In this document: positions 1 through 56,772 of the stretch, in pieces
How positions within the stretch are numbered: position 1 is the stretch's first letter
Layout of the letters: each line of letters begins with the position of its first letter
From: a virus
Taxonomy: Duplodnaviria; Caudoviricetes
Strand: one strand, 5' to 3'
Length of the DNA: 56,772 nucleotides
Virus record (IMG/VR): IMGVR_UViG_3300036944_000989
Coordinates: 1 to 56,772 of that record
Notes under the pieces: model-generated
Databases searched by the model: none
Told to the model about the DNA's origin: nothing
What the model saw: only the letters and a program-made list of their open reading frames with translations
Program-made: the position numbers and the translations under genes

Positions 1-2327
1 TGTTAGGTCCAGATAATATCAATAAACTAAAACAATCAAGTAGATATTTCTCATCTAAAGAAAAGTCAGACATGCTTCATAATCCAATTAGTGCAGCAGC
101 AGAAACAACATTAGGTACATTTGCTCCACTTGAGATTCCTGCAAACATGGCATATGGTGAAAATAATAATTGGAGTGATGCATTATCAGGTAGAGGTACT
201 TATGTACCAATGTCAGGTAGACTACTTGCTGATCCTACAATATTAGCATTTGAAGCAGCACCATTAATTGGTGAAGGATTGTCTGCTGCAGCAAAAGTAT
301 TAGGTGATATACCTGGACCAAAAACTTTTGTTGCATCTAAAATGTTAAATAGTAGTAAAATAAATAATAAACTTGCTAGAAATATTTATAATAATCGTAT
401 TCTTGAAGAAGAATTAGTAGCACCTAATGTACAATTTAGAGGTTTTTCTAAAAAAGAATTACCAGATGGTAAATTGCATAGTATTGCTGATGGTGACTTT
501 ATGAATGTAAATGGTAGAATGTATTGGATAAATGAAGGAAAATATTTAAATGGTGATGAAGGATATACTTTGGCAGACAATACATATGATTTTATGCCTA
601 GACCAGATGAATTGTATCCATCAAAATATAAAAGTAAATGGCAAAAAAAATATAATGTATCTGACGCTAATCCAAATACTGTAGGTAGATACGATAGTAA
701 TAGATATGATCAAACTTATACATATCCTGATGATTGGATTATTCATAATGATAAAGGACAGTTAACTGGTGATAGTACATGGTGGTTAAAAAGTAGACCT
801 TACAAAGCTATGGAACAGCGTTCATTATTAAATGACACACCTTCTGGTAGACATATTTTTGCAAAACAATCCGCATTGGAATCTTTTTTAGGTAAACCTT
901 TAGATCAACATAGGGAATTAATAGGTGATATTATTAAAGAAGGATCTGTTCCTAGAGGAGGTATTACTATAACTCCTACAACAGAAGGATCATTACCAAT
1001 GATTGAAGGTGTTAACAGTTTTACATATAATCCTATTACTGAATCAATGGAAAGAGGAATATTTGTAAATCCTAAAAATCCTGTTATTTCTCCTCAAGAA
1101 GGATTACTAACTGATTTTCATAATGCTCCGCATTTAGAAGGTTCGGATTATGTTAGTAATAACATTAAACATATGCAGAAATTAAAAGAAAACAATTATG
1201 TTTTTGGTAATAAAGTAAAACCTGAAGCAAATGTGTTTGATCAACCATTAAGTGCTGTTAATAAAACTAATGAAGCAAGCCCATATGCTACTCAATTTGA
1301 TCCTGAAGAAATGGATCCACTACTTGATTTTATGTATCAAGAAAAAGATATAAATGATATTAAAAATAGTATAAAAGCTGAGGTAGTAAGATACCCTGTT
1401 ACTAAAAGATTATTTACAGATCCTGACCCTAAAAGAGTAGATCAGTTTTATTCTGCATGGGCAGATAAGATACATCCTAGTTTAAGTTTAGAAGTTACAC
1501 CTAGTGAAATGCGAAGAGTGCATCAAGAAGCGTTAGATTATTTTGGTAATTCTCGCCAGATATTTGATAAAGATTTAGGTGCATACATGACTAGTAGACT
1601 TAGAAATAAAATTCCTGCCTATAATGAACCTGTTGTTAGAGATGCAAATGGAGCAAGACAAATGTTTGCTAAAGATCAAAGATCTGCTACAACATTTGAT
1701 AGATGGTATCCTGAAAGAACAAATACTGACTATATACCTAGTTTTAGTTTTGCTGAAATGGGTCCAGAAAATTTACATGCAACTGACTTATACACAAGAG
1801 GTTATGATGCAACCATTAACTCATTGTTTAGAAATAATAACTTTGCACCTAGTAAAGTAAACATGTATAATGAGATTGCAGAAAATTTACAGAATGCTAT
1901 TCTAAAAAATAAAATTTCAAAACCTACAAGTGTAAGACGTGGTATTGTAGATGATTATGAATTAGAGTTATTAAATCCAGAATCATTTCAACCAACAGGT
2001 GTTAGAAAGTTTAGAAGTCAATTAGCAGAAGGTGACATATTTAAAGATGATGCATTTATGTCAACCTCAAGAGATTTACGTCATGATTGGGGTGAACAAT
2101 CTCTTGCTGAAAAAATAAATATTCCTGGTGGTAACGTTCAATCATACTTCCATCCTGACTCAGGATCTTTTTCACATTTTAATGTAACAGAGAATGAGTT
2201 CTTGTTACCAAAAGGATTAGTAAGACGTGTTAAAAGAACTTTAGATCCAGCAATAGAAAATGCAGGATTTGAAACAGAAATTCTAAACCCATATAAAAAA
2301 GGTGGATACCCACATTTATTTTGGTAA
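1..2327 (+). CDS. Virion cargo protein with C-terminal R-S-E ADP-ribosyltransferase (VIP2/Alt-like), probably 5'-partial
   Basis: The frame is open from nt 3, so the true start is probably upstream of the window. The C-terminus has YT..Y..IN..R, V-R-R-G, FMSTS (STS 2061-2069) and E-N-E-FLLPKG (2190-2198). It ends in YKKGG, and no Cys was seen. Confidence 0.8.
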   Translation, partial: LGPDNINKLKQSSRYFSSKEKSDMLHNPISAAAETTLGTFAPLEIPANMAYGENNNWSDALSGRGTYVPMSGRLLADPTILAFEAAPLIGEGLSAAAKVLGDIPGPKTFVASKMLNSSKINNKLARNIYNNRILEEELVAPNVQFRGFSKKELPDGKLHSIADGDFMNVNGRMYWINEGKYLNGDEGYTLADNTYDFMPRPDELYPSKYKSKWQKKYNVSDANPNTVGRYDSNRYDQTYTYPDDWIIHNDKGQLTGDSTWWLKSRPYKAMEQRSLLNDTPSGRHIFAKQSALESFLGKPLDQHRELIGDIIKEGSVPRGGITITPTTEGSLPMIEGVNSFTYNPITESMERGIFVNPKNPVISPQEGLLTDFHNAPHLEGSDYVSNNIKHMQKLKENNYVFGNKVKPEANVFDQPLSAVNKTNEASPYATQFDPEEMDPLLDFMYQEKDINDIKNSIKAEVVRYPVTKRLFTDPDPKRVDQFYSAWADKIHPSLSLEVTPSEMRRVHQEALDYFGNSRQIFDKDLGAYMTSRLRNKIPAYNEPVVRDANGARQMFAKDQRSATTFDRWYPERTNTDYIPSFSFAEMGPENLHATDLYTRGYDATINSLFRNNNFAPSKVNMYNEIAENLQNAILKNKISKPTSVRRGIVDDYELELLNPESFQPTGVRKFRSQLAEGDIFKDDAFMSTSRDLRHDWGEQSLAEKINIPGGNVQSYFHPDSGSFSHFNVTENEFLLPKGLVRRVKRTLDPAIENAGFETEILNPYKKGGYPHLFW

Positions 2328-2339
2328 CATCCTCAAAAA

Positions 2340-2354
2340 TTAGTAAATTATAAT
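2340..2354 (+). promoter_or_regulatory. Putative phage late promoter motif TTAGTAAATTATAAT
   Basis: Intergenic; similar motifs at 4296, 7789, 34303 and 41638, each upstream of a rightward gene. Confidence 0.45.
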
Positions 2355-2379
2355 GATATCACTATCAAATATTTAAACT

Positions 2380-4269
2380 ATGAAAAATCTTAACAAAAGT
2401 CAAATGCTATTCATGAATGGATATGTACCAGCAAACATTGATGACATATATGAATATGCTGATGGTGGTATCCATATTGATCCTTCAAAAAAAGGAACCT
2501 TTACAGCAGCTGCTACAAAGCATGGTGAATCTGTGCAAGGATTTGCATCTCAGGTATTAGCAAATAAAGAAGACTATTCTCCTGCAATGGTAAAGAAAGC
2601 AAACTTTGCTAGAAATGCTGCACACTGGAAACATCAACAAGGTGGTCCTGCTGGTGGACAAGAAGATCAAGTTATGCAACTTATTCAAACATATGCACAA
2701 CTTGCAGAAATTGATCCTAATCAATTAATGCAGCAATTACAAAAAATGCAACCTGAACAACAGAAAGCTGCTTTACAAAAAATGGCTGAACAAGTTCAAC
2801 AAACCATGTCACAACAAGCTGAGGATCAGCAATATGCAGATGAAGAAATGATGGCATATGGTGGTACTCCACAATATCCTGGTGGTGGAGCAATTGGTTT
2901 AGGACAAGAAGGTTATTTTAATGTAGTTCCTGCAATGCATACTACATTACAAGACTCTCCTTTGTTTGGTTTTACAAATGCAATTACAGGAGGACTAGGG
3001 TTAGCAAGTGGTCTTATGGCAAGTGGTCTAGGTCTTGCACAAGGTGTTGATGTTGCAGGTAGATTATTTGATAAAAATCCTAATAGTAAATTCCATACTA
3101 AAATGGGTAATATTCAAAACTCTCTTCAAAGAGGTATTGACTTTACTACAGATTTAAAAACAGGTTCAGGAAGTAAGTATACTAATAAAGGTACAAGTTT
3201 TCAACCAATAATGCAAAGACAAACACCACAACAGTTTGCTCAAAATGCTATTAGTCAAAACTTTCCTAAACCACAAGATCCTTTTTCAACAAAAAGATTT
3301 GACTTTAATAAAGCTGCATCTAACTTATATAGTAATCAACCAATTGGGTCAAACCCTTTTAGTAATGCACAAACTTTTGATACAGATTTATATCATTCTG
3401 GAATTCAAAATTTTTACCAAGAACAAGGTGGTGAAATGATTAAGCGTGCTGATGGTAGTTATTCAAGACGTGGTTTATGGGATAACATCAGAGCAAATAA
3501 AGGTTCTGGTAAAAAACCTACTAAAGAAATGCTTGAGCAAGAACGTAAAATAAAATCTCAAGAATATGGTGGTATGATGGCAGATGGTGGTGAACCAAAT
3601 AATCCAGGTTTTAATGCATTACCAGAATACGTACAACAAAAGATTATCAATAACATGGCTACTGGTGGTGAATTACCTAAAGCACAATTTGGTAAAGATA
3701 AGTCACAATATGATGAAGATAATTATTACTATAATGCTCCTGCTCCAAAATATGTAAATACTGGTAAAGGAAAACCTCTTGGTTTTGTAGATGGTATGGG
3801 TATGGATTCTGAGTATGGTTATGGTTTTAATGAATACGGTGAACCTACAAATGGTACATCAAAATATGAAACAAAAGTAGATACTCCACAATATCCAAAT
3901 TTTGTAGATCGTAACTTTGGTGCATATGCTATAAAAGGTATTCAAGGATTAGGTATGGCAAACAATTACTTTGATCGTGAAGAACAAAGAAGACAAATGG
4001 CTGCATATAATGCTATGCAAAGAAGACTTGGTAATTCTGATTCTTCAAATGTACAAAATGCAAAAAACCCATTTGGTAATTATACTTTAAATGTAGGACC
4101 ATCACAAAATTTCCAATTATCTAAAACAACTCCTGTACAAGATTATGGTACAAGTTATGCTGCTGAGTATGGTGGTCAACAAAATTTTGAAGCAGGTGGT
4201 GAATATCAAGTATCACATGATGAGTTATTACAGTTGATGCGCGATGGTGCAGAAATTGAGTTTTTATAA
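2380..4269 (+). CDS. Modular low-complexity virion/internal head protein with repeated xxGG motifs
   Basis: 629 aa with Q/M-rich tracts. Motifs YADGG, HQQGG, MAYGG, YPGGG, QEQGG, QEYGG, MADGG, MATGG, AEYGG and FEAGG flank short basic modules. Confidence 0.65.
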   Translation: MKNLNKSQMLFMNGYVPANIDDIYEYADGGIHIDPSKKGTFTAAATKHGESVQGFASQVLANKEDYSPAMVKKANFARNAAHWKHQQGGPAGGQEDQVMQLIQTYAQLAEIDPNQLMQQLQKMQPEQQKAALQKMAEQVQQTMSQQAEDQQYADEEMMAYGGTPQYPGGGAIGLGQEGYFNVVPAMHTTLQDSPLFGFTNAITGGLGLASGLMASGLGLAQGVDVAGRLFDKNPNSKFHTKMGNIQNSLQRGIDFTTDLKTGSGSKYTNKGTSFQPIMQRQTPQQFAQNAISQNFPKPQDPFSTKRFDFNKAASNLYSNQPIGSNPFSNAQTFDTDLYHSGIQNFYQEQGGEMIKRADGSYSRRGLWDNIRANKGSGKKPTKEMLEQERKIKSQEYGGMMADGGEPNNPGFNALPEYVQQKIINNMATGGELPKAQFGKDKSQYDEDNYYYNAPAPKYVNTGKGKPLGFVDGMGMDSEYGYGFNEYGEPTNGTSKYETKVDTPQYPNFVDRNFGAYAIKGIQGLGMANNYFDREEQRRQMAAYNAMQRRLGNSDSSNVQNAKNPFGNYTLNVGPSQNFQLSKTTPVQDYGTSYAAEYGGQQNFEAGGEYQVSHDELLQLMRDGAEIEFL

Positions 4270-4295
4270 GCTATCATAGGAAAAAACGAATTATA

Positions 4296-4311
4296 TTTGT
4301 ATATTCTAAAT
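4296..4311 (+). promoter_or_regulatory. Putative promoter TTTGTATATTCTAAAT, overlapping a TAnnTTTG match at 4292-4299
   Basis: Intergenic copy of the recurrent motif; TATATTTG fits the Bacteroidota -7 consensus. Confidence 0.4.
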
Positions 4312-4352
4312 GTAAGACGTTTAATGTCAAACCCTTTAAACTTTAGAAGTTT

Positions 4353-7300
4353 ATGTTCAATATTAAAATAAAATCAGTACCTAATAAAGCAAAAACAGGT
4401 TCTCAATTAGACTACAGTTTAGTTGATAGAAATACTTTATTTTTAAAACCAAATACTCCTGTAGACAGCAATGTTAAAAACACAATGGGAGCTGTTCCAC
4501 GTGATGAAGCTAACATTGAAGCAGAAGGTGGAGAAACTGTTGTTGGTGATATCAATAACGATGGGTACTTAGAACATCAAACAATTGTAGGTAAACGTCA
4601 TAGTCAAGGAGGTACACCACTTAATGTACCACCTGGTTCATTTATTTTTTCTGATACAGACAAGTTAAGAATTAAAGATGAAGAAGTACTTGCCATATTT
4701 GGAATGAGACCAAATAAAAAAGGTTACACTCCTGCAGAGATTGCTAAAAAATATCAGATAAATGATTACATAGCAATTCTTAAAGATCCTAAAAAAGATA
4801 ACTACTCTAAAGAAACTGCACAAATCATGTTGGACAGCAACATGAAAAAGTTAGGAATGCTTGCTCTTGTACAAGAATCAATGAAAGGTTTTCCTGATGG
4901 TTTACCTGCTATTGCAGAATCTGTTGTTGCAGGTATGCAAGGTGGAGAAGAAATGATGCAACCTGGTCAAGAACAAGGTGAAGGTGTTCAGCAAGAAATG
5001 ATGGAAGGTCAAGAGGAACCACAAGAACAAGAGATGCGTTATGGTGGTGGATACTATCAACGTGCTGGTACAACAAAAGAAAAACAAAATAAAAAACAAA
5101 AAGTATTACCTAAGAAAAAACAAGAAGAAGGTTTTTGGGATAATAGAGAAATGCCTTCATGGGGACAAATTGGTTCTGGTGTAATGGCTGCATTAAATGC
5201 TGGACCAAGTGCAGAAACATATCTTGCTACAGGTATTAACAGTTTAGTACATACAGGTAGTTGGACTGGTGATGGTGAAAAAGATGCTGAAGGTTTTGCA
5301 TATGGTGCAAAATACATGTTACCATCTGAGTTACCACAAAATGCACATTTATCTAGAGCTGCAAAAGTTGCACTAGATCTTGCTGCAGATCCATTAAATC
5401 AATTTACTTTAGGTGCAGCTCTTGCAGAAACAGCAACTAAAGCTATTGCACAATCTGCTGCTAAAGAAGTATTAGAACTTGGAACTAGATATGCTGCAAG
5501 AAATACTGTTAAAAAAGAAGTTTCTGAAGAATTAGCAAAAACTGTTTTGAAAAATGCAGGTAAAGAAATTACTCCACGTAATATAGAAATTGCAAAAGGT
5601 GCAATTGCAAAAGCTGCTAAAACAGGAATAGCAAGTTCAGATGTTGCAGGTGGCGCAAGAGTAGGAGCAAGAAATGCTATGATTGGTTATGATGTTAATG
5701 CAGCTGGTAAAGTTGCAAAAGCTCCATTTGGTTATGCATATGACAAAGCTGGTAAATTATATCAGATTGTTAAAGATGTACCACTTAAACAAATACCAGG
5801 ACAAATTGCAAAAGCTGTTGTATCAGGACTTAAAGGAACTGGTAATTTTGTAGCAAATTCTGCTAATGCAAAATATGCGGTACCTGTTTTTAATGCTGTA
5901 AAAGCAATTGGTAATACCGCAGATGATGAAGAAGTAGAACCTGTTTTAGAACAAGTTGTTAAACCTGCCAATCCTAATCAATCAATCCCTACATTACTTA
6001 CAACAACAACTGCTGTTTCTGATAGTATACAACAACAAGAACCTGTTGTAGTAGCACAACCTGCAGAAGAACCTGCAGTACAACCACGTCAAAGAATTGT
6101 TTATTATAACGCCAGAACACAAGCAAAACCAGAAGATACACCTGATGTAAGATATCTTCCTGCTCAAAATAGTGCAGAATTAAAAAATCCAAATGTTGCT
6201 GATACTCCTGTAGAATACATGATAATGGATGATGATGGAACTAAAAAGTATGGAGGTAGTTTACAAAGTTATCAAGCTGCAGGAACAGTAAAACCAGGAG
6301 GAGTTCCACAATTTAATCCTAAAACAGGAATGGAAAGACTGGTATATCCAGATGGTACATTTGGTGATTGGTATATGCCTGAAACTGTGTATGATGTAGC
6401 AGATACTGATATGGTAACTGAAGCACAAAAAAGAGGATACAATGTAGCTTATAATCCATCAGGACATAAAAATAAATTTATTCCACAACAAACAAAAAAA
6501 ACAGGATTTGCTGTAAACCCTGAATCAGGATTTTATCAAAATAAACAATATCCAATTACTGCAGATAGTATTAATAATTTAGTAGGAATGTGGGGTGACG
6601 AACTTACTAATTATAGTGGACCCTCAGGACAAGGAGTTGAAGCGTGGAAAAAAGATTTAAAAAATCAAAAAGGTGATGTTGGACCAGCAAGTAAATATTT
6701 AGTAGATACTGCAAATGCTTTATCTGTAGCAGCAACAGGAAAACCTCAAATTGATGTTACAAAAAAAGCTGCTTATAAACCAGGTATTGATGTATTTAAT
6801 TTAAAGAAATTTTCAAAAGCAAAACCTACAAAAGAAATTCCTGCTGACAATTTTAATTTTAAAACACCGCAACGACCAGTTACTGGAAAAAGACGTTTTG
6901 ATCCAGGATGGTGGGCACAAGATAGAATTAACTTTGCTGCATCATTAGGTGATAGAGTTAGAAAGTATAATCCAGCAATGGCTAATTATAACTTTAGAAC
7001 TCCTGATTATGCACTTGAAAATCCTGCTAGAATGATTGCAGCAATGCAAGAAAAAAGTGGAAGATATAGTGACATGTTATCTAATAGTACAGCAGGTAAT
7101 GTTGCAGGTGCTTCAATGTTAAATAACTTTGGTGAAGATTTAGGTGCAATTGCAAATGGTATTGCAGGTATAGAAAACAGAAATGTTAATACATATAACA
7201 ATGCTTCTGCACAAGGTGTACAAATTATGAATCAAGCTGAACAAATGGATCAAGCTGCAAAACAAAATTATATTGCACAACAAGCTACTGCTAATCAACA

Positions 7301-7784
7301 ATACGACAATGCACTTCAAGAAAGAAAGTATAGACAAATTGGTGCTCTTAATAACGGTTTAACAAACTGGATGGCAAAAAAACAGATGGAGCAAGTATTG
7401 TTTCCACAGTATAATATTAATCCTATGTCAGGGGATGTTAATTTTACAGGAGCAAGACAGATGTTTAATAACAACATGACTGGTTTTGCACTTGATACAT
7501 ATCAGAACCCAATGTATGCTGGATCAAATGCTGGTAATATTGACGTTGACAGTATTTATAATAATTATATAAATAAAGGTTATAGTGAAGAAAGAGCAAA
7601 AAATTTACTTGATTTGCAAATAAAAGCTATGAACTCTAGATCAATGGGTAGAGGTGCAAATTCAGGAGGATACGGTGCTTTGTTTAATTCTGGAAGAACT
7701 TTACCGCAACAAGGATATGGTCAACAACAACAATCTTATGGTGCATATGCCGCATCCCCATACTCCATGTATGGTGATGTATAA
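4353..7784 (+). CDS. crAss-like virion cargo protein
   Basis: 1143 aa; N-terminal NIEAEGGE...GKRHSQGG...FIFSD segment typical of crAss-like cargo proteins; MRYGG and KKYGG motifs; A/G/K-rich middle; Q/N/A-rich helical C-terminus. Confidence 0.65.
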   Translation: MFNIKIKSVPNKAKTGSQLDYSLVDRNTLFLKPNTPVDSNVKNTMGAVPRDEANIEAEGGETVVGDINNDGYLEHQTIVGKRHSQGGTPLNVPPGSFIFSDTDKLRIKDEEVLAIFGMRPNKKGYTPAEIAKKYQINDYIAILKDPKKDNYSKETAQIMLDSNMKKLGMLALVQESMKGFPDGLPAIAESVVAGMQGGEEMMQPGQEQGEGVQQEMMEGQEEPQEQEMRYGGGYYQRAGTTKEKQNKKQKVLPKKKQEEGFWDNREMPSWGQIGSGVMAALNAGPSAETYLATGINSLVHTGSWTGDGEKDAEGFAYGAKYMLPSELPQNAHLSRAAKVALDLAADPLNQFTLGAALAETATKAIAQSAAKEVLELGTRYAARNTVKKEVSEELAKTVLKNAGKEITPRNIEIAKGAIAKAAKTGIASSDVAGGARVGARNAMIGYDVNAAGKVAKAPFGYAYDKAGKLYQIVKDVPLKQIPGQIAKAVVSGLKGTGNFVANSANAKYAVPVFNAVKAIGNTADDEEVEPVLEQVVKPANPNQSIPTLLTTTTAVSDSIQQQEPVVVAQPAEEPAVQPRQRIVYYNARTQAKPEDTPDVRYLPAQNSAELKNPNVADTPVEYMIMDDDGTKKYGGSLQSYQAAGTVKPGGVPQFNPKTGMERLVYPDGTFGDWYMPETVYDVADTDMVTEAQKRGYNVAYNPSGHKNKFIPQQTKKTGFAVNPESGFYQNKQYPITADSINNLVGMWGDELTNYSGPSGQGVEAWKKDLKNQKGDVGPASKYLVDTANALSVAATGKPQIDVTKKAAYKPGIDVFNLKKFSKAKPTKEIPADNFNFKTPQRPVTGKRRFDPGWWAQDRINFAASLGDRVRKYNPAMANYNFRTPDYALENPARMIAAMQEKSGRYSDMLSNSTAGNVAGASMLNNFGEDLGAIANGIAGIENRNVNTYNNASAQGVQIMNQAEQMDQAAKQNYIAQQATANQQYDNALQERKYRQIGALNNGLTNWMAKKQMEQVLFPQYNINPMSGDVNFTGARQMFNNNMTGFALDTYQNPMYAGSNAGNIDVDSIYNNYINKGYSEERAKNLLDLQIKAMNSRSMGRGANSGGYGALFNSGRTLPQQGYGQQQQSYGAYAASPYSMYGDV

Positions 7785-7820
7785 AAGGTTAGTATAATTT
7801 AATAAGTAAAAAAATACAGA

Positions 7821-10508
7821 ATGGCAACATTTATAAAAGGTACTACTGATGAGTTTGGACCAATGCAATTATACAAACCTGATTATCAGTTTCTTACAAA
7901 AGTATATGGAACTAAACAGGCGGAGTATGATCGTGGTTTTAATTATGTAAAGAGTCTTTATAATTCTTCTTTAAATGATAGATTAACATCTGAAGATAAC
8001 GAGCGTTACAGACAAGAAGCTTTTAAAAAAATTCAGAATACATTAAAAGATGCAAGCACGTTAGACTTATCTAATGCTGCTAACATTGGTTATGCTCAAG
8101 AAGCAATAGACCCTATTAGTGGAGATAAACAACTTGCATATGATATGCAGATAAGTAAAATTCATTCTAATGAATTACAGAAGCTTGAAATGACTCGTTC
8201 AAGTTTAGATCCTAAAATAAGCAGTCAATATAATGAGTTTAGTAGAAAAGCAATACAATTTGCTACTGAAGATTTAAAAGGTGCTAAACGTAATGATGGA
8301 TCTATATTTAAAGTATCACCACAAAAATTTATTCCTTATCAAGACATTGTTGGTGATTTAAATCAAGCAGCAAAAGATCAGAAATTAGATATTGAAATAG
8401 ATAGTGTTACTGGGACAGGATACATTACAAAACAAACAAACGGTCAACTTGCATATAAACCATTTACTAAATGGGCAATGTCTGTAATTGGTAATAAATA
8501 TGATGGACAATTACAACAACAAGGGTATGTACAAGGTGAGTCTTTGATTCGTTCTACAATGCAACAAGAAGGTCTTTCTAGAGAAGATGCTTTGAATACA
8601 ATTGCACCTAATGTATTAAAACAATTATACAATGACGCTGTTACAAACGGTTCATATACAGATGCTAAAATTAAAGAGTTTGATTTAGAAATTTCTAAGT
8701 TTAGAGATAAGTATGGATCATCGGGTATTAACCCTAACTCTAAAGAAGGACAAGCACTTGCTGCAGTACAGAAAAAGAAAAAAGAATATGTAGATGAACT
8801 TGCTTCTAACAAAGCAGAGATTCTTAAAATGGAAGAAGAAGGCACATCATATGTTACTTCAAACTTGTATAACATTCTTACTAATCAAGCAAAGAAAACT
8901 ATTGCACTTGACTGGGCAGTTGGTCATGCTGATGTAACTAAAAAGTTTGAAATAAAACCTGATACTACATGGTCAACAAAGTTTCATGAAGCTAATGCTA
9001 ATGCACGTCATCAGCAAGATATAAACATGAGAGCTGCTACTTTAGCGGAAACAAGACGCAATAACATGGTTAATAATGAAATTGCAATGTTTAAATTAAA
9101 ATATGGAGATACTGCAAAATTACCTAGTGAACAAAATACAGGAACAGCTCTTTCTACTTTAGATGAAAAGTTGTCTGTTACATTGCCTTCAAAAACATTA
9201 AACAATGATTTGAATAAAGTTCAAACAAATATGTTTAATCAAGCATTTGCATCTTCTGATGGTTTAATAAATATTTTATACAATAGTGATAAAAATGATT
9301 TAGAAAAAGTTACACCTATTATAAGCAAAATGCGTGCAATTGCATCAGGTCAAAATATTAAACTTACTGAAGCTGAAATCAAAACCATAACAGATTTTGG
9401 TAATAGATCAGGTGTTGCAATTTACAATCCTAAAAGTCCACAACAAGCAGCATATGCTTTGCGTCAAATGTCTTATGACGTATACGAACAGGCAAGTAAG
9501 AAAATTGCAATGTATAAGAATACTAAAAACACAAAAGACATTGCAGGTAAATTAAAACACTTTACTTCTATACGAGATAGCTTTAAACAGTTTGCTAATG
9601 TAATGGATAACATTGAACAGAACTATGAAGCAATTGCAAAAAATATTGTAGATGTAAATGGTAACATAAAAGAAATGTATTCTGGAGCAAAAGTTGTAGG
9701 ATTTACTTCTAAAAATACTCCTATGTTTGATTTGTCAGCATTAACTCCTGCCATGATAGCATCAGCAAGTAGAAACATGACTAAAAATTATACAGATAAA
9801 ACAATGCCTGCTGGTTCAACATTAGTTGCTAATAATATTAAACCTGAAGAATATCAACAATTTTTTAGATATAATACTAATTTACCTGAGAATGAAAAGA
9901 CTCTTTTAAGAACAACTTTATCACCTGAGAGAATAAAAGAGTTTTATGGATCAAGTGTAGATATTACGTATGATCTAGGTACTGAAGAAGCAATTATTAC
10001 AATGAAAGGTGATAATAAAAAAATAAAAGATAGTAAATCTGGTTTACAAAATTCATACGAGTTTAGAATACCTTACTCACAAATAAGAGGTAATACTGTT
10101 TTGTCTAGATTAAATAAATATCTTGATGCTAATACTTTAACATCTACAAATACAAGTACATTAAATCCTTTAATGTCAAATCCTAATGCAATTGTTAATG
10201 CTCCTTCTGAACTAAAAAATGGTTTAGGTTTAAATTATCAAGTTATGGGTGGTACTGATGCAGCTGGTAACTATGGTATACATATTATAGGAACTGTTGA
10301 AAATGTAATATCAGGTAAACCAGAAAAGTTTAATCATTTTGAAACACGTAAACCAGGACAATCACAACAAGACCTTATAAAAAATGCTGAAAAATCTTTA
10401 ATTCAAATACAAAATAATTATCAAGCATATAAAATCCAAATGGAAGAGAGTTATCTTAGTGATAAAGATAACATGGAATTTGAATCATTTTTAAATAATA
10501 TAGAATAA
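7821..10508 (+). CDS. crAss-like virion cargo/ejection protein
   Basis: 895 aa, helical, no Cys seen; lies between the cargo gene and the RNAP block. Confidence 0.6.
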   Translation: MATFIKGTTDEFGPMQLYKPDYQFLTKVYGTKQAEYDRGFNYVKSLYNSSLNDRLTSEDNERYRQEAFKKIQNTLKDASTLDLSNAANIGYAQEAIDPISGDKQLAYDMQISKIHSNELQKLEMTRSSLDPKISSQYNEFSRKAIQFATEDLKGAKRNDGSIFKVSPQKFIPYQDIVGDLNQAAKDQKLDIEIDSVTGTGYITKQTNGQLAYKPFTKWAMSVIGNKYDGQLQQQGYVQGESLIRSTMQQEGLSREDALNTIAPNVLKQLYNDAVTNGSYTDAKIKEFDLEISKFRDKYGSSGINPNSKEGQALAAVQKKKKEYVDELASNKAEILKMEEEGTSYVTSNLYNILTNQAKKTIALDWAVGHADVTKKFEIKPDTTWSTKFHEANANARHQQDINMRAATLAETRRNNMVNNEIAMFKLKYGDTAKLPSEQNTGTALSTLDEKLSVTLPSKTLNNDLNKVQTNMFNQAFASSDGLINILYNSDKNDLEKVTPIISKMRAIASGQNIKLTEAEIKTITDFGNRSGVAIYNPKSPQQAAYALRQMSYDVYEQASKKIAMYKNTKNTKDIAGKLKHFTSIRDSFKQFANVMDNIEQNYEAIAKNIVDVNGNIKEMYSGAKVVGFTSKNTPMFDLSALTPAMIASASRNMTKNYTDKTMPAGSTLVANNIKPEEYQQFFRYNTNLPENEKTLLRTTLSPERIKEFYGSSVDITYDLGTEEAIITMKGDNKKIKDSKSGLQNSYEFRIPYSQIRGNTVLSRLNKYLDANTLTSTNTSTLNPLMSNPNAIVNAPSELKNGLGLNYQVMGGTDAAGNYGIHIIGTVENVISGKPEKFNHFETRKPGQSQQDLIKNAEKSLIQIQNNYQAYKIQMEESYLSDKDNMEFESFLNNIE

Positions 10509-10512
10509 AACC

Positions 10513-13500
10513 ATGGCTGTAGAAAATATTTTTGAAGAAACTCCACAAATGGATTTTAATAATATGATGTCAGGTGATTTACAACAGTCACCTGATTTTG
10601 GTATTAGTAATGCCAGTACTGATATGTCAACTGATACAGATCCTCCTGTAAAAGCAGCTACTGTAAAAAATGATTTGCAAAACATGATCTCACAATCTTT
10701 TAGTGATAGTTTTGCACCTGCACCAAGAACATTACAAAGTGAACTACTTGATGCAAAGAATGTTGAACCTAAATTTTATAATCCAGAAATTGTAGATAAA
10801 TATATATCACAAGACAATTTTGATCCTTATACTTTTAATCCTGAAAATGAAAGTGCTAACATAAAAAGATTTGCACAAGATGAAACATGGGGTGGTGTTT
10901 TAGGTAAAGCATTTGATTCTTTTGCTTTTAATTTTGGAAATACTTTCACAGGTTGGTTTGCAGATTATCCTAAAATGGTTGATGCTATTTTTAGTTTAGA
11001 TTGGGAAAAGATGAAACCAGATGAAGAGAGTCTTATTACTGAATACTATGCACAACAGAAAAACATGAATGAGAATTATGTTTTTGCTGAAGAAGGACAT
11101 GAGAATGATATATTTAGTAAAAAGTTTTTATCTGAGTTTATAGGTAATGCAGGTTTTGCAATGGGAACTGTAGGAGCATTAAGTCTAGAGTTTCTTGCAG
11201 ATGCAGCAATTACAGCTGCAACAGAAGGTGCAGGGTTTCAATCATTTTTTGCAACAACTGCACGTGCATCTGCAAAAATTGCAGCAAGAGAAGCAGCACG
11301 AGAAAGTGCTGAAGCAGGAATAAAAGGAGGAATTAAAGATTTCTTTAAAGGATTCAATGTTGCAGGTAAACCGTTAGATGAAATACCAGATGCATTTAAT
11401 GTATTAAGAGAAGCACAACAAGCAGAAGTGATTGCAGGTTTAGCACATTCTCCTACTATGTCAAGACGTGTAATTAGTAGCTATGCAGACTTGCTTGGAA
11501 ACAATATTTTTAATCTTGGTAAAGCATCAGGTGTTGGTGACTTCTTAGGTAAAGCAATTAAAGCTACACCATTATTAGGTACTAGTATTAGAAATATAGA
11601 AAAGATGGGAGCTGCAAGAGCAGCGGGTGCAACATTACCAGCAATGGTCGGTATGGGTGTTCAATCTGGTAGAAGGTTGATGCAAGAACTTAACATGGCT
11701 GCATCTGAAGCATACTTTGAAGGTATATCATCATATGGTGATACATTAGATAAAATGTATAAGCAGCATGTATTAGAGAATAATGAATCACCTACATATG
11801 AACAGTATGATGCTATGAAAAAACTTGCTGTTAAATCAAGTTCTTCTAACTATGATACTAATATGCAGGTTCTTATTGTTTCAAATCACTTACAATTTGG
11901 AAACTTATTTAATAGATATCTACCCGCAAACAAAGTCGTACAAGATTTATTAGGTGAAACATCAGAAAGAATCCTTACTGTAACAGGTAAACAAGGATTA
12001 GAAGGTGTTATTAAAAAAGGAAAACTTTTAGGTACTGCTGGTATTATAGGAAAGGTGTGGACTGATTTTGGTAAGAAAGAAGCAATCTATCAATTAGGTA
12101 AATCTGCATTACGTAACGTTGCAAGATTTGAAGTAGTAGAAGGTTTACAAGAAAACATACAAGAGACTACTGCAGCAGGATGGAGAGACTACTATGCTGG
12201 ACAATTTAATGGTATTAAATATACATTAGGTGATGCTATGTCAAAAGGGTTTGGTGAGCAATTTACTAAACAAGGATGGAAAACATTCTTAATGGGTGCT
12301 CTGACAGGATCACTTATTAGAATACCAACTAGAGCATTAAATGTAAGTGTTGAAGCTGCTAACAAAGCAATGATTCAGAATCAATACAAAAATGAAGGAG
12401 CAATCAATCCATATGATGCATATGAAAAAAGACTTGATGATGACATTGCTGTATTAAATAATTTTATTAAGAATGCTAAGACTGGTAAATTTGAAGAAAG
12501 ACTTTTTAATTTTAATGCGCAGATATCAGCTGCAAATGATCAAACAGTTTCTGCAGCAGCAGGAGCAGTTTATAATTTTGAAAATGGAAAAGATAATGCT
12601 TTACTAGCTGCTGTATCTGCAGCAAATAGAATTGGTACTACAGATGCATTTGTAAAAACTATTAATAGTACTATTGCAGGAATGGATGCTGAACAATTCA
12701 AAGAAGAGTTTGGTATTGATATTCAGGATACTAAGTATTCATCCCCACAAGAGTTTGCACAGAAAGTTGCAAGTGATGTAAAAATATACACTAAAAAATT
12801 AGAAGACTTTAAACGTGAGTATAGAACAAAATTTGAAGACTTTAATAAGTATGAGTTTGGTACTCAGGATTATATGTTTTCTAGATATATACGCGAGGCA
12901 GAAGAAGAAGCATTACACATTGCTGCATTGAATTCAATCAGTGCAGACATGGCATTACAACGTGCTGAATCTGTTGCTAACGAATTAAGAAAATCTACAG
13001 TACTTGCAAACTCTGCAGATACTGTTTTAAGAACATTAAGTAATAGAGATCAAATTATAGGTGATCTTGGAAATATTAAAGCGCAGGTTAAAGTACTTCA
13101 AGAAAGTTTAAAACAAGAAGGTTTAGATGCTGGTACTGTACGAAGTGTAAAAAAACAAATTAAAGAATTAGAAATTGAATCTGAAAACTTAGTTAAATGG
13201 TATTCATTTTTTGATACACGTAAAGCAATGGCTGAACGTGAAGACAGTCAAAGCACAGATGAGTCTGTAGTTTTTGTAGGTAAGCGATCTAAAAAACATG
13301 CAAGACATAAAAAAATTGCAAATGTTATAACTGAAACAAACAATGTTTATAACCCACAACACAAGGAAGTATTAGCAGCGTTTAAAAAAATATTAAATGC
13401 TAAAAATAAACAAGCAGGTATTGATATAGAAGTTAGTAATAACGAAGCAGAAAAAGCATTGTTACAGTTAATAGATTATATACAACTTGATAAAGACACT

Positions 13501-15147
13501 AAAGACTATTTACAAGCAGTTGAGATACTAACAGATAAAGAAAACTTTAAGAAAGTAACCAAGAATTTACAAAATGGTTATTACAAATACAAGCTTATAT
13601 TATTTAATGATACATTTTTTAATACATTCCAACAAGCATTAAGTGATATTAGTAATGATTTAAATCAAACATTAAACTCTAAAATTACACAAAATGATTA
13701 TGATAAGTTTGTATTGGATGTTCAAAAAGATTTACTACAGTTTAAACCGTACTTAACATTAACTGCTATTATATCAGATACAAACTTTGGTATAGAGCGT
13801 GAGAAAGAAATATCAGAATTACAAGAGAAAATAAATGAATTTATTAAAAGTCGTTTTAGCATATTCATTACAAACTATACAAAAGAAATCTCTAATACAG
13901 AGATATCAGATATAGAGTATAATAAAATAATGCAGGAAAATGACCTTGGTTATATTAGAACAGCATCAATTGCTGAGAAAATAATTGAATCAAATGGTGA
14001 TACGTCTGTTTTATCTGAAAGAGAAAAAGAACTATATGAGAAGTTTACTGAGGAAGTTGATTTAAGAATCAAAGAACGTAAATCAGAAATTGAAAAAGAA
14101 AAGATTATTGAAACAGATGAGGTCCCTGAAGTAGAAACAAATCAATTACCTGAAGATAGCACACAAGAAGATGAACAAGAAGATGACGAAAGTGAAATTT
14201 ATGATGGTGGTGATGATGTAGATAGCTTTACAGGTTATATGAAACCTAGAGGTAAATCTAAAAAAGAAGAAGAAGCACCAGAAGCAAAACCTAAAAGTAA
14301 TAAAAAAGCTGGTACTGAAGATGTACAAAGTTACGAAGAGGAAGAAGAAGAGTTTAACGAAGAGATGTTAGACCAAATGTTTGAAGATGGTGAGATTGAT
14401 GAATCAGAATACATTGCATCTAAAAAAGTATTTGTTGTTACAAATCGTTTGCACAATTTTACAAATAAACCAATTGATAACATGCAAGATGTTATTAATA
14501 ATATTGTATCTGAAATAGATGTACAAGCTTCTAAAAAAGGTAAAACATATTTAACATTTGCAAGTGATCCTAAAAATTCAAAATTCATTGATGCTGTTAT
14601 TAAAAAACATATTTTAAAATCTAACGAAGGAATTGAATTAGAGGATGCACCTGAAGTTGTTTCTGAACCTGAAGTAGTTGTTACAAATAACTTCCCTGAT
14701 AAAAAAGAATTGATGAACATGTCTATTGACTTAGAAGACATTAAAGAAATCAGTGATGTATTATTAGGTGACTTAGTAAGTGCAATTGAAGATGTACCTT
14801 TAGCACCTGCTGAAGCATTACCCGCAGATATTCAAGCATTAATGGGTACAGAGATTACTGCTGAAATACCTATGAATAGAGGTAAAGATAAAACTAAAGG
14901 TATTACTAAAGGTGTAATATCAGATATAAAAATTAATCCTACAAAAAAAGATACTTACAGTATTACTTTAGATAATGGTGAAAGAGTTGCCTGGTCAAAA
15001 GGTAATAAGAAATATGTGTGGGTGCAAGGCATGAATAAATCTAAAACTTCTATTCAGAATTCGGAAAAAAATGTTAACTTTGTTAATGAGGAAGTTAGCG
15101 TAGAAAGTGTCTATGCAAAACTTATAATTAACAAACTTCAATGTTAA
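10513..15147 (+). CDS. Large ejection protein upstream of the virion RNAP, with hydrophobic segments and an acidic linker
   Basis: 1544 aa; G/A-rich hydrophobic segment near 11137-11235; E/D-rich linker near 14110-14410; the only Cys found is the last residue. Confidence 0.7.
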   Translation: MAVENIFEETPQMDFNNMMSGDLQQSPDFGISNASTDMSTDTDPPVKAATVKNDLQNMISQSFSDSFAPAPRTLQSELLDAKNVEPKFYNPEIVDKYISQDNFDPYTFNPENESANIKRFAQDETWGGVLGKAFDSFAFNFGNTFTGWFADYPKMVDAIFSLDWEKMKPDEESLITEYYAQQKNMNENYVFAEEGHENDIFSKKFLSEFIGNAGFAMGTVGALSLEFLADAAITAATEGAGFQSFFATTARASAKIAAREAARESAEAGIKGGIKDFFKGFNVAGKPLDEIPDAFNVLREAQQAEVIAGLAHSPTMSRRVISSYADLLGNNIFNLGKASGVGDFLGKAIKATPLLGTSIRNIEKMGAARAAGATLPAMVGMGVQSGRRLMQELNMAASEAYFEGISSYGDTLDKMYKQHVLENNESPTYEQYDAMKKLAVKSSSSNYDTNMQVLIVSNHLQFGNLFNRYLPANKVVQDLLGETSERILTVTGKQGLEGVIKKGKLLGTAGIIGKVWTDFGKKEAIYQLGKSALRNVARFEVVEGLQENIQETTAAGWRDYYAGQFNGIKYTLGDAMSKGFGEQFTKQGWKTFLMGALTGSLIRIPTRALNVSVEAANKAMIQNQYKNEGAINPYDAYEKRLDDDIAVLNNFIKNAKTGKFEERLFNFNAQISAANDQTVSAAAGAVYNFENGKDNALLAAVSAANRIGTTDAFVKTINSTIAGMDAEQFKEEFGIDIQDTKYSSPQEFAQKVASDVKIYTKKLEDFKREYRTKFEDFNKYEFGTQDYMFSRYIREAEEEALHIAALNSISADMALQRAESVANELRKSTVLANSADTVLRTLSNRDQIIGDLGNIKAQVKVLQESLKQEGLDAGTVRSVKKQIKELEIESENLVKWYSFFDTRKAMAEREDSQSTDESVVFVGKRSKKHARHKKIANVITETNNVYNPQHKEVLAAFKKILNAKNKQAGIDIEVSNNEAEKALLQLIDYIQLDKDTKDYLQAVEILTDKENFKKVTKNLQNGYYKYKLILFNDTFFNTFQQALSDISNDLNQTLNSKITQNDYDKFVLDVQKDLLQFKPYLTLTAIISDTNFGIEREKEISELQEKINEFIKSRFSIFITNYTKEISNTEISDIEYNKIMQENDLGYIRTASIAEKIIESNGDTSVLSEREKELYEKFTEEVDLRIKERKSEIEKEKIIETDEVPEVETNQLPEDSTQEDEQEDDESEIYDGGDDVDSFTGYMKPRGKSKKEEEAPEAKPKSNKKAGTEDVQSYEEEEEEFNEEMLDQMFEDGEIDESEYIASKKVFVVTNRLHNFTNKPIDNMQDVINNIVSEIDVQASKKGKTYLTFASDPKNSKFIDAVIKKHILKSNEGIELEDAPEVVSEPEVVVTNNFPDKKELMNMSIDLEDIKEISDVLLGDLVSAIEDVPLAPAEALPADIQALMGTEITAEIPMNRGKDKTKGITKGVISDIKINPTKKDTYSITLDNGERVAWSKGNKKYVWVQGMNKSKTSIQNSEKNVNFVNEEVSVESVYAKLIINKLQC

Positions 15148-15159
15148 AAACAACATACC

Positions 15160-18100
15160 ATGAATTGTAATTCTTCAGTTGAACACAATAAAGAAATCAT
15201 AAAAGACTTATTAAAACTAGACCCTGTTAAATATAAAAACTTTGACAGGGTTGCTGAGTTTATATTGGATGCTCCAATTGACAATGAAAACAAGTCTGTA
15301 TCATTACATGTTATATCAAATATATTTATAGCACTCGCTGAATACAATCCCTCTTTTGAATCAGGTAAAGCTGCGGAAGTAGCAGGTCTTAGTGAATTAC
15401 TCATTGACATACCTGCACACGTACAAGCTGCAACATCTATTTTAAAACCTTCTAAAAAAATAGTTAACACATATCAAAAACTAATTGATGACTTAGATGA
15501 TGTTTTAAATTCTGATTTATCTAATGAACCAAAATCGTTTTATGCAAACAATGTATTAAAACCTATAAGAGATTTTTTTAATAACTACAAGTTTGTTTCT
15601 CCTGATGAAAAGAAACAAAAGATTCAAGAGGTGTTTACATACTTAAATAAGATAAAAGATGTATCACCGTTTAGTTTATATCTAGAAGATTCGTTTGAAG
15701 AATTAAGTAATGAATTATATAACGTAAACATCTTTAAATCTCTACAAGATATCAAAGATGACAATGTAGATTTAGATACATATATTGTTACATTACAAAG
15801 TAGAGAAGTTGTTGAGGCAGTAAAAGATGACCAGGGGTTTATGACAAATAAACTTACAGGTTTACCAATTGATGAAGCAGATATAGTAGCTCAAAAACTT
15901 GCATTATACCAAAGAGAGTCTGAAAGAAATGATGATAAGATATCACATACTTTTTATAATAATGATTTAGTTTCTGGTTTAAGAATCAAACCCTATAGCA
16001 CAACTGAATCATTTGATGATACTGTTAATGCTTTTGCAGATATTGTTAATCCTGAAAATGAAGTAAAAATTTATGCTGTAAAGATTGATGACTTTGCTGA
16101 TAATCGAGTAGCAGAGATTCAAAGAATAGAAGGATTAGAAAATAGAAATCATGAAACTTTTGAGTCAGAAGCTCAAGTAGAATACTTAAAAGAAAATGCA
16201 GATAACGCTGTAATAGCAATTACACGTGAGAAAAAATCTGAAGAAGTGTTTACTCTTGTTGCTGAAATTGTTAAAGCAGATGGTTCAACATATAATTTTT
16301 ATATATACGGTTTAAATAACTTTGCTGTTTTAAGAGGTGACAACACTACCAGTAAACTTGATTTTACAAGTGTAGATGATTTACAAACTATTCAAGATCT
16401 TGCTGTATTTAGAAATGAAAACGGTAAAATAAAAGATCTTACAGAACATCATTTACTAACTTTAAAAAAGCATGCTGAAAACTTTAACGTATTAAAAAAT
16501 CAGATTGTTAAAAAACTAAATGGTAACGCCAAAACAAATGTACTTGATGTAACAAAAGAGTTTTTTAAAAGTTACAGTTTTGAAAAAGATTTTAAAATTA
16601 AAAAATTTGAACCTCTTAATGAAGCATTAAAAAATAATTCAAATGCGTTTCATGATGTACAAGTAAAAACATATGACGAAAAAGGAAATGTTGTATCTGA
16701 AGAATCAATAAAGATTCCTTTTCTATTTGTTAAACCTTTTTCAAATGCTGTTGATTATAAACCTGTAAACTTTTTAAAAAAGAATCAAAAAATTGTTTAT
16801 AATGATGAAGAATTAGATCTAATAGATTACTTAGAAAAACTTGGATTAGACGGTGATTTTGTAAGTAGTTTATTAGATAGTAAAAATCAAAAATATGCTA
16901 ACTCAATATTCTTAATTAAGAACAAAGAAGGTAAGTATACATATAGAATTGGTAAGTATAGAGAACATATTGATAATGAAGTTTTGTTTTCAAAGTTTGT
17001 TGCTGATTTGAATCTGTATTTAACAGGGGATGTACAAAAAAACTTTGAATCATTTTACGAAAAATATACAATAAGACCTATTAAAAATAAAAATGCAGAG
17101 TCATCATTGGCTCTTGATTTTACAGTAAGTCTTAGTGATCAACTTCAAATTAAAATTGGTACGTTTAAAAACTCAAAAGATTTTGCGGACTTAAAGAAAA
17201 ATGATTTTTACTTTAAGATCCCTAACAAAAGTATAAGAGAGTTACTAAAATCATTCTTACCTTCATCACGTGAGTATGCTTACTTACAACAACAGTTTTC
17301 TTTTTTAAAAGATGTTCAACTATATGATGAAGACAATAACGTTAATTTTAAAAATGTACCTGTAGTTGTAGATAAAATCTTTAACAATGCTCTTGCTGGT
17401 AAAGATCCTATTATCAAAGAGATGTTTGATAACATTGAAAAAGCAAAGATTCAATTTAATAACCTTATCAAAACAAATGTAATTGATGTTATTAACAATC
17501 CTAAAAACAATGAGGAATATGGTGAGTTTATAAAACAAGTTAATGAAGACTTTGGAAGTTTAGATAATTTATTTTTCAATCACTATGATGATCAATTTAA
17601 AACACCGTTTGTAAAATTTGGTGAACTGTCAGTAAATGAAGTAAATGAAGATCTAACAGTGTCATTTAACAACTACGGTCTTGTTAACTCTACTACTAAA
17701 AAATTAATTATTACACCTAAAAAAGCAGGTAACGTTGCACCAACAAGTTCTGTTGTAACAGTTTCTAAACCTGTAAGAAATAAAATAAATACAAAAGTTG
17801 ATAAAACAATTTTAGAAACTACTGTAACAGAAAGAAATAATGAACCCACTTTAGAAGCTCCTGAAACAAGTGTAGTAATTGAAGAAGCGGAAGAACCAGA
17901 AAACTTTGATGATGAGGCACCGTTTTCTGTATTAGAACAAGGTGAGCGACAACTTGCAACTGAACAAGAAATACTTACAGAAGATAAGTGGCTTGCTGAT
18001 ACATATGCTACTGAACTAGGTGTTGAGTATTCCTTAGATGGTATTAAAGATATAATAGAACTAACTAAGTTAGAAGGTTCTGTATTAGGTGCTGTAAAAA

Positions 18101-21100
18101 ATCGTGTAATATATCTAGACTCTAACATGAGAGTAAAAGGTGTATTGTACCACGAAGCATTCCACGGTGTATTTAGATTTATCATGGATGGTCCACAACG
18201 AAGAGCGTTGTTAGATTCTGTAATTAATAATAAAAAATACGCAGCTTTATTTACAGATGCTGCGATTACAAACTTTGCAGAAGACAGAAACTATACATAT
18301 GAGAAAAGTAAACTCATAGACCTTATTGCTGAAGAAGTATTAGCAGATGGTTTCCAAGCATACATGAATAAAAAACAAGCACCTAAAACGATGCTACAAC
18401 AATTCTTTGAGTTCCTAAAAAGAATAATTGCATTCTTTAAAAGACACTCAAATGATATTGATTTAGCATATGAAAAAATTAGAAAGGGTGAGATGCGTGC
18501 CGCTGTTAAAGAAGAGAACCTTTTTAACAACGAGATTGCATTTGATAACATTACAGGGTTATTAAAAAACACTGTTGATCAAAGAACAGGTAATGTAAAA
18601 CAAGTAGCTACTCAATTAGAAAGTTTACAAAACAATGAATTAATAGACTCTGTTGTAGAACAATTATTTAAGATAGATATTGCAAATGAAGATGCTTCGT
18701 TTGAAGATAAATTTAACGAGGCAACAATTTCTTTATTAGAGAATACATGGAACTATGATTTACTAAAAGCACAAATTTCAGAAGATGATACGGAAAAACA
18801 AGCGTTACTTAAAAAATTATTTTATAATAAATTTTCTCAATACAGATTCATACTTGGTGCTAGAATGCGTGGTGTCGTTGTTTATGATTTAAATGATACA
18901 ACCAATCCTGGATTAGATAAAAAGATATACAAAAACAAATACAGAAGAAATGCAAATGAAGCTGTAAAAGATAACACTAATGGTTCTGAGTCATATGAGC
19001 AACTTAAAAAAGCTGTTAAAGAAAAGTATGATCACGTTAAAAACATTCTTAACTACGAAGAAGATTTAGATGACAATGAAGAAAAAGAATTAAACTTATT
19101 AAAAGAATCAGAAAAAAATCTTTATGAGAATCCTCAAAACGAACATGAAGATGAACAAGATGATGCAGTAAGTAATCCTTACGAAGATAAATCACTTGCT
19201 GAGAAAGGTGGTATCCAATCATTACCAAAAGAGTTAAGAGAAATGATGTCAATCTTAAAGTATGAGATTGTACATCCTGAACTTGGTATTAAAATACCTA
19301 AGTATGTAGACGCATATGAAACATTTGGAGTATTGTTAAAAATATCTTCAAATGTTGACTATGATAATATACTTGAAAATATAAAAGTGGTATCAAACAT
19401 GTTGCTTGATGATAACTTGAAAAAGAATTATGATGCTGCAAATGATTTACTTAAAGTATACGAATACATAAAAGAAAAATCTCAAATTGTAACTGACGAA
19501 AATGGTACTATAAAAGTTAGCAATTCTCGTTTTTATAATATCTTTTTAGATACTGTTAAAAAAGCAGCAGTAGATTATATAGTAATTGAACCTAGATTTA
19601 GAACATTCACACCTAGTATGGATGATGATATTGTAGATGACTCTAGTTATGTACAAAAGAAAAAAAGTTCAATGGTTGACTTTGATGTTAGAGATAAAAT
19701 TTTATTTACAGATGTAAACGCAACAAAAAATAAAATTATTAAAAACATTACAGCAACCTACAGTAAAAATAAAAATACACCTGAGTACATTAATGCATTA
19801 AAGAAAATTAATAAATACATAGGTATTATTGCACATAAAGATAATAAATCATTATTCAGTTCTGCTGTAGATGAGTCTGTTAAAATTGAAAAGTACTCAA
19901 AAGAATTATCAGATGCTTTTCAAGAAATAGGAATGGACTTTTCTAAATCATTAATAAGATTGTCATTGTTAGCTATTGATATTCAAGCTAATAAGAATCT
20001 TCCTATGTTAAACACTAATGGGGATTTTTACAAACACTATTTAAACAATGAGCATTTTATACTTGAGAACAAATATTTAGAACTAGACTTTTTTAAAGAT
20101 TTGCAATTACTTATTAATAAACTTTATGCAAAAGAAATAACTAGTTCAGAATTATCTGCTGAGTTAGATGATAATAATGGAGAGTTTTCTCGTTTAAGTC
20201 TTATTATAAGAAACGCAGCTTCTTATTTAACTACATACGACCCTACTGAATTACCAAGTGTATATAGAAATGCTGAAGGTAAACCTGTTTATAGATACTT
20301 ACCTTACACTCCTGTTTTACATATAGCAGAAGATGTTAGAAAATTTGGTGTTGTAAAGTCTTTACAAAATGATGAGTTCTTTGAAAACTCAAAAGATTTT
20401 TACAGTGCTAATCCTTTCTTCAAACCTCTTATGAATAATGAAGACACTGAAGAAGCACGTAGACTAAGATTGTTTTATAAAAACTTTACAGTATCCCTTT
20501 ATGGTGGTGTAAACCAATCAGTTGACGATGGTAAAAAAGACGGTAATGTATTTAAAAATATTGATGATGCGTCTCAGTATGTTTTATACATGTTAGGGTT
20601 CTTAAAAAGAAACACACATAGTGCTAGAGTAAATGGTCAAATAACAAACATTGTTACATTTACAAGAATGTTTACGACTATTGAAGCTACTAACACAAAT
20701 TACTTAATGCCTGCTTTATATGATAGTTATGTAAATAAAGATGGCACCTTTGTAACAAATGAAAATGGTGTTGAAAAACACGTTGACATGTTATTGCAAA
20801 AAGTAAGACAAGAATTTGAAAGAATTAAATCTGAAACTACAGCTGTCACAAAACTTAAAAAAGCATTTGATGCTGATAAAAGAACAGGCGAACGTAAGTT
20901 AGTGAATAAGTATAATGCTGTATTAAATGATGATAATAGTGCTAATGTTACTGATGATGAATTAAGAGCATTTAAGTTTAATTATTTTACACAAATGTTT
21001 AATAATAATCCAGAACTTAAAAACGCATTAATAAGTCATGCAAAATCTAAAAAGAACTTTGATTCATTACCTGAACAAACATTACAAAGTTTAATTCAAG

Positions 21101-24100
21101 CATTAAGAGAATACTCAGATAAAAAATTACAAGATCACTTTAAAAATCTTGTAAGAAAAGATATCATCACTCCTTCAATTGTAAAAAATCAAAATGAAGA
21201 AGGAAAAGTTATTACAACTACTAAGTATACTTCTAAATTATTACCTAAGATTGTTAAAGAAAGTAATAATAAAAAATTAAAAATTGCAAAAGAGTATGGT
21301 AAATCATCAATAACAGATTATAAGAATGTTGTTACTGATGCATTTTATAACTATTGGGTTAATAGTTTATTTGTTAATGAAGTTTTTGATGGTGACATTG
21401 CTCTAGGTGTTAAAAATGCTGTTGACTATAACAAACGTCAAAAGCGTAATGCTGCATCTAACAGTAACTTGAAAAAGGGTACACACAAAGTTGCTTACAT
21501 AGATACGTTATCTGGATATATTCATCCTGAGTATTTAGGATTTGGTCCATATGCTTCGTTAGAAGAAGTAGAAGATGATCCGCGTTTAAAGATTAAAAAG
21601 AATCAAACTATAAGAGAACATCTTATTCGTGATTATGGTAAGAAAGTTATCTTTAATGGTGTTGAAACTGACACAATGCATAAACTTTTTGATGGTCAAT
21701 CTGTATCTGTTTTAATGCACCACATGGATATGTATGAAACAATTGGTAGATTGAATCCTAAAATTAAAGATTTGATTATCAAAAAACATTATTCTCCACT
21801 TAGTGCAGCAGAATTAACTTACTTGAAGAAAAACAAAGTTGTTTTAAATTCTAAAAAAACAGTTACTGCTTCAAGAAGTATATATCATAAACTATCAGAA
21901 ATGTACATTGATAGAAATGATGTAAGCATGTTTGCTATCCCTCTTAATGATTCTCCAGAGAATGCACAGTATGCAAACCTTAATAAGAAAACAGCTTATA
22001 AGTTTTTACATGAGCAGTATAGTAAAATTTATAATTTACGTATAGAGAATCAAGCACGTATCAAACAGAATGATTTTTCATTAAATGATGCTACTGAAGC
22101 TGAGATTAAAACAATATTTAAAGAGATTCATAAGTTCTATCAACCATTACCGCATAGAGTAAAACTACATGAGATGTTAAACTCTATGGAGTATCACAAC
22201 ATTGATCAGTTGATGGATACTGAATCATCAAAACTTGCAACACTTTTACCTACAAATGTAAATAACAAAGATGCTAACGGGTATATAAAATTACAAAGAT
22301 CATCTATTGATGCTCCTAATAGATTTAAATTCTGGCAAGTTGAGACATCTGGAATCAAAACTATTATAAAATACTCTGTACAAAGTAAGGTGTTAATACC
22401 TGCTAACTTACCAGATGTAACTGAGATTATAAAAAAGAAAGGTGTTTCATTAACTGCTGCACAACAGGATGCTATTAAAGATGAAATGAACAACTTGTTG
22501 TTTGATTATCATAGTACTTTAAAAGATGTTGCTATATCGCATGAATCATTGATGCAACTTTTCTTAAAAGATGAAGGTGATGCAAGATTAAACATTGGGT
22601 TTATGTTTGATTTGATTAGAAAAAATCTAGCAGAACAAAATGTAAGTAGTAATAAATTAAGATTATTTGAGACAGATCCTCAAACAGGATTACCTATTCA
22701 CAATGCTAACCTATCTGAGATACGTGATATGCTTAAATATTACTTCTTCTCTCAATATAGTAAGTTTACAGATGAGAAAGGTACAGGTGAGAAGTTTATT
22801 CACATGACTGCATATGGTCATGAAATACTTGTTGATAGTAAAGGTAATACTATATTTACAGAAGACTACAAGAAAAACCCTTCTGCTTATGGTAAAGTTA
22901 AATCAAGACCTTTAGGTATCAGTATAGAAAAACGAAATGGTAAAACTGTATATTTTGTTGAGTGTATTGTACCAAAACCTTTGTATAATAATCCTGAGAA
23001 ATTAGAAAAATACAAAGAGAAGATTTTAAAAATGTTTGCTACTCGTATTCCTACAGAGGATAAACGATCTATGGTTATACTTAAAGTAGTTGACTATATT
23101 GATTCTGCAAACATGACAGGTATTATTGTACCACAATTGGTCCACATTTTAGCGGGTTCCGATTTGGATATTGATACATTGTACACACAACAGTACAGTT
23201 TCTATAGAAACTTTAATGGAAAAGAATTTTTATATGGTGACTACTCAGGATATAATAATGAAAAAGAAGGTAAGTTTATTGAGTATTTAAACTATGTTGC
23301 AAAAGATAAAGACTTTACTACAATCATAAAACGTAACTTAGAAAACATTAAGACTGGCTCTAAAATAATTGATAGTCCCCTTGTACGTAAAGTATTAGAG
23401 TTATCAGGCGTTAAGACTGAGGATTTAAATCAAGCATTTGAGACATTTAAAAATAATAACTTAGATACTATAGATATTGATGAGGTTATTGCTGAACTTG
23501 AAATGTTGAAAAAAACAGCAAAGACTATATCTAATGATGATGCTTACGTTTATAAAAATGATGTAGTACCAAGTGTTCTTGCTACGTTACTTGCAGAAAA
23601 AGGATTAGTTGATAAGATTGAAAATTCTATACAAACTGATGCTGTATTAGGTAGAACTGTTGACAAAGCTAGACTAGATGAATTAGCAAAAATTAGTAAA
23701 GATTACTTTAAAAAAGTAAATCAATTAAAATTCATTGCAGCTTACATGAAGGTGCAGTCTATTTTGCAAACATTGCAAGAACAAAGACTTCCAACAAGTA
23801 TAACTAACTTTCAGAAGAATCCTATTGCAGAATTGATTGTAAAAAATAAATATCAAAATGCAAACCTTGATGCTAAGATTAATATACTTAGTAATGAGTA
23901 TGTATTTAATAATTTATATATCAACGAGCGTTCTTCTACACAAGCATTTTTGAAAATACTTAAAGATTTTGGTATTGACTTAGATGCTGAAAATGCAGAA
24001 ATTGATCAGTTTACAATTGATGGTGTTGTATCATCACGATTGAAAAACGTATTAAGTAAAGCTGGTATTGGTACTACTGCTAATATTAATAAAACACTTG

Positions 24101-27100
24101 CATTTTTAAGTCAATATAGAGACGAACTTTTTAGAATTGTTAAAGATCCTGTATTTAGATTTGTTTCTGGTGAAACTGGAGAATACAATATTTACGGTGA
24201 CATTGGAGGTTTTAATATTGATGATGAACGTATTATTGGTATTATTGGTAATATCTTAGGTATGTTTGCAGATGGTGCAAAAGAACCAATTCCTGCTGCA
24301 TTAAATCTTAATGAAGTTAATACACCTGTTACGTTAGCAATGATTGCTGTTGGAATTAAAACTCCTCTTGCTATTGCTTTTAACTTTATACCTGAAATTA
24401 AAACAGCAATTGAAAATGTACAAAAATCTACTTATGCTGTAAATGATGGATTACAAAACTCTAGAAAATATTTAGTTAATGAACTAGGTAATATGATTAG
24501 AGATTTGCAACATGAAAGAAAGGTTGATAAAGACTACAAGATTATTAATGAACTTAAAGATGCAGGTTTGATATCTCAAAAAGGTAACATTAATAATATG
24601 GAAGGTTTAGGTGGTCCAAACCTTGTTATCGCATTTAATCAAAAAAAGTTAGATAAAGAATCTTTATTAGATAACACATTAACCTTAGACGAATTAGGTA
24701 TTAGAGTTTCTGCTATCAAAACGCTTGAAAGCATTGATGAAAATGAAGAGGTTGTAAAAGCTACTACAGAAGTTCAACTTTCTGAAAAAGCTCAAAAACT
24801 TATCTTACTTCATTTATATAAAGAGCAAGCAAAACAAAATGGTACTATCACTTCTGCTGGTAATATTGTTAACATGTTTAAAAGACTAAGACCTGATTTT
24901 GAATTCCTTGACAAAATGCTTAAAGATGTTAAAGAATTAAAAAATGGTAACTCTTTAGTGCCTGGTGAAATTGCAGATAAAATATTTTCAGATGATCAAG
25001 TGTTTAATGTAATTGATAGAATACTCCAACACATAGATAGAAAATCTCAAATCATGTTCATTGAAAGATCTGAACATTTTAAACATATAAGAAACACATT
25101 TGAAAACTTGTTTAAAAGTAAAGACTTGTTTGCAAAAACAATCACATCTTATATTGCTTTAAACAAATACAAGCAGGCATTTTCACAAAATGATCCTAGT
25201 TATTCTCAACTTACAGATGAGCAGAAAGCTAAGAAGGATGAAGAGACAGCTATGATATTAGAAATGTTTAATGCTGATTATTGGTTTGATAATGATTTAG
25301 AAAGTGAGTTGTCAGAGATGCAAGAAAAACATCCTGAAAATGCATTCTTAAATAGACTACGTACATTTACTACTTCAAATGAAGCAATCATAAAAGCTGA
25401 AAATGAAGAAGATAATAAATTTGTAAATGAAAAAATTATCACATTACTTGGTACAGCAAAACTTACAGGAAGACTGTTGGAAAATGTAGAAAATGATGCA
25501 CATAACTTATTTAAACAAGAACCTATGTTCTTTAAAAGGTTATTCATACATGAAATTATAAGAACAGGATTGATGCAAAAATCTGGTTCATACATGCCAT
25601 ATCTTAATCCTGACTTTAAATTAGGAATCTCAAAACACTTAAATGATTTTGAAGATATTTTAAAAACTATAAATAATCCATCTGAATTAATTTCTAAATT
25701 AAAAAGTTATTTTAACTATACATCTGATGAGGAGCTATATACATTCTTTGAAACAATGTTATATAACTTAGTATACCAATCATCTGATGAAATTGATAAT
25801 AACAGAATTAGAACCATTGCGTCTTCTAAGAGACCTATTAATGTAGATAGAGTAAATGGATTCAGTAAGATAGATACTAGTGATTTAAATGATCCTGATG
25901 CAGATCCTGTTGATGAATTAATAGATTACATATTACCTATACCAGGTGTTGCACAGTTTGATGGAGAAGAGCTTTATCTTACTGATGACATATTTGATTA
26001 TAAAACTGAGCAAAATAAAAAAGCAGAGGATGTAATTTTTAATTTTAATATTCCTAATAAGTCTTACGGAAACATTACACAAAACAACATGATTGACATT
26101 GCAAAATCTTTTGATATTGCATATGATAGTAATACTAAAATGTTTGTGTTTCCAAGTGCAATAATTATTGGAGAAAGTTATTATGTATTAAAAGGTACAG
26201 ATACTCATATAAACAGACCGTTAGGTTTTAACCTACTTAGTTCTGAAAAATATGAATCTGCAAAAGAAGAGTTTATTACAACTTACAATACAGGTACTTT
26301 AGCTTTGTATAAAAGATTACCTAACAAACCTATAGGTAGTAGTATTAGTGCATTAGCATTTAATAGTGATCAACTAAAACGTTATGCTGATTTAACTGCA
26401 AGTGAACCTACTCAATTCTTAAACATTCCAGGACCTAAAAAATCTAAAAAAGAAGTTAGGTATTCATTAGATGCAATCATTAATAAAACTTCTCAGAATA
26501 AAGATGCTTTACAGTATAACGTTATTTATCCAACTAATGATAAAGCTGAACTATTAGAAAAATTAAATGAGTTGCAAAAACTTCATAACGAAGGTGTTGC
26601 TTTATATACAATGCGTGTATCTAAAAAACAAGCAAAACACTTCAAAGGTTTAGATGAACAACATCATTATGGTAATCCTTTTACAGGTACAAATAAAAAA
26701 GATCAGATTCCTATGAATGGAATTACTGCAGCTGTTAATGCATATGAGCAGTGGTTAGATGGTCAAGATGAATTTATTGATAAGAACGGTGTTGCTCATG
26801 ATTTATCTCAAGAAGAAGATTCACAAGGTGTAGAGTACAGTGAAAGACGTGACTGGATTAATAGTAGAATAGAAAAGTTAAGTCAAAAACCTGAGATCAT
26901 TAAACTTGGATATTTCTTAAAAGGTTACAGAAGTCATGCTGATATACTTGATGAGCGTATGAATAAAGGAAAACGTGACACTACACAAAGTGCTGAAGTT
27001 GAGGAAGTTACAAAATCAGATTTATCATATGAGGATACTTCTAAAAAAGAACCAACTCAATTACAGTTAGAATTAGAATTAGATGATACACCTGCTGATT

Positions 27101-27198
27101 TTGATGATGATACAGGAATGATATTCAAAAGTAAGTATCTTCGTAAAAACAAAAACCAAGATAATTTACCTGAGATACCTGATACAACTGATTGTTAA
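15160..27198 (+). CDS. Virion-packaged DNA-dependent RNA polymerase (crAss-like, double-psi barrel) with zincin and DUF4326-like accessory domains
   Basis: 4012 aa; catalytic AGS-DLDID-TLY (23161-23175) preceded by TRIPTEDKRSM; HEAFH...EEVLAD zincin motif at 18151; C-terminal YGNPF...AYEQWL...LGYF...HADIL. Confidence 0.9.
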   Translation: MNCNSSVEHNKEIIKDLLKLDPVKYKNFDRVAEFILDAPIDNENKSVSLHVISNIFIALAEYNPSFESGKAAEVAGLSELLIDIPAHVQAATSILKPSKKIVNTYQKLIDDLDDVLNSDLSNEPKSFYANNVLKPIRDFFNNYKFVSPDEKKQKIQEVFTYLNKIKDVSPFSLYLEDSFEELSNELYNVNIFKSLQDIKDDNVDLDTYIVTLQSREVVEAVKDDQGFMTNKLTGLPIDEADIVAQKLALYQRESERNDDKISHTFYNNDLVSGLRIKPYSTTESFDDTVNAFADIVNPENEVKIYAVKIDDFADNRVAEIQRIEGLENRNHETFESEAQVEYLKENADNAVIAITREKKSEEVFTLVAEIVKADGSTYNFYIYGLNNFAVLRGDNTTSKLDFTSVDDLQTIQDLAVFRNENGKIKDLTEHHLLTLKKHAENFNVLKNQIVKKLNGNAKTNVLDVTKEFFKSYSFEKDFKIKKFEPLNEALKNNSNAFHDVQVKTYDEKGNVVSEESIKIPFLFVKPFSNAVDYKPVNFLKKNQKIVYNDEELDLIDYLEKLGLDGDFVSSLLDSKNQKYANSIFLIKNKEGKYTYRIGKYREHIDNEVLFSKFVADLNLYLTGDVQKNFESFYEKYTIRPIKNKNAESSLALDFTVSLSDQLQIKIGTFKNSKDFADLKKNDFYFKIPNKSIRELLKSFLPSSREYAYLQQQFSFLKDVQLYDEDNNVNFKNVPVVVDKIFNNALAGKDPIIKEMFDNIEKAKIQFNNLIKTNVIDVINNPKNNEEYGEFIKQVNEDFGSLDNLFFNHYDDQFKTPFVKFGELSVNEVNEDLTVSFNNYGLVNSTTKKLIITPKKAGNVAPTSSVVTVSKPVRNKINTKVDKTILETTVTERNNEPTLEAPETSVVIEEAEEPENFDDEAPFSVLEQGERQLATEQEILTEDKWLADTYATELGVEYSLDGIKDIIELTKLEGSVLGAVKNRVIYLDSNMRVKGVLYHEAFHGVFRFIMDGPQRRALLDSVINNKKYAALFTDAAITNFAEDRNYTYEKSKLIDLIAEEVLADGFQAYMNKKQAPKTMLQQFFEFLKRIIAFFKRHSNDIDLAYEKIRKGEMRAAVKEENLFNNEIAFDNITGLLKNTVDQRTGNVKQVATQLESLQNNELIDSVVEQLFKIDIANEDASFEDKFNEATISLLENTWNYDLLKAQISEDDTEKQALLKKLFYNKFSQYRFILGARMRGVVVYDLNDTTNPGLDKKIYKNKYRRNANEAVKDNTNGSESYEQLKKAVKEKYDHVKNILNYEEDLDDNEEKELNLLKESEKNLYENPQNEHEDEQDDAVSNPYEDKSLAEKGGIQSLPKELREMMSILKYEIVHPELGIKIPKYVDAYETFGVLLKISSNVDYDNILENIKVVSNMLLDDNLKKNYDAANDLLKVYEYIKEKSQIVTDENGTIKVSNSRFYNIFLDTVKKAAVDYIVIEPRFRTFTPSMDDDIVDDSSYVQKKKSSMVDFDVRDKILFTDVNATKNKIIKNITATYSKNKNTPEYINALKKINKYIGIIAHKDNKSLFSSAVDESVKIEKYSKELSDAFQEIGMDFSKSLIRLSLLAIDIQANKNLPMLNTNGDFYKHYLNNEHFILENKYLELDFFKDLQLLINKLYAKEITSSELSAELDDNNGEFSRLSLIIRNAASYLTTYDPTELPSVYRNAEGKPVYRYLPYTPVLHIAEDVRKFGVVKSLQNDEFFENSKDFYSANPFFKPLMNNEDTEEARRLRLFYKNFTVSLYGGVNQSVDDGKKDGNVFKNIDDASQYVLYMLGFLKRNTHSARVNGQITNIVTFTRMFTTIEATNTNYLMPALYDSYVNKDGTFVTNENGVEKHVDMLLQKVRQEFERIKSETTAVTKLKKAFDADKRTGERKLVNKYNAVLNDDNSANVTDDELRAFKFNYFTQMFNNNPELKNALISHAKSKKNFDSLPEQTLQSLIQALREYSDKKLQDHFKNLVRKDIITPSIVKNQNEEGKVITTTKYTSKLLPKIVKESNNKKLKIAKEYGKSSITDYKNVVTDAFYNYWVNSLFVNEVFDGDIALGVKNAVDYNKRQKRNAASNSNLKKGTHKVAYIDTLSGYIHPEYLGFGPYASLEEVEDDPRLKIKKNQTIREHLIRDYGKKVIFNGVETDTMHKLFDGQSVSVLMHHMDMYETIGRLNPKIKDLIIKKHYSPLSAAELTYLKKNKVVLNSKKTVTASRSIYHKLSEMYIDRNDVSMFAIPLNDSPENAQYANLNKKTAYKFLHEQYSKIYNLRIENQARIKQNDFSLNDATEAEIKTIFKEIHKFYQPLPHRVKLHEMLNSMEYHNIDQLMDTESSKLATLLPTNVNNKDANGYIKLQRSSIDAPNRFKFWQVETSGIKTIIKYSVQSKVLIPANLPDVTEIIKKKGVSLTAAQQDAIKDEMNNLLFDYHSTLKDVAISHESLMQLFLKDEGDARLNIGFMFDLIRKNLAEQNVSSNKLRLFETDPQTGLPIHNANLSEIRDMLKYYFFSQYSKFTDEKGTGEKFIHMTAYGHEILVDSKGNTIFTEDYKKNPSAYGKVKSRPLGISIEKRNGKTVYFVECIVPKPLYNNPEKLEKYKEKILKMFATRIPTEDKRSMVILKVVDYIDSANMTGIIVPQLVHILAGSDLDIDTLYTQQYSFYRNFNGKEFLYGDYSGYNNEKEGKFIEYLNYVAKDKDFTTIIKRNLENIKTGSKIIDSPLVRKVLELSGVKTEDLNQAFETFKNNNLDTIDIDEVIAELEMLKKTAKTISNDDAYVYKNDVVPSVLATLLAEKGLVDKIENSIQTDAVLGRTVDKARLDELAKISKDYFKKVNQLKFIAAYMKVQSILQTLQEQRLPTSITNFQKNPIAELIVKNKYQNANLDAKINILSNEYVFNNLYINERSSTQAFLKILKDFGIDLDAENAEIDQFTIDGVVSSRLKNVLSKAGIGTTANINKTLAFLSQYRDELFRIVKDPVFRFVSGETGEYNIYGDIGGFNIDDERIIGIIGNILGMFADGAKEPIPAALNLNEVNTPVTLAMIAVGIKTPLAIAFNFIPEIKTAIENVQKSTYAVNDGLQNSRKYLVNELGNMIRDLQHERKVDKDYKIINELKDAGLISQKGNINNMEGLGGPNLVIAFNQKKLDKESLLDNTLTLDELGIRVSAIKTLESIDENEEVVKATTEVQLSEKAQKLILLHLYKEQAKQNGTITSAGNIVNMFKRLRPDFEFLDKMLKDVKELKNGNSLVPGEIADKIFSDDQVFNVIDRILQHIDRKSQIMFIERSEHFKHIRNTFENLFKSKDLFAKTITSYIALNKYKQAFSQNDPSYSQLTDEQKAKKDEETAMILEMFNADYWFDNDLESELSEMQEKHPENAFLNRLRTFTTSNEAIIKAENEEDNKFVNEKIITLLGTAKLTGRLLENVENDAHNLFKQEPMFFKRLFIHEIIRTGLMQKSGSYMPYLNPDFKLGISKHLNDFEDILKTINNPSELISKLKSYFNYTSDEELYTFFETMLYNLVYQSSDEIDNNRIRTIASSKRPINVDRVNGFSKIDTSDLNDPDADPVDELIDYILPIPGVAQFDGEELYLTDDIFDYKTEQNKKAEDVIFNFNIPNKSYGNITQNNMIDIAKSFDIAYDSNTKMFVFPSAIIIGESYYVLKGTDTHINRPLGFNLLSSEKYESAKEEFITTYNTGTLALYKRLPNKPIGSSISALAFNSDQLKRYADLTASEPTQFLNIPGPKKSKKEVRYSLDAIINKTSQNKDALQYNVIYPTNDKAELLEKLNELQKLHNEGVALYTMRVSKKQAKHFKGLDEQHHYGNPFTGTNKKDQIPMNGITAAVNAYEQWLDGQDEFIDKNGVAHDLSQEEDSQGVEYSERRDWINSRIEKLSQKPEIIKLGYFLKGYRSHADILDERMNKGKRDTTQSAEVEEVTKSDLSYEDTSKKEPTQLQLELELDDTPADFDDDTGMIFKSKYLRKNKNQDNLPEIPDTTDC

Positions 27199-27215
27199 TC
27201 AATAAATAAAAAATT

Positions 27216-28196
27216 ATGCCTTGCAAAATAAAAATTAAACAGCACGTAGAAAACTTGGTTGAACAAAAATCTCAACCAGGTTTATCTATGTCTTTACAAG
27301 ACGCTCAAATATTATCTGCAAATATTAATTCTCAGTTTATGCATCATGTAGTATCATTTAAAAATGAGAATGATGTTGTTAAAAGAGTTATTGATATTCC
27401 ATCTAAACTTGTAGATATGTATTATGATCTGCAGGTAAAAAAAGAAGTTATTAAAACTCCAACCGTTGAAATAAAACCTGGGATACAAGAATTATTTGAT
27501 TCTAATCCTGAGTTAGCTAATATAGGTACAGCAGAACAATACTCTGCATACCTTGATTCTATATTTCCAGATAGTAAGGTAAAAGATATTGTTTATAGAG
27601 GAGCAGAAAAAGGAATAGAAACTCATAAAGCATACTCTCATTGGACTTTAAGAAAAGCTCTTGCAGAAAATTTTGCTAAACAAGGAGTTAATCTTAATAA
27701 AAAAGATGAATCAAAAAATACTGTTTATTTTGCTTTACTTAATATAAAAAATTTAATAAGAAGTATTGATATAACAGATGAAGAACATAAAGAAAGTGGT
27801 TTTGATGCAGCGGCTTCATTTCCTAATCAACAAAAACCAGATGGTACTTATTATGATAATGAAGAAGCAAATGAATCTATACAATTAATAGACAAAAGTT
27901 TAAACAATGAAATAACTGTATTTGAATCAGAACAAATTCATATATTAGGAACTAAAGAAGATATAGAAGGGTTTAAAAAATTCAACAATAATAAACAAGA
28001 TGTTAGTGGTTTAAATTCTGACATAAACAGTTTGAATTTAACTCCAGAAGTCGTAAATTACTTATACAGAAGCAGTCGTAGTAAATCTAAAAACGTAAGT
28101 TTAGAATCTTATACTAAAGAAGTTAAGAAATTAATTGATAACTTGCGGACTAGTTACACAAATGAAGAAATTTTAGAAAAAATTAAATGCTTGTAA
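27216..28196 (+). CDS. Small cargo protein with an ART-PolyVal-like ADP-ribosyltransferase-fold domain
   Basis: Contains LFDSNPELANIGT.EQYS.YL.SIFPDSKVKDIVYRG ... VYFALLNIKN ... GFD ... EITVF..EQIHILG. Cys occurs only at positions 3 and 325. Confidence 0.55.
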   Translation: MPCKIKIKQHVENLVEQKSQPGLSMSLQDAQILSANINSQFMHHVVSFKNENDVVKRVIDIPSKLVDMYYDLQVKKEVIKTPTVEIKPGIQELFDSNPELANIGTAEQYSAYLDSIFPDSKVKDIVYRGAEKGIETHKAYSHWTLRKALAENFAKQGVNLNKKDESKNTVYFALLNIKNLIRSIDITDEEHKESGFDAAASFPNQQKPDGTYYDNEEANESIQLIDKSLNNEITVFESEQIHILGTKEDIEGFKKFNNNKQDVSGLNSDINSLNLTPEVVNYLYRSSRSKSKNVSLESYTKEVKKLIDNLRTSYTNEEILEKIKCL

Positions 28197-28197
28197 T

Positions 28198-31100
28198 ATG
28201 AGTAAATCATGTCCAGTAGGAAAAGAATGGGATGAATTTGTTGATGGTCTTAAAAGTTCAAATAATAAATTATCTTTTTCAGATGCATTAGTTGCCTATA
28301 GTATTTTTAATACTAAAAATAATACTGAGGATCTAATTCCTACAGTTGAAGAGGCACGTAATATATTAAATAATATTACAGCTCTTGAAAAAGATGAAGA
28401 GTTTGTTAGATTAAATGCAGCTTCTAAGATTCAAAAATACTCTGAACAGCTTTTACAATTAGGAGATATCTACGAAAATTTTGCTAACAATAAACAAAAG
28501 GCGGCATTAGAAAAGATCATCACTATGACAGAAAATCATATTGATGCACTTAATAGTCCTATTACACCTAAAACAATCAGTGTTTCTAATTTTATAGGGA
28601 CCTCTACATTTAAAGGAGATCCAAATGAGTATGCAGCATTTAGAATATTTGGAACATTTATTCACGATTTATTAGAAGATGTACAACGTACATCTTTGAT
28701 AAAAGGAAATGTCTCATTTAAAAAAGTATTTACCCGTGATTATTTTAATGAGAAATTAAATCAATTTCAAGAAAAAGAACCTTTTGAAATTAAGTCATTA
28801 GATAATGACAAGTTATTTTTAATAGCACAAGATCTAGTAGAGCAAATTAATGCATTAAAAAAACGGGGTTATTTAATATTACCAGAAATATCTGTTATTG
28901 GTTCTGATGAAAATGGAGCACTTATAGTAGGACGTATTGATATGTTATTACTTGATACTCAAGGTAATGTAAAAATTTACGATTTTAAAACTAAAAAGGT
29001 TCAAGGTTTATTAGATGAAGGTGACGATTGGCAAGTTGATAATGCATCTATAGCACTTGCAGGGTTATCAAAAAAAGTATCTATATATAGTACTAAAGAT
29101 CAACCTGAAGGTACTCAAACAAAATTTATTACTGGTGAGTTTGGTTCACGAAGTGCATATGACACGTGGGCAATGCAGATTAATGTATATAAAAACATAC
29201 TAGGACAAATTGGATTAGATGTTAATGGTCATACTATTTTGTCTTTATTATATGAAACAGATGAAGATAAAAACTTTTTAGGCAGTACTGTACATGAGTT
29301 TGAATTAGAGAATTACTACTTGTATGCAGATCATGATGTGTTGTTAGATGCTAATGGTGTAAGTTACATTGCTAAAAGACAGTTAGATACAAGAATTGAT
29401 AAAATCGTAGCTCTTGTAGATAAGCATGTACCAACTTCAAAAAACAAAAAAGAAATAGAAATAAAAACAACGCGTTTATTAAATGAAGTTCTTCAACCTT
29501 CAGAAGAAGACTACATTATAATGCGTGAAAACATTAAACGTTTATTAGATAAAGAACTAATAGAGGTAAACAATAAAATTAAAAATGCAAAAACCATTGC
29601 AATTAAAAAACTATTAATTGAAAGACGTGATTCATTAATGAATTACAAGACCTTGTTGGAAAAAATGAGCAATGAGGATTTTGATAAATCAATTAACACT
29701 GCAACAACTCTAGATTATTTAAATTCTGAATTAACATTCTTAAATGAAAAAGCAGAAGAACTTATAGAAAAGTTTAATAATAATCAAGAAGCATTTAATA
29801 AAAATGATTTAAAGAGAATGGATTTAATTTATAAATCCTCTGAAGGTTTAAGTGATATTATTAAAGTAATGCAGCGGGTTATTAATGAAGCAAAAGATAA
29901 CGAAGAGAATGGAATCACTGAATTAAGTCCTGCTGTAAACATGTTGGGAGATATAATATTATACAAAGAAAATATTAGTAATATTAAATCTAGAATATAC
30001 AGACAGCAAGCTGTTGCAAAAATTCTAAAGACACCAGGTAAAAAAGTGTTTGATAGAATTAGTGAGCAAATGGCGGAACTTGTAACAAAAGAGATTGAAG
30101 TATTAGAAAAAGAAATCGAAGACTTAAACTCTAACAAAGGTTTGACTATTTTACAAACCATGAAAAGTAAAGTTCTTCAAAAAATAAGTAGTTCATATAA
30201 ACAAAAGTTAGATGAAAAACTAGCACCTACATCTCCTAAACTTGCACTTATAGAAGAGAAAGAAAGGATGATAAAAGTTTTTAAATCTCTTATGGCAGGG
30301 ACGTTTGATTATACAGACACTGCAGTACTTGCATATTTAGATAATATAACTAATCCTGATAGTACTTTTTATATAGGATCAGATAGAGTATTACCTTATT
30401 CTACTCTTATATCTGGATCTCTTACTAACAACTGGGTTGCATCTGTAGCAAATAAAGACTTAGCATTGTCAGGAGCTACACAGTTTCTCAAGAATGCAGC
30501 AGCAGGTGCTGTAAGAAATGCACAAAATGATTTTGCGTCTTCTAACTTTGATGCACTTCGTGAAAAATTATATCGTTCTGGTAGATCATTTGAGCAAATA
30601 AATAAAGCAATAACAGAAAGAGTTGTTATTAAATATCGTGATCCTAATACTAAAGAGTTGATGGAGCGAGAAGTATTATCAATTGTTGCACCATATACAC
30701 AAGAGTATAAAGATACTTGGAACTCATATAAAGCATTCTTAAAAGAAGCTGATTTTAGAATTAGACAATTAAAATCAGAAAGAAATAACATATTCTTAAA
30801 AAGAGATGATGCATCTAAAAAACGTGTTGAAGAATTAACAACAGAAATACTAGATGCACAAAATGATAGAGCAAGTAAAATAAAAGCACACAATCAATGG
30901 ATGATAGAGAACTCTTCTTTGCCATACATTGATGAGTTTTATACTTTACAAAAAGAATTACCTGTAGAAATTGCAGAAAAGCTTCAAGACTTATATTTAG
31001 AGCTTGAGACATATAGATTTATGCAGGATAAAAAAACTCGTACATATGATGATGAGGCAATTGAAGGTGATGATGAAACTACAGATTTTGATTTTTCAAG

Positions 31101-34100
31101 AATAGGTGAAATCGAGGATGACATCAGAGGACTCAGAGAACAAGCAAAAGAATTAGATCCTAAATACGCAGAATACATTAGTAGACTGGATGAGTTTTAT
31201 GAATATGACATACGATATGATTACTACCAACGTCAAAAAAGTATAGCATTATCTAAGTTTCAGAATAATCCAGAAGAATTACAAAGATGGATGGAGGAAA
31301 ATGAGATTACCATTGCAAAAAAAGAATGGTATGAAGAGCTTAGTGGTTTATACGAAGAACTTTCTATTTACTATGGATCAGATCCTGTATATAAAGATAT
31401 GCTTGATGAGCGTAATAAAATATTAAGAAAGCATAAGTATGTTGACGGAGTATTAAGACCTCAGTATATGTCTGATGAAGACGTTAGAAAGTATGATCAG
31501 ATTGAAAAAGAAATTGAAGAGTATAAAAACAGCAGAAAAAAAACAAAATTAGATGAAGATTCTGTTGACGCTATAAATGATATATTCTTTAAGATAGAGC
31601 GTTTAAAACAAAAAGATAAAAACAAATATTATACCCAGGAATTGGATATGAGATTTGAAAAACTTAGTAACAGACTTGCACTTGTAAACGAATACGATGC
31701 ACAATATGCGTCATTGATTGCAAAAGGTGTAACTGGTGAAGAGTTGGACAATGTAAAAAAATTACTTACTGCATATGAAGTGCAGTTTGATAAGGAAGAA
31801 AGTGAATACAAAAAATGGTATAACAAAAACCATAAGAATAAATACAAGTCTATAACAAAAGGATACGGTAAATCAAATGCTGATCCTAAAGAATTTAACT
31901 ACGTGACTGGTCCTGCAGAAGCTGTTAAAGAACAATATACAGAAACTGTTCCTCATCCTAAGTATACTAAACGTAGAATGAAACAGGACGCTTATTATGT
32001 AGACGGTATCAAACTTATAGATGAACAAAAAGAAGAATTGTTATCTGATAAAAATACAATGACTCGTTTAACAAATGAGGGTAGATTGAATTTTGAAAAA
32101 GGTGTTTACAATCCTAACTATTTAGAAACACCTGATGGTATACCTATGCCTAAGAACATTATCAAAGTTGATGATAACGTGTATGCTCCTAAACCAGGCG
32201 CAGGATTTCAGAATATAAATCCACGTTATATGGAGTTATATAAAGACAAAGACTTGTTTGAGTTTTATGCAGCGATAACTTCTATGTTTTTTGAATTGCA
32301 AAAACAAACAGATGGTAGAACATTAGGATACGTAGTACCTGGTTCAGTTTCTGGTTTTGTGCAGTCGTTACATTCAGAAGGTTTAATATCTGCCATAAAG
32401 AAACAAAAAGAAATCTTTGTAGATAAAAATGTAAGAGCGTATGGTAGTGCTCAAGATATTGATGAGAACTTATTTGGTGATTTAAAAAACAGTATTAGAC
32501 TAAGAGGTAATAATCAATTTGAATCTCTTATACAATCTGATGACGCTATTAGTTCTGTAATGCAGTGGGTTGCAGAAGCACACTATAATATTGCAATGCA
32601 AGAAGCAGCTCCTGTTGTTGATGCTTTTATAGATGAGTTAAAATCTAAAGCAGCTGAGTTATCAGAGAAAGTAAAAAGAAGTGATAAAGGAGTTGTAAGA
32701 GATATAGACGGTAGTCTTATCAAAGCTGTAGATTTTGAAAAACGATTATCAGAATTAGATGGTATTATTAAACTTGCTGAATACGAAAGAAACAAGTTTG
32801 TATCTGGTCAATATGAAGACCCATCCGCAGCATCACGTGCTATAACAAAAAAACTAAAAGCATTTTTTACATATACTAGTTTCATTAGAATTGGTTTTGA
32901 CGTAACTAACCAAACTAAAAACTTAGTTGCAGGTAGTATACAATCGTATATTGCAGCATGTGATTTTCAAACAGGTCACTATGGTAAGAAAGATTACCAC
33001 TGGGCAAATGGAAAGATGTGGGGATTTAGTGGAACAGTTGGACAATATCTAAAAGACTTAGGTAATATCAGTGATGTAAGCGACAGCACTATGATCTATA
33101 GATTATTTAATCCTGTACAAAAAGAATTTGATAAGTATCTAAGAGATACGTCAGGTAAAAAATCTAGAAAAGTACTAGGTAAGTTGGCAAACATAAACGA
33201 GTTAGCTTATTTTTTACAAGATAAAGGTGATACTATTATTGGTATGACTGTAATGTGGTCAGTATTAAACAGTTACAAATACAGACAGATTGAAAAGTTT
33301 ACAGATGATGGTCAACCTGTATATGTAAAAGACAACAACGGTGATGATGTTTATGTATCAGCACATGAAGCTTATATGAAAAACCCTGATACTAACGAAT
33401 TGGTAATCAGAGATGACGTAGAATATACTGTTGATGATGAAAATATGTTACGTAATATTATTTACTCTGAGATGCGTAGAGCACAGGGTAACTATGCTAA
33501 ATCTGATCAGGTAAAAGCTGAAGCATCTGCACTAGGTAAAATGGTATTGTTCTTTAGAAAATACCTTGTACCATTGTTTATGAATAGATTTGGTTACATG
33601 AAAACTAACTGGGAAGCTGGTGAAATTGGAATTGGTTATTATAGAGCAACACTGTTGGCGTATAGACAATTTGGTGGATTACAAGTTGCAAAACATCTTC
33701 TTGTAGGTGGTAAAACATTGAATAGATTTAATGCAAACACTATGGGTAAATTTCTTACTGCAAAAGTAAACCATACGCGTAGAGATTTTATGGCAATGGT
33801 AATACTTTCAATGCTATCAATGTCAGCATTAGCATGGTATAAAAAACGAAAAGAAGATGAACCTGATGAAGATGAGTTATCACTTGCTACAAGATATAAA
33901 AACGTAGCATTAGATAATATGCTTAGATTATTATGGCAGGTTAAAGGTGAGACTAACTCTATGAGTCCATTTGCAACTGAAAGTCAGACAGAATATATTA
34001 AAAACTTTACAACAGGTATCCCTTTCCAACGTGAACTTTTAGCAGGACAAAAACTTGTATCACATGTTAAAGGTACAATTGCTGTACAACTTGCTAATGG

Positions 34101-34302
34101 TGGTGCAGAACCAGATGAGGATCTTGATTCACAATGGTACCAAGAAAACTGGAAAGATGCATATTATTCTAGAAAATCTGGAAGTTTTGAAAAAGGTGAC
34201 TCTAAATTAATTAAAGACTTTATTGACTTAACAGGTTATAGAAACCTAAGAGATTTAGTTAACCCAGAAAACAGACTTGAGTTTTTACAATCTAAACAAT
34301 AA
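28198..34302 (+). CDS. Large ejection protein with N-terminal PD-(D/E)xK nuclease domain and C-terminal membrane segment
   Basis: 2034 aa; GTFIH..LE, PE, GRID, IYDFKT and Q..VY form a RecB-like motif set (about 28640-29190); TM-like FMAMVILSMLSMSALAWY at 33787-33840. Confidence 0.75.
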   Translation: MSKSCPVGKEWDEFVDGLKSSNNKLSFSDALVAYSIFNTKNNTEDLIPTVEEARNILNNITALEKDEEFVRLNAASKIQKYSEQLLQLGDIYENFANNKQKAALEKIITMTENHIDALNSPITPKTISVSNFIGTSTFKGDPNEYAAFRIFGTFIHDLLEDVQRTSLIKGNVSFKKVFTRDYFNEKLNQFQEKEPFEIKSLDNDKLFLIAQDLVEQINALKKRGYLILPEISVIGSDENGALIVGRIDMLLLDTQGNVKIYDFKTKKVQGLLDEGDDWQVDNASIALAGLSKKVSIYSTKDQPEGTQTKFITGEFGSRSAYDTWAMQINVYKNILGQIGLDVNGHTILSLLYETDEDKNFLGSTVHEFELENYYLYADHDVLLDANGVSYIAKRQLDTRIDKIVALVDKHVPTSKNKKEIEIKTTRLLNEVLQPSEEDYIIMRENIKRLLDKELIEVNNKIKNAKTIAIKKLLIERRDSLMNYKTLLEKMSNEDFDKSINTATTLDYLNSELTFLNEKAEELIEKFNNNQEAFNKNDLKRMDLIYKSSEGLSDIIKVMQRVINEAKDNEENGITELSPAVNMLGDIILYKENISNIKSRIYRQQAVAKILKTPGKKVFDRISEQMAELVTKEIEVLEKEIEDLNSNKGLTILQTMKSKVLQKISSSYKQKLDEKLAPTSPKLALIEEKERMIKVFKSLMAGTFDYTDTAVLAYLDNITNPDSTFYIGSDRVLPYSTLISGSLTNNWVASVANKDLALSGATQFLKNAAAGAVRNAQNDFASSNFDALREKLYRSGRSFEQINKAITERVVIKYRDPNTKELMEREVLSIVAPYTQEYKDTWNSYKAFLKEADFRIRQLKSERNNIFLKRDDASKKRVEELTTEILDAQNDRASKIKAHNQWMIENSSLPYIDEFYTLQKELPVEIAEKLQDLYLELETYRFMQDKKTRTYDDEAIEGDDETTDFDFSRIGEIEDDIRGLREQAKELDPKYAEYISRLDEFYEYDIRYDYYQRQKSIALSKFQNNPEELQRWMEENEITIAKKEWYEELSGLYEELSIYYGSDPVYKDMLDERNKILRKHKYVDGVLRPQYMSDEDVRKYDQIEKEIEEYKNSRKKTKLDEDSVDAINDIFFKIERLKQKDKNKYYTQELDMRFEKLSNRLALVNEYDAQYASLIAKGVTGEELDNVKKLLTAYEVQFDKEESEYKKWYNKNHKNKYKSITKGYGKSNADPKEFNYVTGPAEAVKEQYTETVPHPKYTKRRMKQDAYYVDGIKLIDEQKEELLSDKNTMTRLTNEGRLNFEKGVYNPNYLETPDGIPMPKNIIKVDDNVYAPKPGAGFQNINPRYMELYKDKDLFEFYAAITSMFFELQKQTDGRTLGYVVPGSVSGFVQSLHSEGLISAIKKQKEIFVDKNVRAYGSAQDIDENLFGDLKNSIRLRGNNQFESLIQSDDAISSVMQWVAEAHYNIAMQEAAPVVDAFIDELKSKAAELSEKVKRSDKGVVRDIDGSLIKAVDFEKRLSELDGIIKLAEYERNKFVSGQYEDPSAASRAITKKLKAFFTYTSFIRIGFDVTNQTKNLVAGSIQSYIAACDFQTGHYGKKDYHWANGKMWGFSGTVGQYLKDLGNISDVSDSTMIYRLFNPVQKEFDKYLRDTSGKKSRKVLGKLANINELAYFLQDKGDTIIGMTVMWSVLNSYKYRQIEKFTDDGQPVYVKDNNGDDVYVSAHEAYMKNPDTNELVIRDDVEYTVDDENMLRNIIYSEMRRAQGNYAKSDQVKAEASALGKMVLFFRKYLVPLFMNRFGYMKTNWEAGEIGIGYYRATLLAYRQFGGLQVAKHLLVGGKTLNRFNANTMGKFLTAKVNHTRRDFMAMVILSMLSMSALAWYKKRKEDEPDEDELSLATRYKNVALDNMLRLLWQVKGETNSMSPFATESQTEYIKNFTTGIPFQRELLAGQKLVSHVKGTIAVQLANGGAEPDEDLDSQWYQENWKDAYYSRKSGSFEKGDSKLIKDFIDLTGYRNLRDLVNPENRLEFLQSKQ

Positions 34303-34317
34303 TTTGTATATTATAAT
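34303..34317 (+). promoter_or_regulatory. Putative late promoter TTTGTATATTATAAT
   Basis: Recurrent intergenic motif upstream of the tail genes. Confidence 0.45.
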
Positions 34318-34334
34318 GTAACATTCTGTGTATC

Positions 34335-36002
34335 ATGTCTAAAATTATTGTACCATTACATCTTGCGAATTTGTACTCTACTCCAAACGGGGTAGATACA
34401 GGTTTTAAAAAGTTCTATCTTAAATCAGGATGGTTAAAGTTGTATGATGGTGCATCAGAAATAGACGTAGTATTAGATAGACCACTAGATGGCTACAATC
34501 CTACTAACGGTGTTATATCACCTAGTGATACTGTACTCAGCGCAATTGAAAAATTAGGATATGGTATATCATATATAACTAATCCACAGTGGGGAACCAT
34601 ATCTGGTAATATTTTATCACAAGCAGATTTACTTTTATATCTAAGTGATAATTATTATCCATTATTAAGTAACCCTGCTAATTATATTACGCAGCAATCT
34701 GTATTAGAATATCCAGATCTTGCATCTTTTCCTACAACAGGAGTTACAAATACAATATACATTGCAATTGATACAGATATTGCATATTATTGGGACGGTT
34801 CAGCATATGTTGTTATAACAGGAAGTACATCAGGTATAACAGGTTTTGGTATTGTAAATAGACTTGCAAAGTTTACTCCTACAGGTTCTGCAATTGGAAG
34901 TTCTAAAATTATAGAATTTAGTGGTGGAGCAACTATAATTAATTCATCTAATAGAAACTTTCTTGACGGAAACTCTATAGTATCAATACAAAGACCTCAA
35001 TCTCAAATTGATTTTATATTAGGAAATCCTGCGTTAGGGCAATCTTCATTTCTTATTTCTGATAATGATCTTGCGGGATTTGAAATACGATCAAAAGGAG
35101 AACTTTCATTAAAAACAGGTTCTACATATTCTAATGAAGGATTAAAAGTTTATACATCAGGTCAGTTAAAATTAACACAAACACCTGCAACAGGAACAAC
35201 TAGTGATTATATATTACTTAGAGACACTTCAGGTAATTTAAAACAAATTGTTTATCCATCTATACCAGCAGGAGGATTACCTCCAGGTGGAACAGTAGGT
35301 CAAATACTTACCAAAGTAGACGCAACGGATTACAATGCTACTTGGCAGGAAAATTATGCTGATTGGACTTCTCAAGTAAAACACATTGTAAAAAATAATG
35401 GTTTATCTGGTACAATAACTAAAGGTACTGCAGTATATGTAACAAGTAGTGATGGTACAAACATGCTTGTTGGTAGAGCAAGTAATACTTCTGAAGCAAC
35501 ATCAAGTAAGACTATGGGTCTTATGCAATCTAACATTACAACTACTGGTGGAACTCAAACAGGATTTGTTATAACAGAAGGATTATTAAGTGGATTAAAT
35601 ACTGCAGGACAAACTGCGGGCGATCCTGTATGGTTAGGAGTAAATGGCGCATTAATTTACGGTCTTGTTAATAAACCCTATGCACCTGCTCACTTAGTTT
35701 TTATAGGAATAGTTACAAAGATAAGCGCAGGGAATGGCGAGATATTTGTCAAAGTGCAAAACGGGTTTGAATTAAAAGAAATTCACGATGTAGACCTGAT
35801 AACTACTACCCCAATAAATGGAGATTTATTAGGATATAATGGTACATTATGGGTTAATAAAACAGTTGCTGGATGGCTAGGATATACACCTGCAAATAGA
35901 GCAGGAGATACATTTACAGGTAATATAGATGCTCCATCAATGAGTTTGAATGGAGTAAATTTAGAATCATTAATGATTGCATATGCAGTCGCTTTAGGAT
36001 AA
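34335..36002 (+). CDS. Tail fibre/structural protein
   Basis: T/G/S-rich mosaic with FPTTG..NTIYIA.DT, GGLPPGG..GQIL.K....DY...W, ELKEIHDV and N+AGDTFTG fibre-type motifs. Confidence 0.7.
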   Translation: MSKIIVPLHLANLYSTPNGVDTGFKKFYLKSGWLKLYDGASEIDVVLDRPLDGYNPTNGVISPSDTVLSAIEKLGYGISYITNPQWGTISGNILSQADLLLYLSDNYYPLLSNPANYITQQSVLEYPDLASFPTTGVTNTIYIAIDTDIAYYWDGSAYVVITGSTSGITGFGIVNRLAKFTPTGSAIGSSKIIEFSGGATIINSSNRNFLDGNSIVSIQRPQSQIDFILGNPALGQSSFLISDNDLAGFEIRSKGELSLKTGSTYSNEGLKVYTSGQLKLTQTPATGTTSDYILLRDTSGNLKQIVYPSIPAGGLPPGGTVGQILTKVDATDYNATWQENYADWTSQVKHIVKNNGLSGTITKGTAVYVTSSDGTNMLVGRASNTSEATSSKTMGLMQSNITTTGGTQTGFVITEGLLSGLNTAGQTAGDPVWLGVNGALIYGLVNKPYAPAHLVFIGIVTKISAGNGEIFVKVQNGFELKEIHDVDLITTTPINGDLLGYNGTLWVNKTVAGWLGYTPANRAGDTFTGNIDAPSMSLNGVNLESLMIAYAVALG

Positions 36003-36006
36003 AAAT

Positions 36007-36498
36007 ATGAAAGTATTATTTCAAGATTACACATTTGACTCTGCATCACAGAAAATAACATTCAATACAACAGATGTTGTATCTTTGAATCAAGTATTGG
36101 TTATCACTAATGTAACTGAAAACATTATTATCTATAACTTTGCCGACCCTGCAAAGGGTGGCTCAATTGTAAATAATGTATTAACATTGACATTTGATAC
36201 AACAACAATGTCTAATACTGATTCCTTGCAAATCTTTTTAGATTTATATGGAACACCGAGTACAGACGAAAGTGTAGTGTTATTAAGAAGATTGATTCAG
36301 TTATTGACGCCTATAGCAACGCAAGACGTGCAACAAAGACAGAGAGTAGTTGTAGAATCTCTTAGTAATGGGGCTCTTAGTACTGTAACTAATGTTGGAA
36401 ACTTACAAACATATAGTAATATACCTTCATACTTCCCAATCATTGACCAAGCTAGAAATACGTTCGCAAACGGAATAAGACAAAACTTAACATACTAA
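36007..36498 (+). CDS. Putative tail-associated protein
   Basis: 163 aa, beta-rich (ITNVT.N.IIYNFADP), co-transcribed with fibre genes. Confidence 0.55.
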   Translation: MKVLFQDYTFDSASQKITFNTTDVVSLNQVLVITNVTENIIIYNFADPAKGGSIVNNVLTLTFDTTTMSNTDSLQIFLDLYGTPSTDESVVLLRRLIQLLTPIATQDVQQRQRVVVESLSNGALSTVTNVGNLQTYSNIPSYFPIIDQARNTFANGIRQNLTY

Positions 36499-36503
36499 AC
36501 AAA

Positions 36504-39335
36504 ATGGCATTAACAAACAATTTAAAACCAATATTAGACCAACCTGTATGGGAATGGGCAAGATTTGCTCCGATTGGAACTACACAAACAAGTGGTTTGT
36601 GTACATCAGAGGATGGAGATTCTAGATACATGTATTACTTAGCTGGAACTCTATTTTACAGATACGACACCATTACAGACACATATTTGCAATTGGCATC
36701 TCCAATTACAACTCCTGTTACCGCTTTATCTTTAAGATATTCAAAGTATAGTGGAAATAGAGGTAGAGTGTTATCTCAGGTAAGTTCTACAAAGTTACAG
36801 ATTCCTTATATTGGAGGAGGTAGCATGCTCACAGGAGATAATATTGTTATTCGATACGGAGCAGGAGCAGGGCAGGAAAGAACAATATCTTCAGTAGACC
36901 CTGAAGTAATCCATGATTCAGGATTAGTTACTTCAGCAAGCACAGCTATTATAACAGATACAACTAAAAAATGGAAAACAAATCAATGGGTTGGGTATAA
37001 CTGTAGAGTAACTTTTTCGACAGGGGTTCAACTTCAAAGAACTATTTTGTACAACACAGTTGATACACTTTGGTTTTCTGATGGTAATTATCAACCGTAT
37101 GACCCATTTGATAATATTGGATTTTCAACATCGCCTATAGCTACAGCAGGTTCTCAGTCAAGTTTTATCATTACATCTCAAAATGTAAATTTAGACTCAG
37201 CTTTGACTGTTCCTACAGACAGCACCTCAAGATTTATTATTCAGACAGGAACTATTTGGTTGTTGTCATCTACTACAACTGCCCCGTTTTTTACTTGGCA
37301 AATGTACGATGTAGCTAATGATATTTGGATGATAAAGACAGCTAATGCAACTTTATTTCAAGCTGCTATTGCAACTGATTTTACAGTAGAAAGAACAGGT
37401 GCTTTGGGTGGGGCTTATGTGACAGGAACAGCTACAGCAGGCACGAATAGGACCATAACTGATTCTTCAAAATCAATGACTGTTGATGACTATGTGAACT
37501 ACCAAATTAGAATTACAGGTGGAACAGGAATGGGGCAAAGACAACGAATTATTGCTAATGGAACAAATTACTTTGAAGTAGCTAAAAAATGGACAACAAA
37601 TCCTGACGCAACATCCACATATTCTGTATATTCAGATACCGATACAATTTTCTTTTCAGGAAATGCTAACTCGTCAATGTTTAAATATAGTGTTGAAGCT
37701 GATTTATGGAGTCAAGGTAATATCTATGATTATGGAATAACCAATAGCGCAACTGCTCAAAGAAATGGGACATTACCATTTGGTATTGCCAATGGTGTTA
37801 GAAGCACAGGCGGTATTACTTCTGTTGTAATAAATGCAGCAGGTTCAAATTATAGAATTGGCGATGTATTAACTGTAAGCGGAGGAGGTGGTACTAATGG
37901 TAAAGTGTATGTAGAAACAATTAGTTCAACAGGGCAAATTCTATCTGTATCTTTAATGCGATGCGGAGCAGGATATGGTATTACAGTAGGAGCTGCAACA
38001 ACAGGAGGTACAGGAACTTTAGCAACAGTAAATATTTCAACTGTTGGCATTGTTTGTTTAGTAACTACACAGATAGTTCATCCATTTAAAATTGGAGATT
38101 CTGTGACTATAAAAGGGTGCACAGAAGCTGCATATAACACAACTTCAACTATAATTGGTGTTGATGGAGTAACTGCAACTAACCCTACAACTTTTGAAAT
38201 TGCAACTACCGCAACAACAAATATGGCTTTTACTTTTGCTCAATCAACATCTTTAGTGGTAGACTCATCTGCTAATTGGGATGTCAATGAACTAGTTGGA
38301 AAGTCGATAGGAATATATGGAGCAGGAGCAACGGGAGCATTAACAGTAAGAAGAATTGCGTCTAATACAGCAACAACAATTACTTTATCAAATACACTTG
38401 CTTCTCCTGCATCAGCGGGGACTTCTAGGTATTTAATATGTGAAGCTGAAGCAATAGGTAGAGATGTTCAGTTTCCAATTGCCACTCAAAGTGCAGCAGG
38501 TGCTGCAACAGGAGGAAGTACTACCACCTTAATTGATTCTTCAAGAACTTGGGACCCGGGATGTTGGACAGGATATAGAGTTAGAATTGTAGCAGGTACA
38601 GGATTAGGAGCTGAAATTGCAATTACAGCAAATACAAATACTACCCTTACTTATGCTACTCAAACATTCACACCTGACTCTACAACAAGGTATCAAATTA
38701 TGGCAACATTTGGTATTGCCACTTCAGGTTCAACAACTACTATTGTAGATACAACAAAGAACTGGAGAGTAAATCAATGGGCAGGTAAGAGAGTTAGAAT
38801 AACAGGAGGAGCAGGGCAATCAGGAGAATTACAGGTAACTTCAAATACTGCAAATACTTTAACGTTTGCTGCTACTGCCACATTGGATTCGTCTACCCAA
38901 TATACTATATTAGGGATTCCACCTAGAGGCGCAGGCATGGGATTAGTGTTTGCGTATGGTAATTCTAACGGCAGATATTTATGGAGTTTTAGAGGAGCCA
39001 ATTTAGCTACTCAGTTTGATAGATACGATATAACAACCGATACTTGGCAATACGGAAACTTTATACCGCCTCAGACAGAGTCGCTAACGACGGGAACTAT
39101 GTATGCTTATGATGGCGTAGATAGAGTTTATATAAATATTAACGCGTCAGCTAGAATCTCATATTTTGATTTAAGCAAAAGGGAAGTTATTAATTCAGGA
39201 ACAATACCTTTTGGACATTCTACCGCAATTTTAGGTAATAGAATGGAAATAGTAGATACAGCAGATGGATTGAAATTCTTGTATGTAATGAGACATTCAG
39301 GTCAAGAGATGTGGAGAACTTTATTATTCTGGTAA
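36504..39335 (+). CDS. Putative receptor-binding/tail protein: kelch-like blades with about 5 inserted ~60-aa repeats
   Basis: 943 aa, T/G-rich; repeat consensus AT.G.TTTI.D.TK.W..NQW.G..VRI..G.G.GQ...I..NT; FYRYDT and FDRYDI blade-like motifs. Confidence 0.6.
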   Translation: MALTNNLKPILDQPVWEWARFAPIGTTQTSGLCTSEDGDSRYMYYLAGTLFYRYDTITDTYLQLASPITTPVTALSLRYSKYSGNRGRVLSQVSSTKLQIPYIGGGSMLTGDNIVIRYGAGAGQERTISSVDPEVIHDSGLVTSASTAIITDTTKKWKTNQWVGYNCRVTFSTGVQLQRTILYNTVDTLWFSDGNYQPYDPFDNIGFSTSPIATAGSQSSFIITSQNVNLDSALTVPTDSTSRFIIQTGTIWLLSSTTTAPFFTWQMYDVANDIWMIKTANATLFQAAIATDFTVERTGALGGAYVTGTATAGTNRTITDSSKSMTVDDYVNYQIRITGGTGMGQRQRIIANGTNYFEVAKKWTTNPDATSTYSVYSDTDTIFFSGNANSSMFKYSVEADLWSQGNIYDYGITNSATAQRNGTLPFGIANGVRSTGGITSVVINAAGSNYRIGDVLTVSGGGGTNGKVYVETISSTGQILSVSLMRCGAGYGITVGAATTGGTGTLATVNISTVGIVCLVTTQIVHPFKIGDSVTIKGCTEAAYNTTSTIIGVDGVTATNPTTFEIATTATTNMAFTFAQSTSLVVDSSANWDVNELVGKSIGIYGAGATGALTVRRIASNTATTITLSNTLASPASAGTSRYLICEAEAIGRDVQFPIATQSAAGAATGGSTTTLIDSSRTWDPGCWTGYRVRIVAGTGLGAEIAITANTNTTLTYATQTFTPDSTTRYQIMATFGIATSGSTTTIVDTTKNWRVNQWAGKRVRITGGAGQSGELQVTSNTANTLTFAATATLDSSTQYTILGIPPRGAGMGLVFAYGNSNGRYLWSFRGANLATQFDRYDITTDTWQYGNFIPPQTESLTTGTMYAYDGVDRVYININASARISYFDLSKREVINSGTIPFGHSTAILGNRMEIVDTADGLKFLYVMRHSGQEMWRTLLFW

Positions 39336-39360
39336 AATATATAACTTAATTTAAAAACTA

Positions 39361-39510
39361 ATGGCAAAATTAAAATCAACACAATCAAGTACATTTACTC
39401 CAAAACCTAAAGTAAAAAGACCAGGTATTCATAGTAAAAAATCTACTAGTAAATTAAAATCTAGTAAAAATTATCAAAAAAAATATGTTGGACAAGGATC
39501 AAAAAGATAA
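39361..39510 (+). CDS. Small basic protein (49 aa), absent from the ORF track
   Basis: Hand translation: MAKLKSTQSSTFTPKPKVKRPGIHSKKSTSKLKSSKNYQKKYVGQGSKR; preceded by an A-rich leader. Confidence 0.65.
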   Translation: MAKLKSTQSSTFTPKPKVKRPGIHSKKSTSKLKSSKNYQKKYVGQGSKR

Positions 39511-40069
39511 ATATTATGTTTATTTACATAGAAAAAAAGATACTCATCAAATTTTTTATGTAGGAAAAGGTAAAGATAGAAGACATTTATCTAGATCTGG
39601 TAGAAATTTACATTGGAAAAATACAGTTTTAAAACATGATTATTATTCTGTAAAAGTTCAAGAATTTTTATCAGAAGAAAATGCTTTAGAACTTGAAGAA
39701 TTTTTAATTCAAGAAATTGGACTATCAAATTTATGTAATAAAAATTATTTTAATGGTGGTAAGAGTGGTTATAATCATTCAGAAAATTCTAAATTAAAAA
39801 TGAGTATTTCTAAAAAAGGTCATATTCCTTGGAATAAAGGAAAATCATGTCCAGAATCTTCTATTAGAATGAAAGGTGTACGTAATCCTATGTTTGGAAA
39901 AAAGAAAATTCATAGTAAAAAAACTATAGAATGTTTAATAATAAAAAATGGAACACCTACTTGTGATTTATTTACAGGAATTTTTTATGATTCTTTAGAA
40001 GATATGTCACGTGCATTAAATATTGGTAGAAAAACTAGAGAATTTAAAAATAGAGCATATAGAGAATAA
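39485..40069 (+). CDS. Free-standing GIY-YIG homing endonuclease with NUMOD3-like DNA-binding motifs
   Basis: YYVYLH...FYVGKG...R, A..LE..LI, HSENSKLKMS, PWNKGK and NPMFGK. Confidence 0.8.
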   Translation: MLDKDQKDKYYVYLHRKKDTHQIFYVGKGKDRRHLSRSGRNLHWKNTVLKHDYYSVKVQEFLSEENALELEEFLIQEIGLSNLCNKNYFNGGKSGYNHSENSKLKMSISKKGHIPWNKGKSCPESSIRMKGVRNPMFGKKKIHSKKTIECLIIKNGTPTCDLFTGIFYDSLEDMSRALNIGRKTREFKNRAYRE

Positions 40070-40100
40070 AGAAGGGAGCGATTAAGCTCCCTCTTTTATT
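40065..40100. terminator. Bidirectional intrinsic terminator
   Basis: AGGGAGC-gattaa-GCTCCCT hairpin flanked by A- and T-rich runs, between convergent genes. Confidence 0.8.
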
Positions 40101-40317
40101 TAATAATTGTTACTTTTCCTTGTGCTTCAATCCAAACATGTGCTCCACAGCTTAATGGTTTGTCTGGACTATATACCACTTTACTAGAACCTTCTATCTC
40201 TACTTCGTGAGCATAGTTGTTCTTTTTGTACGTCTTAACAGTTAATACAGGATCATTAACCCCATTCTTTCTGTTAGATTTGATTACGTGTTGATTAACG
40301 TGAATTATTGTTTTCAT
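40096..40317 (-). CDS. Hypothetical phage protein (IHVNQH.I+.N motif)
   Basis: 73 aa, translationally coupled to the upstream gene. Confidence 0.7.
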   Translation of the reverse strand: MKTIIHVNQHVIKSNRKNGVNDPVLTVKTYKKNNYAHEVEIEGSSKVVYSPDKPLSCGAHVWIEAQGKVTIIK

Positions 40318-40940
40318 TATGGTCCAAAATAATATGTTCCTGTAGATACTTCTTCATCATCACCTTCTGTAGTGTTATAACACATTGTAGCAAGTGTAGA
40401 TATAATTGTTTTATTTCTATCTTCTTTTTTAATAAAGTATTTTGAAGATTGCATATATGTATAATCACATGATGTTTCAAATGTTTCTACATATTTTTTT
40501 GTTACATTCATTACCATTTCCCAGTCATACTCTGGATACTCTGTAAAAAACCATTTAAACCTGTCATATAATTCTTTGGGATTAGTTCTAAAAGATAATG
40601 ATGATCCTCTGCGTTTTCCTTTTGGAAACATTTCATTATATTCTTTTATTCTTTCTTCCCAATCTTTATAACTTATTTTGTTTATAGCTTTTATAGTAGG
40701 TAAATTACATATGTACGCTTCTGATTCATGTACAAAGTGTATAGCTTTTTGCGTTAGTGTATAAAAAACAGAACCGTCTTCACTGATGTTTTCTCTAAGA
40801 TACTCTGATAACGACAAACAATGTTGCTCATGTAAGTAATTAATTTTACCAATTGGTTGATCATTTACCATACAATATAAAATGTAATGACCGTTAGGTG
40901 TCACTTCATATTTTTCTAAGAAGTCAAAGAACTCTTTCAT
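40317..40940 (-). CDS. Hypothetical protein, possibly a replication-initiator-like DNA-binding protein
   Basis: 207 aa; YNEMFPKG and YMQSSKYFIKK segments; ATGA overlap with the upstream gene. Function is inferred only. Confidence 0.55.
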   Translation of the reverse strand: MKEFFDFLEKYEVTPNGHYILYCMVNDQPIGKINYLHEQHCLSLSEYLRENISEDGSVFYTLTQKAIHFVHESEAYICNLPTIKAINKISYKDWEERIKEYNEMFPKGKRRGSSLSFRTNPKELYDRFKWFFTEYPEYDWEMVMNVTKKYVETFETSCDYTYMQSSKYFIKKEDRNKTIISTLATMCYNTTEGDDEEVSTGTYYFGP

Positions 40941-41395
40941 AATACAGGTGTGTATTCATTTTTTAATCTTTTAATTTTATGAAATAACTCATGGGTTGTC
41001 TTTTCATCTAGAAGAGAATTACTCATTAAATGACCAAGCTCCATTATTAATCTTTGAGATTCACTGATTATATCTTGCTCAAGAAGATTTTTTAGGAATT
41101 CATCGTTCTCCATAATAAATGAATCATATGCTTTTCTAAATCCAAGATTATATTTGTAGTTATCATCATAACCTTTTAAAGCATGTGTAACAGTACTATG
41201 ATCTCTATTAACACTCTTTGCAATTCTTTCATGAGTAATTGTAGTACTTATTCTTTTACACATTATAAAATAAATAGTACGAGCATTGACATAAGGAGTT
41301 TGTCGCATGTTAGATTCAATTTGAATTTCAAAAAAATCATTCAATCTTGACTTTAATAAAGTCATTTTTTTATCATACTTTTTCATTATTGTCAT
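40937..41395 (-). CDS. DnaA C-terminal (domain IV)-like helix-turn-helix protein
   Basis: R....V.AR......IAKSVNRDHSTVTHA matches the DnaA-C RDHsTV signature. Confidence 0.75.
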   Translation of the reverse strand: MTIMKKYDKKMTLLKSRLNDFFEIQIESNMRQTPYVNARTIYFIMCKRISTTITHERIAKSVNRDHSTVTHALKGYDDNYKYNLGFRKAYDSFIMENDEFLKNLLEQDIISESQRLIMELGHLMSNSLLDEKTTHELFHKIKRLKNEYTPVL

Positions 41396-41540
41396 TTTTT
41401 AAATCAATAATCTGTTTTAAAAGGTCTCTTTTTTTAGTTACAAGTTTTTCATCATTACCGCCTTTTAATAGTAATGTGTTTAGTTTATTGTCAATAACTT
41501 GTAATCTTTGTTTTAAATCTTCGAGAAGTTCAGTGTTCAT
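41373..41540 (-). CDS. Small coiled-coil protein (55 aa), absent from the ORF track
   Basis: Hand translation: MNTELLEDLKQRLQVIDNKLNTLLLKGGNDEKLVTKKRDLLKQIIDLKNDNNEKV; overlaps the start of the next gene. Confidence 0.6.
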   Translation of the reverse strand: MNTELLEDLKQRLQVIDNKLNTLLLKGGNDEKLVTKKRDLLKQIIDLKNDNNEKV

Positions 41541-41568
41541 AGTTTTTGATTTTAAAAATTGCGGAATC

Positions 41569-41600
41569 GCAAAGATTAGTAAATAGTTTCATATAGGCAA
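41569..41600 (-). promoter_or_regulatory. Host-type (Bacteroidota sigma70) promoter candidate for the leftward island
   Basis: Minus strand reads TTG-N20-AATCTTTG, one mismatch from TAnnTTTG. Confidence 0.4.
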
Positions 41601-41637
41601 TAATTAAGGATTAAAAATTTAAAATAAATATAAAAAA

Positions 41638-41652
41638 GTAGTATATTATAGT
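41638..41652 (+). promoter_or_regulatory. Putative late promoter of the lysis cassette, GTAGTATATTATAGT
   Basis: Recurrent motif in the divergent intergenic region. Confidence 0.45.
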
Positions 41653-41707
41653 AGGAGGAAGGTAGAACACATATACGTATTATTTTTTATATTTTAATGT
41701 TTTTACT

Positions 41708-42151
41708 ATGAAAACGTACTTGATGAGTATTTTCACAGGACTAATTCTATTTTTTGCTCCTATACAAGGATTGGTATTATCAGTAGGAATAGCAATCATG
41801 TTTGACACCTTCACAGGTATCTATAAATCTCTCAAATTACATGGATGGGGATCCATTCGTAGTAGAAAATTATCAAACATAATAAGTAAAATGTTATTGT
41901 ACGAAGGTGCAATTATATTCTTGTATCCTGTAGATAAATTTTTACTAAATGATTTGTTTTTAAACGTCGTTTCAGTTCCATTTTTTTCTACTAAACTGGC
42001 ATGTGTTTTATTAGTATTAGTAGAGCTTACGTCAATAAAGGAAAACATAGAAGCAGCACTTAATATAAACATTTGGAAAGTTTTAAAAAACCTAATTAAC
42101 AGAGCAAAAGAAATATCACAAGATGTTGATGATATAAAAAATCCTAACTAA
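41708..42151 (+). CDS. Phage holin (holin_4-like)
   Basis: Three hydrophobic segments; DTFTG...S.KL...K; ELTSIKENI signature. Confidence 0.8.
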   Translation: MKTYLMSIFTGLILFFAPIQGLVLSVGIAIMFDTFTGIYKSLKLHGWGSIRSRKLSNIISKMLLYEGAIIFLYPVDKFLLNDLFLNVVSVPFFSTKLACVLLVLVELTSIKENIEAALNINIWKVLKNLINRAKEISQDVDDIKNPN

Positions 42152-42159
42152 TATATACT

Positions 42160-42549
42160 ATGGATAATCTAGAAGGATTTATTCCAAAATTTTTAAAAGG
42201 AGGATGGATTGTTACGTTAATAGGTGCTGCAGGAATGATAGCAAGATTAGCTGTATCTGAAGAACAGAATGCTATGAATACAATAATCAAGAACATATCT
42301 GCTGCAATGATTGCATCTAGTATTTCTTGGTTTATATTAGAACAATTTGAAATTAATTCAATGATTAAGGCAGTCACATATGGACTTGTTGGATTAAATT
42401 CACCTGAAATATTAAAAGGAATAACAAAAATATCAACTAGTTTTTCTGATGATCCTGCAAAGTTTATATCTAATGCAAAAAAAGGAAAAATTACACCAAC
42501 AAAAAAAGTAGTTAAAAAGAAACCAGTACAAAGAAAAACCACCAAGTAA
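42160..42549 (+). CDS. Membrane protein (3 TM, K-rich tail), holin-like
   Basis: Three hydrophobic segments and a KKVVKKKPVQRKTTK tail; stop/start overlap with the next gene. Confidence 0.6.
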   Translation: MDNLEGFIPKFLKGGWIVTLIGAAGMIARLAVSEEQNAMNTIIKNISAAMIASSISWFILEQFEINSMIKAVTYGLVGLNSPEILKGITKISTSFSDDPAKFISNAKKGKITPTKKVVKKKPVQRKTTK

Positions 42550-43250
42550 TGAACAAAAATGTTTCATTAATAATATTAACAAGTATAATGCTATCTGTTG
42601 CAATCTATGGTAAATGGATTGAAAAGAAAATAGCAGAAAATGCAAGAGCTATTGTTGAAGATAGATTAAAACCTCAACCATGGTTATCAAAAGCTTTTGA
42701 TTATTATGGTACACCAATAGAAGCAAACTTTGTAAATAAAGAATTTTCAGTTGACAAGTTAAAAGAAAATATTGATTATATAAAAGATTGGCGTAAATCA
42801 AGAGATAGTGTTTGGTCTGCATATCTTGCTACCGAAATGGTACCAGAAGAACAAAAACTTATTGATAAAATAAATGAAGATACAAAAGATGTTGACGCTA
42901 TTATTGATGATATTATACAAGATGTTGAAAATGATAAAAACTCGGAAGAAGTAACTTCAATTATTAAATCAGGTGTTATAGAAAAAAAGATAACACCAAT
43001 TATGGACAATATAAATTTACTAATTAACTTACAATCTAGTGAAGGAGAAAAACTAGCAAATGAAACAAAAGTTATAATGTATACTTTCTCAAATTTTATG
43101 ATAGGAGTATTATCATTATCTTTTATCCTATTAGGTACACTAGTATATGATTTTATAAAAACAAAAAGAGAAGCAACTAAACCTGTAAGAAAAACAAGAA
43201 AACCAGCAACAAAAAAACCAGTTAAACGTACAACAACTAAAAAGAAATAG
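42549..43250 (+). CDS. Two-TM protein with a periplasmic 4-helix-bundle chemoreceptor-type sensor domain and no output domain
   Basis: TM1, then IVEDRLKP ... WSAYLATEMVPEEQKL ... I..LINLQ, then TM2 and a K-rich tail. The pattern resembles 4HB_MCP_1. Confidence 0.65.
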   Translation: MNKNVSLIILTSIMLSVAIYGKWIEKKIAENARAIVEDRLKPQPWLSKAFDYYGTPIEANFVNKEFSVDKLKENIDYIKDWRKSRDSVWSAYLATEMVPEEQKLIDKINEDTKDVDAIIDDIIQDVENDKNSEEVTSIIKSGVIEKKITPIMDNINLLINLQSSEGEKLANETKVIMYTFSNFMIGVLSLSFILLGTLVYDFIKTKREATKPVRKTRKPATKKPVKRTTTKKK

Positions 43251-43252
43251 TT

Positions 43253-43510
43253 ATGGGATTTTTTAGAGAATTAGTAAGTGATAATAATTCAATAGATGAG
43301 AAAGCATTTGTTGGAGTTATTTCATTTTTTGCAATGGTTTTTACTTTACTTGTAGACGTAATTACAGGTATCTATGGAAAAGAGTTAGTTATTAAACAAT
43401 TTATCTTTGATGGATTTATGACTCTTACAATGATCTGTTTTGGTATTGCTACAGCAGGTAAAGTATTTAGTATGAACAAACAAAAAAAAGAACAAGATGC
43501 AACTGAGTAA
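43253..43510 (+). CDS. Small 2-TM holin-like protein
   Basis: Two TM segments; overlaps the endolysin start. Confidence 0.6.
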   Translation: MGFFRELVSDNNSIDEKAFVGVISFFAMVFTLLVDVITGIYGKELVIKQFIFDGFMTLTMICFGIATAGKVFSMNKQKKEQDATE

Positions 43511-43964
43511 ACATTTATCATTAGCTGAAGTTACAAGAAGTGATTCAGCAAAAAGAAATGGAATAAGCAATGAGCCTACTCCAGCACACTTAGAAAACTT
43601 TAAGTTACTAGCTGAAAAAGTATTTGAACCTATTAGAGAACACTTCAAAGTTCCTATTCATATATCTAGTGGATATAGAAGTGCTGCTTTAAACAAGAAG
43701 ATAGGTGGATCACTTACATCACAACATTGTTCTGGTGAAGCAATTGATATCGACATGGATGGTAGTGCAAGTGGTGTTACCAATAAGCAAGTTTTTGATT
43801 TCATTAAGCAACATTTAAACTTTGATCAGCTCATTTGGGAATTTGGTACAGATTCCAACCCTGACTGGGTTCACGTATCATACGAATCAACTGGTAAACA
43901 ACGTAAGCAAGTTTTGAAAGCAATTAAACAAGGTGGAAAAACAAGTTATGTACCATATAAGTAA
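43497..43964 (+). CDS. Endolysin, peptidase M15 (Zn) family
   Basis: ISSGYRS..LN..IGGS.TSQH..GEAIDID ... FDQLIWEF ... WVHVSY. Confidence 0.9.
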   Translation: MQLSKHLSLAEVTRSDSAKRNGISNEPTPAHLENFKLLAEKVFEPIREHFKVPIHISSGYRSAALNKKIGGSLTSQHCSGEAIDIDMDGSASGVTNKQVFDFIKQHLNFDQLIWEFGTDSNPDWVHVSYESTGKQRKQVLKAIKQGGKTSYVPYK

Positions 43965-44283
43965 GTTCATAAAACAACAATGGTTAGGAACCATCTTAAT
44001 TGTATTATTTATTCTGTTCTTGGTTTATGGAATAGGAAAGAATAGTGACTTACAAAAAGAAAAACAACGTCTTGAAAAAGAGATTGAAGTGCTTGAGCAA
44101 AAAGAAGAACTACACTGGAATAAACTAGATAGTTTAAAAGTTAGCGAAAACACTATAATCAAAAAGGAAAAAATATTAATACAGATACAACATGACACAA
44201 TTAAGATTATTGATACTATGTCTGTTAGTGAGCTTCAAAAGTATTTCACAAACAGATACAATAAAAAAGATAGTATTAGATGA
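43948..44283 (+). CDS. Putative inner-membrane spanin
   Basis: N-terminal TM followed by a coiled coil, directly after the endolysin; ATG at 43948 is the more likely start. Confidence 0.6.
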   Translation: MYHISKFIKQQWLGTILIVLFILFLVYGIGKNSDLQKEKQRLEKEIEVLEQKEELHWNKLDSLKVSENTIIKKEKILIQIQHDTIKIIDTMSVSELQKYFTNRYNKKDSIR

Positions 44284-44659
44284 AAGAGTTGGTAGAGAAG
44301 TTGTCAAAGACCTTGTAAGAGGTGATGTTTGTAGACAACTTTTAAGTCTTGCTCAAGAAAAAAACGAGATACTTAAAAAACAAAACATTGAGTTATACTC
44401 AATAATAGCAATTAAAGACAGCATCATCTCTAAAAAAGATGATATAATTACTACACAAGACAAAGCATTAGGATGGTGGAAAAAACCTGAACTTCATGGA
44501 TACTTAGGAGTTCAGACTATAAACGCTAGTATAGTTAATCCTTGTCTATATGGAACTCTGTTAGTTCAGTTTCCTAAATTTAGTGTAGGTGGTCAGTATT
44601 TTGTACAACCAAACAATCCATCAGGATACGGATTCATTGTTGAATATAACTTATTTTAA
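44192..44659 (+). CDS. Putative outer-membrane spanin partner (signal peptide, coiled coil, C-terminal beta-strands)
   Basis: Overlaps the i-spanin 3' end in another frame; ends GYGFIVEYNLF. Confidence 0.55.
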   Translation: MTQLRLLILCLLVSFKSISQTDTIKKIVLDERVGREVVKDLVRGDVCRQLLSLAQEKNEILKKQNIELYSIIAIKDSIISKKDDIITTQDKALGWWKKPELHGYLGVQTINASIVNPCLYGTLLVQFPKFSVGGQYFVQPNNPSGYGFIVEYNLF

Positions 44660-44670
44660 AATATAATAAA

Positions 44671-45357
44671 ATGATAAATTTTGGAGTTCCCCCAAGTTAT
44701 TTTGATCAGTTGCTTATCAACTTTAGATCATGGTTAGTTAGAAACTACCAAGCATTACTTATAAGTGGTACTAATATTAAAACCATAAATGGTAATTCTG
44801 TATTAGGTTCAGGTGATTTAACTGTATCAGGTGCAGGTTTTACACTTATAGATAATACATCAATAGGTACTAATATAACAGGCACTACTAGTCAAACTGT
44901 ATTACATAGTAGAAGATTAGCTCCTGGTACAAATGGTAATAACTTTTTTAAAGGTGCTATTGAAGGTATATTAAGTATACAATTACATATAAAAATGTCT
45001 GTTGCAGCAGGTGTAGACAGTAATGTATATAAAATTTATTTTAATAGAGTCGCTAATTTAACAGGAACACCTACTCTACTTGCAACAACTCCTCCAGTAG
45101 GTTCAGATGGTAGTGAATTTTATTGTATTAAAAGAACATTAACTAGTACAACAACCCAAATAAATTTATTTGATCCATCAGGAGAAAGTTTAAATGATGA
45201 ATTTGATCCTGCTTTTTTATCAAGTCCTACTATTTCTTCAAGTGTTTCAACAGATTCTGCTCATTCTAGTGATTTTTTCATAATAGTAACTGTAACTCCT
45301 TCAAATATTGCTAATAACGCAGTTTTAAGATCTTCAAGAATTATATTATATGCATAA
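44671..45357 (+). CDS. Fibre-like structural protein
   Basis: LISGTNIKTINGNSVLGSGDL fibre motif followed by a beta-rich domain. Confidence 0.55.
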   Translation: MINFGVPPSYFDQLLINFRSWLVRNYQALLISGTNIKTINGNSVLGSGDLTVSGAGFTLIDNTSIGTNITGTTSQTVLHSRRLAPGTNGNNFFKGAIEGILSIQLHIKMSVAAGVDSNVYKIYFNRVANLTGTPTLLATTPPVGSDGSEFYCIKRTLTSTTTQINLFDPSGESLNDEFDPAFLSSPTISSSVSTDSAHSSDFFIIVTVTPSNIANNAVLRSSRIILYA

Positions 45358-45404
45358 TAAAACAACTGTTCTTTATGGTTAGTTGATTTCTTCTCTCTTC
45401 TGTT

Positions 45405-45432
45405 GAAAGACCCCCATTCCTGGGGGTTTTTC
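45405..45432. terminator. Intrinsic terminator at the convergence of the structural and replication blocks
   Basis: ACCCCCA-ttcc-TGGGGGT followed by TTTT. Confidence 0.85.
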
Positions 45433-45434
45433 TA

Positions 45435-46286
45435 TTAGAATATATACCTAATGTTTTTAGAATTAAAGTACTTAGCATATAATGCAGTAAATTCAGAAAT
45501 CATCTGTGCTTTTAACTGATATTTATATCTAATGTTATCAGGTGCATATTCTGAGTCTTTAGATTCTTGTATTTCTGGTTTCCAGCATAGAGAATTCACA
45601 ATATCACTAGCATTTTTATATGAGGTGTTATTATAAGTTAGAAAGATGCATTCACAAGCAAGGTTTATACCTAAATAAGCAAGTTTTTGAAATAACATAT
45701 CATACTCTTCAAGCCAACCTTCTTCATATATAATGGGACTAAAGTTAATATGCACTTCCATCTTCTCTTGTAACTTAGGAATCATTGCTATTCTGTCATC
45801 AATACTATCAGTATTTGGTTCTAAAATATCTGCATACTTCTGAGGCATAAGACTTACCCTTATTCTATGTTTGTCATGTGTCAAGTTATACTTGTCTATT
45901 GGAAATCTAGTAGGATATTTTGTAGCAAAAGTTGATTTTAATTTAGGATGAGTATTGAAAAAATCAAATACTTGCTGCCAGTCATAATATTTACTATGTA
46001 ATGGTACATCTGTACTACAACCTATATCAATACAATAATATTTTTCATCAACCTGATTAGGTGTTTTAGGCATAAGTTTTGATTCTGACCATTTGTCAAT
46101 AGACTTTAGTATATCTTGAATGTTCTCATTAACATACACCTTGTCATTATTAAATCTTCCTACATAACAATATGATTTCATACAACCACCTAAACATCCA
46201 TAAATAAAATTGGGAGAAATAGCATCACTACTCCTCCCATTATTTCTGGTAACTAAAGTTTTTGTTTTTTGTTTTATAATCTTCAT
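45435..46286 (-). CDS. Spore photoproduct lyase-like radical SAM protein
   Basis: N.RSSD.ISPNF.YGCLGGCMKSYCYV, DIGCSTD, STFATKY, RIRVSLMPQ, EVHINFSPII and NIRYK motifs. Confidence 0.8.
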   Translation of the reverse strand: MKIIKQKTKTLVTRNNGRSSDAISPNFIYGCLGGCMKSYCYVGRFNNDKVYVNENIQDILKSIDKWSESKLMPKTPNQVDEKYYCIDIGCSTDVPLHSKYYDWQQVFDFFNTHPKLKSTFATKYPTRFPIDKYNLTHDKHRIRVSLMPQKYADILEPNTDSIDDRIAMIPKLQEKMEVHINFSPIIYEEGWLEEYDMLFQKLAYLGINLACECIFLTYNNTSYKNASDIVNSLCWKPEIQESKDSEYAPDNIRYKYQLKAQMISEFTALYAKYFNSKNIRYIF

Positions 46287-46528
46287 AGTATTAAAGCACT
46301 GACTATTAATCCAATTAAACTACCTACGCCTGCACCAAATGCATAAAACATTCTGTCTTTAAAACTTCCAAATGCAATCTTTTTTACATTCCAACTCCAT
46401 ACAATAGAAATAATAAATCCACAAAAGAAAACTCCTCCATAAAACTTTTTACTAATAAAATATGTATTAACTGCTACAAAGAACACTTGTACAAAACCTG
46501 TTATAAATAGTTTGATTCCATCTCTCAT
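46283..46528 (-). CDS. Small membrane protein (3 TM)
   Basis: Hydrophobic 81-aa ORF with ATGA overlaps on both sides. Confidence 0.7.
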   Translation of the reverse strand: MRDGIKLFITGFVQVFFVAVNTYFISKKFYGGVFFCGFIISIVWSWNVKKIAFGSFKDRMFYAFGAGVGSLIGLIVSALIL

Positions 46529-47331
46529 ATAATGTTTTCTTTAGTTAATATTTCTTTTACCCTATCTACAAGACTATCCATAGATCTAACATTTACTATC
46601 TCATAGTCAAATTTAGCATCATCTAAACTTGTTTCTGATGGATGCGGTTCATCTGAATGAATTTTAACCTCGTTGTAAAAAACATCAGCTTCAAAAACAT
46701 TATTATGAATACAACAAAAACCTTCATATGCTTCTGTTATTTCATACACACCTGATTTAACACCTTCAGGATCTGTCCAGTATACTCTATCACCAACTTT
46801 GTATCTTACTACTCTAATAGTAATACCTTTTCTTTCTACAACAGCTTCCATCTCATTAGGAAATCTCATATCTGTAATAATCCAGTTAGGATTATTTAAT
46901 AGTCCATGATGTTTATCTTCAAGTAAACTACCAAGATGTTTGTATGGTGCATCTTGTGGTTTATAATCAGCAAACAAAGCATTTACCCATACATTTTCAT
47001 GTAATCCATTACGCATTGCTTCTGTGCCAAGTTTTTGGAGAAACTCTCTGTATGTCATTCCCCATTCAAGACTCATGTTAAGTTTTTTAAACTCTTGATC
47101 TTCAAAACTATATGCAGGAATACCAGTAAGAAGAGAAGCTGTTTCTTTTAATTTCCCTGCAAACTTTTTGATTTCCCACCTTGTTTGTTCTTCTAACCAC
47201 CATTCATGTTCAGGATTTGTTACAGCTTCAATTGCTGTAATATCACCTACATTAAAACACAGTAAATACTGTATAATTTTGCCAACAGTATCTTTACCGC
47301 TGCCAATTTTACCATTAATACCTATAATCAT
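46525..47331 (-). CDS. Deoxynucleoside monophosphate kinase (T4 gp1-like)
   Basis: IIGINGKIGSGKDT, FAGKLK, REFLQKLGTE.MR, ITDMRFPNE and HPSE motifs. Confidence 0.9.
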   Translation of the reverse strand: MIIGINGKIGSGKDTVGKIIQYLLCFNVGDITAIEAVTNPEHEWWLEEQTRWEIKKFAGKLKETASLLTGIPAYSFEDQEFKKLNMSLEWGMTYREFLQKLGTEAMRNGLHENVWVNALFADYKPQDAPYKHLGSLLEDKHHGLLNNPNWIITDMRFPNEMEAVVERKGITIRVVRYKVGDRVYWTDPEGVKSGVYEITEAYEGFCCIHNNVFEADVFYNEVKIHSDEPHPSETSLDDAKFDYEIVNVRSMDSLVDRVKEILTKENII

Positions 47332-47435
47332 TTTATTGGTTTGTTTTTAGTGTTACACGTTTTACATTTAAGTGTTTGAGGATCAAAGTTTTTTTGAGTC
47401 TTACACTTATCACAATACTTATATAAAGATATCAT
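47328..47435 (-). CDS. 35-aa zinc-ribbon microprotein, absent from the ORF track
   Basis: Hand translation: MISLYKYCDKCKTQKNFDPQTLKCKTCNTKNKPIK; two CxxC motifs; ATGA overlaps at both ends. Confidence 0.6.
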   Translation of the reverse strand: MISLYKYCDKCKTQKNFDPQTLKCKTCNTKNKPIK

Positions 47436-47584
47436 AACATTATTCTAGAATTTAAACATTCTTTGCTGATGTCAATACATTTGTATCGTCTGAGGTATCT
47501 TCTAAGTACCTCTGCTTTGTCAAGTTTTGAATTGCTAAATCTAATTTTGATTTGAGCATAAATTACTTTTATGTAGTCTTTCAT
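47432..47584 (-). CDS. 50-aa basic hypothetical protein, absent from the ORF track
   Basis: Hand translation: MKDYIKVIYAQIKIRFSNSKLDKAEVLRRYLRRYKCIDISKECLNSRIML; coupled to the next ORF. Confidence 0.55.
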   Translation of the reverse strand: MKDYIKVIYAQIKIRFSNSKLDKAEVLRRYLRRYKCIDISKECLNSRIML

Positions 47585-47594
47585 GATAATGTAA

Positions 47595-47622
47595 TTAAAA
47601 GGGAGCTGTTACACTCCCTTAA
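47595..47622 (-). terminator. Intrinsic terminator after PolB
   Basis: Minus strand AAGGGAG-tgtaacag-CTCCCTT-TT. Confidence 0.7.
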
Positions 47623-49602
47623 TTAAAATAACTCTAGTTGTTGTCCATAACTTCCATCTGATGGAAGTACAGTAGATAATCTTTCTATTTTGTGTATCTC
47701 TTCATATATCTTATCAAGATAATATGAATCTTCTACACCATACTCATCCCATGGTTTTTCTTCATATCTATTAAATATAGTCTGAAGATGTTTACCACTT
47801 TCTAGTTGTATCTCACGACCATCAGGATTACATTTAATTAGTTTTACACCTACATTAGAAATATAGTATCTAACAAGTTTCTGCAATCTTTCAGATTCAT
47901 ACTCCCCATTTACTACACCTCTTTTTTCAAAAAACCAATCTCCTTTTAATTTTGCACCAGCACAATAATCAAAAATATCTCTATTTGCTTTTATAAAATC
48001 TTTTGGATCTATATTATCAATAAAGTATGCATACAATGCTTTGGGTATTATCAAAAAGGATTTGTTTTTATGATAGGGTAATTCTTTAAATTCAAATCTA
48101 CCTTTACATTTTACTTCACCGTTATCATATACAGCAATATAATTATTGACATCGCCAATAATCATCTTATCATATTTTACAGTTTCCAATTGTAAATTGG
48201 TCATAAGTTCCCACTCTTTACAAATATCAAAGAATAACTCTTCGTAATGATCATCAATTAAAAACTCAAGACCATCTGTATTTTGCATAAGAGGTTGTGA
48301 ACCAGGGATTCTTGCAGCAATCATCTCATATAACATTGATAATTGCAATTGTCCATTAACAGTAATTCTAAATGTCAACTCAGGATCATATAGAAAAGAG
48401 TTTCTTTCTTTACTTAAACCATAAGTTGAATTCAGGATAATTTTAAATAAATAATTTAATGGATTCTTTTTGTCATACTTTTTTCTCTCTTCAAAAAACC
48501 ACTCGTACAATTCACAAAAATCCTTCTTAGGAAATTGTGCTGGTCCCCATTGATTTCTAATAGCAAGATTAGGATAAAAAGATGTAACGTCAGCAGATAA
48601 TATAATCTTACCATTGCCTGATTTATATATACCAGATTTTATACATCCATGTAAACCACCTAAACCAAAATCAGTTTTTACACCTTTGTACATCATTGTA
48701 TACTTAGGTCCTTTGATTTTGTCATCTGTATTATCATACAATTTAGTATCTACTACTAAATTTTTAAACCAGTTATGTACACCTTTAAACTCAGGAGTAT
48801 TAAATTCTACCATAGGAAGAATAATATCTCTGATGTTTACAAAGTTTCTATATGTACGCATGTCTCTTATTTCCTTCTTACTCTTACCTAATTTGTTAGA
48901 TAAGAAGAAAAGAAATATTTCTTTGCTTATACGTGGTTCACTTGCAGAATATAAAGATACACCATAGGTTTTACTTAGTTCAGCTCTCAAGTTGATCTGA
49001 GCAGCCATAACTCTTTCACCTTTACTGTTACGCTGTAAGAATATCTGCTTGGTAGACTTTACGTCATTTATACAATAATTAACAACAGACTCTAACTGTT
49101 TGTTTGTTAAAACAGGTTCTGTGTGGTGATGAGGCATCTCTTCAACATTATACCAGTCCATAGAGAACTGTATCCATTTTAAAGAACTTCTCTTTGCTGC
49201 ATTATCCCAGTGATTCAATTTAAAAATGTCAATGCATTTAATAGATAGTTTAAACTCTGGATAATCCAACCACTCACCTTTAATACTTTTGTTAATTACA
49301 GAACTAGCATATTGTGCAATAGACGCAGATATTTCATCTGCATCTAAAACAACCAAATCATGTCTGAACTCAAGTATAAACTCTGTTATCTGAGCATCAA
49401 ATGCTAAATTATTATAACCTAAATGCCAATCATTATGTTTTATGTTATCATTAAAAAAGTTTAATAATTTTAGTATATCATTTCTTTCTCTATTAATAAC
49501 AAAAACACGGGTTTCATCAGAATCGTATGCTCTAAAGACAGCAATAAAACAATTGACAATTGTTTCGTAGTCGTAAATCCAATATGTTCTTTTTCTAGTC
49601 AT
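47623..49602 (-). CDS. polB: Family B DNA polymerase (crAss-like)
   Basis: Exonuclease motifs DYET, GYNN..FD and YCINDV; polymerase motifs SADVTSFYP, KIILNSTYG, NTDG and KGRF. Confidence 0.92.
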   Translation of the reverse strand: MTRKRTYWIYDYETIVNCFIAVFRAYDSDETRVFVINRERNDILKLLNFFNDNIKHNDWHLGYNNLAFDAQITEFILEFRHDLVVLDADEISASIAQYASSVINKSIKGEWLDYPEFKLSIKCIDIFKLNHWDNAAKRSSLKWIQFSMDWYNVEEMPHHHTEPVLTNKQLESVVNYCINDVKSTKQIFLQRNSKGERVMAAQINLRAELSKTYGVSLYSASEPRISKEIFLFFLSNKLGKSKKEIRDMRTYRNFVNIRDIILPMVEFNTPEFKGVHNWFKNLVVDTKLYDNTDDKIKGPKYTMMYKGVKTDFGLGGLHGCIKSGIYKSGNGKIILSADVTSFYPNLAIRNQWGPAQFPKKDFCELYEWFFEERKKYDKKNPLNYLFKIILNSTYGLSKERNSFLYDPELTFRITVNGQLQLSMLYEMIAARIPGSQPLMQNTDGLEFLIDDHYEELFFDICKEWELMTNLQLETVKYDKMIIGDVNNYIAVYDNGEVKCKGRFEFKELPYHKNKSFLIIPKALYAYFIDNIDPKDFIKANRDIFDYCAGAKLKGDWFFEKRGVVNGEYESERLQKLVRYYISNVGVKLIKCNPDGREIQLESGKHLQTIFNRYEEKPWDEYGVEDSYYLDKIYEEIHKIERLSTVLPSDGSYGQQLELF

Positions 49603-50152
49603 ATTTTTTTAAATAATTTATAGCAGAAACTAATATAGATTCTGATTCTTTTAAATATCCAATAGCTCTGTTACAAGCATCACATAATAATCCTCTTACT
49701 ACACCTGTGGAATGATTATGATCAACTGCTAAATTTCTTTTTAAATCATCAGAATGTGTTAAACAAACAGCACATTTATAGTTTTGATTTTTCAATAATT
49801 CAAGATATTTATCATATGTCATATCTAAAATTCCTGCTTTTTTCCATGCAGCTTCACGACTTTTTTTTTGATAATAAGTTAAATTTTTCATTCTAGTTTT
49901 TTTTGCATTTAATCTATACTTTTCAGGATTTAATAGTCTTAATTCCTTTCTTCTCTGACTAATCAGATTTTTACGTTTTTGATAACTGTTGCTTGCATGC
50001 ATTTTAACTTTATTGTTATTATTAATAATCCAATTTGCATGCATTGCATCAGCACAATTTCTACAAGTATATTTTAAACCATCTTTTCTAGATGAATCTT
50101 TAGAAAAATTATCTAAAGTTTTTAACTCTTTACATTTGTTACATTTTTTCAT
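49595..50152 (-). CDS. Endonuclease VII-type HNH homing endonuclease
   Basis: N-terminal CxxC...CxxC; CAVC...LAVDHNHSTGVVRGLLCDACNRAIG. Confidence 0.85.
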   Translation of the reverse strand: MKKCNKCKELKTLDNFSKDSSRKDGLKYTCRNCADAMHANWIINNNNKVKMHASNSYQKRKNLISQRRKELRLLNPEKYRLNAKKTRMKNLTYYQKKSREAAWKKAGILDMTYDKYLELLKNQNYKCAVCLTHSDDLKRNLAVDHNHSTGVVRGLLCDACNRAIGYLKESESILVSAINYLKKYD

Positions 50153-50203
50153 ATTACTTATTGTTTATATAAACAATGTAATAAATAAAAGTGTATTATG
50201 CAA

Positions 50204-50269
50204 CTATAAATTATAAAAAACAATTGTTTCATAATCCATTATCCAAAATTTACGATCTCTTTTTAGCAT
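50204..50269 (-). pseudogene. Orphaned duplicate 5' end of polB
   Basis: Translates to MLKRDRKFWIMDYETIVFYNL*, versus the PolB start MTRKRTYWIYDYETIVNCF. The 11-bp sequence ACAATTGTTTC is identical at 49556-49566 and 50220-50230. Confidence 0.8.
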
Positions 50270-50270
50270 G

Positions 50271-50606
50271 TTAGTCTTTATTATTTAAAACATTCAATGA
50301 AGGATGAAAAGGATTTATAGCAACATTATGAATAAGATATTTCATATCTTCAACATTTTCAATGTAGTATTCATAATACGTATCCATCATCAACCTCTCT
50401 TCTGATTTTTTTGATAAGTCAATTATTGATTTCATTCTAGGAAACATATGCGGAGTTTCCTTATACTCTTTACTGATTACAGCAAGAATACTTGTACTTG
50501 GATCATACAATATTTCATTGTACGGACAAGCGTCTGTCAAAGGTAATAATTTAAATGTATCATCTCCATTAAAATCTGCGTGATACACCATCATTGTTTT
50601 TAGCAT
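50271..50606 (-). CDS. Hypothetical protein
   Basis: 111-aa ORF in the replication operon. Confidence 0.7.
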   Translation of the reverse strand: MLKTMMVYHADFNGDDTFKLLPLTDACPYNEILYDPSTSILAVISKEYKETPHMFPRMKSIIDLSKKSEERLMMDTYYEYYIENVEDMKYLIHNVAINPFHPSLNVLNNKD

Positions 50607-50616
50607 AATTTTTATT

Positions 50617-51168
50617 TTAAACAGTGTGTATTTGTGAATGTTTTAGCACGCACGTTTCTTTTTCTTCATTGTAGCATTCGCATAATTCGCCAACACCTTT
50701 CAACAATTCTACATCCACTCCAAGAATTTCAGCATACTTGTCATAGTATACTTCTGGAAACAAATAAGACTCAATAAACACCCACTCAGGTGTATGGATA
50801 CCATAATAGTCACCCAACACCTGTTTAGCGTATGTTGTCAATTGAGAATACTTACCTTTAATAAAATTATCAAAGTCATCTTTGTAAATATTAAAGTTAA
50901 ATATGTAAATTATTGTTTTGTCATCAATCGTAAAAGATGATTCTAACATTTTATGTGGTATAAGTTGTTCTTTTTCAAACTGTAACCACTTTTCGTTAAC
51001 ATCTCTTTTATAGACGCATATCAATTTTCTGGCAGTTTTATCGTAAACGCCATCCCATACAATATATGTCTGCTTAGGTTTTATCTTATAACTCTTCTTT
51101 ATATTCAACAAAGGATACAAAAAGTTATAAGACTTTTGAAAATACTTGCGATAAATATCTTTTATCAT
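50617..51168 (-). CDS. Hypothetical protein of the crAss-like replication block
   Basis: 183 aa; KS..FLYPLL and F.KGKYS motifs; coupled to the exonuclease gene. Confidence 0.7.
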   Translation of the reverse strand: MIKDIYRKYFQKSYNFLYPLLNIKKSYKIKPKQTYIVWDGVYDKTARKLICVYKRDVNEKWLQFEKEQLIPHKMLESSFTIDDKTIIYIFNFNIYKDDFDNFIKGKYSQLTTYAKQVLGDYYGIHTPEWVFIESYLFPEVYYDKYAEILGVDVELLKGVGELCECYNEEKETCVLKHSQIHTV

Positions 51169-52205
51169 AATATTAGTTCTTTATCTATTAAAAATGAAAA
51201 TGGTAAATCAAAGTTTCTGTTTTCAAAATGATAAGCAGCTTCATTTAATTTAGCATTAGTATCTTTAATCCACAATTTTAATGTGTCAGTAGATATTCTA
51301 ATTGGTCCTACTTGCATATAAGAATCTATAACAATGAATCTAAATTCAAAACCATAGTCAGCATACTCTGGTTTACTAAAGTATACATTTTTTACTAATG
51401 CATAATAAATAGACGCTTGTATCCAGTATCTATAATACTCAATAGAATCAACAAATGAATTAATATCCTTACTTGTCTTTTTCAAATCGTTTACTCTAAT
51501 CACTTTGTTTGTGCGATCAATAACAAGATTATCTATAAAACCTCTTAACCCAAAAGGAATATTTTTAGGGAAAGCAGCAAGTTCTATTTCATTTAACACT
51601 TCAACATTGTCAGTAATGTTTTCTGTAACATAACCCATAAGCTTCATAACTTGATCAGAAGCTTTGATTACGTCTACTACATCTAAAGCATTGTCATACA
51701 TTGCTTTGTCAATCTTAATCTTACCTTCACAGTTCTGCATATATTCCCAATAGCTCTTGTGTTTATCAGTAATGATTTTTTCAATACGTTGTGCATCTGT
51801 TTTTAAAGATTGATACAAATTCATATCTTTTAGAATATCAAGTATTGCATACTCAAAATGCTCAAGAAGATATCTAGGATCTCCTGATTCTTTTAGTTCT
51901 GAATAATGAAAATAAAGTCTTTGTAATACTTCTTTTGGATTATCACTCGGTATATCTGTTGCCATAAGAACAAATTCTTTTTCAAAATCTTCAGGATTTA
52001 AAAATAAACAATGAATCAGTTTACCTTCAATCATGTTTTTGTCAGATGTATCGTCTTTCTGCCCTAATATATAGTGCATGTAAAACAATTTTGGACTAAA
52101 TAACAACTTATTCAAACCTGAATAAGACATCATAAAGTTTTTAGAGAAGAACTCTTCTTCTTTTTGCAGTAATTCTGCTTGCGTTGGCATTTTAAATACT
52201 TTCAT
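51165..52205 (-). CDS. PD-(D/E)xK exonuclease (RecB/ExoVIII-like)
   Basis: SYSGL, G.LIHC, NE, GFIDNL.ID, NDLKKT and Y.YWIQA.IY motifs. Confidence 0.8.
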   Translation of the reverse strand: MKVFKMPTQAELLQKEEEFFSKNFMMSYSGLNKLLFSPKLFYMHYILGQKDDTSDKNMIEGKLIHCLFLNPEDFEKEFVLMATDIPSDNPKEVLQRLYFHYSELKESGDPRYLLEHFEYAILDILKDMNLYQSLKTDAQRIEKIITDKHKSYWEYMQNCEGKIKIDKAMYDNALDVVDVIKASDQVMKLMGYVTENITDNVEVLNEIELAAFPKNIPFGLRGFIDNLVIDRTNKVIRVNDLKKTSKDINSFVDSIEYYRYWIQASIYYALVKNVYFSKPEYADYGFEFRFIVIDSYMQVGPIRISTDTLKLWIKDTNAKLNEAAYHFENRNFDLPFSFLIDKELIL

Positions 52206-52661
52206 TTACTTACAATTTTGCATATCTCTTAAAAAATATCTACCAAGAATATTACCATTATAACTATTAGAAGTCAACACATCATGTTTAATTTGATATG
52301 CCAACTCACAATAGTTTAAGTATTTCTTAGTACAACACAATTCAAGAATCTCGCGTTTATACATATGTTTACCTTCTATTTTAATCTCTGCAGTTAACTC
52401 TTTACAACTTCCCCAATAAGTCATCCAATCAGAAGCTCTAGAAACTCTTTTAGTTTTTCTTCGAGTTCCTGTTTCTGCTTTTTCTTTTTTAGTTATTGTT
52501 GTTTTTCTAGTAAACTCCAAACTCTTTTTACCAATGTAAAACTTACCAGTTTTAACATGAGTAATCTTATAAACAAAACCTGTAACATTCTGATAATCAG
52601 GGATGTCTTCTAATTTTGTTACTACTTTGTCATTGTATGAAGGTAAAATCCAATTTTCCAT
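52206..52661 (-). CDS. GIY-YIG nuclease-domain protein
   Basis: GFVYKIT...FYIGKK, W.TYWGS, REIL and YNGNI motifs. Confidence 0.75.
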   Translation of the reverse strand: MENWILPSYNDKVVTKLEDIPDYQNVTGFVYKITHVKTGKFYIGKKSLEFTRKTTITKKEKAETGTRRKTKRVSRASDWMTYWGSCKELTAEIKIEGKHMYKREILELCCTKKYLNYCELAYQIKHDVLTSNSYNGNILGRYFLRDMQNCK

Positions 52662-52672
52662 AAATAAAGTTT

Positions 52673-53689
52673 TTACAAATCTATAGAATTTTTATTCAAT
52701 TCTACATACTTTGCAATAGCTTTATCTAAAACGGGTATAAAACTATAAACCGCCTTGCTAATACCATGGTGTTTAACTATATCACTAAAATCTTTCTCAA
52801 TAGGTATATAGCAAAACGGTATATTATAGTTTTTAAGATAATGATTCATACTATCAATACCTGCTTTGTCACTATCCATATAAGTAACAACAGCATCGTA
52901 TTGATCTTTTAGTGTTTTAATAAACTCTGGTGACAGTTTAGAGTTCTCACTATGTGGTGCAATGACATCTACATCTAGCGAAGGAATGCTTTTTATAGAC
53001 ATGCAATCTTTTAAAGAAGATGTAATAATTAAATATTTTTTACCTTCTAATTGGTCAAAACCTTGAGTATGATCAAGTATTTTTAAGAATTTTTTATTTG
53101 ATTTAAGCGGTTGGTAAATCTTATAAGGTTGATTATTACTATCCATATACGCATATATAGAACCATGTGAAACAGTAAACTCTTCTTCTGTACTTACACC
53201 ATTAATACTCTTGCTCATGGTATAACTACTCAAAGGTTTTACATTATACTTTTGTAATAATTCACTACCTATATTAAACTGTAACCAGTAATTTGCATCT
53301 GCTTTTACCCAATTTCTAACTTCAAAATCAGATATTATCCATTTTGTATCAATGAATTCTTTTTTTTCTAAGGTTTTTCCAGATTTTAAATACAAACCAT
53401 AATCAGTTAGTATTTTTTCTGCAGCATCTTTAAATCCTAGATTCCATATATGCATCATTAAATTTACAGCTCTTCCTTGTTTACCAGTAGAAAAACATTT
53501 ATACTTATAGACTCCTTCTCTAGAATCATAATAAATATACATTGATGGATCATTGTCCTTTAAGTTAAATAAACTCTTCATTCTTATGCGTTGACCCATA
53601 AGCTTGTCAGGAATATCTAGATAGTTTTCAAAAATCCAATCAGCAGGTACACTATTGACATCGACTATAAAATTATTTAATGTAAACAT
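52673..53689 (-). CDS. DNA primase (crAss-type Toprim)
   Basis: N-terminal S.F...D..PS...YKCFSTG; Toprim LIITSSLKD and YMDSDKAG; KDFSD. Confidence 0.8.
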   Translation of the reverse strand: MFTLNNFIVDVNSVPADWIFENYLDIPDKLMGQRIRMKSLFNLKDNDPSMYIYYDSREGVYKYKCFSTGKQGRAVNLMMHIWNLGFKDAAEKILTDYGLYLKSGKTLEKKEFIDTKWIISDFEVRNWVKADANYWLQFNIGSELLQKYNVKPLSSYTMSKSINGVSTEEEFTVSHGSIYAYMDSNNQPYKIYQPLKSNKKFLKILDHTQGFDQLEGKKYLIITSSLKDCMSIKSIPSLDVDVIAPHSENSKLSPEFIKTLKDQYDAVVTYMDSDKAGIDSMNHYLKNYNIPFCYIPIEKDFSDIVKHHGISKAVYSFIPVLDKAIAKYVELNKNSIDL

Positions 53690-53701
53690 ACTACTAATAT
53701 T

Positions 53702-53733
53702 AAAAGAAAAGGGTAGACATTACATCTACCCTT
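53702..53733 (-). terminator. Intrinsic terminator after the SSB-like gene
   Basis: Minus strand AAGGGTAGA-tgtaatg-TCTACCCTT-TTCTTTT. Confidence 0.8.
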
Positions 53734-53756
53734 ACCTTTAAAAATAAAAAATTTAA

Positions 53757-54479
53757 CTATGGTAATTGCAAATCGTTAAGATTATCTTGGAAAACTGGAG
53801 CACTAGCAGCAAAAACATTACTTGCAGCAGGTGCAAAGCTTGTTACTTCTTCTGTTACTTCAGGTGCTTTTTTCTCATACACATGAACTGATTCATTGAA
53901 CTCAATCAATTTAGGATCTGTTTCATCTTTTGCATAAGCATATTTTCCTTCAGATTTCTTTGGTAAAAATAGAGAATAATTTGGATATTCAGATCCATCT
54001 TTATAATATCTTTGAGCACCAATTGTAAATGCAAATGTTAAAGAAGGTTTAGCAATAAACGCTTTAACGTTTGTTACCAATTCGTCAATTGTATCAGCTT
54101 CAATACCAAGTTCTTGGAACTTATTAAGCAATCCTACTTGAGTTAAGAATACACCCAAGAAACTTTGGATGGAATCATCTCTCTTAATAGTTTTACCTTT
54201 ATATTCCCAGTCTTTAAAAGCATATTGACTAGCTCTTACAGAAGCAATTTGTCCTTTATATGTACCTTTTGAAGGGTCTAATTTGTTAATATCGACACCT
54301 TTAAAATCCTCACCTAAGTCTGGACCTTCCAATACAAAAATCAAATTGTATTGTTCAGCATCGTAAGGAGTTTTTTCTAATCTTAAATCTATAATTCTAC
54401 ATGTGTGTGTACCTGGTAATAAGATTTTTGATACATAATTGCCTTCTGAAGGCGTAAAGTTGTTTAATCCGAATGACAT
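53757..54479 (-). CDS. Putative single-stranded DNA-binding protein
   Basis: Lies between the recombinase-like ATPase and the primase; flexible acidic C-terminal tail (DNLNDLQLP). Confidence 0.55.
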   Translation of the reverse strand: MSFGLNNFTPSEGNYVSKILLPGTHTCRIIDLRLEKTPYDAEQYNLIFVLEGPDLGEDFKGVDINKLDPSKGTYKGQIASVRASQYAFKDWEYKGKTIKRDDSIQSFLGVFLTQVGLLNKFQELGIEADTIDELVTNVKAFIAKPSLTFAFTIGAQRYYKDGSEYPNYSLFLPKKSEGKYAYAKDETDPKLIEFNESVHVYEKKAPEVTEEVTSFAPAASNVFAASAPVFQDNLNDLQLP

Positions 54480-54501
54480 AATTTTGTTTTTTTAATTGTT
54501 A

Positions 54502-56187
54502 TTAATCTATAAATATTTGATCCCAGTGTGATTGAAAAGAACCATCTTCAGCAATTTCAGAAAGTATAATTTCCTTATTTCTTAAATGTTCTGGTCGTGC
54601 ACCGCATACAACTTCATCTTGTGTTTTAAAACTCAAGATATTTTTGTCACCTTTTCTGTAAAGATAACCAATTGCATCTGATTTGGAAGTGGTAAAAATC
54701 TTTAACTTACCTGTTAAGTTGATATCAAGTGATTCAAATGTGTTACCATTTTTCTCTAGCATGGTATCTTTAACGTGACCTACTAAAATTAAGTGAGGTG
54801 TAATTGCTTTAAATCTTTTTACTACATCTTCAAATGCTTGACGTAACCAAGGATATCCTGCACCCATTGCAAGGTTCAAAATGTTTCCATGTTTAGGTTT
54901 ACCTACTGCAAACCAATTGGCACCCATCATTTATATTCTATGTAAAACGCAACCTTTACATACGTTCTCAGAGATCGCATCTCATGAACTGCTATATATT
55001 TCTATATAGATTAGACTATATCACGTTCTTTTTCAAGAACTCTCCTGTTTCCACTATCCTTAGCTTATAGTGTACTCCCTTGCGGGATAGTCGTTGAACC
55101 TTCATTGTATTTATAGATAGTAGATATATGATTTAAAAATTCAGATATTGTATAATTTTTTTTCATAAAATTACACATTTTACAACATGATACACAATTG
55201 TTAGTTGTATAACCTAGTTTATTATCTAGTCTATCTATACCATTATTTTTAACAGGAATATCTGTTTTATTATAATTTTTTGAAATTCCTGAAATTACAG
55301 GTTCTTTTCCACAATAATTACAATTATCAGATATAATTTTTTTAAATTCTTCTAATGATAGTTTAAAATCAAGATTTCTGTTTTTTGCACCATTTGCAGA
55401 TTGCAAATATAATACATTATATACAGTATCAGGTTTTGCTCTATTTATGCTTTTTAAAATTGCATTGCTTTGTCTACAATTTTTACAAGTATTTAATTTT
55501 TGAGTTCCTGTAAATCTATCACTTCTCATATAAGAATTACTATTGCAATTTAAACATTTAATATTATAAAATCTTCTACGATTTTTAATATGTGAAAAAC
55601 TTAAAACTTCTATCATATTAAATGTTTTACCTATTATTTTTTCATCTACTAATGATTTTTTACAATGCTTGGCTGCTGATTGACTTTCCATATTTTTAGT
55701 TATTAGGTTATACTACAATTTAATAATATATTCCCATATAACAAAATTCCCATATGATTAAGTTATTCCAGCAATTAAAGAGATTTTTCATACAACATCA
55801 CTATTGTATGCCCCAGTGGGTATGTCTAGGGGATTTAGAATATAAATACTCTGCATACGGTATACACATTTCCTCTAATGCAGATACAGTATCTAACGCA
55901 ATATATTTATATGGTTTACCAGCATTTACAATTGCAGTCTCAATATTAAATAATTCTTGTATAGAATTTGCTTTAATCTTCAATGCATCAGTATAATCTG
56001 AACCATTTTCTAAATCGATTAGTAAACAATTAGGAAGTTTTGAAAGTAATGTTGTTTTACCCACTTTAGGTTTACTAAATATCAATAAACTTTTAGGATT
56101 TTTAGATACAGCATTAACTATCCCTGTAGGTAATACTAGTCCTGGTGACACACTAGGAGCTGGTTCGCTTTTTTTAACTTCTGCCAT
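54502..56187 (-). CDS. AAA_24/Sak4-like ATPase; exon 1 56187-55828, exon 2 54927-54502 (261 aa spliced)
   Basis: Walker A (SKPKVGKTT) and Walker B (IALDT) lie in exon 1; GAGY, ILVGHVKD and SDAIGY lie in exon 2. The exons join in frame as ...YSKSP|MGANWF. Confidence 0.88.
54928..55827 (-). mobile_element. Group I intron (IA-like), 900 nt
   Basis: P1 CCCU|AG...CUGGGG with U.G at the splice site; P AAUUGCUGG; Q AAUCAGCAG; R GUUCAACGACUA; S GAUAUAGUC; terminal G at 54928; P10 UACCCA pairs with exon 2 UGGGUG. Confidence 0.9.
55065..55691 (-). CDS. Intron-encoded HNH homing endonuclease
   Basis: CNYCG ... NGIDRLDNKLGY...NCVSCCKMCNFMK; the ORF ends overlap intron elements Q and R. Confidence 0.85.
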   Translation of the reverse strand: MESQSAAKHCKKSLVDEKIIGKTFNMIEVLSFSHIKNRRRFYNIKCLNCNSNSYMRSDRFTGTQKLNTCKNCRQSNAILKSINRAKPDTVYNVLYLQSANGAKNRNLDFKLSLEEFKKIISDNCNYCGKEPVISGISKNYNKTDIPVKNNGIDRLDNKLGYTTNNCVSCCKMCNFMKKNYTISEFLNHISTIYKYNEGSTTIPQGSTL

Positions 56188-56188
56188 T

Positions 56189-56772
56189 TTATTTACTATT
56201 AATTAATTTGTTTAACCATCCTTTATTAGACTTAGGTGTATTGTGTACAATACAGTATATGTCTCTTATTGTCATATTACTATAATGAGAATCTTCTTTT
56301 TCTTCAATGAAAGGTTCGTCAATATCAAACTGTTCATTAAAACTTTCAGAAGAACTCACTTCTTCAACTGGTTCACTTAATGGAAACAACGACTTAATAG
56401 GCGTTGAATTCACAAGTTTTAAACTTGATAATCTAAAAGCATAAGATGGATATGGAAGAAGTGTGCCATCTGTTTTTTTAGTTATCTCTACATAAGATAT
56501 TTGATCTCTCCAATTTGGATTATTCTCAAATTTATATAATGTACGATAACCATTGTTATATGGTAAATCATCCCAATCATATAATTCGATATAAACATCT
56601 TGGTTCTTTGAAATCTGTTCAGCGTACACTCTAAAAACAGGGGAAGTTACTCCATCTGTCCCTATAAATTCGCTTCCTGAATAACAAAGTTTTGCATAAA
56701 ATAATGGGTTGTCAATACCCATTTCACTAAATAACGGTTCCCAAAAAGTTTTAAATTCTTCAGTTATTTCAT
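56189..56772 (-). CDS. Hypothetical protein, probably 5'-partial
   Basis: The frame stays open to the window edge; C-terminal MTIRD...P.S.K.WLN.LI. Confidence 0.7.
   Translation of the reverse strand, partial: EITEEFKTFWEPLFSEMGIDNPLFYAKLCYSGSEFIGTDGVTSPVFRVYAEQISKNQDVYIELYDWDDLPYNNGYRTLYKFENNPNWRDQISYVEITKKTDGTLLPYPSYAFRLSSLKLVNSTPIKSLFPLSEPVEEVSSSESFNEQFDIDEPFIEEKEDSHYSNMTIRDIYCIVHNTPKSNKGWLNKLINSK

What the first reader, a model, noticed from the sequence alone, without database searches (positions are those of the whole stretch)
10513..34302. Terminal-cysteine pattern: four consecutive ejection proteins look built to form a head-to-tail disulfide-linked chain in gene order
Seen: the four ORFs total 7,916 aa but contain about 8 Cys by manual count, and 6 of these lie within 5 residues of a terminus. 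The 1544-aa protein has one Cys, its last residue (15142-15144). The vRNAP has Cys3 (15166) and a C-terminal Cys (27193), plus one internal. The 326-aa protein has only Cys3 (27222) and Cys325 (28188). The 2034-aa protein has Cys5 (28210) plus one internal. The first member lacks an N-terminal Cys and the last lacks a C-terminal Cys, so each gene junction has exactly one Cys pair and the outer ends have none. No Cys was seen in the four upstream cargo proteins. Known: crAss-like phages package and eject these giant proteins, including the RNAP. Inference: the proteins are covalently concatenated in the oxidised virion, threaded through the tail as one ordered chain, and released by reduction in the host cytoplasm. 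Both end members have membrane-like segments. I am not aware of this mechanism having been described.
Basis: partly seen in the sequence, partly recalled or inferred. Interest (0 to 1): 0.92.

Follow-up and report, generated by a model that had tools for sequence, protein, structure and literature searches.

The report
Terminal cysteines couple giant phage cargo proteins
Four consecutive giant proteins of this crAss-like phage, one of them its particle-borne RNA polymerase, are almost free of cysteine except at the ends that face the next protein, a rule kept in every relative examined, which points to untested end-to-end disulfide links that string them into one chain.

Summary
The four ORFs total 7,916 aa and hold 8 Cys. 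Six of these are at residues 3-5 or at the last or second-last residue of the six termini that face a neighbour, and none is at the two outer ends.

It is not chance. In a tally of 30 genomes, 122 of 122 junction-facing termini carry a Cys within 10 residues, against 0 of 60 outer termini. Only 51 internal Cys occur in 214,116 residues. The tally covers the window's own clade and cultured phages: phi14:2, crAss001, DAC15, crAss002, Lbo-JY46 and phi17:2.

Where genes are fused, the pair at that point is absent. An intron-split gene and a frameshifted gene also lack it.

The disulfide itself is not shown here. However, a published cryo-EM structure of cyanopodophage A4 shows exactly such a bond, gp27 Cys1715 to gp26 Cys5. 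A-4L has the same sequence signature.

The multi-link chain that includes the RNA polymerase was not found in print in my searches. This scan has noted the same idea before on other DNA: 281 notes in at least 242 genomes.

Threading as one chain and release by reduction remain inference.

The parts
10513..15147 (+). Protein A, 1544 aa, first member of the chain. It has one Cys, its last residue, and no Cys at the N-terminus.
   Evidence: Homologues in 20 of 20 further genomes have exactly one Cys, within the last 3 residues.
15142..15144 (+). TGT codon for Cys1544 of A (the tail at junction 1).
15160..27198 (+). Protein B, 4012 aa, crAss-type virion RNA polymerase homologue. Cys3, Cys4012 (last) and a non-conserved Cys2602.
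15166..15168 (+). TGT codon for Cys3 of B (the head at junction 1).
23161..23175 (+). DLDID, residues 2668-2672 of B. It is the counterpart of the DFDxD catalytic motif of crAss-like RNA polymerases, with Phe replaced by Leu.
   Evidence: The motif definition is from 10.1101/2020.03.07.982082 (abstract listing, section 8).
27193..27195 (+). TGT codon for Cys4012 of B (the tail at junction 2).
27216..28196 (+). Protein C, 326 aa. It has a conserved N-terminal segment (about 72 aa, starting MPC), a variable middle (about 185 aa) and a conserved C-terminal segment (residues about 264-326, ending KIKCL). Its only Cys are Cys3 and Cys325.
27222..27224 (+). TGC codon for Cys3 of C (the head at junction 2).
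28005..28193 (+). C-terminal 'KIKCL' coupler domain of C (residues 264-326). In many relatives it is attached directly to the end of B.
   Evidence: W_C 264-326 aligns to G004_B 3714-3773. (Cys and the final Leu are invariant in 16 of 16 rows).
28188..28190 (+). TGC codon for Cys325 of C (the tail at junction 3).
28198..34302 (+). Protein D, 2034 aa, last member of the chain. Cys5 plus a non-conserved Cys1588, and no C-terminal Cys. It has a PD-(D/E)XK nuclease domain at residues 148-288.
28210..28212 (+). TGT codon for Cys5 of D (the head at junction 3).
   Evidence: It is the only invariant column in the first 29 residues of 14 aligned homologues.
72..10508 (+). Four upstream Cys-free ORFs (751, 629, 1143 and 895 aa). 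They are presumed further cargo or virion proteins and are not part of the Cys-coupled chain.
   Evidence: The ~870-aa 'MATF...' homologue has 0 Cys wherever it is complete in the loci.
34335..36498 (+). Two downstream Cys-free ORFs (555 and 163 aa). The 555-aa one has weak PHROG matches to a peptidase and a minor tail protein.

Best explanation
The six terminal cysteines are couplers. In the finished particle, the Cys at the C-terminal tip of each protein forms a disulfide with the Cys at residue 3-5 of the next. A, B (the RNA polymerase), C and D thereby become one nearly linear covalent chain of about 7,900 residues.

Docking of each tail domain onto the next protein's N-terminal domain probably comes first. 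Oxidation then locks it. The likely uses are loading the proteins into the head in fixed proportion, holding the internal core together, and fixing the order in which they leave. Thiol reductants of the host cytoplasm would then separate them.

What is shown:
- The Cys pattern, its deep conservation and its tracking of protein boundaries.
- The RNA polymerase identity of B.
- From the literature, a real disulfide of this type in phage A4.

What is inferred:
- The disulfides in this phage.
- Docking before oxidation.
- Ejection as one thread.
- Reductive release.
For: 1. Window: 6 of 6 facing termini have a Cys, 0 of 2 outer termini do, and there are 2 internal Cys in 7,916 aa.

2. A relative with about 36% identity (G001) has 6 Cys in 8,213 aa, all at the six facing termini.

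3. D homologues: 13 of 13 full-length ones have a Cys at residue 2-5 and none near the C-terminus. Cys5 is the only invariant column among the first 29.

4. 48 IMG/VR loci. The ORF upstream of D ends with a Cys within its last 7 residues in 45 of the 45 loci that hold one. D starts with a Cys at residue 3-6 in 46 of 48. The other two are cut by or open at the contig end. Many of these loci are close kin.

5. 20 of 20 further whole blocks obey the rule at every junction.

6. Tally of 30 genomes: 122 of 122 facing termini, 0 of 60 outer termini, and 51 internal Cys in 214,116 aa. Control: of 118 other ORFs in 21 of the same loci, 5 have an N-terminal and 12 a C-terminal Cys within 10 residues.

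7. Cultured or reference phages obey the rule:
- phi14:2 g067/g066/g065 have 4 Cys in 5,398 aa, all terminal and facing.
- Also crAss001 gp47/gp50/gp49, DAC15, crAss002 and IAS virus, cr1_1 and Lbo-JY46, phi17:2 and cr3_1, and cr118_1 and cr108_1.

8. The pairs track protein boundaries:
- B-C fused forms have only Cys3 and the second-last Cys. The KIKCL domain is joined straight to B.
- A-B fusions (cr1_1, cr118_1) keep only the B/D pair.
- B-D fusions (crAss002, cr3_1) keep only the A/B pair.
- An apparent gene break without Cys in cr108_1 is a group I intron (RF00028, 80 bits, E 1.1e-20).
- An apparent break in L045 is a frameshift at an A-run.

9. In crAss001, DAC15 and IAS virus, A is encoded on the other strand. 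The rule therefore acts on proteins, not on DNA or coupled translation.

10. Precedent: cryo-EM of phage A4 shows a disulfide between gp27 Cys1715 and gp26 Cys5, with the C-terminal helix of gp27 inserted into a cleft of gp26 (PMC12002296, passages). In the A-4L record, gp27 (1717 aa) has a single Cys, third from the end. gp26 (1114 aa) has a single Cys5.

11. crAss001 virions do contain disulfides in tail and portal-vertex proteins (PMC10172136, passages).

12. Complex prediction of D residues 1-300 with the 72-aa KIKCL domain gave weak support.
- Score 0.40; best of 3 controls 0.02.
- The mark was reached by 58 of 80 solved complexes and 2 of 110 mismatched pairs. At 0.60 or under it was reached by only 7 of those 80, and by both mismatches that passed.
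- The runs agree in at least 64% of contacts, and the partner's pLDDT is at least 74.
- My own alignments were used, so the counts hold only roughly.
Against: - No measurement of any kind exists for this phage or its clade, and no solved structure covers a crAss junction. The PDB holds only 6VR4 for g066 and nothing for g065.
- The crAss001 reconstruction did not resolve gp47, gp49 or gp50. The passages I saw report no disulfide for them.
- Gut crAss phages assemble and travel in low-oxygen settings.
- Independent fusion or fission events are few. B-C split versus fused needs only one change on the D tree. I did not place the A-B and B-D fusions on a tree.
- Fusion removes the termini themselves, so loss of the Cys there is weaker evidence than it first looks.
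- The C-terminal Cys can sit up to 9 residues from the end (crAss001 gp50).
- IAS virus has many internal Cys (9 and 6). Its gp055/gp056 boundary has ambiguous bases. If these are two proteins, gp056 lacks an N-terminal Cys.
- phi17:2 has a small ORF (119 aa, Cys13 and Cys22) between two members.
- Lbo-JY46 has an unpaired Cys5 on another 674-aa protein.
- For crAss002, the rule holds only if the start is moved to Met33.
- In A4 the linked proteins form a folded pentameric ring. The bond may therefore serve core stability rather than threading.
- The complex prediction is only a weak pass.
Confidence: 0.65

Rival explanations
1. The facing termini do pair junction by junction, but not through a disulfide. 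The two thiols share a metal ion, possibly with ligands from a second copy of the junction, or they are simply key contacts of a non-covalent tail-into-head dock.
For: The same comparative evidence as for the main reading applies, because it shows pairing, not chemistry. Several copies of each protein per virion are estimated for crAss001 (PMC10172136, passages), so two junctions could build one four-ligand site. A reducing or anoxic habitat would favour metal over disulfide.
Against: There is one Cys per terminus, with no conserved His or second Cys beside it (termini printed). The only solved case with this signature shows a disulfide.
Confidence: 0.12
2. The Cys pair differently. The two-Cys members (B, C) close into loops through an N-to-C disulfide within one chain. 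The one-Cys members (A, D) bond to each other or form homodimers.
For: The parity fits. B and C have two terminal Cys, and A and D have one each. In C, both ends carry similar K-I-K motifs (MPCKIKIK and KIKCL). B-C fusion would also keep a two-Cys protein.
Against: It gives no reason why A always has the Cys at its C-terminus and D at its N-terminus (0 of 60 outer termini). An A-B fusion (cr1_1, cr118_1) or a B-D fusion (crAss002, cr3_1) would each break two different bonds and leave two orphan Cys. Yet the Cys that remain are exactly a facing pair. In A4 the bond is between the two proteins.
Confidence: 0.08
3. Each terminal Cys has a role of its own, and the pairing is only apparent. Possible roles are attachment to the portal, scaffold or capsid interior, a capsid-targeting or processing signal, a cysteine-switch on a protease domain, or a chemical modification.
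For: The heads of different members look alike (MxC followed by K/Q and a hydrophobic residue). This could mean one common reader rather than specific partners. gp65-type proteins are said to carry a zincin-like protease domain (10.1101/2020.03.07.982082, section 8).
Against: It does not explain why tails and heads always occur together at a boundary, never at the outer ends, and never at fused, intron-split or frameshifted points. No HExxH motif is present in the window's D.
Confidence: 0.1

Closest known systems
Cyanopodophage A4 (Anabaena phage A-4L) pre-ejectosome proteins gp27 and gp26 (PNAS 2025, PMC12002296; passages read)
   Same: These are two consecutive ejection proteins, each with a single Cys. 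The upstream one has it third from the C-terminus (Cys1715 of 1717). The downstream one has it at residue 5. Cryo-EM shows that these two Cys form a disulfide inside the virion, with the C-terminal helix of gp27 docked in a cleft of gp26.
   Different: - A4 has one link between two proteins of 1,717 and 1,114 aa, in a 42-kb T7-like phage without a virion RNA polymerase. Here there are three links over four proteins that include the polymerase.
- No BLASTP similarity was found to the window's A-D, or to the Lbo-JY46, phi14:2 or phi17:2 proteins, at E <= 0.01.
- A fold search with D residues 1-300 gave no A4 chain.
- In the passages I saw, the paper treats the bond as a stabiliser of a folded pentameric ring, not as a general coupling rule.
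RNA-polymerase cargo module of Crassvirales: phi14:2 gp67-gp66-gp65 (gp66 = PDB 6VR4) and crAss001 gp47-gp50-gp49
   Same: - B shares the DxDxD catalytic motif, and a profile of the window-clade B region hits these polymerases.
- The C-terminal part of D is distantly related to the last member.
- The same Cys rule holds.
- The phi14:2 and crAss001 proteins are virion components.
   Different: - The window's block is larger (7,916 aa against 5,398 and 6,102 aa) and has an extra member, C.
- B is about 4,000 aa with the motif at residue 2668, and the motif reads DLDID.
- None of the papers I searched mentions these cysteines. The terms cysteine and disulfide occur 0 times in the gp66 preprint. 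In the crAss001 atlas, cysteine occurs 0 times and the disulfide passages shown concern only tail and portal-vertex proteins.
- Membership of the window in the order Crassvirales was not tested.
Ejection proteins of N4-like phages (Schitoviridae), such as DEV gp71-gp73 and N4 gp50-gp52
   Same: These are giant virion-packaged RNA polymerases plus partner ejection proteins, with strong avoidance of cysteine. The homologues have 0.00075% Cys against 0.865% in the proteomes. This has been explained by passage through the periplasm (PMC11445570, passages).
   Different: According to those passages the proteins have essentially no Cys at all, including at their ends. They offer no terminal couplers. 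The polymerase is of a different (T7-like) kind, per passages of PMC13434306.

Membership tests
crAss-like virion RNA polymerase module | DxDxD (DFDxD) catalytic motif in the giant middle protein | tested here: met
   DLDID at residues 2668-2672 of B. 14 of 17 window-clade B proteins read DFD[IV]D at the aligned place. The window, G002 and G013 read DLD[IV]D.
crAss-like virion RNA polymerase module | Sequence similarity of the polymerase region to known crAss polymerases | tested here: met
   A local profile of the window-clade B region was searched with hmmsearch --max against 13 proteins. Hits: crAss002 gp33 64.7 bits, crAss001 gp50 37.4, DAC15_63 25.5, phi14:2 g066 20.0. Each hit covers the motif, and the flanking A- and D-type proteins scored below zero. 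With default filters nothing passed. Pfam, PHROGs and the PDB sequence search found nothing for B.
crAss-like virion RNA polymerase module | The last member is homologous to gp49/g065-type proteins | tested here: inconclusive
   The evidence is indirect. The window's D and crAss001 gp49 both hit the same place in Lbo-JY46 (E 2e-5; E 4e-27). The D profile gives 18.6-30.6 bits to DAC15_62, the crAss002 gp33 C-terminus and Lbo-JY46 in a set of 23 proteins, but nothing to crAss001 gp49 or phi14:2 g065.
crAss-like virion RNA polymerase module | The proteins are present in virions and are ejected | not testable with these tools
   Known only for phi14:2 and crAss001, by mass spectrometry (annotation; PMC10172136 passages).
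Order Crassvirales | Capsid, portal and terminase phylogeny | not tested
   The window (47% of a genome) was not searched for these genes. No close match exists among 50,697 phage records.
Head-to-tail disulfide-linked ejection proteins (A4 gp27-gp26 type) | The upstream protein has a Cys within a few residues of its C-terminus and the downstream protein has one at about residue 5, and both are otherwise nearly Cys-free | tested here: met
Head-to-tail disulfide-linked ejection proteins (A4 gp27-gp26 type) | The disulfide is observed in the particle | not testable with these tools
   Seen only in A4.
Head-to-tail disulfide-linked ejection proteins (A4 gp27-gp26 type) | Homology to A4 gp26 or gp27 | tested here: not met
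   BLASTP gave no hit at E <= 0.01. Foldseek of D residues 1-300 (mean pLDDT 71.1) against the PDB gave no match at E <= 0.001. The best rows are AddB/AdnA nuclease domains. The likeness is therefore one of mechanism, not of shown ancestry.

The most novel reading that the evidence does not exclude
Reducible head-to-tail cysteine couplers are a general, modular 'train coupling' of crAss-like and related phages. Any protein that carries the N-terminal head (M-x-C...) and a C-terminal Cys tail is taken into the ejected train.

Gene C is a wagon whose middle cargo is exchangeable. It is 149 aa with couplers only in G002, 326 aa here, and 644, 665 and at least 757 aa elsewhere.

On this reading, the whole train of up to about 8,200 residues passes the tail as one pseudo-polypeptide. 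The host's cytoplasmic reductants uncouple it, which also times the start of viral transcription.
Probability: 0.3. Interest if true: 0.9.

Novelty: new variant of a known kind. Interest (0 to 1): 0.8.

Why it matters
crAss-like phages are the most abundant viruses of the human gut. How they load and deliver about 700-900 kDa of RNA polymerase and partner proteins is an open question. [quoted passage not shown]

A simple sequence rule says which ends touch, and in which order. It holds in every genome examined here, from marine and freshwater metagenomes to cultured phi14:2 and crAss001.

The rule turns the question into bench tests that can be run at once on cultured phages:
- non-reducing gels;
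- disulfide mapping;
- Cys-to-Ser mutants.

It also gives annotators a practical check. It flagged a mis-called start in crAss002, an intron-split gene in cr108_1 and a frameshift in one contig.

It further suggests how new cargo domains can be added to the ejected set.

Tried and rejected
Searches and tests that led nowhere:
- Megablast with B and tblastn with C against 50,697 phage records gave no match. D gave only one weak hit, to Lbo-JY46.
- PHROGs and Pfam gave no family for A, B or C. The PDB sequence search with B and with the D profile gave nothing meaningful.
- The search for loci with the two-row A alignment found only 3 loci. I therefore fetched the blocks by coordinates instead.
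- In the distant clade (G017-G020), A is 2,727-2,901 aa. I tested whether the A/B boundary has moved relative to the window. BLASTP found no usable similarity, so the question stays undecided.
- hmmsearch with default filters found no crAss polymerase. With --max it did.
- I asked whether D's N-terminal 300 aa fold like A4 gp26. No such match appeared.
- I looked for a zincin HExxH motif in D. None is present.
- A DNA-level motif at the junctions was rejected.
- Chance or composition was rejected.
- L045 as a counter-example was rejected. It is a frameshift with continuous homology.
- cr108_1 gp054/gp053 as a counter-example was rejected. It is a group I intron.

Literature. Searches found no paper on terminal cysteines of crAss cargo proteins. 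The A4 paper was not found by my own searches; it came as a lead from earlier notes of this scan, and I then read its passages.

What I saw of each paper:
- PMC10172136: passages.
- PMC11445570: passages.
- 10.1101/2020.03.07.982082: abstract listing, passages and section 8.
- PMC13434306: passages.
- PMC7886860: passages.
- PMC12002296: passages.

I opened no supplementary files. The crAss001 atlas ran reduced and non-reduced virion samples for mass spectrometry. Its extended tables, which I did not see, may bear on the claim.

Full report
OBSERVATION.

I call the four proteins A, B, C and D.
- A: 10513-15147, 1544 aa. One Cys, its last residue.
- B: 15160-27198, 4012 aa. Cys3, Cys2602 and Cys4012 (last).
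- C: 27216-28196, 326 aa. Cys3 and Cys325.
- D: 28198-34302, 2034 aa. Cys5 and Cys1588.

Together they hold 8 Cys in 7,916 aa. Six sit at the six termini that face a neighbour, and none sits at the two outer ends.

The four upstream and two downstream ORFs have no Cys at all. The whole block 72-36498 has 0.066% Cys, against 1.39% in the rest of the window. The junction DNA shares nothing but the Cys codons.

CONSERVATION IN THE WINDOW'S OWN CLADE.

The window is an IMG/VR record estimated to be 47% complete. It has no close relative among 50,697 deposited phage genomes.

- A relative at about 36% identity (G001) has 6 Cys in 8,213 aa of the four homologues, all at the six facing termini.
- Thirteen of 13 full-length homologues of D have a Cys at residue 2-5 and none at the C-terminus. 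That Cys is the only invariant column among the first 29.
- In 48 loci around D homologues, the upstream ORF ends with a Cys within its last 7 residues in 45 of the 45 loci that hold one. D begins with a Cys at residue 3-6 in 46 of 48, and the other two are cut by or open at a contig end. Many of these loci are close kin.
- Whole blocks fetched from 20 more genomes obey the rule at every junction, 20 of 20. A never has an N-terminal Cys.

BEYOND THE CLADE.

The same logic holds in cultured and reference phages.
- phi14:2: g067 (1797 aa, Cys only as the last residue), g066 (the crystallised polymerase, only Cys3 and Cys2179 of 2180) and g065 (only Cys3).
- crAss001: gp47 (Cys2339 of 2341), gp50 (Cys5, Cys1334 and Cys2404 of 2412) and gp49 (Cys5).
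- DAC15.
- IAS virus, where ambiguous bases lie at one annotated boundary.
- crAss002 and cr3_1.
- cr1_1 and cr118_1.
- The cyanophage Lbo-JY46.
- Cellulophaga phage phi17:2, which is not classified in Crassvirales.

A tally over 30 genomes gives 122 of 122 facing termini with a Cys within 10 residues, 0 of 60 outer termini, and 51 internal Cys in 214,116 residues. IAS virus, cr108_1, cr118_1 and A-4L are not in that tally. As a control, of 118 other ORFs in 21 of the same loci, 5 have such an N-terminal Cys and 12 such a C-terminal Cys.

NATURAL EXPERIMENTS.

The number of protein boundaries differs between lineages, and the Cys pairs follow it.

- **B-C fusion.** In one clade the C-terminal 'KIKCL' domain is joined directly to B (W_C 264-326 aligns to G004_B 3714-3773). 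Those proteins have only Cys3 and the second-last Cys, plus 0-2 internal Cys. On a tree of D this split-or-fused difference needs only one change, so it is one event.
- **A-B fusion.** A-B fusions in Suoliviridae keep only the B/D pair.
- **B-D fusion.** B-D fusions in Intestiviridae keep only the A/B pair. In crAss002 this needs the start at Met33 (M-S-C) instead of the annotated one.
- **Apparent exceptions.** Two apparent boundaries without Cys are not protein boundaries. One is a group I intron (RF00028, 80 bits). The other is a frameshift at an A-run with continuous homology.
- **Strand.** In crAss001, DAC15 and IAS virus, A is encoded on the opposite strand. The rule therefore concerns proteins, not neighbouring DNA.

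The two kinds of fusion each leave exactly a facing pair. This favours junction-wise pairing over loops within B plus an A-D bond.

WHAT THE PROTEINS ARE.

B carries DLDID at residues 2668-2672. Most clade members have DFD[IV]D at this place. A profile of this region hits the polymerases of crAss002, crAss001, DAC15 and phi14:2 around their motif, and does not hit their neighbours.

D has a PD-(D/E)XK nuclease domain. Its C-terminal module is distantly shared with the last chain member of Lbo-JY46, DAC15 and crAss002.

C consists of a conserved head of about 72 aa and a conserved tail of about 65 aa around a variable middle. In G002 it is 149 aa and has no middle at all. Elsewhere it is 193-195, 644, 665 or at least 757 aa.

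Hydrophobic segments in A and D are weak.

MECHANISM.

The most economical reading is a disulfide at each junction. This would make a nearly linear covalent chain A-B-C-D, because every Cys lies within 5 residues of an N-terminus or 9 of a C-terminus.

A direct precedent exists. In cyanopodophage A4, cryo-EM shows gp27 Cys1715 bonded to gp26 Cys5, with the tail helix of gp27 docked in gp26 (PMC12002296). In the A-4L record these are the only Cys of the two proteins, third from the end and fifth from the start. I found no sequence or fold similarity to the window's proteins, so the likeness is functional.

crAss001 virions are known to hold disulfides in tail and portal-vertex proteins.

Co-folding of D residues 1-300 with the KIKCL domain gave weak support.
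- Score 0.40; best control 0.02.
- The mark was reached by 58 of 80 solved complexes and 2 of 110 mismatches. At 0.60 or under it was reached by only 7 of the 80, and by both mismatches that passed.
- The runs agree in at least 64% of contacts, and the partner's pLDDT is at least 74.

Loading in fixed proportion, ordered exit and reductive release are inference. In A4 the linked proteins form a folded ring, so stabilising the core may be the main role.

KNOWN AND NEW.

Avoidance of Cys in ejected proteins is known for N4-like phages. A single head-to-tail disulfide is known for A4.

I found no paper that notes the terminal Cys of crAss cargo proteins (searches; term counts). This scan has noted the same idea many times on other genomes: 281 notes in at least 242 genomes.

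I class it as a new variant of a known kind: a multi-link chain that includes the virion RNA polymerase and a modular extra member.

LIMITS.

- There is no experimental evidence for this phage.
- Independent fusion events are few.
- ORF starts are my own or the depositors' calls.
- p-crAssphage itself was not in the collection under the accession I tried.
- No supplementary files were opened.

Noticed in passing
L086:13088-13406 (uncultured phage cr108_1, NC_055878): A group I intron (RF00028, 80 bits, E 1.1e-20) lies between the annotated genes gp054 (2967 aa) and gp053 (798 aa). They are probably two exons of one giant protein.
   Followed up: partly
L081:7270-7368 (Bacteroides phage crAss002 gp33): The annotated start looks about 32 codons too early. 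An internal Met33 is followed by Ser-Cys, like the M-x-C heads of all relatives. The 170-base gap upstream holds no other frame.
   Followed up: partly
L045:8579-8600: The D homologue is broken by a frameshift at a run of A. Homology to the L050 protein continues across it. It may be a sequencing error or a real slip site.
   Followed up: partly
window 27432-28004: The middle of C (about 185 aa) is absent from the 149-aa homologue of G002 and is replaced by unrelated, longer inserts in other relatives. Pfam and PHROGs give no family.
   Followed up: partly
window 72-2327: The C-terminal part (residues 615-716) of the 751-aa Cys-free ORF weakly matches a PHROG of ADP-ribosyltransferases (E 9.7e-5).
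   Followed up: no
window 23161-23175: The polymerase motif reads DLDID here, and DLD[IV]D in G002 and G013, instead of the DFDxD of other crAss-like polymerases. The three Asp are kept.
   Followed up: partly
L083:2626-4650 (Leptolyngbya phage Lbo-JY46, protein XAI97385): A 674-aa protein upstream of the chain has a single Cys at residue 5, and no neighbour has a facing C-terminal Cys. It is an unpaired head.
   Followed up: no
L084:14714-15073 (Cellulophaga phage phi17:2 gp037): A 119-aa ORF with Cys13 and Cys22 sits between two members of the chain (gp038 and gp036) and overlaps the start of gp036.
   Followed up: no
L077 (crAss001 gp47, residues 1745-1836): The profile of the window's D matches gp47 of crAss001 in the nuclease region (20.3 bits in a set of 23). 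The PD-(D/E)XK-like domain may therefore sit in a different chain member in different lineages.
   Followed up: no
L080:9522-9532 (IAS virus gp055/gp056): The two annotated genes overlap, and ambiguous bases are translated as X in the last residues of each protein. They may be one polymerase protein split by sequence quality.
   Followed up: no
window 18151-18165: B has an HEAFH motif at residue 998. Its conservation was not checked.
   Followed up: no

Follow-up and report, generated by a model that had tools for sequence, protein, structure and literature searches.

In cyanophage A4, cryo-EM showed the C-terminal helix of gp27 to be inserted into gp26 and fixed there by a disulfide between Cys1715 and Cys5 (PNAS 2025; PMC12002296). 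In the record of Anabaena phage A-4L, ORF27 (1717 aa) has a single cysteine at residue 1715 and ORF26 a single cysteine at residue 5. There is therefore one case, A4, for which a structure shows the terminal-cysteine signature to be an inter-protein disulfide. N4-like phages are known to avoid cysteine in their ejection proteins (PMC11445570).

Related cargo has been described for polyvalent proteins. The accessible sections of that study place an ART-PolyVal domain beside a virion RNA polymerase with predicted co-delivery with the DNA, describe the cargo domains, GNATs and ARTs among them, as combinatorial, and give the ART-PolyVal active site as His (strand 1), Tyr (strand 2) and Asp (strand 5) (PMC5512222). 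The words 'cysteine' and 'disulfide' are absent from that paper (Iyer et al. 2017; PMC5512222). The same source describes T4 Alt, an ADP-ribosyltransferase that is packaged in the head, injected with the DNA and modifies host proteins.

Among crassviruses, mass spectrometry has found gp47, gp49 and gp50 of ΦcrAss001, giant proteins associated with the RNA polymerase, in virions, and the virion presence of crassvirus cargo is shown for ΦcrAss001 gp45-gp47, gp49 and gp50 only (Bayfield et al. 2023; PMC10172136). The ΦcrAss001 virion holds other inter-subunit disulfides, but the paper is silent on terminal cysteines of the cargo (the word 'cysteine' occurs 0 times); it says that the order of the cargo probably arises from packing and protein-protein interactions, and nothing more (PMC10172136). 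How several large proteins are ordered and threaded through the narrow tail of a podovirus is an open question.

Here we describe a 326-aa protein that probably acts as a coupler, linking an ART-like enzyme into a string of giant proteins injected by a crAss-like phage. A4 provides the published structural precedent for the linkage; what is new here is a coupler with exchangeable cargo, including an empty form. Our search of the literature on terminal cysteines, disulfides and crAss cargo, in which subscription journals were partly covered, returned no account of terminal cysteines there or of such couplers.

The 326-aa gene and the cysteines of its neighbours

The window is a whole IMG/VR virus record of 56,772 nucleotides from an uncultured virus (IMGVR_UViG_3300036944_000989; estimated completeness 47). 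The coupler or 'slot' gene lies at 27216..28196 on the + strand and encodes 326 aa, starting with MPCKIKIK and ending with EKIKCL, with Cys3 and Cys325 as its sole cysteines. It belongs to a same-strand row of very large genes encoding 751, 629, 1143, 895, 1544, 4012, 326, 2034, 555, 163 and 943 aa. The upstream 4012-aa gene (15160..27198, + strand; MNC...LPEIPDTTDC; cysteines 3, 2602 and 4012) ends 17 nt before it, and the downstream 2034-aa gene (28198..34302, + strand; MSKSCPVGKEW...; cysteines 5 and 1588) starts 1 nt after it and has a PD-(D/E)XK nuclease domain at aa 148-288. The 1544-aa protein (10513..15147, + strand), whose single cysteine is its last residue (...NKLQC), is the probable first member of the chain.

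Residues ~2330-2713 of the 4012-aa protein have weak but specific similarity to crAss-type RNA polymerases. It matched 28 GenBank phage records (best 24.5% identity, E 2e-6), and the records listed are crAss-like or uncultured phages, some with proteins annotated as RNAP subunits. Judged by these similarities, the phage of the window is a distant crAss-like virus and the label 'RNAP' for the 4012-aa gene is reasonable. The initial annotation had placed the 326-aa frame between the RNAP and a 2034-aa gene and had pointed to a cysteine at each end. Both statements are borne out, the former by the coordinates and the crAss-type RNAP similarity and the latter by Cys3, Cys325, the MPC start and the KIKCL end, so the gene sits in a block of giant genes that includes a crAss-type RNA polymerase. 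A tblastn search with the 326-aa protein against 50,697 GenBank phage records gave no match.

The four consecutive proteins of 1544, 4012, 326 and 2034 aa contain 1, 3, 2 and 2 cysteines, respectively, and six of these eight lie at facing termini; the internal exceptions are one each in the polymerase (2602) and the 2034-aa protein (1588). The neighbouring genes at 72-10508 and 34335-36498 encode no cysteine at all. As in the consecutive ejection-protein genes of A4 and A-4L, the window proteins have a C-end cysteine upstream and an N-end cysteine downstream and are otherwise nearly free of cysteine. No sequence similarity was found between the A4 ejection proteins and the window proteins, and A4 differs in being T7-like with a single junction, and in having no small coupler, exchangeable cargo or virion RNA polymerase.

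The terminal position of the cysteines was also seen in related viral contigs. A set of 139 distinct proteins of at least 1000 aa from these contigs (312,178 aa) contained 250 cysteines (0.08%, versus 0.8% in small ORFs of the same loci), and 139 of the 250 lay no more than 8 residues from an end, versus 1.78 expected. Adjacent ORFs, each at least 400 aa long, formed 74 pairs, of which 54 had a cysteine on both sides of the junction, 4 on the downstream side only and none on the upstream side only; the remaining 16 had neither and are exceptions to the cysteine rule. Over all 177 pairs, the co-occurrence of junction cysteines had a Fisher's p of 5e-18. Stop-codon readthrough and a single polyprotein were considered and rejected: the genes lie in different frames, with spacers of -11 to +58 nt, and in ΦcrAss001 the gp47 gene runs opposite to those of gp50 and gp49.

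Cultured or prototype crassviruses have the same signature. In ΦcrAss001, the only cysteine of gp47 is residue 2339 of 2341, gp50 has cysteines at 5, 1334 and 2404 of 2412, and gp49 has a single one at 5; these terminal cysteines give the chain gp47 - gp50 - gp49, despite the position of gp47 on the other strand. ΦcrAss001 differs from the window in that no coupler gene lies between gp47, gp49 and gp50 in the region examined. In crAssphage, gp45 ends with ...SFSCM and gp44 starts with MSCGN, and in crAss002, the single cysteine of gp32 is residue 2019 of 2020 and MSC occupies residues 33-35 of gp33. C-terminal cysteines without an obvious partner occur in crAssphage gp47 and gp48 and in crAss002 gp30.

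Among the best 120 homologues of the 326-aa protein, 73 carry a cysteine among the first 6 as well as among the last 6 residues, and usually no other; 19 have one at the C end only, 12 at the N end only and 16 at neither end, some of those without one or both being fragments at contig ends. In the best 80 of the 267 viral loci that encode a relative, the ART domain is mostly found inside giants. These loci contain 72 distinct ORFs with the domain, which lies within 450 aa of a cysteine-bearing N end in 33, within 450 aa of a cysteine-bearing C end in 21 and elsewhere in 14; three are short proteins without terminal cysteines, and one is free-standing and capped.

Head, tail and core of the slot protein

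The head flank (aa 1-82, MPCKIKIK...; 27216..27461, + strand; Cys3 codon 27222-27224) is predicted to form two helices, a beta-hairpin and a helix. The tail flank (aa 266-326; 28011..28193, + strand; Cys325 codon 28188-28190) ends with ILEKIKCL and is predicted to be helical; the helical C-terminal segment proposed in the initial annotation corresponds to model helices 277-286, 296-310 and 316-325 (pLDDT 75-90).

Seven syntenic loci were compared, namely the window, L084 from IMG/VR and L085-L089 from metagenomes; the metagenome search was queried with 9 sequences. In all seven loci, the middle protein starts with MPCK, ends with ILE.(I/L)KC(L/I) and has exactly two cysteines. It is preceded by a polymerase-like protein ending in ...LP.(I/M)(P/D).T...(E/D).C and followed by a protein of ~2025-2030 aa starting with MS(..)CP(V/I)G. 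The slot proteins themselves are 154, 326, 336, 339, 612, 644 and 920 aa long. Relative to the window protein, P0002 is identical at 80/82 head, 61/61 tail and 91/183 core positions and has an extra inserted module, P0005 at 75/82, 61/61 and 31/183, and P0006 at 71/82, 60/61 and 27/183. P0003, the C terminus of which looks chimeric, was set aside as a flank example. Flanks of ~80 aa at the N end and ~60 aa at the C end, as the annotation had supposed, are thus conserved independently of the core, with 71-80/82 and 60-61/61 identical positions around differing cores.

The core of P0005 is GNAT-like according to a protein atlas (score 0.95), which we take as a lead only. The slot of L087 holds a ~470-aa module of no assigned kind, for which the atlas gave no usable match, and the slot of L088 holds that module and an ART in tandem. 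The 154-aa slot protein of L089 consists of a head (95% to the 339-aa ART form of L086) and a tail (94%) with no core, and it sits between the polymerase tail and the MSCPVGKEW gene. The expected variability of the core is therefore found: it may be an ART variant, a GNAT-like domain, the ~470-aa module or tandem modules, and a coreless 154-aa form occupies the same slot. These comparisons, which the annotation had proposed, favour its plug-in reading. The expectation of phages that lack the gene and retain the cysteine pair did not hold, because no such phage was found and all seven syntenic loci keep at least the head-plus-tail frame. This suggests that the frame itself is a required link, beyond its role as a carrier.

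The positions of head and tail were determined by a phmmer search with the 154-aa form against 1.84 billion representatives, which gave 68 matches at E <= 0.001. All 53 head matches begin at residue 1 with M(P/A)C, including giants of 982 to 3761 aa, and all 13 tail-only matches run up to the target's final residue, with ...KC(L/I). Two matches are full-length flank-only proteins, and two are internal multi-stretch matches that are probably spurious; in the two-stretch match of P0007, the tail lies at the C end. Two-cysteine proteins of 132-172 aa (P0128, P0131, P0153, P0167, P0176 and others) have other heads joined to the same tail. By these matches, head and tail are autonomous, strictly terminal modules that recur with zero, one or two inserted domains.

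Head and tail types are matched at the junctions. Of 12 distinct junctions with an MPC head, 11 have an LPxI..T..C tail before it, and the polymerase tail of the window, LPEIPDTTDC (27166..27195, + strand), is of this LPxI..T...C type. Cys-Pro heads mostly follow amphipathic helical tails ending with (I/L)C. The two ends of the coupler thus fit the tail type of the polymerase and the head type of the 2034-aa protein. Because the full head-plus-tail family is small, with 14 clusters > 270 aa among 5.8 billion proteins, the matched types may partly reflect shared ancestry. For the 2034-aa protein, a comparison with viral contigs by exact peptides found no relatives, and phmmer against the ORFs of the loci gave none at E 0.01; BLAST gave weak C-terminal similarity. 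Given the lack of a phmmer match, it could not be established that the ~1900-aa MPC-headed giants of other lineages are fusions of the 326-aa and 2034-aa proteins.

The AF2 model of the 326-aa protein has a pLDDT of 70.7 and a pTM of 0.55, and its head flank is poorly modelled (pLDDT 42-63). In the model of the 154-aa flank-only homologue, the head is confident (pLDDT ~90, residues 11-60), the linker at the insertion site has a pLDDT of 33 and the helical tail one of 62-76, with a pTM of 0.46. This flank-only model is in keeping with end modules that are independent of each other and joined by a floppy tether. A single domain formed by both flanks, with the core in a loop, is not supported by it, considering the pTM of 0.46 and the linker pLDDT of 33. 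In polyvalent proteins, as far as the accessible sections describe them (PMC5512222), the domains are fused in one polypeptide, whereas the window has a separate 326-aa gene with head and tail modules and terminal cysteines.

Relationship of the core to ART domains

The region related to ART-PolyVal spans about aa 86-256. It begins with a helical N-terminal extension of the ART subfamily (aa 86-124; 27471..27587, + strand; IKPG..ELFDSNPELA..EQYSAYLDSIFPDSKVKD), which holds the most conserved alignment columns and inside which some relatives (seen in P0002 and P0008) carry an extra module. The ART-PolyVal-like core follows (aa 125-256; 27588..27983, + strand), with the strand 1 motif IVYRG, Arg128, Glu220 and a C-terminal EITVFESEQIHILG motif. 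The motifs IVYRG (125-129), EITVF (232-236) and QIHILG (240-245) named in the initial annotation are all present in the translation, but its 'GFD' motif is unconserved: the corresponding columns hold 12 to 71 of 120 sequences and have no dominant residue.

Searches with the 326-aa protein gave 339 homologues at E <= 0.001 among 2475 candidates, and 65 of the best 120 match the ART-PolyVal family PF18760 at E <= 0.001 (best E 4.8e-15). The syntenic 339-aa slot protein of L086 scored 47.1 bits against the PF18760 cut-off of 31.2 over residues 127-253, which maps the Pfam domain to ~125-250 in the window protein. The 326-aa protein itself (P0001) did not match PF18760 even at E up to 10, and Pfam, PHROG and NCBIfam scans assigned it to no family, the only Pfam hit being Raptor_N at chance level (E 0.14). 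Its membership of ART-PolyVal is thus a matter of transitive homology, with homologue E values of 1e-20 to 1e-72.

Searches of PDB sequences with the 326-aa protein and with the profile of 120 homologues gave nothing meaningful. Foldseek against the PDB gave no match at E <= 0.001 and a best E of 0.067, in a list led by PARP4, tankyrases, PARP14 and RES toxins. With VIA-align, model residues 84-247 aligned with PARP-1 (Z 5.1, rmsd 4.3, 106 aligned), PARP-2 (5.0), MbcT (4.9) and ParT (4.9), Z scores of ~5 being a level that the tool itself calls common for unrelated pairs. Several BFVD matches named ART-PolyVal had E values of 1e-3 to 5e-2. The ART assignment rests on homology, with which the fold evidence agrees. 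The ART-PolyVal-like nature of the core proposed in the annotation therefore stands on its homology side (the 65/120 matches to PF18760), while the fold matches are weak; the Foldseek check that it had called for returned a list led by ART folds with E 0.067 at best. Taken together, the core is very probably homologous to ART domains.

The catalytic positions were compared among the homologues. Column 128 holds His in 104, Arg in 13 and Tyr in 1 of 119 homologues, and the window protein has Arg. Column 159 holds Tyr in 68, Phe in 18 and His in 10, and here the window protein has Asn159 in the MAFFT alignment; it is without the Gly-x-Tyr-Phe strand 2, and Trp143 would be the likelier equivalent of the strand-2 Tyr, judging from the model, in which strand 143-146 is followed by a helix. 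Column 220 holds Asp in 82, Glu in 10 and Asn in 8 of 111, and the window protein has Glu. Compared with the H-Y-D site given for ART-PolyVal in the accessible sections of PMC5512222, at least two of the three positions are changed (Arg128 and Glu220) and the strand-2 residue is uncertain, so the activity of the core is uncertain.

The Arg-type core was also found in other frames: P0004 carries it between different flanks, and in L002 it is part of a 3638-aa giant. It is identical at 145/167 positions to the copy near the C end of this giant, with dN 0.070, dS 0.358 and dN/dS 0.20, which indicates that it is constrained by purifying selection. We regard enzymatic activity of the core as evenly poised; on the coupler reading, it is probably an NAD+-using, host-modifying enzyme delivered with the polymerase.

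A putative disulfide-linked cargo chain and competing explanations

We lean towards the reading that the 326-aa protein is a small coupler in a row of almost cysteine-free giant cargo proteins, docked and disulfide-linked, with an ART-type domain as its cargo. The chain would run from the 1544-aa protein through the 4012-aa RNA polymerase and the 326-aa protein to the 2034-aa protein. The coupler would have a constant head after Cys3, a floppy insertion site and a constant helical tail ending at Cys325. Its head may dock on the LPEIPDT..C tail of the polymerase and its tail flank on the MSKSCP head of the 2034-aa protein, and each junction may be locked in the virion by a Cys-Cys disulfide, like gp27-gp26 of A4. 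In this scheme, the linked cargo would exit the capsid as a single thread, and reduction in the cytoplasm of the host would take it apart. The 326-aa protein is likely to be virion cargo, and inter-protein disulfides at the junctions are fairly probable. A complex prediction that combined the 326-aa protein with the last 100 aa of the polymerase and the first 160 aa of the 2034-aa protein gave 0.30 and 0.20 versus a mark of 0.32, without controls, and speaks neither for nor against docking. A redox enzyme was sought in the window and none was found, the record being about half a genome.

The coupler could instead be mainly a structural link, in which the constant frame is selected and the ART-like core is an inert or tolerated passenger. 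The flank-only form in the same slot of L089 and the further two-cysteine proteins of 132-172 aa are what such a link would look like, and the changes at two or more of the three H-Y-D positions, together with the lack of a Pfam match for the 326-aa protein itself, also favour a passenger. However, the Arg-type core is 145/167 identical in another phage with a dN/dS of 0.20, and the strand-1 Arg is shared by 13/119 homologues, several of which have canonical Tyr and Asp motifs. The replacements also keep the chemistry, with a basic and an acidic residue and, should Trp143 be the one in strand 2, an aromatic one. We regard the reading as mainly a structural link as unlikely. A free-standing ART-PolyVal toxin or anti-defence gene of the ordinary kind, expressed in the cell and unpackaged, so that its position would be meaningless, has counterparts in ART relatives of 185-193 aa without cysteines elsewhere (L026, L060 and L066). 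This explanation is very improbable for a gene that lies 17 nt and 1 nt from its same-strand neighbours and obeys the terminal-cysteine rule, the more so as 54/72 distinct relatives have the ART domain no more than 450 aa from the cysteine junction of a giant and giants carry the head and tail flanks too.

The flanks and terminal cysteines might also serve something other than linkage between proteins, such as packaging or capsid targeting, an intramolecular N-to-C disulfide, or metal or haem binding at the Cys-Pro termini. Many heads do carry a Cys-Pro dipeptide, and the middle members of a chain have a cysteine at both ends and could cyclise in principle. The distribution of the cysteines argues against this, since they co-occur across junctions and not within proteins (54 on both sides, 16 on neither and 4 on one side), and first members have the C-terminal cysteine only and last members the N-terminal one only. 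Tail and head types are matched as well, and the same signature in A-4L corresponds to a solved intermolecular disulfide. These other roles are consequently quite improbable.

A docked and disulfide-linked coupler would have wider implications. Somewhat short of an even prospect, and put forward tentatively, is the idea that crAss-like phages inject an ordered, disulfide-linked train of proteins, in which the end modules act as a docking code and the couplers as plug-in wagons that may also travel empty, with cargo swapped by recombination and a multi-protein delivery released by reduction. If true, the question of ordering in podoviruses would find its answer in a covalent thread, joined head to tail through matched end modules. 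The coupler indicates that such a thread is extendable, as its constant frame of ~140 aa takes unrelated domains of 0 to ~770 aa. Exchangeable cargo would explain a rapid swapping of injected host-modifying enzymes in crAss-like phages, and the frame suggests a natural scaffold with which phage particles could bring proteins of choice into bacteria.

In the host cell, the ART-like domain of the coupler may modify host targets, as T4 Alt does. T4 Alt differs from the ART core of the window in belonging to the R-S-E Alt/VIP2 clade and in being unlinked to other cargo, as far as the available sections describe it (PMC5512222). Separately, the 751-aa protein of the window has a PF03496 domain, an ART of the Alt/VIP2 type.

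Probable small couplers and their cargo

The 558-aa protein P0002, a homologue of the window's 326-aa slot protein (27216..28196, + strand) found by sequence search, is itself a slot protein with flanks almost the same as those in the window. It has an additional module, containing an HEVLH motif that resembles HExxH, and this insertion interrupts the ADP-ribosyltransferase (ART) within its helical extension. The module may be a zincin-type peptidase, and a Pfam search returned no match for it. In other lineages (loci L014, L029, L006, L064 and L073), small two-cysteine proteins of 131-304 aa were found between the giants. Their head and tail types differ from MPC and KC[LI], and therefore small couplers extend beyond the MPC/KC[LI] family.

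In the first protein of the window's row of giant genes, a cysteine-free protein of 751 aa (72-2327, + strand), aa 566-722 make up an ADP-ribosyltransferase domain of the Alt/VIP2 type (PF03496, E 2e-12). The probable cargo block therefore carries two ARTs, which belong to different clades. The reading frame of the 751-aa protein runs open at the 5' end of the record.

Cysteines at the ends and inside the proteins

In crAss002 (MN917146.1, 12221-12330), MSC corresponds to residues 33-35 of the annotated gp33, much as crAssphage gp44 begins with MSCGN, and gp32 ends in ...SFVCS. Translation of gp33 probably begins 32 codons downstream of the annotated start. Among the smaller proteins of the cargo block, crAssphage (BK010471.1) gp47 and gp48 and crAss002 gp30 have a cysteine 2 to 8 residues before the C-terminal end (...KQSCR, ...YRCGGHRR and ...FRCGGKKKIA in this set). 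No N-terminal cysteine was found in the protein following any of the three, and their C-terminal cysteines are unexplained by the pairing rule, in which the C-terminal cysteine of one giant faces the N-terminal cysteine of the next across the gene junction. Close to the cargo block of crAssphage, gp37 and gp39 are a thioredoxin and a truncated thioredoxin, which may be relevant to disulfide handling.

The polymerase (15160-27198) and the 2034-aa protein (28198-34302) of the window each have a single internal cysteine, at positions 2602 and 1588, respectively. The homologues of about 2025 aa in the syntenic loci L085-L088 have 1 to 4 each (e.g., 702, 909, 1459 and 1725).

Other genes of the window

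Homing-type endonuclease genes were found at 39485-40069 (+), 52206-52661 (-), 49595-50152 (-) and 55065-55691 (-), their kinds being GIY-YIG with NUMOD3, SegE-like GIY-YIG and endonuclease VII/HNH; one immediately follows the structural block. A 283-aa protein with 8 cysteines (45435-46286, - strand) has a match to PF20903, the family of spore photoproduct lyases (E 4e-11).

What the first reader, a model, noticed from the sequence alone, without database searches (positions are those of the whole stretch)
42160..43250. Orphan chemoreceptor-type 4-helix-bundle sensor and a coupled 3-TM partner inside the lysis cassette
Seen: the 233-aa protein reads TM1, IVEDRLKP, WSAYLATEMVPEEQKL, I..LINLQ, TM2, which resembles the 4HB_MCP_1 periplasmic ligand-binding pattern. 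After TM2 there is only a K-rich tail, with no HAMP, kinase or MCP domain. It overlaps the upstream 3-TM gene, which has a similar tail (KKPVQRKTTK versus KKPVKRTTTKKK), and the pair lies between two holin-like genes. Inference: a sensor-gated lysis-timing device, functionally analogous to T4 RI/T lysis inhibition but using a captured bacterial sensory domain. A superinfection-exclusion or receptor-decoy role is an alternative.
Basis: partly seen in the sequence, partly recalled or inferred. Interest (0 to 1): 0.75.

Follow-up and report, generated by a model that had tools for sequence, protein, structure and literature searches.

The report
Sensor-domain partner of a phage holin
An uncultured phage carries, next to its cell-bursting genes, a membrane protein built from a bacterial chemical-sensor domain that is always paired with a holin-like protein, which suggests, but does not prove, that these phages time lysis by sensing something outside the cytoplasm.

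Summary
The 233-aa ORF (42549-43250) reads TM1, four-helix bundle, TM2, polybasic tail. It matches Pfam 4HB_MCP_1 above threshold (E 1.5e-11, 44.7 bits against a cutoff of 27). Its AF2 model (pLDDT 83.9) aligns best with chemoreceptor and kinase sensor domains (VIA Z up to 15.4). A profile of its family finds MCPs and PAS histidine kinases at their N-termini. No HAMP, MCP or kinase domain is present.

The upstream 129-aa gene is itself the holin-like one: 21 of 21 family members match phrog_6384 'holin', and 13 of 21 give sub-threshold LydA-holin matches. The two genes are inseparable. All 80 viral loci found with the sensor have the partner directly upstream. Of 80 loci found with the partner, 77 have the sensor directly downstream, and the other 3 are cut at the contig end.

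All 31 loci with 3 kb or more on both sides carry an endolysin, of five unrelated types.

Best reading, at about 50%: a periplasm-facing regulatory subunit of a holin that signals through TM2. Sensing and timing remain untested. I found no cultured-phage relative and no paper.

The parts
41708..42151 (+). 147-aa Phage_holin_4_1-type holin. It is an accessory member of the cassette in this phage group.
   Evidence: Pfam PF05105 at 9.2e-8, above cutoff. NCBIfam holin_1 at 3.6e-8, below its cutoff. An HMM of this type finds it in 7 of 31 full-flank related loci.
42160..42549 (+). 129-aa holin-superfamily-III-like membrane protein ('tm129'). It has two Gly/Ala/Ser-rich TM segments (residues 14-32 and 42-60), an invariant YGLVGLNSPE region and a polybasic C-terminal tail. 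It is the obligate upstream partner of the sensor protein.
   Evidence: phrog_6384 'holin' at 9.1e-5 for the window protein and in 21 of 21 family members (best 3.4e-8). phrog_785 'holin' in 12 of 21. Pfam Phage_holin_3_3 (LydA) in 13 of 21, best 6.1e-5, sub-threshold. Atlas look-alikes are holin clusters. Hydropathy. Invariant columns.
42549..43250 (+). 233-aa 4HB_MCP_1-fold protein ('s233'), whole gene. Its start overlaps the stop of the 129-aa gene by 1 nt.
42564..42620 (+). TM1 of s233 (residues 6-24).
   Evidence: Hydropathy. It forms one continuous helix with alpha1 in the model (H3-40). Mean column identity is 0.69 for residues 1-24 (N-terminus plus TM1).
42621..43076 (+). Periplasmic four-helix bundle of s233 (residues 25-176). 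Helices run to 61, then 68-93, 99-127, 132-141, and from 143 on.
   Evidence: AF2 pLDDT is 82-95 per 10-residue block over this range. VIA Z is 15.4 to 12.9 against MCP2201, Vc1313 and HK9 sensor domains. Foldseek TMt is 0.81 to Vc1313-LBD. The Pfam match covers 5-175.
43077..43157 (+). TM2 of s233 (residues 177-203), with the phage-specific conserved motif F-S-N-F-M-I-G.
   Evidence: Hydropathy. F180, F183 and L190 are invariant; M184 and G186 are nearly so. Mean column identity is 0.67. The cellular homologues' TM2 is not conserved at these positions.
43158..43247 (+). Polybasic, disordered cytoplasmic tail of s233 (residues 204-233).
   Evidence: pLDDT is below 50 for residues 211-233. The tail is K/R-rich with 0-2 acidic residues in the rows where it could be isolated, across the family.
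43253..43510 (+). 85-aa protein with two TM segments and a charged C-terminus ('p85'), holin-like in shape. It is a constant member of the cassette.
   Evidence: TM segments at 19-37 and 50-68. No Pfam, PHROG or NCBIfam match at significance. The atlas finds only viral hypothetical proteins. A family HMM finds it in 31 of 31 full-flank loci.
43497..43964 (+). 155-aa Peptidase_M15_3 endolysin with no hydrophobic N-terminus.
   Evidence: Pfam 6.5e-20 and phrog_894 endolysin 1.1e-37. No TM segment.
43933..44283 (+). 116-aa protein with an N-terminal TM and a coiled-coil region. It is an i-spanin candidate.
   Evidence: phrog_1026 Rz-like spanin at 6.5e-5. TM at 17-35. It overlaps the next gene by 92 nt.
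44192..44659 (+). 155-aa secreted protein, a candidate outer-membrane partner of the 116-aa protein. In related phages its place in the cassette is taken by a small beta-barrel gene.
   Evidence: Hydrophobic N-terminus. No family match. A family HMM finds it in 11 of 31 full-flank loci. It or the beta-barrel 'c3' is present in 31 of 31.

Best explanation
The 233-aa protein is a phage-adapted copy of the N-terminal sensor module of bacterial chemoreceptors and sensor kinases: TM1, periplasmic four-helix bundle, TM2. Everything after TM2 has been replaced by a short polybasic tail.

It is made together with a holin-superfamily-III-like protein from the gene just upstream; the stop and start codons overlap or nearly touch. 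Together with an 85-aa 2-TM protein, an outer-membrane protein and an interchangeable endolysin, the pair forms the fixed core of a lysis cassette in a broad group of low-GC uncultured phages.

Most likely mechanism (inferred, not shown): the protein is a regulatory subunit of that holin, antiholin-like or a timing modulator. Its bundle faces the periplasm. The state of the bundle, with or without a ligand, is passed through the conserved TM2 to the holin's TM helices within the membrane. This would delay or trigger hole formation. The basic tails of both proteins lie on the cytoplasmic face, as holin regulatory tails do.

Shown: the fold and homology, the absence of an output domain, the strict gene coupling, the lysis context, and phage-specific conservation of TM2.

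Inferred: physical contact, any ligand, and any effect on lysis timing.
For: 1. Domain identity.
- Pfam 4HB_MCP_1 at 1.5e-11, above cutoff.
- 111 of 119 homologue clusters carry PF12729.
- The AF2 model has pLDDT 83.9 and pTM 0.69, with long TM-continuous helices.
- The top Foldseek rows are chemoreceptor LBDs (Vc1313 TMt 0.81, rmsd about 3 A).
- VIA Z is 15.4-14.1 to MCP2201 LBD at 19-20% identity.
- After its own clade, the family profile hits 540-1420-aa proteins at their N-terminal residues (about 10-230) at E about 1e-17.
- 10 of 10 sampled hits carry 4HB_MCP_1. Four also have PAS and kinase domains, and two have MCPsignal.
- The DRxxP, W..AY..TYL, PEE and DP..D..N.L..LQ signatures are shared with these proteins.

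2. Partner is holin-like.

3. Coupling.
- The partner is directly upstream in all 80 distinct loci found with the sensor (92 of 92 fetched loci, 12 contigs fetched twice).
- The sensor is directly downstream in 77 of 80 loci found with the partner. The other 3 loci end 1-24 nt after the partner gene.
- Gene gaps are -4 (21 loci), -1 (23), +1 (9), +3 (1), +4 (14) and +5 (6) nt. Three further values (-92 twice, -65 once) come from the longest-ORF start rule.

4. Lysis context. Of 31 loci with 3 kb or more on both sides:
- 29 have an M15, GH19 or phrog_3000-type endolysin.
- The other two have an Amidase_2 gene (L041) and a member of a Phage_lysozyme cluster (L089; the Pfam scan was run on the L083 member of that cluster).
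- p85 is present in 31 of 31.

5. Output through the membrane. TM2 carries an invariant phage-specific motif that cellular relatives lack. The holin-like partner's TM2 (M50, S53, F58, E61-Q62-F63) is invariant too.

6. Both tails are always polybasic. Basic C-termini are a stated holin feature (PMC9025707, passages read).
Against: - There is no experimental or expression evidence.
- No ligand-site analysis was possible, because model coordinates could not be inspected.
- The conserved periplasmic residues are largely the generic signature of the 4HB_MCP_1 family. They could therefore reflect fold maintenance rather than ligand binding.
- Helical bundles score high in structure comparison in general: designed bundles reach Z about 12.
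- The partner is never seen without the sensor protein. That fits an essential structural subunit at least as well as a dispensable regulator. Known antiholins such as T4 RI are dispensable (recalled).
- The holin matches of the partner are PHROG annotations and sub-threshold Pfam hits, not tested function.
- Which of the two or three holin-like genes makes the hole is unknown.
- Only the best 80 of 112 and the best 80 of 145 viral matches were examined, and many contigs are close relatives of each other.
Confidence: 0.5

Rival explanations
1. Structural co-holin. The 233-aa protein and the 129-aa protein form one heteromeric holin. The four-helix bundle serves only as a periplasmic dimerisation or scaffold domain and senses nothing.
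For: - The linkage is strict: 77 of 77 assessable loci and 80 of 80, as expected for two subunits of one machine.
- Both proteins have the TM-plus-basic-tail layout of holins.
- The conserved periplasmic residues are mostly the generic fold signature.
Against: - A 150-residue domain that keeps the full family signature over 34-89% sequence divergence is costly for a mere spacer.
- I recall no known holin with such a domain. Searches for 4HB_MCP with holin found no paper.
- The cassette already holds one or two other holin-like genes.
Confidence: 0.25
2. Envelope-bridging or outer-membrane role. The periplasmic bundle docks onto the co-encoded outer-membrane protein, which is the 8-stranded beta-barrel 'c3' in most relatives and the 155-aa protein here. 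It would then act in the last, spanin-like step of lysis rather than in holin control.
For: - In most distant loci the barrel gene directly follows the sensor gene, with overlapping stop and start.
- c3 or the 155-aa family is present in 31 of 31 full-flank loci.
- c3 is a confident 8-strand barrel (pLDDT 88.4) that resembles Ail, OmpX, NspA and OmpA barrels.
Against: - Both ends of the 233-aa protein sit in the inner membrane, and the bundle is only about 40 residues long per helix. From recalled dimensions this is too short to span a periplasm.
- The window keeps the sensor although it has a separate overlapping Rz-like pair and no c3.
- Some relatives also carry a gene with a lipoprotein-like N-terminus and a C-terminal TM segment, seen by eye.
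Confidence: 0.12
3. Not a lysis protein. It is a superinfection-exclusion factor, receptor decoy or other membrane protein that merely travels with the cassette.
For: Phage membrane proteins of unknown role often sit near lysis genes. There is no direct functional evidence for any lysis role.
Against: - Stop-start overlap with a holin-like gene is seen in essentially all loci.
- The pair is retained while the endolysin type changes five times.
- It was never found in the 185,579 species genomes scanned, so there is no sign of a prophage-expressed exclusion gene.
Confidence: 0.08

Closest known systems
Periplasmic 4HB sensor modules of methyl-accepting chemotaxis proteins and sensor histidine kinases (Pfam 4HB_MCP_1; solved examples MCP2201, Vc1313, PcaY_PP, Tar/Tsr, NarQ)
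   Same: The layout is TM1, antiparallel four-helix bundle, TM2. The profile match is above threshold. The sequence signature is shared. The fold match reaches Z 15.4.
   Different: There is no HAMP, MCPsignal, PAS or kinase domain. Instead there is a 30-residue polybasic tail. TM2 carries a phage-specific invariant motif. The protein is encoded by phages in a lysis cassette.
GlnX of Corynebacterium glutamicum, a membrane protein reported to signal without a classical output domain (PMC9769921; I saw only the search listing and the start of the abstract)
   Same: It is a precedent for a transmembrane signalling protein, in a paper that mentions 4HB_MCP, which passes information by protein contacts rather than through a fused enzymatic domain.
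   Different: It is cellular, has a different architecture and partners (GlnH, PknG), and has no link to lysis. I did not read the details.
Phage P1 lydA-lydB (a holin and its antiholin encoded in one operon)
   Same: A LydA-family-like holin gene sits with a second gene whose product modulates it. LydB delays lysis (PMC9025707, passages read). Sub-threshold LydA-family matches occur in 13 of 21 partner proteins.
   Different: According to that paper, LydB has no predicted TM domain and no homologues of known function. The 233-aa protein has two TMs and a sensor fold. No sequence relation was seen.
T4 RI antiholin with the T holin (lysis inhibition); recalled, not read here
   Same: A periplasm-exposed helical protein that adjusts holin triggering in response to an outside event.
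   Different: RI binds the large periplasmic domain of T. The holin-like partner here has almost no periplasmic part, so any signal must pass within the membrane. No PHROG family of any kind matched the 233-aa protein.
Holin superfamily III (lambda S, P1 LydA, HP1-type holins), for the 129-aa partner
   Same: Small size, TM segments, a basic C-terminal tail and a position in a lysis cassette. Matches to PHROG holin families.
   Different: The Pfam matches stay below the gathering score. Only two clearly hydrophobic segments are seen. It is always followed by the sensor gene.

Membership tests
4HB_MCP_1 sensor domain (PF12729) | Profile match above the curated gathering score | tested here: met
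   44.7 bits against a cutoff of 27, E 1.5e-11, covering profile positions 10-179 of 181. 111 of 119 homologue clusters carry PF12729.
4HB_MCP_1 sensor domain (PF12729) | An antiparallel four-helix bundle flanked by two TM helices that continue helices 1 and 4 | tested here: met
   The AF2 helices are 3-40/42-61, 68-93, 99-127 and 143-209. TM segments are at 6-24 and 185-203.
4HB_MCP_1 sensor domain (PF12729) | Structural similarity to solved 4HB ligand-binding domains | tested here: met
   Foldseek top rows are Vc1313, Tsr, Tar and MCP2201. VIA Z is 15.4-12.9 with rmsd 2.3-2.8 A over 129-155 residues. Caveat: designed bundles reach Z about 12.
4HB_MCP_1 sensor domain (PF12729) | Reciprocal homology: the family's own profile finds cellular members | tested here: met
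   1036 hits at E<=1e-3. The first non-family tier, at about 1e-17, consists of MCPs and kinases matched at their N-termini. 10 of 10 sampled hits carry PF12729.
4HB_MCP_1 sensor domain (PF12729) | Binds a small-molecule ligand | not testable with these tools
Methyl-accepting chemotaxis protein or sensor kinase (whole receptor) | A cytoplasmic HAMP plus MCPsignal domain, or a HisKA/HATPase output domain | tested here: not met
   No such Pfam match at E up to 1. Only about 30 disordered residues follow TM2. No longer family member appears in the length-unrestricted search.
Holin (the 129-aa partner) | A small membrane protein with TM segments and a charged, basic C-terminus, encoded beside an endolysin | tested here: met
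   The endolysin lies 948 nt downstream of the gene's end.
Holin (the 129-aa partner) | Match to a described holin family | tested here: inconclusive
   phrog_6384 'holin' in 21 of 21 members (best 3.4e-8). Pfam Phage_holin_3_3 in 13 of 21, but best E is 6.1e-5 and below the gathering score. No NCBIfam match.
Holin (the 129-aa partner) | Forms lethal membrane holes that release endolysin | not testable with these tools
   This needs expression experiments.
Antiholin of the T4 RI or P1 LydB kind (the 233-aa protein) | Sequence or architectural relation to a known antiholin | tested here: not met
   No PHROG family matched at E<=0.1. LydB has no TM domain (PMC9025707), whereas this protein has two.
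Antiholin (functional class) | Delays holin triggering | not testable with these tools
   This needs lysis curves.
i-spanin (the 233-aa protein) | A single N-terminal TM with a free periplasmic C-terminus that reaches the o-spanin | tested here: not met
   It has two TM segments, and the C-terminus is cytoplasmic and basic. A separate Rz-like candidate exists at 43933-44283.

The most novel reading that the evidence does not exclude
These phages gate a holin with a genuine periplasmic ligand sensor taken from a bacterial receptor. A chemical or envelope cue would be read by the four-helix bundle. Candidates are superinfection, cell-wall fragments or an environmental metabolite. The signal would pass through TM2 directly to the holin in the membrane. 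Lysis time would then be set by outside information, without any kinase or second messenger.
Probability: 0.3. Interest if true: 0.85.

Novelty: new variant of a known kind. Interest (0 to 1): 0.66.

Why it matters
Holin timing is usually explained by holin concentration and membrane potential. T4 lysis inhibition is the main known case where outside information is used.

A sensor module wired straight to a holin would be a second and mechanistically different way for a phage to decide when to burst its host. It would be the shortest known output path for a 4HB sensor: transmembrane helix to transmembrane helix.

The family is widespread in uncultured low-GC phages: 112 and 145 matches in IMG/VR for the two genes. 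It is absent from PHROGs, from the cultured-phage records searched, and from the paper searches listed under Tried and rejected.

The conserved five-part cassette also gives a working annotation for lysis genes in phages where they are poorly known. These phages probably infect Bacteroidota.

Tried and rejected
- tblastn of the 233-aa protein against 50,697 cultured-phage records found no match at E<=0.01.
- blastn of the cassette gave one 101-nt match, inside the endolysin gene, to Flavobacterium phage MaF61.
- A PDB sequence search with the family profile gave nothing meaningful; the best E was 0.43.
- A scan of 185,579 species genomes with the family alignment found no relative. The method depends on two peptide patterns, so absence is not proven.
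- BFVD fold search gave one hit at E<=0.001, a fragment labelled 4HB MCP from an 'ssRNA phage' record. No characterised viral protein appeared.
- Complex prediction on the 233-aa protein (residues 1-212) with the 129-aa protein (residues 1-112) gave no verdict: score 0.00 in two runs, and the controls were not run. This is evidence neither for nor against binding.
- A possible relation between the beta-barrel 'c3' and the window's 155-aa protein: hhalign probability was 26%, so it is not supported. The c3 HMM finds nothing in the window.
- Fusion forms of the two genes: none among the 119 homologues of 133-272 aa, nor in the length-unrestricted search.
- Promoter and terminator scans were uninformative: 22 promoter-like sites against 28.8 expected.
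- Paper searches:
  - 'antiholin' + 'four-helix bundle' + 'periplasmic' + 'phage': 0 papers.
  - '4HB_MCP' + 'holin': 0 papers.
  - '4HB_MCP' + 'bacteriophage' + 'lysis': 1 paper, unrelated to phage lysis.
- Considered and rejected: a chance or compositional Pfam hit. It is rejected by the reciprocal search and the fold.
Full report
**Setting.** The window is an IMG/VR virus record of 56,772 bp, estimated 47% complete, with GC near 30%. It carries a family-B-type DNA polymerase (phrog_1252), a primase and an exonuclease on the minus strand. Very large ORFs, up to 4012 aa, lie on the plus strand. Earlier first-reader notes call it crAss-like; I did not test that.

From 41708 to 44659 the plus strand holds a tightly packed gene row:
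- 147 aa: Phage_holin_4_1;
- 129 aa;
- 233 aa;
- 85 aa;
- 155 aa: Peptidase_M15_3 endolysin;
- 116 aa: Rz-like spanin match;
- 155 aa: secreted, with no family match.

The 233-aa protein has hydrophobic segments at 6-24 and 185-203. Its tail is K/R/P/T-rich. It has no HAMP, MCPsignal or kinase match at E up to 1. It matches 4HB_MCP_1 at 1.5e-11, 44.7 bits against a gathering score of 27, over nearly the whole profile.

The one weak point is the '3-TM' label for the 129-aa protein. Hydropathy shows two Gly/Ala/Ser-rich segments (14-32 and 42-60) and no third one above threshold.

**Is it really a 4HB sensor module?** Four independent lines say yes.
- Of 119 homologue clusters (133-272 aa, all from metagenomes), 111 carry PF12729.
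- The AF2 model built on 31 homologues has pLDDT 83.9 and pTM 0.69. It shows TM1 continuous with helix 1, two shorter helices, and helix 4 continuous with TM2.
- Structure comparison puts chemoreceptor and kinase sensor domains on top.
  - Foldseek: Vc1313-LBD with TMt 0.81 and rmsd about 3 A, then Tsr, Tar, MCP2201, Adeh_2942 and NarQ. E-values are only 4.5e-3 and weaker.
  - VIA-align: Z 15.4-14.1 for MCP2201 at 19-20% identity, and Z 12.9 for Vc1313.
  - Designed helical bundles also reach Z about 12, so the fold match alone would be weak.
- A profile of the family was searched against 1.84 billion representatives. It finds its own clade (11 hits at E<=1e-30) and then, from about 1e-17, proteins of 540-1420 aa matched at their N-terminal residues (about 10-230). 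Of ten I scanned, all carry 4HB_MCP_1. Four add PAS and histidine-kinase domains and two add MCPsignal. The other four, of 200-267 aa, show the sensor domain only and may be fragments.

An alignment with these cellular proteins shows that the phage family keeps their signature: DRxxP after TM1, W..AY..TYL, PEE, and DP..D..N.L..LQ.

One of the three best cellular hits is encoded, at 100% identity, in a Bacteroidetes MAG. It has a full-length 36% relative in Pedobacter. This fits capture from a Bacteroidota kinase, but it is a single data point.

**What differs from the cellular modules.** After TM2 there are only about 30 disordered residues, rich in Lys, Arg, Pro and Thr.

TM2 itself carries an invariant motif: F180, F183 and L190, with M184 and G186 nearly invariant. 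The cellular relatives lack it.

By region, TM1 with helix 1 (0.68-0.69) and TM2 (0.67) are the best conserved parts. Helices 2 and 3 and the tip are the least conserved (0.49-0.52).

**The partner.** The 129-aa protein matches phrog_6384 'holin' (9.1e-5) and phrog_21870. Across 21 family members:
- 21 match phrog_6384 (best 3.4e-8);
- 12 match phrog_785 'holin';
- 13 give sub-threshold matches to Pfam Phage_holin_3_3, the LydA family (best 6.1e-5).

Language-model look-alikes are clusters named holin, or clusters carrying Phage_holin_3_3 or 3_1 on a minority of members.

The family is strongly conserved, with 31 invariant columns. These include GGW.V..IG..GM.AR, M..S....F..EQF and YG..GLNSPE.

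**Coupling.** With the sensor alignment, IMG/VR gave 112 relatives, of which the best 80 loci were kept. The partner lies directly upstream in every one: 92 of 92 fetched loci, 12 contigs having been fetched twice.

With the partner alignment, IMG/VR gave 145 relatives, of which 80 were kept. The sensor lies directly downstream in 77. The remaining three loci end 1-24 nt after the partner gene.

Gene gaps are -4, -1 or +1 to +5 nt in 74 of the 77. The other three values come from my longest-ORF start rule.

The unexamined 32 and 65 weaker matches are a caveat.

**Context.** I clustered the neighbours and built HMMs for the recurrent ones. Among the 31 loci with at least 3 kb on both sides of the pair:
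- the 85-aa 2-TM family is present in 31;
- an M15, GH19 (phrog_181) or phrog_3000-type endolysin is present in 29;
- a 144-aa gene ('c3') or the window's 155-aa family is present in 31 (24 and 11 loci respectively, with 4 carrying both);
- Phage_holin_4_1 is present in 7.

The two loci without a listed endolysin still have one. L041 has an Amidase_2 gene. L089 has a member of a cluster whose L083 representative is Phage_lysozyme.

So the pair stays while the endolysin changes among five enzyme types. Extra holins, Phage_holin_4_1 and Phage_holin_10, come and go.

These loci include close relatives of each other, so they are not 31 independent events.

The contigs range from a few kb to 322 kb and have median GC 0.32.

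**The neighbour c3.** In most distant loci c3 follows the sensor gene with overlapping stop and start. It folds with pLDDT 88.4 into a signal helix plus eight strands. It resembles the small outer-membrane barrels Ail, OmpX, NspA and OmpA. It has no Pfam, PHROG or NCBIfam match.

The window has no c3. In its place are the overlapping 116-aa and 155-aa genes.

**Reading.** The data show a fixed lysis module. It comprises a small 2-TM protein, a holin-superfamily-III-like protein, a sensor-fold protein, an outer-membrane protein and an endolysin.

For the sensor-fold protein I commit to a regulatory subunit of the holin, at confidence about 0.5.
- The bundle faces the periplasm.
- There is no enzymatic output.
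- The only conserved features specific to the phage clade are TM2 and the basic tail.
- The partner has almost no periplasmic exposure.

Any information must therefore pass helix to helix in the membrane. This would use the kind of small TM2 displacement that chemoreceptors use, which I recall rather than tested.

Basic C-terminal tails are a stated holin feature (PMC9025707, passages read).

The same paper describes P1 LydA with its antiholin LydB encoded in one operon. It states that LydB has no TM domain and no known homologues. The parallel is therefore one of gene arrangement and role, not of family.

**Rivals.**
- A non-sensing structural co-holin (0.25). The strict linkage fits this at least as well.
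- A role at the outer membrane together with c3 or the 155-aa protein (0.12).
- A non-lysis membrane function (0.08).

Ligand binding, contact between the two proteins and any timing effect are untested. The one complex prediction gave no verdict and is reported only under Tried and rejected.

**Novelty.**
- The 233-aa family has no PHROG.
- It has no match in 50,697 cultured-phage records.
- It has no relative in 185,579 species genomes by a pattern-limited scan.
- Where a source names it at all, the name is almost always 'hypothetical protein', once 'uncharacterized membrane protein'.
- Three paper searches that combined 4HB_MCP, or antiholin with four-helix bundle, with phage lysis terms found nothing relevant.

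I rate it a new variant of a known kind: a holin-associated membrane partner built from a captured bacterial sensor module.

Noticed in passing
Related loci, e.g. L041:5651-6085, L052:5603-6037, L036:5714-6154; absent from the window: A 144-155-aa phage gene ('c3') lies directly after the sensor gene in most distant relatives. It folds as a signal peptide plus an 8-stranded outer-membrane beta-barrel (pLDDT 88.4) resembling Ail, OmpX and NspA, and most copies end in ...NKDF. It has no Pfam, PHROG or NCBIfam match. It may be an outer-membrane lysis factor.
   Followed up: partly
window 43933-44283 and 44192-44659: This overlapping gene pair (92-nt overlap) looks like Rz/Rz1-type spanins. However, the 155-aa product has no obvious lipobox. 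By eye it shows a helical middle and a beta-rich C-terminus ending in ...EYNLF, so it may anchor in the outer membrane as a beta structure rather than as a lipoprotein.
   Followed up: partly
Related loci, e.g. L080:1843-2280 and L078:35-472: A 145-aa gene just upstream of the module in 8 loci has a lipoprotein-like N-terminus (..LFLCSC..) and a C-terminal TM segment. From recall, this is the layout of a unimolecular spanin. Pfam gives only weak, unrelated hits.
   Followed up: no
Related loci, e.g. L044:7-177: A 56-aa Phage_holin_10 (Pam3 gp28 family, 3.3e-16) gene lies upstream of the module in 4 loci. These cassettes therefore stack several holin families.
   Followed up: no
window 39485-40069: A 194-aa ORF has a GIY-YIG-like N-terminus (YVYLHRKK...IFYVGKG), read by eye. 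Weak relatives (1e-5 to 2e-4) sit near the lysis module in 4 related loci. It is possibly a homing endonuclease. No family scan was run on it.
   Followed up: no
window 44671-45357: A 228-aa ORF directly after the lysis genes matches phrog_16348 (unknown function, 2.1e-6) over residues 26-76 only. It has no Pfam match and its role is unknown.
   Followed up: no
Related loci, e.g. L035:7164-8708 and L036:1482-3116: A GroEL-like gene of about 514-544 aa (judged by eye from the sequence, not scanned) lies within a few kb of the lysis module in about 10 loci.
   Followed up: no
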